In this document: in pieces, positions 1 to 32,000 of the stretch | Layout of the letters: each line of letters opens with the position of its first letter | How positions within the stretch are numbered: position 1 is the stretch's first letter | NCBI RefSeq assembly: GCF_000039765.1 | Contig: NC_004459.3 | Coordinates: forward strand, 2,541,127 to 2,573,126 | Length of the DNA stretch: 32,000 nt | Direction: 5' to 3' | Origin: Vibrio vulnificus CMCP6 | GTDB taxonomy: Bacteria > Pseudomonadota > Gammaproteobacteria > Enterobacterales > Vibrionaceae | Made by a program: the position numbers and the translations under genes | The notes under the pieces: model-generated | Seen by the model: the letters and a program-made list of their open reading frames with translations, nothing else | The model's database searches: none | What the model was told of the DNA's origin: nothing

Positions 1-1
1 A

Positions 2-283
2 GAATTTAAGGTCGATCTACTACGCTTGGATTCTGAGCGAAAGGTTCGGCGAATTTTAAAGGAAAATACAGACTTTCTGCTTGTCTTTGGTAAGCTAAAA
101 AATCAAGGTGGGTACAAATTCCCTAAAAAATTTTCTCACTTTAAACATCACTTAATGGGTAAAAATAACTACATCATAGGTGTTGACGGTATAAACGATT
201 ACGCACCACATCCAGGAAATAAAGATATTTACTACGGTAACTATACTTACTCACCAAGACGAGTAAATGTAGAGGAACTTTAA
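2..283 (+). CDS. hypothetical cassette protein, 5' end probably cut by window edge
   Basis: Frame is open from base 2 (the track start at 26 is TTG). Stop TAA 281-283 lies 1 nt before the attC. No family recognised. Confidence 0.5.
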   Translation, partial: EFKVDLLRLDSERKVRRILKENTDFLLVFGKLKNQGGYKFPKKFSHFKHHLMGKNNYIIGVDGINDYAPHPGNKDIYYGNYTYSPRRVNVEEL

Positions 284-284
284 A

Positions 285-409
285 TATAACAAACAATTTA
301 AGAGTGATTCAGCACGCTTGGCATTCTTGATTTGGGTTGAGTTGAGAGTTTACGGTGGTCAAATTGAGAGTCGTGGTCGCGTGCTTCACACCTTAATTGG
401 GCGTTATGT
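285..409 (+). repeat. attC site 1
   Basis: R'' TATAAC at 5' end, R' GTTATGT at 3' end; arm class 5 (CAGCACGC / GCGTGCTT). Confidence 0.9.
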
Positions 410-429
410 AACAAGGAGAGTTTGGCTAA

Positions 430-936
430 ATGGAAGTAATATCTGAAAGGCTACGGATGAAGCCATTATCGGGAAATGACTTGTCTTTATTTCTACAACT
501 CCATACAAACCCAAGTGTCATTTCGCTCTGTTTCGATGAACTGCCAAAGTTAGAAATTGAGAGTAAATTTAAATCTCGATTAGCACCTTGGTTTGTAGAT
601 TCGGAGCATTGGTTATGTTTAGTTGTTGTCGAGTCCACAACGAATAAAGCAGTAGGTATAACAGGTTTTTGTGTTAACGATTCTGTTGCTGAAGTTGGGT
701 TTATGTTTTTACCCGAATATCATGGGCTCGGGTATGGTACAGAGTCACTGCAAGCCCTCATAAATTATTCAATGTCAGAGTTCGGCATCGATAAATACAG
801 TGCAGTTGTCACCGAGGGCAACATTGGTTCCGAAAAGGTACTTACAAAAGTGGGTTTTGTGCTCGATAGGATAGTGCCTCAAGCTTATGAAATTGGTGGT
901 CATTTGTACGCAGACCATGTCTACAAATATGTGTAA
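430..936 (+). CDS. GNAT family N-acetyltransferase (RimJ/RimL-like)
   Basis: 168 aa with GNAT-like core (..VGFMFLPEYHGLGYGTESL..NIGSEKVLTKVGF). GGAG-containing leader 10 nt upstream. Fills the cassette. Confidence 0.8.
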   Translation: MEVISERLRMKPLSGNDLSLFLQLHTNPSVISLCFDELPKLEIESKFKSRLAPWFVDSEHWLCLVVVESTTNKAVGITGFCVNDSVAEVGFMFLPEYHGLGYGTESLQALINYSMSEFGIDKYSAVVTEGNIGSEKVLTKVGFVLDRIVPQAYEIGGHLYADHVYKYV

Positions 937-944
937 AATTGTTA

Positions 945-1070
945 CATAACAAGGCGTTCAAGAGGGATTCATGCCGCGTGGCATTTTTGGTTTGCAGTGA
1001 GTTTTAGTGGTGAAAGTGGTCTGCGGAAGGTTGGCTTAGGCGGCATTCACCCCTTAACGCAGCGTTATAC
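945..1070 (+). repeat. attC site 2
   Basis: R'' CATAAC, R' GTTATAC; arm class 1 (CATGCCGCG / GCGGCATTCACCCC). Confidence 0.9.
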
Positions 1071-1088
1071 CACTACTGTTCAAAAAGC

Positions 1089-1117
1089 TTGCGTTTATAT
1101 AAAATTTTATATATCCT
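1089..1117 (+). promoter_or_regulatory. candidate promoter/operator upstream of HTH gene
   Basis: TTGCGT (1089-1094), 17-nt spacer, TATCCT (1112-1117). The spacer holds a perfect 18-bp palindrome TATATAAAATTTTATATA (1096-1113). Confidence 0.35.
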
Positions 1118-1145
1118 TTACCTCAAAGTAAGAGAGGTAAAGAAC

Positions 1146-1442
1146 ATGACAAGCATTTCATTCGACACAATGATCGCCGAGAATTTCTCGCCTTTTGAAA
1201 TTGTAGAAATGGACGTAAAAGGCAAACTTTTTACAATCATCAACTCTAAAATCCACCAGAAAGGCTGGAGCCAAAAAGAAGCCGCTGTGGCTCTTGAAAT
1301 CACTCAGCCAAGGATTAGTAATCTTAAAAACCTTCATCACGATAAATTTTCAATCGAGGCTTTAATGAAGCTTGCAGATAAATTGGGTTGTGAAATTGAG
1401 GTTAGTACAAAGTCTGGGTTGACTATCGCAATTTCAGAATAA
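1146..1442 (+). CDS. XRE-family HTH protein, HigA-like putative antitoxin
   Basis: Start taken at MTSISFD (GAGAGG SD upstream). HTH segment WSQKEAAVALEITQPRISNLKN and C-terminal ..LMKLADKLGCEIEV resemble antitoxins that pair with Gp49-like toxins. Confidence 0.65.
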   Translation: MTSISFDTMIAENFSPFEIVEMDVKGKLFTIINSKIHQKGWSQKEAAVALEITQPRISNLKNLHHDKFSIEALMKLADKLGCEIEVSTKSGLTIAISE

Positions 1443-1444
1443 GC

Positions 1445-1470
1445 AAAAAAGAGGGAGCGTGCTCCCTCTT
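1445..1470. terminator. hairpin between convergent genes (intrinsic terminator for the minus-strand gene)
   Basis: GAGGGAGC-GT-GCTCCCTC at 1451-1468, flanked by an A6 run on the + strand. This is a T-run after the hairpin on the - strand. Confidence 0.6.
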
Positions 1471-1474
1471 AAAA

Positions 1475-1816
1475 TTAATGGATCCCTTGAGCTGATTTGA
1501 AATCTTTAAACCGTTGTTCAACGGTAGCTTTGATTTTGGGATCTTGACCATTTCTGGATTTAGTGGCAAAAGCCAAAACTTCGATGTGACCATCGACCAA
1601 TGTTGTGTAGAACATACGACCCGCAGGACGACCTTTAACTTTGACCTCTACAACCGAAGTATGAACTGATTTGAACTTTTCGGTATCGAGGCTCGAATAC
1701 TCACCTTTTTTAAGAGTTTCTTCAACATAAGTTCTGAAGGCTTTCTGGGCATCTTTTGGAAGCTTTGCGAACTCACGAGTCGCAGGTTTTGAAACACAAA
1801 CATTAATTTTTGACAT
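1475..1816 (-). CDS. HigB/Gp49-like RelE-superfamily toxin (putative)
   Basis: 113 aa with AAGGAG SD. The pattern ..REFAKLPKDAQKAF.., ..VVEVKVKGRPAGRMFYT..HIEVLAFATKS.. matches the phage Gp49-like toxin layout. Confidence 0.6.
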   Translation of the reverse strand: MSKINVCVSKPATREFAKLPKDAQKAFRTYVEETLKKGEYSSLDTEKFKSVHTSVVEVKVKGRPAGRMFYTTLVDGHIEVLAFATKSRNGQDPKIKATVEQRFKDFKSAQGIH

Positions 1817-2018
1817 AAATTCTCCTTTATAGAATTAGTTTTTTGCCATAGGCACTCCTATGACGTGATTTGAAAGTTACAAAAAATTGCATAAGCTATT
1901 TCCTGTTTGTTAATGTGCAAAGTGCACGTTTAGGCATTAAGCCATCTGTTGCCTATTTAGGCGCGGTGAATATAAACTATTTAAGTAAAGAATTCATCTA
2001 CTTAATGGGTAAAAGTGG

Positions 2019-2142
2019 TATAACAAACTGTTTAAGAGGGATTCGCAACGCGTGGCATTTTTACTATGCGTTGGTTTAAGTGATTAAGGGGTATGCGGCG
2101 GCTTTTGTATTGCGTTGCTCACCCCTTAACAGGGCGTTATGC
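2019..2142 (+). repeat. attC site 3
   Basis: R'' TATAAC, R' GTTATGC; arm class 2 (CGCAACGCG / GCGTTGCTCACCCC). Confidence 0.9.
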
Positions 2143-2227
2143 GTTCACGAGAATTGCTGACTTTTTCATTAGTTCAAATTGACAAGTAATAGTAAACTAG
2201 GTGTATATTTTCGTAAGGTTTCTAAAT

Positions 2228-2464
2228 ATGAATCTAGCTACTTATATTGATTTAATTACAACCCAAAAAGAGTTTTCCTTGAGTGCCGAACAGTGTCAAT
2301 TGCTGAACGCTGATTTAGCCACTAAAACAATTACAGATATACCACCTTCTATTGCGAATGATCTTGAAGAGTACCTTTCAAAAGCTTTAGCGTACGGTAG
2401 TGTCGAAGCTGGCATTGCCTCTCAATTGGATGAACTACTTGAACAGTTGAGAGAACACGCATAA
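2228..2464 (+). CDS. hypothetical small acidic protein
   Basis: ATG at 2228 preferred over the GTG at 2201. The stop TAA is the TAA of the R'' box. Confidence 0.5.
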   Translation: MNLATYIDLITTQKEFSLSAEQCQLLNADLATKTITDIPPSIANDLEEYLSKALAYGSVEAGIASQLDELLEQLREHA

Positions 2465-2572
2465 CAAACTGTTTAAGAGTGATTCGCAACGCGTGGCATT
2501 TTTGCTATGCGTTTAAGGCAGTATGCGGCGGCATTGGTATTGCGTTGCTCACACCTTAACAGGGCGTTATGT
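2460..2572 (+). repeat. attC site 4 (short, 113 bp)
   Basis: R'' CATAAC, R' GTTATGT; arm class 2; central variable loop about 11 nt shorter than in the others. Confidence 0.9.
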
Positions 2573-2595
2573 TACTGCACTTTACGAGTAATTGA

Positions 2596-3348
2596 ATGAA
2601 TATAAAGTTGTTAGTTGGCGGTTGTTTACTCGGTGTAACCGCTCTATTTTTTGTCGGTAAACGAGGTGGTGAGGAGTTATCGCTCCCCGTGTGTGATTCC
2701 GTCCCTAAAATTGATACGCCAGTGCATTTTTTCACAGATGACTCCATTAGTGAGGCACGAATTGAAGAGTTTATTGACTATTCAAACCTTGTTCTAGAGA
2801 ACTCTTGCATTCCAATTAGAAGGACCCTTTCAGGAATCACCAAACTTGATTTGACCAGTTTTAAAAGTCAAGACAGTGGTAAGTTACATCAACAGTTACT
2901 CCTAAATGTTGGTAACTCGATTCTTGCGCCAATGCAAAAAGTTGGAAGTTATTATGTTCTAGTTCTTCCTAAAGACTTTCCTTTTGCAAAAGACAGTGCA
3001 GGAACTGCTCATGTAAATTTTAGTCGCAGTTTTTTGGTTCTATCTTCTGATGCAGAACTTCATGTGCTAGAGCATGAGTTGGGGCATCTGGCTTGGGCAT
3101 GGCACGACAACACAGCAATACATTGGTTAAAAGGGCAGCTTCTAAAAGAGCATCACAAGCAAATTAAGCCATATGCATTTGGGGCATTGTGTCATGAAGC
3201 GGGGACGGTAATGACTTATGCAGAGAAGCAGTTGCCAGCCTATTCATCACCAGATATCAAATATTATGGACAGGCTTGTGGCAATGCCGAAACTGCTGAT
3301 AATGCACGTCATATGCGAGAGTTTGCGCTATCACTGGTAGCTCCGTAA
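2596..3348 (+). CDS. putative membrane-anchored/secreted zinc metalloprotease (HExxH)
   Basis: 250 aa. N-terminal hydrophobic segment LLVGGCLLGVTALFFV. HELGH encoded at 3073-3087. Confidence 0.6.
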   Translation: MNIKLLVGGCLLGVTALFFVGKRGGEELSLPVCDSVPKIDTPVHFFTDDSISEARIEEFIDYSNLVLENSCIPIRRTLSGITKLDLTSFKSQDSGKLHQQLLLNVGNSILAPMQKVGSYYVLVLPKDFPFAKDSAGTAHVNFSRSFLVLSSDAELHVLEHELGHLAWAWHDNTAIHWLKGQLLKEHHKQIKPYAFGALCHEAGTVMTYAEKQLPAYSSPDIKYYGQACGNAETADNARHMREFALSLVAP

Positions 3349-3474
3349 CATAACAAGGCGTTCAAGCGGGATTCATGCCGCGTGGCATTTTTTGTTTGCA
3401 GTGAATTTTGGTGGTGAAAGTGGTCTGCGAAAGGTTGGTTTGTGCGGCATTCACCCCTTAACGCAGCGTTATAT
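3349..3474 (+). repeat. attC site 5
   Basis: R'' CATAAC, R' GTTATAT; arm class 1. Confidence 0.9.
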
Positions 3475-3504
3475 GCTTCAAAGATTCAATGGGTTAGGTG
3501 TGAT

Positions 3505-3930
3505 ATGAAAATAATTGGGTTTCTTTTAGTAGCTGCACTAACCGTAAATCTTTGTATCTCATCCTTTTCTATCTTCCAGCTATATCGTTATTTAGAGCTA
3601 CAAGATAGCAATTGGCAGAAGGGTGTTCATTTCTATACTGAAGCAAGAAATAACACCCAGATTTCGGTCCAAGAGCGCACTGCGGTAACTAAACTTATTG
3701 CTAAAGAATTGTTTATATTGGGGTATGACGGCGCCTACTATGTGGACATAAATGGTAAGGAAAAGTTGTTTAAGCCAACTGAAGGTCATCGAGAGGCAAG
3801 GAAGCTAAGTTTTCAATCGAGGCAAACCTCGATAGCATATATACACGAGCAACTTTGGCTAAATGCACTTTATGTCACGTTACTTCTAGTTATCGCAATC
3901 ATCAAAAGTAAATTTCAAAAACGCATATAA
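3505..3930 (+). CDS. hypothetical membrane protein
   Basis: Start moved to MKIIGFLL because the track start lies inside the attC. Hydrophobic N- and C-terminal segments. Stop lies in the R'' TAAC. Confidence 0.55.
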   Translation: MKIIGFLLVAALTVNLCISSFSIFQLYRYLELQDSNWQKGVHFYTEARNNTQISVQERTAVTKLIAKELFILGYDGAYYVDINGKEKLFKPTEGHREARKLSFQSRQTSIAYIHEQLWLNALYVTLLLVIAIIKSKFQKRI

Positions 3931-4053
3931 CAAGGCGTTTAAGGCAGATTCCCAACGCTTGGCATTTTGCATTTCAAGTTGGGTTTAGTGTTTACTGTGT
4001 AAAGGTTTAGGTTAGGTGGTAGGCGTTGTTCACTACTTAACGCGGCGTTAGGC
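3926..4053 (+). repeat. attC site 6
   Basis: R'' TATAAC, R' GTTAGGC; arm class 4 (CCAACGCTTGG / GCGTTGTTCAC). Confidence 0.9.
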
Positions 4054-4077
4054 CCAAATAGTATACAAGGAGGTTCA

Positions 4078-4812
4078 ATGAGTAAATTAGTGGTTTATTT
4101 GTCGGCAATTGTTGTCGCATGTTTAGTGGTAGCAGAGCCCGCATTTGCGGGCCCTGGAGGAAAAATTGCAAGCGTATTATCTGAGACATTCTGGGGAAAG
4201 GTAATAATAATATGTTTATTAGTCTTTTTTTCACCGTTTATAGTGTACGCCTTTTGCAAGGAGAAACTAGCTGAGCAACGTGCTAGAAAAGATCTGAGGT
4301 TTATGGCTGGCTATAGTGAACTGTTTGAGTGGTTAAAAGTACAAGAAAGAGTCAAGGATTGTTTCTATCGAGTGCATGCTGGTTGGGAGAGTGAAGACCT
4401 ATCGAGTGTTTCAGACTGGATGACAGATTGGTATTGGCAAAATCAGCAGCAAGTACATCTTGAGAGTTGGAAAAAACAAGGGTTGGTTAATGTATGTAAG
4501 GTAACCCATTTGTCCAAAATTAAGCCGTTACTATTTGTTCATAGGAATCAATCTGTAGAACACGAAGGTTCTATGGTTGTGGTTGCTATTACGGGAGAAA
4601 CTCAAGATTACCTAATGGTTAAAGAGACAGGAAAAATTGTTGAAGGGAGTAAAAAATTCAAAGATGTCGAAACAATTTGGACTTTGACCTTAACTAATGG
4701 GGTTTGGAAAGTCTCTAACATTGAAAGCTGTACGATGTTTATAGATTATGTCAATGAAGCTAAGCATTTACCCAAGATTGAGACTACGGTTGTAAGCGAC
4801 TTGAGGGCCTAA
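4078..4812 (+). CDS. membrane protein, possibly Tim44-like domain
   Basis: 244 aa with AGGAGG SD. Signal-like N-terminus plus a second TM segment. The soluble C-terminal domain resembles bacterial Tim44-like proteins (weak, from memory). Confidence 0.55.
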   Translation: MSKLVVYLSAIVVACLVVAEPAFAGPGGKIASVLSETFWGKVIIICLLVFFSPFIVYAFCKEKLAEQRARKDLRFMAGYSELFEWLKVQERVKDCFYRVHAGWESEDLSSVSDWMTDWYWQNQQQVHLESWKKQGLVNVCKVTHLSKIKPLLFVHRNQSVEHEGSMVVVAITGETQDYLMVKETGKIVEGSKKFKDVETIWTLTLTNGVWKVSNIESCTMFIDYVNEAKHLPKIETTVVSDLRA

Positions 4813-4933
4813 CAAAGCGTTTAAGAGGGACTTGGCACGTGTGGCATTTTCAATTTGCGGTAAGTTTAGTGGTTAAAGTGTGATGCGGTCACTTTTGTAT
4901 TGCGTGCCTGCGCCCCTTAACGCGGCGTTATAT
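4808..4933 (+). repeat. attC site 7
   Basis: R'' CCTAAC, R' GTTATAT; arm class 3 (TTGGCACG / GCGTGCCTGC). Confidence 0.9.
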
Positions 4934-4946
4934 GCTTGGGTGAAAA

Positions 4947-5279
4947 ATGATGGAACATAATGAAATACATTGGCACGATTGTGAGTTGCTGTCGATGATT
5001 GAAGTACCGTCACAAGACGAATTGATATTAAGAGTTATGTACCCAGTAGATTGGGAAAATGACGAATATGAAGAAACTGATATTGTATTCAGCGGATTCC
5101 ATTCTCTAAAGATCAACGAAATTCCTTTTGAAGGTAATCCAACACTCTTAGGACTAGAGTCTGTGAAAAGAGTGGATAGTGACTTATTCAAGTCGAGTTG
5201 GTTCAAGTTCAGCTTAAGTACAAATGCTGGTATTCGTGTGATCGAAGCCAAAAGTGTACACCTTAGAGAACGCATATAA
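4947..5279 (+). CDS. hypothetical protein
   Basis: 110 aa and fills the cassette. Stop lies in R''. The overlapping - strand ORF is a shadow. Confidence 0.55.
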   Translation: MMEHNEIHWHDCELLSMIEVPSQDELILRVMYPVDWENDEYEETDIVFSGFHSLKINEIPFEGNPTLLGLESVKRVDSDLFKSSWFKFSLSTNAGIRVIEAKSVHLRERI

Positions 5280-5401
5280 CAAAGCGTTCAAGGCGGATTC
5301 ACAACGCTTAGCGGTTTCAGTTCAGGTTAGGTTAAGTGTTTAAGGTACAATGGTTTAGGTTTGGTGGTTTGCGTTGTTCACCACTTAACGCGGCGTTATA
5401 T
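5275..5401 (+). repeat. attC site 8
   Basis: R'' TATAAC, R' GTTATAT; arm class 4. Confidence 0.9.
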
Positions 5402-5416
5402 GCACGGGAGAGTTCA

Positions 5417-5848
5417 GTGGAAGAAAGAATCCGAAAAAGGGACGTAAAAGTCTGCCCTGTAGTGCTCAGAAAATCAGGAAACTATCGTGAGTTACTGTTG
5501 TTTGAACATCCATTAGCTGAGGTTCAACTTGTTAAAGGAACACTAGAGCCGTCGGATATTTCTATCGAAAGTGCCGCTTTGAGAGAGCTGGAAGAAGAAT
5601 CTGGGTTATCTAGTGTATCAAGTGCTCACTATCTCGACTGCTGGGAAAGCGGTTTTCAAAATCAACTGTGGCATTTTGTGCTTTGCGAAATAGACCAAGA
5701 ACTACCGAATAGCTGGAGTTTCTTTACTCAAGATGACGGTGGGCATGAGTTTAATTTCTTCTGGCATAAAGTAGGAAGTAAGCCCGATTTTAAGTGTCAT
5801 AAAGTATTCTTTGACGCCATTAAGCAAGTCGAAATTCTGTGCATATAA
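5417..5848 (+). CDS. Nudix hydrolase
   Basis: Nudix box GTLEPSDISIESAALRELEEESGL. Start set at GTG 5417 after GGGAGAG because the track start lies inside the attC. Confidence 0.7.
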   Translation: MEERIRKRDVKVCPVVLRKSGNYRELLLFEHPLAEVQLVKGTLEPSDISIESAALRELEEESGLSSVSSAHYLDCWESGFQNQLWHFVLCEIDQELPNSWSFFTQDDGGHEFNFFWHKVGSKPDFKCHKVFFDAIKQVEILCI

Positions 5849-5970
5849 CAAACAATTTAAGAGGGATTCCCAACGCTTGGCATTTTTGTTTCTACTTCAA
5901 GTTTAGTGTTTATGGCACAATGCTTTAGGTTGGGTGGTAGCGTTGCTCACCCCTTAATTGGGCGTTATGC
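5844..5970 (+). repeat. attC site 9
   Basis: R'' TATAAC, R' GTTATGC; arm class 4 variant. Confidence 0.9.
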
Positions 5971-6322
5971 TTAATCACGTAAAATCAGTGGTTTATGATT
6001 TTTCTTTGTTCCCTCGGCTTTTCAGTTTTGTGTTTGTCGGCAAGCCGGCTTTTTCGAGCGCTGTTTTTCGGACACTTATTCTTTGGCGCTAAAAACTCTG
6101 AGAATTGCCTCAATCAATTCTCGGGCAAGCGCGAAGTTAGGGCGGTTGGCTCAATCAGAAATCCATTTCTAGGTTTTCAAACTTCAAACCAGATGTGCCA
6201 AAATTCCGAGCCTGATTATCAAAACTATGATTCATTTCGGTTTTCTACGTTTTGGCTTTTGTTTGTAAATCAAAGTCGAGTTAATCTTGGTTCTATTAAA
6301 ACGTAACCCATTGAAGCTTAAG
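5971..6322 (+). repeat. gene-less cassette body, family A copy A1
   Basis: Starts GCTTAATCACGTAAAATCAGTGG and ends ..CCCATTGAAGCTTAAG. Alignable by eye to 8 other A copies. No conserved frame. Confidence 0.85.
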
Positions 6323-6448
6323 CATAACAAGGCGTTTAAGTGGGATTTGGCACGCGTGGCATTTTCAGTTTGCGTTGGGTTCAGTAGTTACGGCACTGTG
6401 CGGTAGCTTTTGTATTGCGTGCCTGCACCCCTTAACGCGGCGTTAGGT
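6323..6448 (+). repeat. attC site 10
   Basis: R'' CATAAC, R' GTTAGGT; arm class 3. Confidence 0.9.
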
Positions 6449-6463
6449 GAATTTGGGGAAATA

Positions 6464-6979
6464 ATGCAGCAAATTTTGGAAACTGAACGTTTAATTCTTA
6501 GATCATTTAAGCAGTCTGATGCTGAGCAAGTATCAGTATTAGCTGGTGATAAACGAATCGCAGAAATGACAGCAAACATACCGCATCCATACGAAGTTTC
6601 AGATGCAATTTCATGGATTGAAACACATGAAATTGGTTTTGCCAGCGGAGAGAGTATTGTTTATGCGATTGTACATAAAGAATCGTTAGAGCTTATTGGG
6701 GCCGTGAGTTTGCCAAGCTTAAAAGATGGCCAAGGTATATTAGGTTATTGGTTGGGTGTCGATTTTTGGGGGCAGGGTTATGCGACAGAAGCTTCAAAGG
6801 CGCTAATTGAGTACGCAAAAGAATCTCATGGATTGAGAGAGTTAAAGGTTATGCATCTTGTTGGTAATGCTCGTTCAAAGTCAGTTATCGATAAACTTGG
6901 CGTTACTTACATAGAAAATCAAACACTTCGTATGCAAGGTGGTGAACGCGAGGTTTGTGTTTATATTTCAGCGGTATAA
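6464..6979 (+). CDS. GNAT family N-acetyltransferase (RimJ/RimL-like)
   Basis: Start at MQQILETERLILRSF. Motif ..WGQGYATEA.. and ..NARSKSVIDKLG.. The track start lies inside the attC. Confidence 0.8.
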   Translation: MQQILETERLILRSFKQSDAEQVSVLAGDKRIAEMTANIPHPYEVSDAISWIETHEIGFASGESIVYAIVHKESLELIGAVSLPSLKDGQGILGYWLGVDFWGQGYATEASKALIEYAKESHGLRELKVMHLVGNARSKSVIDKLGVTYIENQTLRMQGGEREVCVYISAV

Positions 6980-6984
6980 ATTCA

Positions 6985-7110
6985 CCTAACAAAGCGTTAA
7001 AGAGGGATTCATGCCGCGTGGCATTTTTGGTATGCGGTATGTTTTGGTGGTGAAAGTGGTCTGCGGGAAGTTGGTTTAGGCGGCATTCACCCCTTAACGC
7101 AGCGTTATGT
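6985..7110 (+). repeat. attC site 11
   Basis: R'' CCTAAC, R' GTTATGT; arm class 1. Confidence 0.9.
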
Positions 7111-7456
7111 TTAATCACGTAAAATCAGTTGTTTGCACTCTTTTTTGTTCACGTAGCTTTCAAGTTTTTCCCTTGTCGGCAAGCTAACTTCAGTGGTCGC
7201 TGTTTTCTGGACTCCTATTCGCGGGCGCGAAAAATTCGGAGAACTGCCTCATTGAAGTCCAGTGTGTTGGCGAGGAGAGTGAGGTGTTCTCAATTCCAAA
7301 GTTAGAGTTCCAGTTTTCGGTTTTTCACGCTAAAACTCAATGTTAGTAAAATCAAATTTATGAGTTAATTCAGTTTTTTAGCTTCTGGTTTTGGTTTTCA
7401 ACGGTAAGTCGAGTTAAGCTCTTGGTATCGTAAAACTTAACCCTTTGAGTCTTAAA
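7111..7456 (+). repeat. gene-less cassette body, family B copy B1
   Basis: Starts TTAATCACGTAAAATCAGTTG and ends ..CCCTTTGAGTCTTAAA. Nearly identical to 19661-20006. Confidence 0.85.
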
Positions 7457-7582
7457 CATAACAAGGCGTTTAAGCGGGATTCATGCCGCGTGGCATTTTT
7501 GGTTTGCAGTGAGTTTTGGTGGTGAAAGTGGTATGCGGAAGCTTGGTTTATGCGGCATTCACCCCTTAACGCGGCGTTATGT
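7457..7582 (+). repeat. attC site 12
   Basis: R'' CATAAC, R' GTTATGT; arm class 1. Confidence 0.9.
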
Positions 7583-8037
7583 TTACTTGTATTTCAAAGG
7601 CTTAAAGGTCTTAGGCTCTGGTTCTTTGTCCCTCTGGTAATTCGTCCCTAGTAGACTCAGCAAATCAGTATTGTTGGTCTAAGTTCTTGAACCACTCAGC
7701 CCGTAAAACATGCCAATGTTCGTGGGTTGCTTCATTGTCAGGTCGTGGCGGTCGGTTTCTTGTTTAACTGGCTTAAAGTCGCTTTTAGGTTCTTTGCCAA
7801 GTAGTATTTCGGCTTGGCAGTAGCCTCGGCAATTCAGCATTGTTTTGCGCTTTGGTTGGAAAGAAAGGGTGCTTGTTGAAACGAGGTCGGGTTGCCTCAT
7901 TGGGCAGGGAAGTGGAATTACAGGTTTTGGGTTAATCGCCTTTGGTGGCCAAGTTGGTTCTTACCTTGTGGTTTGCTTCAGAAAACTAGTTAGAAATCGC
8001 AGTTCTTTCTCAATTAAATCATGTATTTGTGGTAAAA
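7583..8037 (+). other. gene-less cassette body (singleton)
   Basis: Only 65-73 aa ORFs, on opposite strands and overlapping each other. T+G-rich top strand. Termini complement each other across the attC. Confidence 0.6.
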
Positions 8038-8161
8038 CATAACAAGCAATTCAAGCTGATTCGCAACGCTTGGCATTTTTGGTTTGATTCAGCTTTAGTG
8101 TTTACGGCACAATGCTTTAGGTAGGTGGCAGCGTTGCTCACAACTTAATTGGGCGTTAGCA
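8038..8161 (+). repeat. attC site 13
   Basis: R'' CATAAC, R' GTTAGCA; arm class 4-like. Confidence 0.9.
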
Positions 8162-8178
8162 ATCTTAGGAGAGACAGT

Positions 8179-8586
8179 GTGCAACATTTTAACGGATGCA
8201 AATTAGTTGTTCATTGTAACGAGCAAATTCTTACCTATAAAAGAGATAATATTTCTTCCATCTCATACCCAAATTGCTGGGACTTACCTGGTGGCGGTCG
8301 TGAAGGGAACGAAACGCCAGAGGATTGTGCACTAAGAGAATTGAAAGAAGAATTCGGTATCGAACTGTGCCCATCGCGTATTCATTACAAGCAAAAAGTG
8401 GAAAGTCATACAGGCTTTGGTTGTGCGTATTTTCTAGCGGTTACGATAACCGAAAGTGAGTTACGCGAAATTCAGTTTGGCGATGAGGGGCAATATTGGA
8501 AGCTTATGGACATAGAAACGTACTTAGCCCTCTCAGACGCTGTGCCATCCAACCAGCAAAGAATAAGAGGCTATCTCAACCTATGA
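8179..8586 (+). CDS. Nudix hydrolase
   Basis: Nudix box GGGREGNETPEDCALRELKEEFGI. Start set at GTG 8179, 6 nt after AGGAG. The track TTG start lies inside the attC. Confidence 0.7.
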   Translation: MQHFNGCKLVVHCNEQILTYKRDNISSISYPNCWDLPGGGREGNETPEDCALRELKEEFGIELCPSRIHYKQKVESHTGFGCAYFLAVTITESELREIQFGDEGQYWKLMDIETYLALSDAVPSNQQRIRGYLNL

Positions 8587-8595
8587 GTTCGTATT

Positions 8596-8722
8596 GCTAA
8601 CAAGGCGTTTAAGACGGATTCACAACGCTTGGCATTTTCGGTTTGCTTTGAATTTAGTGTTTACGGCACAATGGTTTAGGTTTGGTGGTTGGCGTTGTTC
8701 ACCACTTAACGCGGCGTTATGC
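8596..8722 (+). repeat. attC site 14
   Basis: R'' GCTAAC, R' GTTATGC; arm class 4. Confidence 0.9.
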
Positions 8723-9067
8723 TTAATCACGTAAAATCAATTGGTTGCATCTTTTTTTGCTTTCTCGGCTTTATAATTTTGGTCTTGTCGGCAAGTTGAC
8801 TTCAGTGATCGCTGTTTGCTGGACTTCAATTCGTGGGCGCTAAAAATTCAGAGAGTTGCCTCATTGAAATGCAGTGTTTTGGTGAGGTGAGCGCAGCTTG
8901 CTCAGTTTCAAAGCTAGAGCTTCAACTTTCGTTTCTCACGTTGAGATTCAATGCAAAATAAATCGAATTTATGAGTTAATTCAGTTTTTTAGCCTATGGT
9001 TTTGGTTTGCAAAGGTAAGTCGAGTTAAGCTCTTGGTATCGTAAAACTTAACCCTTTGAGTCTTAAA
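8723..9067 (+). repeat. gene-less cassette body, family B copy B2
   Basis: Same blocks as B1/B3 (TTAATCACGTAAAATCA.., TGTCGGCAAG, ..TATGAGTTAATTCAGTTTTTTAGC.., GTAAGTCGAGTTAAGCTCTTGG) but more diverged. Confidence 0.85.
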
Positions 9068-9192
9068 CATAACAAGGCGTTCAAGAGGGATTCATGCCGC
9101 GTGGCATTTTTGGTATGCAGTAAGTTTTGGTGGTGAAGTGGTCTGCGGAAAGCTGGTTTATGCGGCATTCACCCCTTAACGCGGCGTTATGC
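9068..9192 (+). repeat. attC site 15
   Basis: R'' CATAAC, R' GTTATGC; arm class 1. Confidence 0.9.
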
Positions 9193-9221
9193 CACAAGAC
9201 GTTCAACATGGAGGAAAGGAA

Positions 9222-9848
9222 ATGGATTTAAACGCAATATTACTATTTGTAGTCGCTTGCCTGGCTATCAATATGATACCTGGCCCAGACGTAATCTACA
9301 TCGTCTCAAACACAATGAAAGGCAAGCTTACAACTGGATTTAAAGCTGCAATTGGTCTAGGTGTTGGCTACTTTGTACATACATTAGCTGCGTGTTTAGG
9401 TTTGTCCGCGATAATCCTCAGCTCTGCTGCAGCTTTTAGTGCGGTAAAATGGTTGGGTGCCGCTTACTTAGTATATTTAGGTGTCCAGTCTCTGCTATCT
9501 ATGTGGCGTGGAGGCAGTAAAATAGTGGTTAGTGAAAGTGTTGAAACCAACAAAAATGTATTTATACAAGGCGTTATTGTTAGTGTTTTGAACCCGAAGG
9601 TAGCACTATTCTTCCTTTCATTTTTACCTCAGTTTGTCGATAAATCTGCAGGCTCCGCGTCAATGCAATTATTAGTGCTTGGTTTGCTCTTCAGCGCATT
9701 AGCTACGCTGTGTAACGTTCTCTATGCCTCAGTCGGTAGTTGGGTTTTTAGTCGTTCAAATTCTCAGCGTTATTCACGAGCACTTGAGGGTGTCTCGGGA
9801 GTTCTGCTTATTGGGCTAGCAGGCAAAGTCGCAATCAGTGAGCGCTAG
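9222..9848 (+). CDS. LysE/RhtB family amino-acid exporter
   Basis: Start at MDLNAILLF after GGAGGAAAGG. Multi-TM protein with the N-terminal ..PGPD.. and ..NPK..LFFLSFLPQF.. motifs typical of LysE translocators. Confidence 0.85.
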   Translation: MDLNAILLFVVACLAINMIPGPDVIYIVSNTMKGKLTTGFKAAIGLGVGYFVHTLAACLGLSAIILSSAAAFSAVKWLGAAYLVYLGVQSLLSMWRGGSKIVVSESVETNKNVFIQGVIVSVLNPKVALFFLSFLPQFVDKSAGSASMQLLVLGLLFSALATLCNVLYASVGSWVFSRSNSQRYSRALEGVSGVLLIGLAGKVAISER

Positions 9849-9851
9849 TGG

Positions 9852-9975
9852 CATAACAAACAATTTAAGTGTGATTCAGCACGCGTGGCATTTTTGGTAT
9901 GCGGTGGCTTTGGTGCTGAAGTGCTATGCGGTGGCTTGGTCATTGCGTGCTTCACACCTTAATTGGGCGTTAGCT
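9852..9975 (+). repeat. attC site 16
   Basis: R'' CATAAC, R' GTTAGCT; arm class 5. Confidence 0.9.
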
Positions 9976-10317
9976 TAAAACATTAAAAATCAGTTGTTTG
10001 TGGTTTTTCTTTCTTCCTTCGGCCATTCGCTCTGGTTCCTCGGCAAATCCACATTGTTTGTCAACGTGAGTTTCGAACAGTTGCCTCAATTGAGTTTTGG
10101 GACTGCGCGAGGTTCGCCAGTTTGGTGCAAAGTCGCTTTGGAGGTTTTGTTTTAGCTTTGAATTTTCCGAAAGTGATTTATCAAAATTTTCGGGTTTTCA
10201 AATCGCATGAAAGGCAACAAAGTTTGAGCCAATTCGGGTTTCAAAGCTTAAGCGGTTTGTTGGTTTTCCAAATCGGTTTAATCTCAGGCTTGGTAAATCT
10301 AAGGTGCTGAAATTTAA
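9976..10317 (+). repeat. gene-less cassette body, family C (distant relative of A/B)
   Basis: Shares the 5' blocks TAAAAATCAGTTGTTTGTGGTTTTTCTTT, TCGGCAA, AGTTGCCTCAAT and GCGCGAGGTT with family A. The 3' half is diverged. Length 342 bp. Confidence 0.65.
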
Positions 10318-10442
10318 GCTAACAAACTGCTTAAGCGGGATTCGCAATGCGTGGCATTTTCAGTATGCGGTGAGTTTCGTGATTAAAGCGGTGTGCGGTA
10401 GCTTTCGTAGTGCATTGCTCACCCCTTAGCAGGGCGTTATGC
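10318..10442 (+). repeat. attC site 17
   Basis: R'' GCTAAC, R' GTTATGC; arm class 2 variant (CGCAATGCG / GCATTGCTCACCCC). Confidence 0.9.
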
Positions 10443-10794
10443 TTAATCACCTAAAATCAGTGGTTTATGGTTTTTCTTTGTTCCCTCGGCTTGTTAGTTT
10501 CGAGTTTGTCGGCAAGTCAGCTTCATTGGGTGCTATTTTCTGGACATCAATTCTTTGGCGCTGGAAATTCAGAGAATTGCCTCAATCAATTTTCAGGTAA
10601 GCACGAGGATAGGGCGGCTGGCTCAATCAGAAATCAGTTTTCAGTTCTTAGTTGCCCAAGCTTGAAATGTTAAAAGTCCAAGTCTGCCTTTCAAAACTAT
10701 GAGTCATTTCGGTTTTCTAAGTTTTGGCTTTTGTTTGTAAATCAAAGTCGGGTTAATCTTGTTTTGAGTAAAACGTAACCCATTGAAGCTTAAG
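10443..10794 (+). repeat. gene-less cassette body, family A copy A2
   Basis: Family A 5' and 3' blocks are present. The central ~60 bp is unrelated to other copies. Confidence 0.85.
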
Positions 10795-10920
10795 CATAAC
10801 AAGGCGTTCAAGAGGGATTCATGCCGCGTGGCATTTTTAGTATGCGGTTAGTTTTTGTGGTGAAAGTGGTTTGCAGAAAGCTGGTTTAAGCGGCATTCAC
10901 CCCTTAACGCAGCGTTATAA
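10795..10920 (+). repeat. attC site 18
   Basis: R'' CATAAC, R' GTTATAA; arm class 1. Confidence 0.9.
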
Positions 10921-10934
10921 CCTAATGGGAAATA

Positions 10935-11411
10935 ATGAACTTAGTAGATTTTCAAAAAACGGATTTTCACCTGCTTATCGAATGGATCGACTCAGATGAG
11001 TTGAACTATTTATGGGGTGGTCCAGCTTATACTTTTCCGCTGACTTCTGAACAGATCATTGCCCATTGTACCAAGGAAGAAGTATTTCCTTACTTGCTAA
11101 AAGTAAGTGGTCAGAATGCTGGGTTTGTGGAGTTGTATAAAGTCACCAACGAGCATTATCGAATTTGTCGTGTATTTATCTCAAACTCTTATCGTGGGCG
11201 AGGCTTATCAAAATCTATGCTTATGTTATTAATAGATAAAGTCCGGTCAGATTTTTCTGCGACTACGCTTAGTTTAGGCGTTTTTGAACATAACACTGTA
11301 GCTAGAAAGTGCTATGAATCTTTAGGTTTTAATGTCATTGGGATTGAATCTGGCACCAGATCTTTTGATGGTCAATTATGGGGTTTGGTGCGAATGGAAA
11401 AACGGTTATAA
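10935..11411 (+). CDS. GNAT family N-acetyltransferase
   Basis: 158 aa. Motif A-like YRGRGLSKSM and ..HNTVARKCYESLGF.. Stop lies in R''. Confidence 0.8.
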   Translation: MNLVDFQKTDFHLLIEWIDSDELNYLWGGPAYTFPLTSEQIIAHCTKEEVFPYLLKVSGQNAGFVELYKVTNEHYRICRVFISNSYRGRGLSKSMLMLLIDKVRSDFSATTLSLGVFEHNTVARKCYESLGFNVIGIESGTRSFDGQLWGLVRMEKRL

Positions 11412-11532
11412 CAAGGCGTTCAAGTGGGACTTGGCACGCGTGGCATTTCCGGTTTGCGGTTTGTTTAGTGGTTAAGGCGTGATGCGGTCACGTTTGTAGA
11501 GCGTGCCTGCGCCCCTTAACGCAGCGTTATGC
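11407..11532 (+). repeat. attC site 19
   Basis: R'' TATAAC, R' GTTATGC; arm class 3. Confidence 0.9.
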
Positions 11533-11875
11533 TTAATCACGAAAAATCAGTGGTTTATCATTTTTCTTTGTTCCCTAGGTTTGTTCGTTCGAGTTTGTCG
11601 GCAAGTTAGCTTTATTGGGCGCTGTTTTCCGGACAATTATTCTTTGGCGCTGAAAATTCAGAGCGTTGCCTCAATCAATTCTTGAGCAAGCGCGAGGTTA
11701 GGGCATCTGGCTCAATCAGCAATTTGATCTTATTTTTTGGGTTTTAGCAGCCAAATTTCAAAGTCCGATTTTCAAAACTATGAGTCATTTCGGTTTTCTA
11801 CGTTTTGGCTTTTGTTTGTAAATCAAAGTCGAGTTAATCTTGTTTCTAGTAAAGCGTAACCCATTGAAGCTTAAG
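11533..11875 (+). repeat. gene-less cassette body, family A copy A3
   Basis: Family A blocks are present. The ATG seen in other copies reads ATC here. Confidence 0.85.
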
Positions 11876-12001
11876 CATAACAAGGCGTTCAAGTGGGATT
11901 CATGCCGCGTGGTATTTTTGGTGTGCGGTGAGTTTTGGTGGTGAAAGTGGTCTACGGAAAGTTGGTTTAAGCGGCATTCACCCCTTAACGCGGCGTTATA
12001 C
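11876..12001 (+). repeat. attC site 20
   Basis: R'' CATAAC, R' GTTATAC; arm class 1. Confidence 0.9.
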
Positions 12002-12015
12002 AATAAAGAGTAAAA

Positions 12016-12789
12016 ATGAGTACAATAAAAGAGTCAGAAATGGAAAAAGACAAGAATTTAACCCCAGAAGAATTGAAAGAGCGAGCGATTCGTTTCTACA
12101 ACCGTTACGGAAACGAGCTTGAACAGGTTAGAGAGTTGCTTCAAATTCGGTTAACGCAGTTAGCTCATGCATACACTATAAATCACAATCTTCCTCCTGA
12201 AGCCATTACGGTTTCAACACGAGTTAAGAGCCTAGGTAGCTTCCTAAAGAAACTGGAAAAAAAAGGATTCCCTCAGTTCTATTTGCCAACAGAGGTTATT
12301 CAAGACTTAATTGGTGCGCGAGTAATATGTTGGTTTATAGATGATTGTAATGGAATTATGGATTTCATTTCTTCGTCGAATCACCTCGATGTGAAACCTG
12401 AATCAATTGAAGACTACATTACAAACCCTAAGCCTTCTGGTTACCGTTCTATACATCTTCAAGCTCGCGTTGCTTATGACAGTATTAGCAAGGCAAAAGG
12501 CAGCGAAAGTGTTGAAATAAAAAATGAATCAATGCTCTGCGAGGTTCAAATTCGAACGAAGATTCAAGACGCATGGGGTGATATGACACACGAGTTTCAC
12601 TATAAGGCGAAAATAGTTGGTGTAGAAAATGCGATGTTAGAGACAATGCTATCTGAACTATCTAAACGCCTGAGCAATGAAGATAATTCACTATTAACTT
12701 TGAGGGATGCTTATCAAGGGTTGATAGATGAAAAGCAAAAGTCTGGTAAAAGAACTGGCTTCATTGCGAACCCCGAAAATATTGTATAA
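12016..12789 (+). CDS. RelA/SpoT-domain protein (small alarmone synthetase homologue)
   Basis: 257 aa with synthetase-domain landmarks: TRVKSLGSFLKKL, DLIGARVICWF, KPSGYRSIHL, EVQIRTKIQDAWGDMTHEFHYK. Confidence 0.8.
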   Translation: MSTIKESEMEKDKNLTPEELKERAIRFYNRYGNELEQVRELLQIRLTQLAHAYTINHNLPPEAITVSTRVKSLGSFLKKLEKKGFPQFYLPTEVIQDLIGARVICWFIDDCNGIMDFISSSNHLDVKPESIEDYITNPKPSGYRSIHLQARVAYDSISKAKGSESVEIKNESMLCEVQIRTKIQDAWGDMTHEFHYKAKIVGVENAMLETMLSELSKRLSNEDNSLLTLRDAYQGLIDEKQKSGKRTGFIANPENIV

Positions 12790-12909
12790 CAATCTGTTTA
12801 AGAGTGATTCGCAACGCTTGGCATTTTTGCTATGCGTTGCGTTTTGTGTTTAAGGTGGTATGCGGTAGCATCGGTATTGCGTTGCTCACACCTTAACAGG
12901 GCGTTATGC
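12785..12909 (+). repeat. attC site 21
   Basis: R'' TATAAC, R' GTTATGC; arm class 2. Confidence 0.9.
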
Positions 12910-13254
12910 TTAATCACGTAAAATCAGTGGTTTATGTTTTTCTCTGCTCCCTTGGCTGATTGGTTTTGTGCTCATCGGCAAGTTAGCTTCATTGGGCGCT
13001 GTTTTCTGGACATCAATTCTTTGGCGCTGAAAATTCAGAGTGTTGCCTCAGTCAATTTTCGGGTAAGCGCGAGGTTAGTGCGGCTAGCTCAATCAGTACT
13101 TCGAACTTAGGTTTCTGAGTTTTAGCAGCCAAATTTCAAAGCCTGATTTTCAAAACTTATGAGTCATTTCGGCTTTCTACGTTTTGGCTTTTGTTTGTAA
13201 ATCAAAGTCGAGTTAATCTTGGTTTAGGAATAGTTTAACCCATTGAAGCTTAAG
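12910..13254 (+). repeat. gene-less cassette body, family A copy A4
   Basis: Family A blocks are present. A 1-nt deletion directly after the ATG breaks the frame seen in other copies. Confidence 0.85.
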
Positions 13255-13380
13255 CATAACAAGGCGTTCAAGAGGGATTCATGCCGCGTGGCATTTTTGG
13301 CATGCGGTGAGTTTTGGTGGTGAAAGTGGTCTGCGGAAAGCTGGTTTATGCGGCATTCACCCCTTAACGCAGCGTTAGAA
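13255..13380 (+). repeat. attC site 22
   Basis: R'' CATAAC, R' GTTAGAA; arm class 1. Confidence 0.9.
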
Positions 13381-13395
13381 GTTTTGGGAATAAAT

Positions 13396-13848
13396 ATGGG
13401 ATGCAGAAGAGAACTGGGTAGTATCGCAAGCGGTATTATTGGTTCGTTTTGTAGTAGAAACAATGATGTTGATGGCTATTGGGGTATAGGTAAGCTATAC
13501 CTGCTCGTAGAGCACCTTCAAAGTAAGTGTGTTTCTATAAACCTTTGCTCTCAACAGATTGCCCCATATTCTCCGCACTTTGACCTCATGACTGAGAGCT
13601 ATTCAAAGATGTTTAAGGGGCTACTTATAAAACGCTCAATCCCACTTGAATGGGTTAGCTCAGCATACGTTTACGTTGAATTTGAAGCTGATTATGAGGA
13701 GCGTCATCACACTTGGAGGAGGGCATTTGGAAATCCGTGCAATCTAGTTTGTGTAGTCGTAGATGATAATGGCAAAAGTCATGTTGCTCGTGCGTATACA
13801 AGTTGTTTCCCACATGACGCGAAAAGGGAAAGCCGGAGCACTAGGTGA
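13396..13848 (+). CDS. hypothetical protein
   Basis: Start moved to MGCRREL, just downstream of the attC. 150 aa. No family recognised. Confidence 0.5.
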   Translation: MGCRRELGSIASGIIGSFCSRNNDVDGYWGIGKLYLLVEHLQSKCVSINLCSQQIAPYSPHFDLMTESYSKMFKGLLIKRSIPLEWVSSAYVYVEFEADYEERHHTWRRAFGNPCNLVCVVVDDNGKSHVARAYTSCFPHDAKRESRSTR

Positions 13849-13855
13849 GCAAACT

Positions 13856-13981
13856 TCTAACAAGGCGTTCAAGCGGGATTCATGCCGCGTGGCATTTTTG
13901 GTTTGCAGTGAGTTTTAGTGGTGAAAGTGGTCTGCGGAAGGTTGGTTTAGGCGGCATTCACCCCTTAACGCAGCGTTATGT
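13856..13981 (+). repeat. attC site 23
   Basis: R'' TCTAAC, R' GTTATGT; arm class 1. Confidence 0.9.
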
Positions 13982-13996
13982 GTTCAGGAGAAAGCT

Positions 13997-14299
13997 ATGA
14001 GAGTAATTGATACCGAAGATCAGCGATGGTTCTTATTTGAACATGAAGATGATCTCTACTTAGATGCTAACTGTAATCATAGCTTTTTGGGCTACACATA
14101 TATGATTAAGCTCAACGAGACTGAATTAAACCAATATCAATCCGAAGGTAGAGAGTATCTGAACCAGCTTTCTCACGATATCCATTATTCGGCACCTATC
14201 GCTAAAGGTAGCCACTCAGTTTTTAAAGGTCGAGATGTGACTAAACAGTTTTCTACTCTGGCTCTTGCAGCTATAGAAAAATGGCGAGTGTTGAAGTAA
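13997..14299 (+). CDS. hypothetical protein
   Basis: 100 aa with GGAGAAAG SD. Fills the cassette. Confidence 0.55.
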   Translation: MRVIDTEDQRWFLFEHEDDLYLDANCNHSFLGYTYMIKLNETELNQYQSEGREYLNQLSHDIHYSAPIAKGSHSVFKGRDVTKQFSTLALAAIEKWRVLK

Positions 14300-14302
14300 A
14301 CA

Positions 14303-14427
14303 CATAACAAACTGTTCAAGAGGGATTCGCAACGCGTAGCATTTTCGCTATGGGTTGGTTTAAGTGATTAAGGTGGTTTGCGGCGGCTTTGGTATTGCGT
14401 TGCTCACCCCTTAACAGGGCGTTAGGC
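14303..14427 (+). repeat. attC site 24
   Basis: R'' CATAAC, R' GTTAGGC; arm class 2. Confidence 0.9.
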
Positions 14428-14445
14428 AAATCCAAGGAGTTTAAG

Positions 14446-14784
14446 ATGAAACTGACATGCCATTGTGAAAATGTAACTCTTATTTTGAGTGAAATTCCAA
14501 CAGAAGTTGGTGAGTGTAATTGTTCAATTTGTCGACGTTATGCTGCTTCTTGGGCGTATTTTTCTCCGGAACAAGTCGAAGTCACCATGACAAAACCAAC
14601 AGATATCTACTGTTGGGGTGACAAAGAAGTCGAATTTCATCGGTGTTCAGTTTGTGGTTGCATTACTCATTATGTAACTACAGCCAAATGTCTGGATAAA
14701 ATCTTGGCCGTAAACATGCGAATGGCTGAAGCAGAAGTATTGTCAGGTATTGCAGTGAGAAATATCAATGGCGCATCGTACTAA
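14446..14784 (+). CDS. GFA (CENP-V/glutathione-dependent formaldehyde-activating) family protein
   Basis: Start at MKLTCHCENV after AAGGAG. Cys pattern CHC..CNCSICRR..HRCSVCGC is typical of the GFA zinc-binding fold. Confidence 0.7.
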   Translation: MKLTCHCENVTLILSEIPTEVGECNCSICRRYAASWAYFSPEQVEVTMTKPTDIYCWGDKEVEFHRCSVCGCITHYVTTAKCLDKILAVNMRMAEAEVLSGIAVRNINGASY

Positions 14785-14788
14785 TTTG

Positions 14789-14914
14789 CCTAACAAAGCG
14801 TTAAAGAGGGACTTGGCACGCGTGGCATTTTCAGTTTGCGGTAAGTTTAGTGGTTAAGGTGTGATGCGGTCACGTTTGTATTGCGTGCCTGTGCCCCTTA
14901 ACGCAGCGTTAGCT
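14789..14914 (+). repeat. attC site 25
   Basis: R'' CCTAAC, R' GTTAGCT; arm class 3. Confidence 0.9.
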
Positions 14915-14977
14915 GCCATTTGAATATCAGCGAATATCAAGATTTCATCAGTTAAAATTCTAAATAAGGATGTGAGA

Positions 14978-15592
14978 ATGTTCGAAATTAAAACAATTTT
15001 ACCAGTAGTTACTTTGCTGGTTGGTGTGTATTTAGCTCCTTACATCGAAAAACGGAAAAACAAAGCTAAAGCTAATGAAATATATGACAATTTGAAGTTG
15101 GAACTTAATGATGAAATTGGAGAGCTTCCAAATAGGCTAATGAATTTTGCGTCATGCTTAGATAGCCTAACCTATTGGGAGGAAAAAAATGAGCCGAAAA
15201 TAAATCAACCTTGGTTCTATATCCCTCGAGAAACAAGTTGTTATTTTTTAAAGAGTGCAACAGAAAACAGCTTTCAACTATTAACAAAAGAACAACGATA
15301 TGCAGCAAAATCTTTGCAAACACAGCTTACCGGACTTGTTGACTACTGCTTAGAGATAAAAGAAAACAAAGAAGTTACTAAAGAGAATCGGACATTACTG
15401 AAAAACTGTTACAAGAAATATTTGTTCACAGGGTGCTGTGCATTGAACACCATGCGAGTTCTTGCAGGGGATTCGAAAGGCATAACAGGTAAATCTGACG
15501 CAGAAATAATTGATCAAATTTTCAGTGAAATTGGTATTCAACTCGCGGCTAAGGACCTGTACATTACTCACAAAAGAGAGCTCAGCGACTGA
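14978..15592 (+). CDS. hypothetical protein with N-terminal TM anchor
   Basis: ATG 14978 after AAGGA. TM segment ILPVVTLLVGVYLAPYI followed by a helical soluble domain. No family recognised. Confidence 0.55.
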   Translation: MFEIKTILPVVTLLVGVYLAPYIEKRKNKAKANEIYDNLKLELNDEIGELPNRLMNFASCLDSLTYWEEKNEPKINQPWFYIPRETSCYFLKSATENSFQLLTKEQRYAAKSLQTQLTGLVDYCLEIKENKEVTKENRTLLKNCYKKYLFTGCCALNTMRVLAGDSKGITGKSDAEIIDQIFSEIGIQLAAKDLYITHKRELSD

Positions 15593-15596
15593 GACA

Positions 15597-15724
15597 GCTA
15601 ACAAGCAATTTAAGAGGGATTCACAACGCTTGGCACTTTTGCTTCTACTTCAGTTTTAGTGTTTATGGCACAATGCTTTAGGTTTGGGGGCAGGCGTTGT
15701 TCACCCCTTAATTGGGCGTTATGC
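15597..15724 (+). repeat. attC site 26
   Basis: R'' GCTAAC, R' GTTATGC; arm class 4. Confidence 0.9.
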
Positions 15725-15752
15725 AGATTTACTATTTCATTGAGAATTTAGT

Positions 15753-16310
15753 ATGAAAATGGAAACAGATAGGCTTGTTTTACGTCAGTGGCGAGATGAC
15801 GATTATCAACCTTATGCTGCGTTGTGTTCTGATCCTCATGTGATGAGATATTTTCTTGCACCACTTTCGCATGCTGAGAGTTATGAACAAGCAGAAAAAA
15901 TCAAAAAGCTAATTTTAGATAAAGGTTGGGGTTTTTGGGCAGTTGAACTTAAGGCAACGGGGCAGTTTATTGGATTTGTTGGGTTACATAGCCAAGATGA
16001 AGACAGTGGTTTTCCTAATGCTCCTTTTCTTGAAATTGGCTGGCGGCTGTCTTCTGAGTTTTGGGGGCTAGGCTACGCTCCTGAAGCGGCTCAAAAGGCA
16101 TTGCAATTCGCATTTGAAAAGTTAGATGCACCAACAGTTTTTGCATTTACTACTTTGCAGAATCGTCCTTCTCAGCGTGTAATGCTGAAGCTTGGGATGG
16201 TTGATACGAAGCAGGACTTTAGCCATCCAAAGGTAGTTAAAGGCCATCCTTTGGAGCGACATTGCTTGTACGCAATTACACGTGAGCAGTGGTTAGGAAA
16301 ATCTGCATAA
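15753..16310 (+). CDS. GNAT family N-acetyltransferase (RimJ/RimL-like)
   Basis: 185 aa. METDRLVLRQW.., ..FWGLGYAPEAA.., ..NRPSQRVMLKLGM.. Stop lies in R''. Confidence 0.8.
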   Translation: MKMETDRLVLRQWRDDDYQPYAALCSDPHVMRYFLAPLSHAESYEQAEKIKKLILDKGWGFWAVELKATGQFIGFVGLHSQDEDSGFPNAPFLEIGWRLSSEFWGLGYAPEAAQKALQFAFEKLDAPTVFAFTTLQNRPSQRVMLKLGMVDTKQDFSHPKVVKGHPLERHCLYAITREQWLGKSA

Positions 16311-16431
16311 CAAAGCGTTTAAGTGGGATTCATGCCGCGTGGCATTTTTGGTTTGCAGTGAGTTTTGGTGGTGAAAGTGGTCTGCTGAAAGTTGATTTGG
16401 GCGGCACTCACCCCTTAACGCGGCGTTATGT
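16306..16431 (+). repeat. attC site 27
   Basis: R'' CATAAC, R' GTTATGT; arm class 1. Confidence 0.9.
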
Positions 16432-16444
16432 TTTAAGGATAAAA

Positions 16445-16780
16445 ATGAAACATTCAGTTTTTATGAGTTTAGTATTTTTGACTGGGTGTGCTGCTAGTCA
16501 GGCAGCACCAATAGAAGTTCTCAGTTATGAAGCTGATGATAACAATTACACTTTGATAGCTATTAGTGAAAAAAAGCTAACAAGTTCAAATGGTGAAATC
16601 GATAGTGTTTTCGAGGAAAAAATTAAAGAGCTTTGCCCGTATGATTATTTAGTTTCGGAACCAACAGAAGATAATGGCCCCGATGGTACATGGCTAAAAA
16701 GGCACATGGAGTACTATATAATGGCGAACGATGTCAAAAGTGCTCATTCTTACTCTAAAAATGTAAGTTGCACGCTTTGA
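16445..16780 (+). CDS. putative lipoprotein
   Basis: Start at MKHSVFMSLVFLTGC, with an L-T-G-C lipobox. The track start lies far upstream inside the attC. Confidence 0.6.
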   Translation: MKHSVFMSLVFLTGCAASQAAPIEVLSYEADDNNYTLIAISEKKLTSSNGEIDSVFEEKIKELCPYDYLVSEPTEDNGPDGTWLKRHMEYYIMANDVKSAHSYSKNVSCTL

Positions 16781-16787
16781 TTACAAA

Positions 16788-16913
16788 CATAACAAAGCGT
16801 TTAAGAGGGATTTGGCACGCGTGGCATTTTCGGTTTGCGTTGGGTTCAGTGATTAAGTCGCTGTGCGGTAGCTATTGTAGTGCGTGCCTGCACCCCTTAA
16901 CGCGGCGTTAGGC
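16788..16913 (+). repeat. attC site 28
   Basis: R'' CATAAC, R' GTTAGGC; arm class 3. Confidence 0.9.
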
Positions 16914-16936
16914 TTATCAGAGGAAATGTCTCAATA

Positions 16937-17470
16937 ATGAACGATGAATTAGCTCAAGTCTTCGGGTATGAGAGTGCAGAAGATTACAAGCGCTCGATGG
17001 CGGAACGTGAAGAATTGCATACCAAATCGGAAAAGCTCTACGGCAAACAACCGAACGAATGGCCAACAATAACAATTAATTGGGATTATCGCCCTGAATC
17101 TCAGCGGTATTGCTTTGACGGTTTAAGTAAGTCTGAATTTGATGAATTTTACCCAAATGGACTAGTTTTAGGGCATATGCCTCTAAAAGAGTTTGATAGA
17201 TATTTGTGCCATTTTAGTCGTAGAGATGGAGATGAACTTTGGAAAGTTGGCAGTCAATCTAAGTTGGCAAAAATGATTGTATATTTATCTGAGGGTAAAC
17301 CAATCACGCCACCAGTCATAAAGCCTGTTGAAAATAGTGAAGTCATTTTTCAAGGCGGGCATCATCGCTATGCTGTTGCAAAAGCTATTGGGCTTGGAGA
17401 AATTCCCATCTATGCGTACAGAGAGAGCGTCGACGAATTAAACAGGTTCATGAACATACGTTGGGCATAA
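16937..17470 (+). CDS. ParB-like nuclease domain protein
   Basis: 177 aa. The C-terminal ..PPVIKPVENSEVIFQGGHHRYAVAKAIGLGEIPIY.. matches the ParB N-terminal/nuclease-domain core (GxHR..A...G...IP). Confidence 0.6.
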   Translation: MNDELAQVFGYESAEDYKRSMAEREELHTKSEKLYGKQPNEWPTITINWDYRPESQRYCFDGLSKSEFDEFYPNGLVLGHMPLKEFDRYLCHFSRRDGDELWKVGSQSKLAKMIVYLSEGKPITPPVIKPVENSEVIFQGGHHRYAVAKAIGLGEIPIYAYRESVDELNRFMNIRWA

Positions 17471-17471
17471 G

Positions 17472-18562
17472 CTTAGTATCAAGTTTGAAGTGCGACACTT
17501 TTTACAGATGCGCATGAATATACTCCGTTGGTGTCCTATACCCAAGTCTTTTGCGTGGGCGCGTATTTAATTTGTGTGCAATTTCATTGCAGAGCTTCTG
17601 TGTTACGTGTGACATAGAAGTTCGTTTTGGTAAGTATTGTCGTATCAAACCATTGGTGTTTTCATTAGTCCCTCGCTCCCATGAATGGTATGGATTTGCA
17701 AAGTAAAACAGACAGTTATGATGTTTTTCCAGTTGTGCATAACCATGAAATTCAGTGCCGTTATCCGCAGTTATCGTCTTAAAAGGTAAGTCAGAGCGGG
17801 TCATGATTTTGCTCATTCTTACGTTGAGCGACTCGCTTGTTCTATCGTCCATTTGCCCTATAAAAGTGTAGCCAGTCATTCTGTCGACTAAAGTTACGAT
17901 ACAGTGCTTGGTTCCGCGGCCAACGACGGTATCAATTTCCCAATGGCCAGGCTCATTTCGATGCTCAGCTTTTGCAGGTCTTTCGGTAATATGACGCTTT
18001 GCTGCCAGCCGACCTCGGCTGTCTTTTGAGTTATATCTTTTGCGCCTTTTCTTGGTCGATTGGCGTAGATGTTTCCATAGTGTTCCACCGAGAGTTTTGT
18101 CGTTCCAAATATGCTGATAAATGAGCTCGTGGCTCATTGTTGGATAGCCTCTTACCCTTAGGTATCCGACGATTTGGTCAGGGCTCCAATCCAGTCGTAG
18201 CAAGGCTTCAGGTAACCTGAAGTCGATTTCGCTATAGCGCTTGTTTCTGCGCGAGCGGCTTAGCCGGTTGCGAGCCATCTGTTGGGCTCTCCATGCTTGA
18301 TAGGAGAACCTTCTAAAGTGTCTGTTGTATCGGGAATTACGTTCAATTTCTCGATAGATAGTAGCTTTGTGACGACCTAGTTGTTTAGCTATTTTAGCGG
18401 TACTAATTCCTTGCTTTCTGAGCGCAGAAATCATATACCTTTCGTTCTCAGTGAGGTGCGTGTATCTCATGTTTTTTACTTCTTGGCGGGAGCAAACTTC
18501 ATGATTATCGCATCTCACTGTTTTTATGTTCAGAGGTGTCGCACTTCGTACTTGAATCCAAG
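17472..18562 (-). mobile_element. IS30-family insertion sequence, complete (1091 bp)
   Basis: 27-bp imperfect terminal inverted repeats (17472-17498 vs 18536-18562, 22/27 match). 3-bp direct repeat AAG at 17469-17471 and 18563-18565. Single transposase ORF. Confidence 0.85.
17502..18470 (-). CDS. IS30 family transposase
   Basis: N-terminal HTH MRYTHLTENERYMISALRKQG..IAKQLGRHKATIYREI. DDE region ..HWEIDTV..ITADNGTEF..PYHSWERGTNEN.. Start taken at M17 of the track ORF. Confidence 0.85.
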   Translation of the reverse strand: MRYTHLTENERYMISALRKQGISTAKIAKQLGRHKATIYREIERNSRYNRHFRRFSYQAWRAQQMARNRLSRSRRNKRYSEIDFRLPEALLRLDWSPDQIVGYLRVRGYPTMSHELIYQHIWNDKTLGGTLWKHLRQSTKKRRKRYNSKDSRGRLAAKRHITERPAKAEHRNEPGHWEIDTVVGRGTKHCIVTLVDRMTGYTFIGQMDDRTSESLNVRMSKIMTRSDLPFKTITADNGTEFHGYAQLEKHHNCLFYFANPYHSWERGTNENTNGLIRQYLPKRTSMSHVTQKLCNEIAHKLNTRPRKRLGYRTPTEYIHAHL

Positions 18563-18565
18563 AAG

Positions 18566-18690
18566 CCTAACAAACTGCTTAAGAGGGATTCGCAATGCGT
18601 GGCATTTTTAGCATGCGGTGAATTTTGTGATTAAGGCCGTGTGCAGTGGCTTTGCCAGTGCATTGCTCACCCCTTAGCAGGGCGTTATGT
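18566..18690 (+). repeat. attC site 29
   Basis: R'' CCTAAC, R' GTTATGT; arm class 2 variant. Separated from its cassette ORF by the IS. Confidence 0.9.
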
Positions 18691-19040
18691 TCACAAGATG
18701 GATTGTAGATATGGATGAAAAAGTACAAATAGCTTTTGGTGTTTGGGCGGGTGTTTCACTCCTCGGTTATGTGTTGTTCTATGCGAATAAAAATACACAG
18801 TTTAAGAGGAAATATTATCCAGCATTCTCTGTCGTGACAGGCGCTTTATTTTTGTTCATTGTTAACTTGATGGGCTTTTTTAAACATCAATTCTGGATTG
18901 TAATTGTCCCCATTGTTGCGCTAATAACTTTTATGAACATACGTGGTGCTAAGTTTTGCGACAACTGTGGGAAATCAAACTTTACGCAATCGTTAAAAGA
19001 TAAAAAAATCGAATGTCAAAAATGTGGGCATACTATTTGA
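18687..19040 (+). CDS. hypothetical membrane protein with C-terminal zinc ribbon (copy 1 of 3)
   Basis: Three hydrophobic segments, then CDNCGK..CQKCGH. The first ATG lies in the R' core GTTATGT; alternative start at 18711. Confidence 0.6.
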   Translation: MFTRWIVDMDEKVQIAFGVWAGVSLLGYVLFYANKNTQFKRKYYPAFSVVTGALFLFIVNLMGFFKHQFWIVIVPIVALITFMNIRGAKFCDNCGKSNFTQSLKDKKIECQKCGHTI

Positions 19041-19050
19041 GCAATGTGAA

Positions 19051-19175
19051 CATAACAAGGCGTTCAAGTGGGATTCATACCGCGTGGCATTTTTGGTATG
19101 CGGTTGGTTCTGGTGGTGAAAGTGTCTGCGGAAAGTTGGTTTAGGCGGCATTCACCCCTTAACGCAGCGTTATGT
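19051..19175 (+). repeat. attC site 30
   Basis: R'' CATAAC, R' GTTATGT; arm class 1 variant (CATACCGCG). Confidence 0.9.
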
Positions 19176-19525
19176 TCACAAGATGGATTGTAGATATGGA
19201 TGAAAAAGTACAAATAGCTTTTGGTGTTTGGGCGGGTGTTTCACTCCTCGGTTATGTGTTGTTCTATGCGAATAAAAATACACAGTTTAAGAGGAAATAT
19301 TATCCAGCATTCTCTGTCGTGACAGGCGCTTTATTTTTGTTCATTGTTAACTTGATGGGCTTTTTTAAACATCAATTCTGGATTGTAATTGTCCCCATTG
19401 TTGCGCTAATAACTTTTATGAACATACGTGGTGCTAAGTTTTGCGACAACTGTGGGAAATCAAACTTTACGCAATCGTTAAAAGATAAAAAAATCGAATG
19501 TCAAAAATGTGGGCATACTATTTGA
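19172..19525 (+). CDS. hypothetical membrane protein with C-terminal zinc ribbon (copy 2 of 3)
   Basis: Protein identical to the 18687-19040 product. Confidence 0.6.
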   Translation: MFTRWIVDMDEKVQIAFGVWAGVSLLGYVLFYANKNTQFKRKYYPAFSVVTGALFLFIVNLMGFFKHQFWIVIVPIVALITFMNIRGAKFCDNCGKSNFTQSLKDKKIECQKCGHTI

Positions 19526-19535
19526 GCAATGTGAA

Positions 19536-19660
19536 CATAACAAGGCGTTCAAGTGGGATTCATACCGCGTGGCATTTTTGGTATGCGGTTGGTTCTGGTG
19601 GTGAAAGTGTCTGCGGAAAGTTGGTTTATGCGGCATTCACCCCTTAACGCGGCGTTATGT
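19536..19660 (+). repeat. attC site 31
   Basis: R'' CATAAC, R' GTTATGT; arm class 1 variant. Differs from attC 30 at 19629 and 19651. Confidence 0.9.
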
Positions 19661-20006
19661 TTAATCACGTAAAATCAGTTGTTTGCACTCTTTTTTGTTC
19701 ACGTAACTTTCAAGTTTTTCCCCTGTCGGCAAGCTAACTTCAGTGGTCGCTGTTTTCAGGACTCCTATTCGCGGGCGCGAAAAATTCAGAGAATTGCCTC
19801 ATTGCAATCCAGTGTGTTGGCGAGGTGAGTGAAGTGTTCTCAATTTCAATGTTAGAGTTCCAGTTTTCGGTTTTTCACGCTAAAACTCAATGTTAGTAAA
19901 ATCAAATTTATGAGTTAATTCAGTTTTTTAGCTTCTGGTTTTGGTTTTCAATGGTAAGTCGAGTTAAGCTCTTGGTATCGTAAAACTTAACCCTTTGAGT
20001 CTTAAA
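19661..20006 (+). repeat. gene-less cassette body, family B copy B3
   Basis: About a dozen substitutions and no indels relative to 7111-7456, by eye. Confidence 0.85.
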
Positions 20007-20131
20007 CATAACAAGGCGTTCAAGCGGGATTCATGCCGCGTGGCATTTTTGGTTTGCGGTGAGTTTTGTGGTGAAAGTGGTGTGTGGAAACTTGGTTTAG
20101 GCGGCATTCACCCCTTAACGCGGCGTTAGGG
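20007..20131 (+). repeat. attC site 32
   Basis: R'' CATAAC, R' GTTAGGG; arm class 1. Confidence 0.9.
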
Positions 20132-20188
20132 CTCATGGCTAGTCAGTTTTAAAATTAAGTTTGTCGTTTGAATGAAGGATTAAGTTAG

Positions 20189-20578
20189 ATGTTTGAGTCA
20201 ATTAGCCCTGATGGAAAGCACGTAGCAACTTATCGGTCAGGCGGAGAAATGTGGATGAGTGGTCCTGAATGGGGTTATCTATCAATAGATAATAATGAAG
20301 AGATAAAGGGAGCTACACAAGATATTTTATGGTCTTCGGATAGTCAGTACATTGCATTTGTAAAGCTGGTAATTGATGAAGTCCCTAATAGAAAAGGTAC
20401 TGAGGGTATGAGCTCTAGGGTTGCAGTTGTTAGGCTCAGTGATTTCAAGATACGATATTGCTTGGGAAATAATAAGCTTGCGGAACTAAAGCTAAAAAGT
20501 TGTTACTTAGATGAAATCAGTGTCTTGGTCAATGGGCAGTCTAAATTGATAAAACTCGCTTCGATTTATTGGAACTAG
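20189..20578 (+). CDS. hypothetical protein
   Basis: 129 aa with AAGGA SD region. No family recognised. Confidence 0.55.
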   Translation: MFESISPDGKHVATYRSGGEMWMSGPEWGYLSIDNNEEIKGATQDILWSSDSQYIAFVKLVIDEVPNRKGTEGMSSRVAVVRLSDFKIRYCLGNNKLAELKLKSCYLDEISVLVNGQSKLIKLASIYWN

Positions 20579-20595
20579 AAGATGAATCCAAGCGC

Positions 20596-20719
20596 CCTAA
20601 CAAACGCTTTAAGACGGATTCGCAACGCGTGGCATTTGTGGTTTGCGGTAAATTTAGTGTTTTAGGTGGTATGCGAAAGCATCGTATTGCGTTGCTCACC
20701 ACTTAAGCGAGCGTTATGC
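20596..20719 (+). repeat. attC site 33
   Basis: R'' CCTAAC, R' GTTATGC; arm class 2 variant. Confidence 0.9.
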
Positions 20720-21064
20720 TTAATCATGTAAAATCAGTGGTTTATGGTTTTTCTTTGTTCCCTTGGCTGATTGGTTTTGTGCTTGTCGGCAAGTTGACTT
20801 CATTGGGCGCTGTTTTTCGGACACTTATTCTTTGGCGCTGAAAATTCAGGGAGTTGCCTCAGTCAATTTTCGGGTAAGCGAGAGGTTAGGGCGGTTGGCT
20901 TAATCAGCAATTTGATCTTAGGTTTTTGAGTTTTATCGGCCAAATTTCAAAGTCCGATTTTTAAAACTATGAGTCATTTCTGTTTTCTATGTTTTGGCTT
21001 TTGTTTGTAAATCAAAGTCGAGTTAATCTTGGTTCTATTAAAACGTAACCCATTGAAGCTTAAG
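20720..21064 (+). repeat. gene-less cassette body, family A copy A5
   Basis: Family A blocks present throughout. Confidence 0.85.
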
Positions 21065-21190
21065 CATAACAAGGCGTTCAAGAGGGATTCATGCCGCGTG
21101 GCATTTTTGGTATGCATTGAGTTTTGGTGGTGAAGGTGGTCTGCGGAAAGTTGGTTTATGCGGCATTCACCCCTTAACGCGGCGTTATGT
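21065..21190 (+). repeat. attC site 34
   Basis: R'' CATAAC, R' GTTATGT; arm class 1. Confidence 0.9.
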
Positions 21191-21540
21191 TCACAAGATG
21201 GATTGTAGATATGGATGAAAAAGTACAAATAGCTTTTGGTGTTTGGGCGGGTGTTTCACTCCTCGGTTATGTGTTGTTCTATGCGAATAAAAATACACAG
21301 TTTAAGAGGAAATATTATCCAGCATTCTCTGTCGTGACAGGCGCTTTATTTTTGTTCATTGTTAACTTGATGGGCTTTTTTAAACATCAATTCTGGATTG
21401 TAATTGTCCCCATTGTTGCGCTAATAACTTTTATGAACATACGTGGTGCTAAGTTTTGCGACAACTGTGGGAAATCAAACTTTACGCAATCGTTAAAAGA
21501 TAAAAAAATCGAATGTCAAAAATGTGGGCATACTATTTGA
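21187..21540 (+). CDS. hypothetical membrane protein with C-terminal zinc ribbon (copy 3 of 3)
   Basis: Protein identical to the 18687-19040 product. Confidence 0.6.
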   Translation: MFTRWIVDMDEKVQIAFGVWAGVSLLGYVLFYANKNTQFKRKYYPAFSVVTGALFLFIVNLMGFFKHQFWIVIVPIVALITFMNIRGAKFCDNCGKSNFTQSLKDKKIECQKCGHTI

Positions 21541-21550
21541 GCAATGTGAA

Positions 21551-21675
21551 CATAACAAGGCGTTCAAGTGGGATTCATACCGCGTGGCATTTTTGGTATG
21601 CGGTTGGTTCTGGTGGTGAAAGTGTCTGCGGAAAGTTGGTTTAGGCGGCATTCACCCCTTAACGCAGCGTTATGC
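21551..21675 (+). repeat. attC site 35
   Basis: R'' CATAAC, R' GTTATGC; arm class 1 variant; same sequence as attC 30 up to the crossover G. Confidence 0.9.
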
Positions 21676-22021
21676 TTAATCTCGTAAAATCAGTGATTTA
21701 GTGTTTTTCTTTGTTCCCTCGGCTTGTTAGTTTCGAGTTCGTCGGCAAGTCAGCTTCATAGGGCGCTATTTTCTGGACATCAATTCTTTGGCGCTGGAAA
21801 TTCAGAGGATTGCCTCAATCAGTTTTCGCGTAAGCGTGAGGTTAGGGCAGTTGGCTCATTCAGAATTTTGAACTTAGGTTTTTGAGTTTTAGTAGCCAAA
21901 TTTCAAAGTCAGATTTTCAAAAATCATGAGTCATTTCAGTTTTTTAGGTTTTGCCTTTTGTTAACTAATCCTAGCCGAGTTAATCTTGGTTTTGGTAAAA
22001 ATGTGGGCGTTGAAGCTTAAG
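21676..22021 (+). repeat. gene-less cassette body, family A copy A6 (most diverged A copy)
   Basis: Family A 5' two-thirds is conserved. The 3' end is diverged (..TTGTTAACTAATCCTAGCCGAGTTAATCTTGG..). Confidence 0.8.
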
Positions 22022-22147
22022 CATAACAAAGCGTTAAAGTGGGATTTGGCACGCGTGGCATTTTTAGTTTGCGTTGAGTTCGGTGGTTACGGCACTATGC
22101 GGTAGCTTTTGTATTGCGTGCCTGCACCCCTTAACGCGGCGTTATAA
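22022..22147 (+). repeat. attC site 36
   Basis: R'' CATAAC, R' GTTATAA; arm class 3. Confidence 0.9.
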
Positions 22148-22161
22148 CGAAATAGGTAATT

Positions 22162-23298
22162 ATGGACGTAGTAAGTATCAATAAAAAATTTTTAGAAGAA
22201 AAAGAGCAGTTACTTACAGCTCGTTTGAAGTTGTTACAAGATAAAGCATTAATTCGATTTGAAGAAATAACAGGTATTCGTTCTATACATTCATTTCATG
22301 CAATGATGGGAGCGAATAATAATACTTACGTAGATAGTGTTAACACTGTTTTTTTAGATCCCAATGATTTCATTAGTATGTGGATTGACGGTTTAGGTAA
22401 AAGTGTACGAGAAAAAGCTGTTCTAGGACGACTAAAGCCCAAAGCTCCCTATAATAGGGTTAATCGTGAATATTTCTTAATGCATGCCCTCCAAGATCAT
22501 CTCTTAAAAGAGTACCTAATATTATTTCTTACCCGTAATTTTTATCGAAATTTTAAAGAAAGAGTAAGGCATAAACCTGATGAATCTCTTTGGACAATTT
22601 GGTTTGGAAGTGGAAATTTAGTGTGGGGATTACTCATTTCTCCTGAAATGAGAAATGATGACTGGGTAAACGACAAATCTGAAATGAGACGATCAGATTT
22701 CAATTTCTGGACAATTAGGCATGTTATGAATACAGGGCTAATTGATCCGGATTCTGATGAACCAATGAAATTTCAATCATCAAAGGATTTTGTTCAATTT
22801 TATAGAAGTGTTTTAAAAAGAGTTTCTAATTCGCAGTATGAAAAAGCTATAGCAGATCGTTATATAGATTATTTGAAAAATTCAGACAATTCATATGAAG
22901 AGCCATTTTTAATCCCAGAGTTGAGGTACGCAGGAAAAGAAGCTAAACACAAATATAGACTTGATTACACAATACTTAATCCATATACGAATAAACTCGT
23001 GGGTTTCGAGATAAGTCCGTCATCAACGCATATGGTTGTAGATAGGATCAGAGATGTAAAAAAGATAGATATTAATGAAGACTTATCTAAAAAATGGTCT
23101 AAAGAAATGGGTAAAAGAAATGAATACTTCTCTAAGTTTGGTATATCAACGATAACTTTTACTGATGAAGAACTGAAGGATGTAGATTCATGTTTTTCAG
23201 TTATAGCTAAATATCTTTCCGAAAGAGGAGTAGAGAAGAAAAATTTAAGTAATTCAATAAGCAATATTAATGGGCTATTTGACGAACTTTCGTTATAA
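22162..23298 (+). CDS. hypothetical 378-aa protein with C-terminal DUF559/Vsr-like (PD-(D/E)xK-type) endonuclease-fold region
   Basis: Largest ORF in the window and visibly AT-rich (about 30% GC in a sampled 120 nt). C-terminal pattern YRLDYTIL..LVGFEISPSSTH..KRNEYFSKFGISTITFTDEEL resembles yrxDF..vEvDG..H..R...L...G..v.Rf. Confidence 0.7.
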   Translation: MDVVSINKKFLEEKEQLLTARLKLLQDKALIRFEEITGIRSIHSFHAMMGANNNTYVDSVNTVFLDPNDFISMWIDGLGKSVREKAVLGRLKPKAPYNRVNREYFLMHALQDHLLKEYLILFLTRNFYRNFKERVRHKPDESLWTIWFGSGNLVWGLLISPEMRNDDWVNDKSEMRRSDFNFWTIRHVMNTGLIDPDSDEPMKFQSSKDFVQFYRSVLKRVSNSQYEKAIADRYIDYLKNSDNSYEEPFLIPELRYAGKEAKHKYRLDYTILNPYTNKLVGFEISPSSTHMVVDRIRDVKKIDINEDLSKKWSKEMGKRNEYFSKFGISTITFTDEELKDVDSCFSVIAKYLSERGVEKKNLSNSISNINGLFDELSL

Positions 23299-23418
23299 CA
23301 AACGCTTCAAGAGGGACAGCCAACGCGTGGCATTTTTACTATGCGTTGGTTTTTATGGTTACAGTGTTATGCGGAAAGTTAGTAGTAGCGTTGGCTGCCC
23401 CTTAAGCGGGCGTTAGAG
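23294..23418 (+). repeat. attC site 37
   Basis: R'' TATAAC, R' GTTAGAG; unique arms (CAGCCAACGC / GCGTTGGCTG), still self-complementary. Confidence 0.9.
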
Positions 23419-23432
23419 CGCAGGAGAAAAAT

Positions 23433-23732
23433 GTGAATATGACGGACATAATTGAATACATTTCATATCTTATCGCAGGCATTCTTATCGCTCCTTTCGG
23501 CTTTATGTTGTTTAAAGAATTCATCGGTAAAGATCGCAAGACGGTCACAGATGAAGTCAAATCTACGGTAGGAGACGAATCGAGAAAGTTTTTGGGCGGT
23601 AGATATGGTGATGCGGTTGTAGGTCAGTTTGTCGAGTTTAAACTGATAATAGCGATAGGTTTGCCATTAGTTCTATTTCTAGGAATATCTTCTTTGGTAA
23701 ATTCTCTTTTGAAAGTTCTGTTCAATCTGTGA
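23433..23732 (+). CDS. hypothetical small membrane protein
   Basis: GTG 23433 (or ATG 23439) after GGAGA. Two hydrophobic segments. Confidence 0.5.
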   Translation: MNMTDIIEYISYLIAGILIAPFGFMLFKEFIGKDRKTVTDEVKSTVGDESRKFLGGRYGDAVVGQFVEFKLIIAIGLPLVLFLGISSLVNSLLKVLFNL

Positions 23733-23739
23733 GTTGCGC

Positions 23740-23864
23740 TCTAACAAACTGTTCAAGAGGGATTCGCAACGCGTGGCATTTTCACTATGCGTTGATTTTA
23801 GTGATTAAGGTGGTGTGCGGTGGCTTCGGTATTGCGTTGCTCACCCCTTAACAGGGCGTTAAGC
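23740..23864 (+). repeat. attC site 38
   Basis: R'' TCTAAC, R' GTTAAGC; arm class 2. Confidence 0.9.
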
Positions 23865-23934
23865 GTCGTATATTAACCTTGGTGCAAATGGTGTGGTATC
23901 ATATTTCGCTTAGGAATTATGTAGAGGTGCCTAA

Positions 23935-24690
23935 ATGTTTGATGTTTTGCTTTATCCAAGTTCTATGGGAGAACTTGAAATAAAAACCATGCAAAAGGGT
24001 GGGGATACGCTGTTCCTTTTACCTGATGTTGTTCAAGTTATTTCACAAGAGACTCAGTCTCTAGATGGCAGGGCAACTTCGAATCAAGCATCCCTATTGA
24101 AAGCTAGCATTACATCATTAGAAGATGATGAGCGATTTATTGAGACTGTGATTGTTGATGGCAAGGAAGAGCGTCATTACTACGTTACTGAGCCGGGTGT
24201 ATACCGAGTGGCAATGCAAGCAAAAAGCTCTGGAGCGAAAAAGTTTCAAAATTGGGTTTTAAAAGAAGTAATGCCATCAATCCGTCGATTTGGTATTTAT
24301 CCGCCTCCGGAAGTAAACGATGACGACTTTCTATTGCAAGTAGCAGATCAACAAGCAAAACAGTCTCAGTTACTGAGCCAGTTTATGCGTAGCTCTATGG
24401 AAAAGTTCAAGCATTTGGACAATAAAGTGGATGAGCAATCAGACACTATTAAGCTTCAAGGTTCTGTTTTACAGTCCCTAAAAGAAAGGTTAGATACCGT
24501 AGAGCTTAATAATCACTCAAACCTTGAATATTTTGATGTTAGCGAAGTCATCAGGTCCCTAGAGATAGATGAGAGTAAATTGACTTTAGTTGTTGCTCAA
24601 TGTGAAAAAGTTGCCTCAGAAAAAGGTTCAATTATCAAGTCTCGCTCAGCGGTATACGAGAAGAGCAGCGTTTTCCTATGGCTGTTATAA
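23935..24690 (+). CDS. BRO-N domain protein (prophage antirepressor-like)
   Basis: 251 aa with GAGGTG SD. ..YYVTEPGVYRVAMQAKSSGAKKFQNWVLKEVMPSIRRFGIY.. matches the Bro-N core. The C-terminal half is helical/coiled. Confidence 0.7.
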   Translation: MFDVLLYPSSMGELEIKTMQKGGDTLFLLPDVVQVISQETQSLDGRATSNQASLLKASITSLEDDERFIETVIVDGKEERHYYVTEPGVYRVAMQAKSSGAKKFQNWVLKEVMPSIRRFGIYPPPEVNDDDFLLQVADQQAKQSQLLSQFMRSSMEKFKHLDNKVDEQSDTIKLQGSVLQSLKERLDTVELNNHSNLEYFDVSEVIRSLEIDESKLTLVVAQCEKVASEKGSIIKSRSAVYEKSSVFLWLL

Positions 24691-24738
24691 AGTTAGCCTT
24701 AATCGAGATGCGCTTGATTTCCGGTGATAGGGACAACG

Positions 24739-24865
24739 CTTAACAAAGCATTTAAGAGTGATTCCCAACGCTTGGCATTTTTCATTCCATCGTTGGGTTT
24801 CGTGTTTCTGGTGCAATGGTTTAGTGTCGTGGTAGCGTTGCTCACACCTTAATGCGGCGTTATGT
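24739..24865 (+). repeat. attC site 39
   Basis: R'' CTTAAC, R' GTTATGT; arm class 4. Confidence 0.9.
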
Positions 24866-24877
24866 TTTTACAGGGAA

Positions 24878-25342
24878 ATGATGAGCTTACGTGATGTGAT
24901 TGATTCGGATTGGAATCAAATATACGAACTTATTGAAGATAATATGCTCAATATGCAGATTGAACTTGGGTTGAAGTGGGATCGAGAATCGATCATACGT
25001 CACTATAAAAGTAAGTCTGTTATTGTTGAAGTACAGCGAGATCATATCTCTGGATTCATCGCGTACCATCAAAATGAAGATGTTCACTTTATTGACTCTT
25101 TGCAAGTGGCTCAAGGGTATCAAAACAGATTAGCGGGTTTTCGTTTGTTAAAATCGAGTCTATTAAAAACAAGCGTATCTCCTATGGTTCAAAAAGTGCG
25201 TTGTTGTGTTTTTGAAAATAATACTGCCAAGGAGCAATATTTTTCAGTTGGCTTTCGCGAGCTCAGTCGTTCTAAAGGTGTTTTGACGTTGGAAATGCCG
25301 ATGAAACAGCTGATTAAGCGTTTGAGGTTGGCCAAAACATAA
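24878..25342 (+). CDS. GNAT family N-acetyltransferase (divergent)
   Basis: 154 aa. ..IDSLQVAQGYQNRLAGFRLL.. and ..VFENNTAKEQYFSVGF.. Stop lies in R''. Confidence 0.6.
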   Translation: MMSLRDVIDSDWNQIYELIEDNMLNMQIELGLKWDRESIIRHYKSKSVIVEVQRDHISGFIAYHQNEDVHFIDSLQVAQGYQNRLAGFRLLKSSLLKTSVSPMVQKVRCCVFENNTAKEQYFSVGFRELSRSKGVLTLEMPMKQLIKRLRLAKT

Positions 25343-25462
25343 CAAACTGCTTAAGAGGGATTCGCAATGCGTGGCATTTTTAGTATGCGGTGAGTTTTGT
25401 GCTTAAGTTGGTGTGCGGTAGCTTTTGCAGTGCATTGCTCACCCCTTAGCAGAGCGTTAGTT
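25338..25462 (+). repeat. attC site 40
   Basis: R'' CATAAC, R' GTTAGTT; arm class 2 variant. Confidence 0.9.
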
Positions 25463-25936
25463 TGCAAGAGGAAAAACGTAGCTATATCGCAAGATCTAGC
25501 GGTAAAGCTCATGTCGTATCGGCATTTAATTTCAGTGTTAATCAGCGTGGTAAAAAACCAAAATTGGCATCGTTTCAGCGGTTGATTTGTTCTTTGGTGC
25601 TGTGACTTTTTGGGTAACTGAATCGAACTTTTTGCTGAAACTCTGCTCTGTGAGTTTGTTGGTACAAAAGCCGATTTACTCGCTGCAAGGACGTTTTCTC
25701 TGGTGTGGTAAGTTCCACGTGGTTTCAGTGGCTTTGTTGAAAGTTCGCACTGTGAGATTGGTTTTCCAAAAGCGCTTTTTGGTGTTGTAAACTCGTTTTC
25801 TGCGGCGTTGTTTGTTCCAAGTGGTTTCATTGAGTAGTCGCTTTGAGACTACGCCTGACTTAAGTGCACCAGAACACATAAAGTTTATTGTTTGCAAAGT
25901 TTAAAACAACGTAAAATTAACGCTTTGGGTCTGCAA
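25463..25936 (+). other. gene-less cassette body (singleton, T+G-rich top strand)
   Basis: No plausible ORF confined to the cassette. Begins TTAGTTTGCAA (with R') and ends GCAAACTAAC. Confidence 0.6.
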
Positions 25937-26061
25937 ACTAACAAACTGCTCAAGAGGGATTCGCAACGCGTGGCATTTTTGCTATGCGTTGGTTTTAGTG
26001 TTTAAGGTGGTTTGCGGCGGCTTTGGTATTGCGTTGCTCACCCCTTAGCAGGGCGTTAGTT
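25937..26061 (+). repeat. attC site 41
   Basis: R'' ACTAAC, R' GTTAGTT; arm class 2; stem extended by TGCAAAC/GTTTGCA. Confidence 0.9.
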
Positions 26062-26391
26062 TGCAAAGTAAGCAAAAGGCTAGTCCGGTTTCTGTGCTTT
26101 GCACCTGTTGGTTTGCCAATTTCACGAACTTTCCGGTGGCACTATATGGGAAGTGATCGCGGTGGGGTGGTCGTTTACTGGCTCTAACTTTTTTGTCATC
26201 GTTCTTTTACGCTGCTTCTTTTTCTTTGCGGCTAATTGCTCCCAACTACCCTTTGTCGCACTTCGCTAAGTCTGTTTTGTCGGTTGGGTTTGAAACTCTG
26301 GCTTCCAGTTTTGCATCTGGGTTCAAAGTCAGTAGTTTTGGCCTTAATTCAGCATGTTGCTGCAAAAGCGCTGCCTACATTAGGCACGCAA
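26062..26391 (+). other. gene-less cassette body (singleton)
   Basis: Only overlapping 60-67 aa ORFs of low plausibility. Its termini match those of the preceding cassette. Confidence 0.6.
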
Positions 26392-26515
26392 ACTAACAAA
26401 ACGCTTAAGACGGACTAACAAACGCGTGGCATTTTTGGTTTGGTCGAGTTGGGTGTGTAAGGTGGTCAGTTGAGTTGAGTGGTAGGTTTGTTAGCCACTT
26501 AGCGTGGCGTTATGC
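26392..26515 (+). repeat. attC site 42
   Basis: R'' ACTAAC, R' GTTATGC; unique arms (CTAACAAAC / GTTTGTTAG). Confidence 0.9.
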
Positions 26516-26860
26516 TTAATCAAGTAAAATCAGTGGTTTATGGTTTTTCTTTGTTCCCTCAGCTTGTCAGTTTGATGTTTGTCGGCAAGTTGGCTTTTGT
26601 GTGCGCTATTTTCTGGACATCCATTCTTGGTCGCTAAAAATTCTGAGAGTTGCCTCAATCAATTTTCGGGCAAGCGCGAGGTTAGGGTGGCTGGCTCAAT
26701 CAGCAATTTGATCTTAGGTTTTTGAGTTTTAGCGGCCGAATTTCAAAGCCCAGATTTTCAAAACTATGAGTCATTTCGGTTTTCACGTTTTGGCTTTTGT
26801 TTGTAAATCAAAGTCGAGTTAATCTTGTTTCCAGAAAAACGTAACCCATTGAAGCTTAAG
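26516..26860 (+). repeat. gene-less cassette body, family A copy A7
   Basis: Family A blocks present throughout. Confidence 0.85.
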
Positions 26861-26986
26861 CATAACAAGGCGTTCAAGAGGGATTCATGCCGCGTGGCAT
26901 TTTTGGTATGTGGTGAGTTTTGGTGGTGAAAGTGGCTTGCGGAAGGTTGGTTTAGGCGGCATTCACCCCTTAACGCAGCGTTATAT
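26861..26986 (+). repeat. attC site 43
   Basis: R'' CATAAC, R' GTTATAT; arm class 1. Confidence 0.9.
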
Positions 26987-27422
26987 TTATCCACGTATTT
27001 CCATAATCCATTTGATGCTTATGTATGTGTGTAGTTATAATCAGAACACGCAACTTGGGCAAGGCTCTTTTTGCTAGAAGTGCATTCGCATCTTAGATGG
27101 TCAGGCGACTGTTGATGATAGTTATGTTGAATGGTTGCACACTTTGCTGCTTTCACTGCAACTGAGAGCAAATAATCGTTGGTAAGGATTGCAAAACCTT
27201 ATTCAGCGCGTGACGGCCACTCACGTAAAATATCAGGATTAACTCTTGAGTCGGCTCGAGAATTATCAGGCGAACTTTATGTTTACTGTTAAAACTCGAA
27301 ATATAGTGGTTTCAATTGATGTTGCTGCAATAATTAGGGCTTCGGCTTTATTGTTGGTGCTTTTTTTGTAACCTTTGGTTGGGGCATCTTTGCCCCAAAC
27401 CATAAATCTCCAACAATATAAA
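26987..27422 (+). other. gene-less cassette body (singleton; contains a 30-codon hydrophobic mini-ORF)
   Basis: No ORF of 60 aa or more lies inside the cassette. Mini-ORF 27279-27371 is followed by an 8-bp stem hairpin at 27379-27398. Confidence 0.55.
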
Positions 27423-27548
27423 TATAACAAAGCGTTTAAGACGGATTCCCAACGCTTGGCATTCTCAGTTTGTTTCAACTTTAGTGTTTACGGCTCAATG
27501 CCTTAAGTTTGGTGGCCGCGTTGCTCACCACTTAACGCGGCGTTATGC
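27423..27548 (+). repeat. attC site 44
   Basis: R'' TATAAC, R' GTTATGC; arm class 4. Confidence 0.9.
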
Positions 27549-27892
27549 TTAATCACGTAAAATCAGTGGTTTATGGTTTTTCTTTGTTCCCTTGGCTTAT
27601 TGGTTTTGTGCTTGTCGGCAAGTCGGTTTCATTGGGCGCTGCTTTTCGGACACTTATTCTTTGGCGCTGAAAATTCAGAGAGTTGCCTCAATCAATTTTC
27701 AGGTAAGCGCGAGGTTAGGGTAGCTGGCTCAATCAGCAATTTGATCTTAGGTTTTGAGTTTTAGCAGCCGAATTTCAAAGCCCGATTTTCAAAACTATGA
27801 GTCCTTTCGGTTTTCTACGTTTTGGCTTTTGTTTGTAAATCAAAGTCGAGTTACTCTTGGTTCTAGTAAAACGTAAGCCATTGAAGCTTAAG
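27549..27892 (+). repeat. gene-less cassette body, family A copy A8
   Basis: Family A blocks present throughout. Confidence 0.85.
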
Positions 27893-28017
27893 CATAACAA
27901 GGCGTTCAAGAGGGATTCATGCCGCGTGGCATTTTTGGTATGCGTTGGTTTTAGTGTTTAAGGTGGTATGCAGCGGCTTTGGTATTGCGTTGCTCACCCC
28001 TTAACAGGGCGTTATGT
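27893..28017 (+). repeat. attC site 45, chimeric (class 1 left arm, class 2 right arm)
   Basis: Left arm GATTCATGCCGCGTGGCA and right arm GCGTTGCTCACCCCTTAACAGGGCGTT. L-box pairing drops from 7/7 to about 3/7. Confidence 0.8.
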
Positions 28018-28037
28018 AACAAGGAGAGTTTGGCTAA

Positions 28038-28544
28038 ATGGAAGTAATATCTGAAAGGCTACGGATGAAGCCATTATCGGGAAATGACTTGTCTTTATTT
28101 CTACAACTCCATACAAACCCAAGTGTCATTTCGCTCTGTTTCGATGAACTGCCAAAGTTAGAAATTGAGAGTAAATTTAAATCTCGATTAGCATCTTGGT
28201 TTGTAGATTCGGAGCATTGGTTATGTTTAGTTGTTGTCGAGTCCACAACGAATAAAGCAGTAGGTATAACAGGTTTTTGTGTTAACGATTCTGTTGCTGA
28301 AGTTGGGTTTATGTTTTTACCCGAATATCATGGGCTCGGGTATGGTACAGAGTCACTGCAAGCCCTCATAAATTATTCAATGTCAGAGTTCGGCATCGAT
28401 AAATACAGTGCAGTTGTCACCGAGGGCAACATTGGTTCCGAAAAGGTACTTACAAAAGTGGGTTTTGTGCTCGATAGGATAGTGCCTCAAGCTTATGAAA
28501 TTGGTGGTCATTTGTACGCAGACCATGTCTACAAATATGCGTAA
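28038..28544 (+). CDS. GNAT family N-acetyltransferase (second copy of the 430-936 cassette)
   Basis: Differs from 430-936 by two substitutions (P53S at 28194, V168A at 28540). Confidence 0.8.
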   Translation: MEVISERLRMKPLSGNDLSLFLQLHTNPSVISLCFDELPKLEIESKFKSRLASWFVDSEHWLCLVVVESTTNKAVGITGFCVNDSVAEVGFMFLPEYHGLGYGTESLQALINYSMSEFGIDKYSAVVTEGNIGSEKVLTKVGFVLDRIVPQAYEIGGHLYADHVYKYA

Positions 28545-28552
28545 AATTGTTA

Positions 28553-28678
28553 CATAACAAGGCGTTCAAGAGGGATTCATGCCGCGTGGCATTTTTGGTT
28601 TGCAGTGAGTTTTAGTGGTGAAAGTGGTCTGCGGAAGGTTGGCTTAGGCGGCATTCACCCCTTAACGCAGCGTTATTG
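28553..28678 (+). repeat. attC site 46
   Basis: R'' CATAAC, R' GTTATTG; arm class 1; identical to attC 2 up to the crossover point. Confidence 0.9.
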
Positions 28679-28691
28679 CGCAGAGGCAAAA

Positions 28692-28985
28692 ATGAAGCAT
28701 AAACAAAGAGAGCTGTTAGCATATATTGAGTTGGAAAGTGGTACTGTTTTGATTGATATCGTCAAACTGACTCGAAACGGTCGCTCTTATTATTTTCAAG
28801 GTAAAAGATGGTTACGCAATCAATATGGATTGGGTTGCGATGATTGCACATCAGAATCTGGGGATAAGCTAAATATTTCCATTTTGAGTCGAAGACATGC
28901 TCCTAAGTGGATTGAAGGCAAGGTGTTGCGTGTATCTGAAAGGGCAAAAGAACGGTATGAATTTTGGCTATCAAATGGACGCTGA
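28692..28985 (+). CDS. hypothetical protein
   Basis: Start moved to MKHKQRELL downstream of the attC. 97 aa. No family recognised. Confidence 0.5.
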   Translation: MKHKQRELLAYIELESGTVLIDIVKLTRNGRSYYFQGKRWLRNQYGLGCDDCTSESGDKLNISILSRRHAPKWIEGKVLRVSERAKERYEFWLSNGR

Positions 28986-29008
28986 CAGTGGCGCCGTTAG
29001 CTCAGCGC

Positions 29009-29133
29009 AATAACAAACTGTTCAAGAGGGATTCACAACGCGTGGCATTTTTACTATGCGTTGGTTTTAGTGTTTACGGTGATATGCAGTAGCTCTAGTA
29101 TTGCGTTGTTCACCCCTTAACAGAGCGTTATGC
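29009..29133 (+). repeat. attC site 47
   Basis: R'' AATAAC, R' GTTATGC; arms CACAACGCG / GCGTTGTTCACCCC. Confidence 0.9.
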
Positions 29134-29427
29134 GCCAAAAATTGGATTCACATCCATGCTTTTGTGGAGGATACGGATAATTTCAATATTTTGACTGCCG
29201 ATCTGACGATAAAATATTACGTGGCTTCCTTGTGGAAACTTTCTGTAGCCATCGCGAATTTCGTCACAGGCTTTACCAATGTCAGGATTTTCGGCTAACA
29301 GCCAAAATGAGTCATCAAACTGTTTTAGATAAATATTTCGCTGTTCGCGACCCCAACGTCGAGAGGTAAACAAGGCTATATCTCTTAAATCAGATTTCGC
29401 CTTGTTAGTTAACTGAAATGGTCTCAT
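29128..29427 (-). CDS. parE: ParE-family type II toxin
   Basis: 99 aa. ..DLRDIALFTSRRWGREQRNIYLKQFDDSFWLLAENPDIGK..FPQGSHVIFYR..IEIIRILHKSMD.. is typical ParE and, from memory, close to Vibrio superintegron ParE. ATGA overlap with parD. Confidence 0.9.
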   Translation of the reverse strand: MRPFQLTNKAKSDLRDIALFTSRRWGREQRNIYLKQFDDSFWLLAENPDIGKACDEIRDGYRKFPQGSHVIFYRQIGSQNIEIIRILHKSMDVNPIFGA

Positions 29428-29666
29428 TTTCTCTCTTCGCTATCTAACTCATTGATAAACGAATCAAGGTCATAATCCGCAACTCCACTTTCTTCGCCCT
29501 CAACAAGCAACTGGCGTAAAGTGTTCATTTTAGTTTCTTGGGTTTCAAGTAAACGTAAAGCAGAACGAATGACTTCACTTGCAGAGCCATAGCGACCGCT
29601 TTGGATTTGATTAGCAATAAAACCGTCAAAATGGTCACCCAAAGTAATACTAGTGTTCTTAGCCAT
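29424..29666 (-). CDS. parD: ParD-family type II antitoxin (RHH)
   Basis: 80 aa. MAKNTSITLGDHFDGFIANQIQSGRYGSASEVIRSALRLLE.. is typical ParD/COG3609. GAGGA SD. Confidence 0.9.
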   Translation of the reverse strand: MAKNTSITLGDHFDGFIANQIQSGRYGSASEVIRSALRLLETQETKMNTLRQLLVEGEESGVADYDLDSFINELDSEERK

Positions 29667-29679
29667 AACTTAGTCCTCA

Positions 29680-29725
29680 ATACCAATAGATACCTAATTA
29701 TGGTATTAGTTGGGCTTGGATGCAA
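29680..29725 (-). promoter_or_regulatory. candidate parDE promoter and operator
   Basis: Minus strand reads TTGCAT (29725-29720), 17-nt spacer, CATAAT (29702-29697). ATACC/GGTAT repeats at 29680-29684, 29690-29694 and 29702-29706. Confidence 0.5.
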
Positions 29726-29729
29726 GGCG

Positions 29730-29856
29730 CATAACAAAGCGTTTAAGCCGGATTCGCAACGCATGGCATTTTTGGTCTGGCTTAGCTTTAGTGTTTACGG
29801 CACAATGTTTTAGGTTAGGTGGTCTGCGTTGCTCACCACTTAACGCGGCGTTATAT
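29730..29856 (+). repeat. attC site 48
   Basis: R'' CATAAC, R' GTTATAT; arms CGCAACGCATGG / GCGTTGCTCACCAC. Confidence 0.9.
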
Positions 29857-29872
29857 GATTTGATGAGAATCC

Positions 29873-30181
29873 ATGAGAAAAACAAAAAACGTAGTCGAAA
29901 ATCTGGACGTGAGTTTTAGGACAACATGTCCAATATGTAATAAAAAGCTAACAAGCCAAGGGTTTGAACAGCATAGAAAAATGCATCATAAAAACCTGAG
30001 ACATGCGCAATTCGAGCAGTTAGTGATAGACGCGATTCGCTCTGGTAAGTTAACCGTAAAGATCTTTGACGCAGTAAACCCAAGTTTGAATTCTGCGACA
30101 AGAAAGCTACAAGATGTTAAGCATGCAAGTAGAAACAATTTTTACCGATTGCAGCAAGGTGGAAAGGTAAGTCCGAAATAA
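29873..30181 (+). CDS. hypothetical protein with C2H2-like zinc-finger motif
   Basis: 102 aa, basic. CPICNKKLTSQGFEQHRKMHH. Confidence 0.5.
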   Translation: MRKTKNVVENLDVSFRTTCPICNKKLTSQGFEQHRKMHHKNLRHAQFEQLVIDAIRSGKLTVKIFDAVNPSLNSATRKLQDVKHASRNNFYRLQQGGKVSPK

Positions 30182-30185
30182 ATCA

Positions 30186-30310
30186 TATAACAAACAATTC
30201 AACAGTGATTCGCAACGCTTGGCGCTCTCACTTCGGGTTGAATTTAGTGTTTACGGCGCAGCCTTCAAGTTCAGTGTATGCGCTGCTCACACGTTAATTG
30301 GGCGTTATGC
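30186..30310 (+). repeat. attC site 49
   Basis: R'' TATAAC, R' GTTATGC; arms CGCAACGC / GCGCTGCTCACAC (one mismatch). Confidence 0.85.
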
Positions 30311-30655
30311 TTAATCACGTAAAATCAGTGGTTTATGGTTTTCTTTGTTCCCTTAGCTTTTCAGTTTGGTGTATGTCGGTAAGTTGACTTCATTGGGCGC
30401 TGTTTTTCGGACACTTATTCTTTGGCGCTGAAAATTCAGAGAGTTACCTCAATCAATTTTCAGGTAAGCGAGAGGTTAGGGTGGCTGGCTCAATCAGCAA
30501 TTTGATCTTAGGTTTTTGAGTTTTAGCGGCCGAATTTCAAAGCCCAGATTTTCAAAACTATGAGTCATTTCGGTTTTCTACGTTTTGGCTTTTGTTTGTA
30601 AATCACAGTCGAGTTAATCTTGTTTTCAGAAAAACGTAATCCATTGAAGCTTAAG
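30311..30655 (+). repeat. gene-less cassette body, family A copy A9
   Basis: Family A blocks are present. A T-run one nt shorter after the ATG leads to an early stop in that frame. Confidence 0.85.
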
Positions 30656-30781
30656 CATAACAAGGCGTTCAAGAGGGATTCATGCCGCGTGGCATTTTTG
30701 GTATGCGGTGAGTTTTGGTGGTGAAAGTAGTGTGCGGAAAGTTGGTTTATGCGGCATTCACCTCTTAACGCGGCGTTATAT
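30656..30781 (+). repeat. attC site 50
   Basis: R'' CATAAC, R' GTTATAT; arm class 1. Confidence 0.9.
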
Positions 30782-30807
30782 TTTTAATCAATTTTCGAGT
30801 CGAAATC

Positions 30808-31272
30808 ATGGATGAAAGAAGTAGAGTTTACCTGGAACAATATCTGAACTCTTTACCTGATGAGGTCGCTTCCAAATACACTTCGTTCAGCTCAGACTAT
30901 TTCTGTGCAGATGAACACAATGCTAATCTCTGTGCCGAGTTAATCCTTCGTGGTGAAAAGCGTGCATCATGCAGCTTAGACTATTGGTACAGTGAAAAAG
31001 GCGAGCCAATGCCAGTTGTTGGACACCTTCAAGTCGTGACAAATTGGGATGGTATACCGATTTGTATTATAGAAATGACGTCTGTAACCAAGCAAAAATA
31101 CAGCGAAGTAACACCGGAGTTCGCGGCTTTAGAAGGTGAGGGTGACAAGACTTTAGCTTGGTGGCGGGAGGCGCATTGGAACTTCTTCTCAAAAGAGTGC
31201 GTAGAGTTAGAAATATCACCGTCGGAAGATATGTTGCTAGTACTAGAGCAGTTCAAAGTGGTGTACAAATAA
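30808..31272 (+). CDS. ASCH domain protein
   Basis: 154 aa. ..LILRGEKRASCSL..VVTNWDGIPICIIEMTSV..FAALEGEGDKTLAWWREAH.. resembles ASCH (YqfB-like) proteins. Confidence 0.6.
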   Translation: MDERSRVYLEQYLNSLPDEVASKYTSFSSDYFCADEHNANLCAELILRGEKRASCSLDYWYSEKGEPMPVVGHLQVVTNWDGIPICIIEMTSVTKQKYSEVTPEFAALEGEGDKTLAWWREAHWNFFSKECVELEISPSEDMLLVLEQFKVVYK

Positions 31273-31275
31273 AAA

Positions 31276-32000
31276 CTTAGTATCAAGTTTGAAGTGCGAC
31301 ACTTTTTACAGATGCGCATGAATATACTCCGTTGGTGTCCTATACCCAAGTCTTTTGCGTGGGCGCGTATTTAATTTGTGTGCAATTTCATTGCAGAGCT
31401 TCTGTGTTACGTGTGACATAGAAGTTCGTTTTGGTAAGTATTGTCGTATCAAACCATTGGTGTTTTCATTAGTCCCTCGCTCCCATGAATGGTATGGATT
31501 TGCAAAGTAAAACAGACAGTTATGATGTTTTTCCAGTTGTGCATAACCATGAAATTCAGTGCCGTTATCCGCAGTTATCGTCTTAAAAGGTAAGTCAGAG
31601 CGGGTCATGATTTTGCTCATTCTTACGTTGAGCGACTCGCTTGTTCTATCGTCCATTTGCCCTATAAAAGTGTAGCCAGTCATTCTGTCGACTAAAGTTA
31701 CGATACAGTGCTTGGTTCCGCGGCCAACGACGGTATCAATTTCCCAATGGCCAGGCTCATTTCGATGCTCAGCTTTTGCAGGTCTTTCGGTAATATGACG
31801 CTTTGCTGCCAGCCGACCTCGGCTGTCTTTTGAGTTATATCTTTTGCGCCTTTTCTTGGTCGATTGGCGTAGATGTTTCCATAGTGTTCCACCGAGAGTT
31901 TTGTCGTTCCAAATATGCTGATAAATGAGCTCGTGGCTCATTGTTGGATAGCCTCTTACCCTTAGGTATCCGACGATTTGGTCAGGGCTCCAATCCAGTC
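31276..32000 (-). mobile_element. IS30-family insertion sequence, second copy (runs off window end)
   Basis: Identical by eye to 17472-18196 over all 725 visible bp, in the same orientation. Starts 3 nt after the ASCH stop codon. Confidence 0.85.
31306..32000 (-). CDS. IS30 family transposase (5' part beyond window)
   Basis: Same sequence as the 3' part of 17502-18470. The track start at 31941 is only an internal Met. Confidence 0.85.
   Translation of the reverse strand, partial: LDWSPDQIVGYLRVRGYPTMSHELIYQHIWNDKTLGGTLWKHLRQSTKKRRKRYNSKDSRGRLAAKRHITERPAKAEHRNEPGHWEIDTVVGRGTKHCIVTLVDRMTGYTFIGQMDDRTSESLNVRMSKIMTRSDLPFKTITADNGTEFHGYAQLEKHHNCLFYFANPYHSWERGTNENTNGLIRQYLPKRTSMSHVTQKLCNEIAHKLNTRPRKRLGYRTPTEYIHAHL

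Follow-up and report, generated by a model that had tools for sequence, protein, structure and literature searches.

Thirteen members of an abundant non-coding cassette family in the Vibrio vulnificus CMCP6 superintegron and their possible weak promoter activity

The window analysed here, a stretch of 32,000 nucleotides (NC_004459.3, positions 2,541,127 to 2,573,126), is part of the superintegron of V. vulnificus CMCP6 and matches CP037931.1, chromosome 1 of that strain. It contains 50 attC right ends and thus 49 complete cassettes, 13 of which (27%) carry a body of about 345 bp belonging to one family, in good agreement with a prior inspection of the letters alone (the sequence-only reading), which had assigned a quarter of all cassettes in the window to it. 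The 13 bodies delimited in that reading (342-352 bp) were all confirmed, as was their division into nine A copies, three B copies and one C copy, and a BLAST scan of the window with the subfamily consensuses returned exactly these 13 and none in addition. All lie on the plus strand. Subfamily A comprises the cassettes at 5965..6442 (body 5965-6322 plus an attC of the 'TTGGCACGCGTGGCA' type), 10437..10914 (immediately after the C copy), 12904..13374 (carrying TGGACA-16-GAAAAT), 20714..21184 (the representative copy in this analysis), 21670..22141 (with a divergent 3' end) and 30305..30775 (in which two boxes read TCGGTAA and TTACCTCA), together with those at 11527..11995, 26510..26980 and 27543..28011; the last three, and the subfamily B cassettes at 7105..7576, 8717..9186 and 19655..20125, were placed by coordinates, alignment, attC ends and the BLAST scan. 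The single subfamily C cassette, at 9970..10436, has its own attC type. The true start of each cassette was found to lie 6 nt upstream of the start given earlier, at the TTA of the G|TTA crossover, and reads TTATGC in A and B but TTAGCT in C. Counted from this TTA, a body of about 351 bp is followed by an attC of about 120 bp, the layout of an ordinary integron cassette. Family copies do sit upstream of ORF cassettes, as had been remarked, but no more than expected by chance, since three quarters of the cassettes carry ORFs.

The 13 bodies can be aligned end to end, with a mean column identity of 76%. The C copy (body start 9976 in the earlier numbering) had been thought to share only 5' blocks with the others, which proved wrong: it is collinear with A and B through to the 3' end, keeping TTTGAGCCAATTCGG, AAATCGGTTTAATCT and CTGAAATTTAA with the 32-nt and ~35-nt spacings seen in A/B, and lacks 27 nt inside the interval between the TCGGCAA and TTGCCTCA boxes. 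Conserved elements mapped on the representative copy are a consensus match for IHF, WATCARNNNNTTR (AATCAGTGGTTTA), at 20732..20744 (a predicted site, in AAAATCA, the longest block without variation), the module TCGGCAA - 61 nt - TTGCCTCA at 20786..20861, and a 3' box, AAGTCGAGTTAATCT, at 21015..21029, with a GTTRRRY-like core and lying 35 nt short of the body's 3' end.

The bodies are gene-less and conserved at the nucleotide level. No conserved ORF was found on either strand across the family copies, as the sequence-only reading had concluded, and the frame-breaking changes on which it had relied (ATG to ATC in the 11533 copy, one G lost after the ATG in the 12910 copy and a shorter T-run in the 30311 copy) are all present in the alignment, and single-nucleotide indels between copies occur in T-runs. 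Searches of the bodies against Pfam and NCBIfam gave no matches, and BLASTX and BLASTP were negative for such cassettes in both published studies (PMC1382264, PMC11014356). That the family encodes a protein, perhaps small or frameshifted, or consists of pseudogenes that decayed recently, is accordingly very unlikely. Mechanical ORFs do occur in single copies (103 aa at 5995-6306, in the first cassette, and 68 aa at 10467-10673), others of 72-84 aa on the minus strand extend into the attC in individual copies, and a minus-strand stretch of about 30 codons (NEATHE.WHVLRLERFKNLSRQ) is open in many P-type copies; across copies, however, no frame stays open on the plus or the minus strand. The 103-aa ORF is not conserved in other copies, roughly one in four of the 36 A copies has its ATG missing or out of frame, the minus frames contain conserved stops, and two plus frames are poor in stops merely because the strand is A-poor. 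The spacers of 34, 61 and 63 nt mean that the same boxes would fall in different frames in different subfamilies. A weak period-3 signal in one alignment block of A copies (P = 0.037) was lost on correction for the 11 substitution tests performed, none of which was significant after multiple testing.

A role as small or structured RNA, also put forward earlier, was unsupported. Rfam gave no hit to the family, either at the gathering threshold or with E values allowed up to 1, folding was no better than that of shuffled sequence (MFE z-scores of -0.06 in sense and -0.6 in antisense), and RNAalifold on 41 diverse copies yielded a single invariant 5-bp pairing, the only helix common to the subfamilies, with zero covariation; nor did compensatory pairs exceed those in slid controls. 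None of these results supports a conserved RNA structure, and no conserved terminator was found inside the body. It is thus very improbable that the body gives rise to a functional non-coding transcript, whether an sRNA or a cis-regulatory RNA, comparable to the integron-borne sRNA-Xcc1 of Xanthomonas, even though the bodies' own weak promoters, at least, produce transcripts and small RNAs were explicitly left possible by Blanco et al. (PMC11014356). The G+T-rich sense strand permits G-U pairing and has more predicted pairs than the antisense strand, and an sRNA using short seed pairing would need little structure.

An internal promoter was a further suggested role, and the sequence-only reading had mentioned that promoter activity is reported for some gene-less cassettes of Vibrionaceae superintegrons. 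Direct experimental support exists for close paralogs: Blanco et al. (2024, NAR 52:2961, PMC11014356) tested gene-less cassettes V1-V13 of V. vulnificus FDAARGOS_663 as promoters, and all 13 belong to the present family, V1, V4, V7, V8, V10 and V12 of their Table S1 being A-type and V2, V3, V5, V6, V9, V11 and V13 B-type. Ten of these were compared with the 12 A/B copies of the window and were 82-91% identical over the whole body. In that study, sense GFP rose 5-20-fold for 11 of the 13 cassettes, and V13, the strongest member, raised the dfrB9 MIC 2-4-fold; the A-type V7 and V12 were inactive. Superfamily relatives P1, P4, F2 and F3 were active, and superfamily member C7 was inactive. The activity was weak (about PcW level, on a multicopy plasmid) and was assayed in V. 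cholerae and E. coli, outside the native array; 5'RACE ends mapped to dispersed positions (~106-261), and spurious transcription was raised by the authors themselves. Promoter activity is hence measured for close paralogs, and the window copies probably share it. A sigma-70 scan of the stretch 5900-13400 returned 12 sites against 12.9 expected by chance, with no consensus promoter at a fixed position; among the seven of the 13 copies in that stretch, only the one at 12904..13374 reached the threshold, through its TGGACA-16-GAAAAT.

The family is not confined to this array. In four further vulnificus-type array stretches it accounts for about one fifth to one third of the cassettes, similar to the window. 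Over 20 Vibrio species carry it, as do plasmid records from Vibrio, and there is one occurrence in Pseudoalteromonas. Family copies in V. cholerae, V. mimicus and V. proteolyticus still carry the vulnificus-type attC, which points to recent whole-cassette transfer and provides a lead that attC and body move together from one species to another. Such abundance in every V. vulnificus-type array examined (see also PMC1382264), the broad range and the retained attC would equally be expected of a selfish or neutral passenger, as already proposed by Boucher et al. (PMC1382264): a cassette frequently duplicated and transferred by integrase because it is short, harmless and equipped with an efficient attC, its promoter activity an AT-rich by-product and the similarity of its copies the outcome of recent spread and gene conversion rather than selection. 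In line with this, the median identity among A bodies (86.6%) is no higher than that found in the middle of the attC, where constraint is loose (87.3%), variants are mosaic among copies, and Blanco et al. (PMC11014356) remarked on AT-richness and scattered TSSs. Against it, the same ordered boxes are kept between A and B (66% identity) and in the P, E and D types, which are alignable only by profile; in the 13-copy set, chosen without a search pattern, the columns that do not vary lie in clusters (longest run 7, P = 0.007); the WATCARNNNNTTR match is kept in 92 of 93 A/B/C/D/F copies, including all 24 A/B copies not selected by search pattern; and useless cassettes are readily lost through excision. 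We regard a purely selfish origin as a serious but rather unlikely explanation.

The ordered TCGGCAA...TTGCCTCA module is shared with other cassette types, which suggests, as a lead, that the family forms a branch of a superfamily spread across the Vibrionaceae. A weak promoter offers no obvious explanation for boxes conserved along the whole body or for a genus-wide superfamily. The IHF consensus match, a second lead, occurs at the identical place in all 13 window copies and at body position 13-25 in the 92 copies mentioned above, with another IHF-type match near +185 in most A copies. Together with the box pair, this putative bend site might form a cis-acting protein-binding module shaping local architecture, which would regulate promoter activity or modulate folding or recombination of the flanking attC sites. 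The window holds 22 matches to the IHF consensus against 4.4 expected, 18 of them within the family at fixed positions; the never-varying columns (T21 C22 A23 ... T29 T30) are the specified consensus positions, while NNNN varies (TGGT, TTGG, TCGG, TAGG, TTGT); the motif AATCA averages 4.4 per A copy, where 0.27 would be expected; and a 512-bp variant has the TCGGCAA...TTGCCTCA module duplicated as a unit. Nevertheless, the site is a consensus match, the 13 matches are not independent because the copies are homologous, and a single degenerate 13-nt match has a chance of about 2% of arising in a 350-bp element. The P and E418 types do not have the site; the search pattern accounts in part for the lack of variation in the two boxes across species (copies not selected by it keep them in 24/31 and 22/31 cases); box spacings of 34, 61 or 63 nt do not keep helical phase; and no integron paper mentioning integration host factor was among the top matches listed in a full-text literature search. 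We therefore consider such a module, including its supposed effects, improbable.

On balance, we favour the interpretation that the 13 cassettes are members of an abundant non-coding V. vulnificus superintegron family which spreads well and has weak sense promoter activity. Their bodies, encoding no protein and no detectably structured RNA, would supply weak sense-oriented activity of the sigma-70 type, and as transcripts would continue past the attC and into the cassette that follows, regions far along a long array would depend only in part on the Pc promoter. Duplication and reshuffling by the integrase would keep the copy number high, as would the passing of entire cassettes, body and attC together, from one Vibrio species to another. 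Promoter activity may also be a selected trait and so contribute to the conservation.

The family is already known, having been described in 2006, and close relatives were shown to have weak internal promoters in 2024; the repeats of the window are a correct rediscovery. Among more distant parallels, the sRNA-Xcc1 cassette of Xanthomonas campestris (Chen et al. 2011, as cited in PMC8876359) is likewise a non-coding integron cassette with regulatory output, but yields a defined trans-acting sRNA, whereas the window family has no Rfam match or conserved structure. Integrons of oral Treponema also contain attC-bounded cassettes that lack an ORF and have promoter activity in a dual-reporter plasmid (Tansirichaiya et al. 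2019, cited by PMC8876359 and PMC11014356); compared by description, their promoters are sigma-70-consensus-like, with antisense activity described, while the window family has no conserved consensus promoter. Boucher et al. (2006, BMC Evol Biol 6:3, PMC1382264) reported a non-coding family accounting for 45 of 219 cassettes in the same genome, CMCP6, that resembles ours in its absence of coding signal, very high copy number (13/49 here), close homologs in other vibrios and proposed roles (selfish element, promoter or RNA); subfamilies, conserved boxes and a link to the ~430-bp/~512-bp types are not described there. As its text gives no sequences or coordinates, we infer the identity of the two families from abundance and genome rather than from alignment. 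The closest counterparts are V1-V13 (PMC11014356), which are direct paralogs with the same attC type and experimentally weak sense promoters, although they come from another strain and comprise A and B types alone, the C type being absent from the assayed set. A word search of the main text of that paper found none of the words paralog, family of, identical or similarity applied to its cassettes, so it appears silent on the 13 being one family. Three points, offered as leads, go beyond both papers: the superfamily module, the IHF consensus match and the joint travel of attC and body.

The window carried 50 right ends of a ~120-bp attC repeat (...CCCCTTAACGCGGCG|TTA), bounding 49 complete cassettes. 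The gene-less family accounted for 13 of these (27%), in agreement with the quarter given in an earlier, sequence-only reading of this DNA. All 13 copies, named here by a body start lying 6 nt downstream of the true start, opened with TTATGC or TTAGCT immediately after the ...GCG of the preceding attC, and ended with a ~120-bp repeat running from CATAAC... on the left to ...CCCCTTAACGCGGCG|TTA on the right. The units are delimited as integron gene cassettes, each beginning with the TT of the upstream attC's G|TTRRRY crossover site and ending with its own attC. The intI gene was located outside the window; adjacency to an integrase was seen in a locus from another assembly (L130), where an array of the same type with seven family copies began beside a 320-aa PF00589 tyrosine recombinase and infC-rpmI-rplT. 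The single minimum free energy (MFE) structure computed with DNA parameters for the attC bottom strand at 21065-21187 had z = -1.0 and lacked the canonical R''/R' and L''/L' pairing; the inverted CATAAC/GTTAT ends of the attC were discernible by eye. The attC type of most A and B copies contained a 5-bp hairpin, ATGCC GCGT GGCAT, followed by TTTTT, which was flagged by a terminator scan (for example at 7011-7024, 7483-7496, 9094-9107 and 10821-10834) but is too weak to be called a terminator.

The array was interrupted by insertion sequence (IS) copies: a gene for an IS-type transposase (HTH and rve domains) was found on the minus strand at 17502-18518, inserted within a 1777-bp cassette (16908-18684), and a second copy at 31306-31941 (minus strand), at the end of the window. 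One cassette contained a ParE/ParD toxin-antitoxin pair (29128-29666, minus strand); such pairs are usual in superintegron cassettes. Three 485-bp cassettes (18685-19169, 19170-19654 and 21185-21669), each with a 117-aa ORF and, in the same relative place, a 52-aa minus-strand ORF, look like a second paralogous cassette family with two members in tandem. The V. vulnificus CMCP6 chromosome 1 record CP037931.1 encodes the 378-aa protein of the window (22162-23298) and carries in tandem duplicate (L001, 15733-18075) a unit of two cassettes (661 + 455 bp, with a 168-aa GNAT protein and a 97-aa ORF) found once in the window (28012-29127), so that the window is not identical to that CMCP6 assembly. 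Seven of the 12 gaps between successive family copies in the window equalled 2 (P = 0.002, in a test picked after looking); a regular alternation of family and ORF cassettes was rejected, as only two of 14 gaps equalled 2 in four independent array stretches (the new part of L127, L128, L129 and L130).

The 13 bodies were 342-352 bp long and could be aligned end to end with a mean column identity of 76%; their coordinates proved correct, and BLAST with subfamily consensuses recovered exactly these copies in the window. The division into subfamilies A, B and C (nine, three and one copies) was also confirmed. The C copy had been described as sharing only 5' blocks, which was wrong: it was collinear with A and B through the 3' end, its chief difference being a 27-nt deletion between two conserved boxes. 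Order and spacing of the blocks were tight: AAAATCA and TCGGCAA stood 47 to 49 nt apart, TCGGCAA and TTGCCTCA 61 nt apart (34 in C), and GAGG followed after another 20 nt; farther on, TATGAGTCATTTCGG was separated from AAGTCGAGTTAATCT by 32 nt, with ~35 nt left to the end. Invariant columns were clustered in this 13-copy alignment, whose copies were not selected by the cross-species search pattern; the longest run was the seven columns of AAAATCA (P = 0.007 by column permutation).

A coding function was assessed on both strands. Six-frame translation of all copies gave no frame that was open across copies on either strand, and stops in the minus-strand frames were conserved. Among 36 A-type copies from several species, most of columns 10-210 were free of stops in two plus frames simultaneously; this follows from the low A content of the strand (T 38%, A 23%, G 22%, C 17%) and does not point to a gene. 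In about a quarter of the same copies, the ATG (body position ~25) was mutated or trailed by a 1-nt change in the T-run. The three frame-breaking changes reported for the window copies were found by alignment to be as described. Of the period-3 tests on 11 gap-free blocks from four subfamilies, one reached a nominal P of 0.037 and ten were non-significant, and eight mechanical ORFs had no Pfam or NCBIfam match; the 103-aa ORF at 5995-6306 was not conserved in other copies. Minus-strand coding, suggested by the peptide AEG[TR]KKNHK[PQ]LI that the A and C copies have in common and that ends at the TAA of the crossover site, was rejected because this TAA ends every cassette on that strand, the similarity is one of nucleotide identity and conserved stops lie upstream. 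An intact ancestral gene was discarded as well, the 106-aa minus-strand ORF of the ~418-bp type found in other species spanning attC, being of low complexity and being disrupted in sister copies, as was a small peptide (MSHFGFLRFGFCL) from the conserved TATGAGTCATTTC box, which in B reads M-S-stop and in C shrinks to a frame of 6 codons. It is thus exceedingly improbable that the family represents a gene or pseudogene, and the proposals that no reading frame is conserved, and that the element is real, non-coding and conserved at the nucleotide level, are upheld.

A structured RNA, another role put forward from the sequence, was not supported. Searches against Rfam 15 returned no hits at the gathering threshold over the whole window, and none at E up to 1 over 19600-22150, a region with three copies. 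The MFE of a representative body was no better than that of shuffled sequences (z = -0.06 sense, -0.6 antisense). RNAalifold on 41 non-redundant copies of the A, B, F and C types (F being a relative beyond the window subfamilies) found a single pairing, GGCAA/UUGCC, whose 5 bp were invariant and whose covariation term was 0, and its mirror on the antisense strand; within subfamilies, consensus folds had no more compensatory pairs than controls in which partners were slid by 1-3 columns. A 9-bp hairpin (GUCGGCAAU/AUUGUCGGC) in P-type copies, a ~430-bp relative, was unconserved in A-type copies and had no covariation. A functional RNA is highly improbable; an unstructured sRNA is still conceivable.

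For promoter activity, published reporter data bear on close paralogs. Blanco et al. (2024; PMC11014356) took V. vulnificus FDAARGOS_663 as the source of 13 synthesised gene-less cassettes (V1-V13), which they tested in V. cholerae on a dual-reporter plasmid. From Supplementary Table S1, V1, V4, V7, V8, V10 and V12 were read as A-type and V2, V3, V5, V6, V9, V11 and V13 as B-type. In a comparison with ten of these V cassettes, the 12 A and B window copies were at least 82-91% identical over ~350 nt to V3, V4, V7 or V12, values that are lower bounds because the supplement text was machine-read; the C copy had no tested counterpart. Sense GFP was raised 5-20-fold, about the strength of PcW, by 11 of the 13 cassettes and not by V7 or V12, an antisense signal of ~2.5-fold was obtained from four, and the strongest, V13, raised the MIC of a promoterless dfrB9 only 2-4-fold; 5'RACE ends were spread over positions ~106-261, the authors mentioning spurious initiation in AT-rich DNA (PMC11014356). 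They also stated that promoter activity was not predictable in silico (Blanco et al. 2024, PMC11014356). This statement agrees with a sigma-70 consensus scan covering 7.5 kb and seven window copies, which found 12 sites against 12.9 expected and none at a position common to the copies. Several specific candidates were rejected: TGGACA-N16-GAAAAT as a fixed promoter was present in only some copies and did not separate the active V1 and V4 from the inactive V12; TAAAAT at position 17-22 as a -10 element had no -35 partner and did not fit the published 5' ends; a sigma-54-like TGGCGC...TTGC had the wrong spacing; and the idea that single bases make V7 (TTGCCTAA) and V12 (GCGCTAGG) inactive was set aside since the machine-read supplement is visibly error-prone.

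The internal promoter role suggested earlier therefore stands in part, as reporter activity in 11 of 13 A- and B-type paralogs, and fails for V7 and V12; for the window copies it would apply by analogy. The most likely account, narrowly favoured on balance, is that of an efficiently spreading, non-coding cassette whose promoter activity is weak and in the sense direction; confidence is limited because the activity is weak, is missing from some near-identical copies and is known only outside the native host. A purely selfish or neutral passenger is a possibility of lesser weight. Within A, body identity (86.6%) was close to that of the central attC (87.3%), so that the body as a whole shows no mark of tighter constraint, as such a passenger would have it; the clustered invariant columns speak against such a passenger. 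Between A and B, bodies were 66% and attC sites 92% identical, the latter as within each subfamily, and divergence of body and attC was uncorrelated; homogenisation seems to have acted on the A and B attC sites separately from the bodies. Copies in V. cholerae, V. mimicus and V. proteolyticus retained a vulnificus-type attC even behind a preceding attC of the cholerae type, which indicates that whole cassettes moved between species.

The IHF consensus WATCARNNNNTTR was matched perfectly at body positions 13-25 in all 13 window copies, the match beginning with the AAAATCA block. The window held 22 such matches against 4.4 expected, 18 of them within the family, and the never-varying columns were the specified positions of the consensus. 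The match was present in 92 of 93 copies of the A, B, C, D and F types, including all 24 A and B copies not selected by pattern, and was lacking in the P and E types. This putative IHF site, a consensus match within homologous sequences, is a lead towards a cis-acting DNA module bound by protein; as an explanation of the family, such a module is unlikely, the fixed position arguing for it and the P and E types against.

Species-representative genomes were scanned with an ordered three-block pattern demanding TCGGCAA, TTGCCTCA and a T-rich decamer, which 10 of the 13 window copies matched. At least 120 loci were found; the matches listed comprised about 75 Vibrio integron contigs, one Pseudoalteromonas contig and ~45 chance matches in unrelated MAGs and genomes. 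Because the pattern required these three blocks, their invariance in the cross-species set is partly by construction, and conservation was re-measured on copies found by BLAST only. BLAST over the fetched loci gave at least 127 copies, with A, B or C types in V. floridensis (at least 27 copies), V. mimicus, V. cholerae, V. metoecus, V. proteolyticus, V. fujianensis, V. cincinnatiensis and V. anguillarum. An array of Pseudoalteromonas fenneropenaei (L086, NZ_JBHSTJ010000017.1, minus strand from offset 2076) contained one A-type body, nearest to the 12910 copy, which followed a GNAT cassette with a non-Vibrio attC and whose own attC was reduced to CATAAC; in the study of Boucher et al. (2006; PMC1382264), non-coding cassettes had shown no homologs beyond vibrios. 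Four Vibrio plasmid records had copies at 86-90% identity and a fifth at 69%; records of this kind included NZ_CP016323.1, NZ_CP135970.1 (L131), NZ_CP010886.1 and NZ_CP065219.1, and one 40.8-kb V. vulnificus plasmid record had 21 family places. MK672802.1 (L132), filed as a V. anguillarum phage, had three distant copies in surroundings that resemble a cassette array, with a Phd/RelE pair. Such plasmid and phage records may be misfiled array fragments.

Longer relatives were found in other species, namely types of ~430 bp (P), ~418 bp (E) and ~512 bp (D), the last carrying the TCGGCAA...TTGCCTCA module twice. A profile built from A, B, F and C copies matched these types over profile positions ~38-191, with E-values of 5e-19 to 4e-10 for D, about 1e-9 for E and 1e-7 to 8e-4 for P, and matched none of the ~45 unrelated pattern-bearing loci, so that the relationship extends past the blocks used for selection. 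Abutting profile hits (positions 1-200, then 41-351) in V. mimicus (L012, 6621-7136) and V. floridensis (L021, 2890-3404) are further examples of the variant with a duplicated 5' module. A circular permutation between A and P types (sharing AATCAC..AAA.TCAGTGG) was dropped, as the word-match plot was too noisy in T-rich sequence. Among the cassettes of Blanco et al. (2024), P1 and P4 were P-type, C7, used there as a promoterless control, was D-like, and F2 and F3 showed the TCGGCAA...TTGCCTCA module by eye, which would place about 18 of the 30 in one superfamily. The V. cholerae N16961 cassettes C6, C8, C9 and C10 in their Table S1 were mutually paralogous, all starting TTAGCTTCTTAAAG..AAAATCATCAAAATC, and form a second non-coding family, separate from that of the window.

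A broader reading can be offered only tentatively, and is doubtful: that most gene-less cassettes of Vibrionaceae are branches of one old, selected, non-coding superfamily with a common protein-bound cis-module, and not AT-rich leftovers that lack any kinship. The module would consist of a T-rich tract, TCGGCAA, a 34-63-nt spacer and GTTGCCTCAWT, to which the vulnificus/cholerae branch would add a 5' IHF-type site. As a regulatory or architectural element kept by integrons, it might steer how the cassettes of a long array are expressed or recombine. To this superfamily would belong, as branches, the A, B and C types of V. vulnificus, the V. parahaemolyticus/Harveyi type of ~430 bp (with P1 and P4 among its members), the duplicated type of ~512 bp (with C7 of V. 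cholerae), and probably F2 and F3 of V. fischeri.

Real questions in the field are how the hundreds of superintegron cassettes distant from Pc are expressed, and why as many as half of those in V. vulnificus are gene-less; this family is the main contributor to the gene-less fraction. The conserved boxes (AAAATCA/TT, TCGGCAA, TTGCCTCA and GTTAATCT) offer concrete targets for mutagenesis, and the inactive V7, V12 and C7 are natural controls. The words 'paralog', 'family of', 'identical' and 'similarity' are absent from the main text of Blanco et al. (2024), which thus does not appear to note the paralogy of its 13 cassettes; as 13 of the cassettes assayed there are paralogs from a single family, and some 18 of all 30 come from one superfamily, the generality of the published conclusion changes.

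The family itself is already known, and with its existence (2006) and weak promoter activity (2024) both published, no new kind of element is added. Boucher et al. (2006; PMC1382264) classed 107 of 219 CMCP6 cassettes as non-coding, noted that non-coding cassettes lack BLASTX matches and have homologs of >80% identity in other vibrios, and proposed that they are selfish or supply promoters or RNAs. Their rule demanded no BLASTX match, no ORF >150 bp and no synonymous-site pattern among homologs; the window family lacks family matches and a period-3 pattern, and has single-copy mechanical ORFs >150 bp, none of them conserved. Blanco et al. (2024) used as criterion no annotated gene and no ORF >210 bp, with which most bodies comply; the 5971 copy has the 103-aa ORF, and in several copies minus-strand ORFs of 72-84 aa extend into attC. 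The paralogous non-coding family of Boucher et al. (2006; PMC1382264) made up about one fifth of the CMCP6 array (45 of 219 cassettes), relative to 13 of 49 for the window family in the same genome, a likeness of genome and abundance, the text of that paper holding no family sequences or coordinates to align. The promoter cassettes of Blanco et al. (2024) provide the likeness at the level of sequence, the 12 A and B copies of the window being homologous to those assayed.
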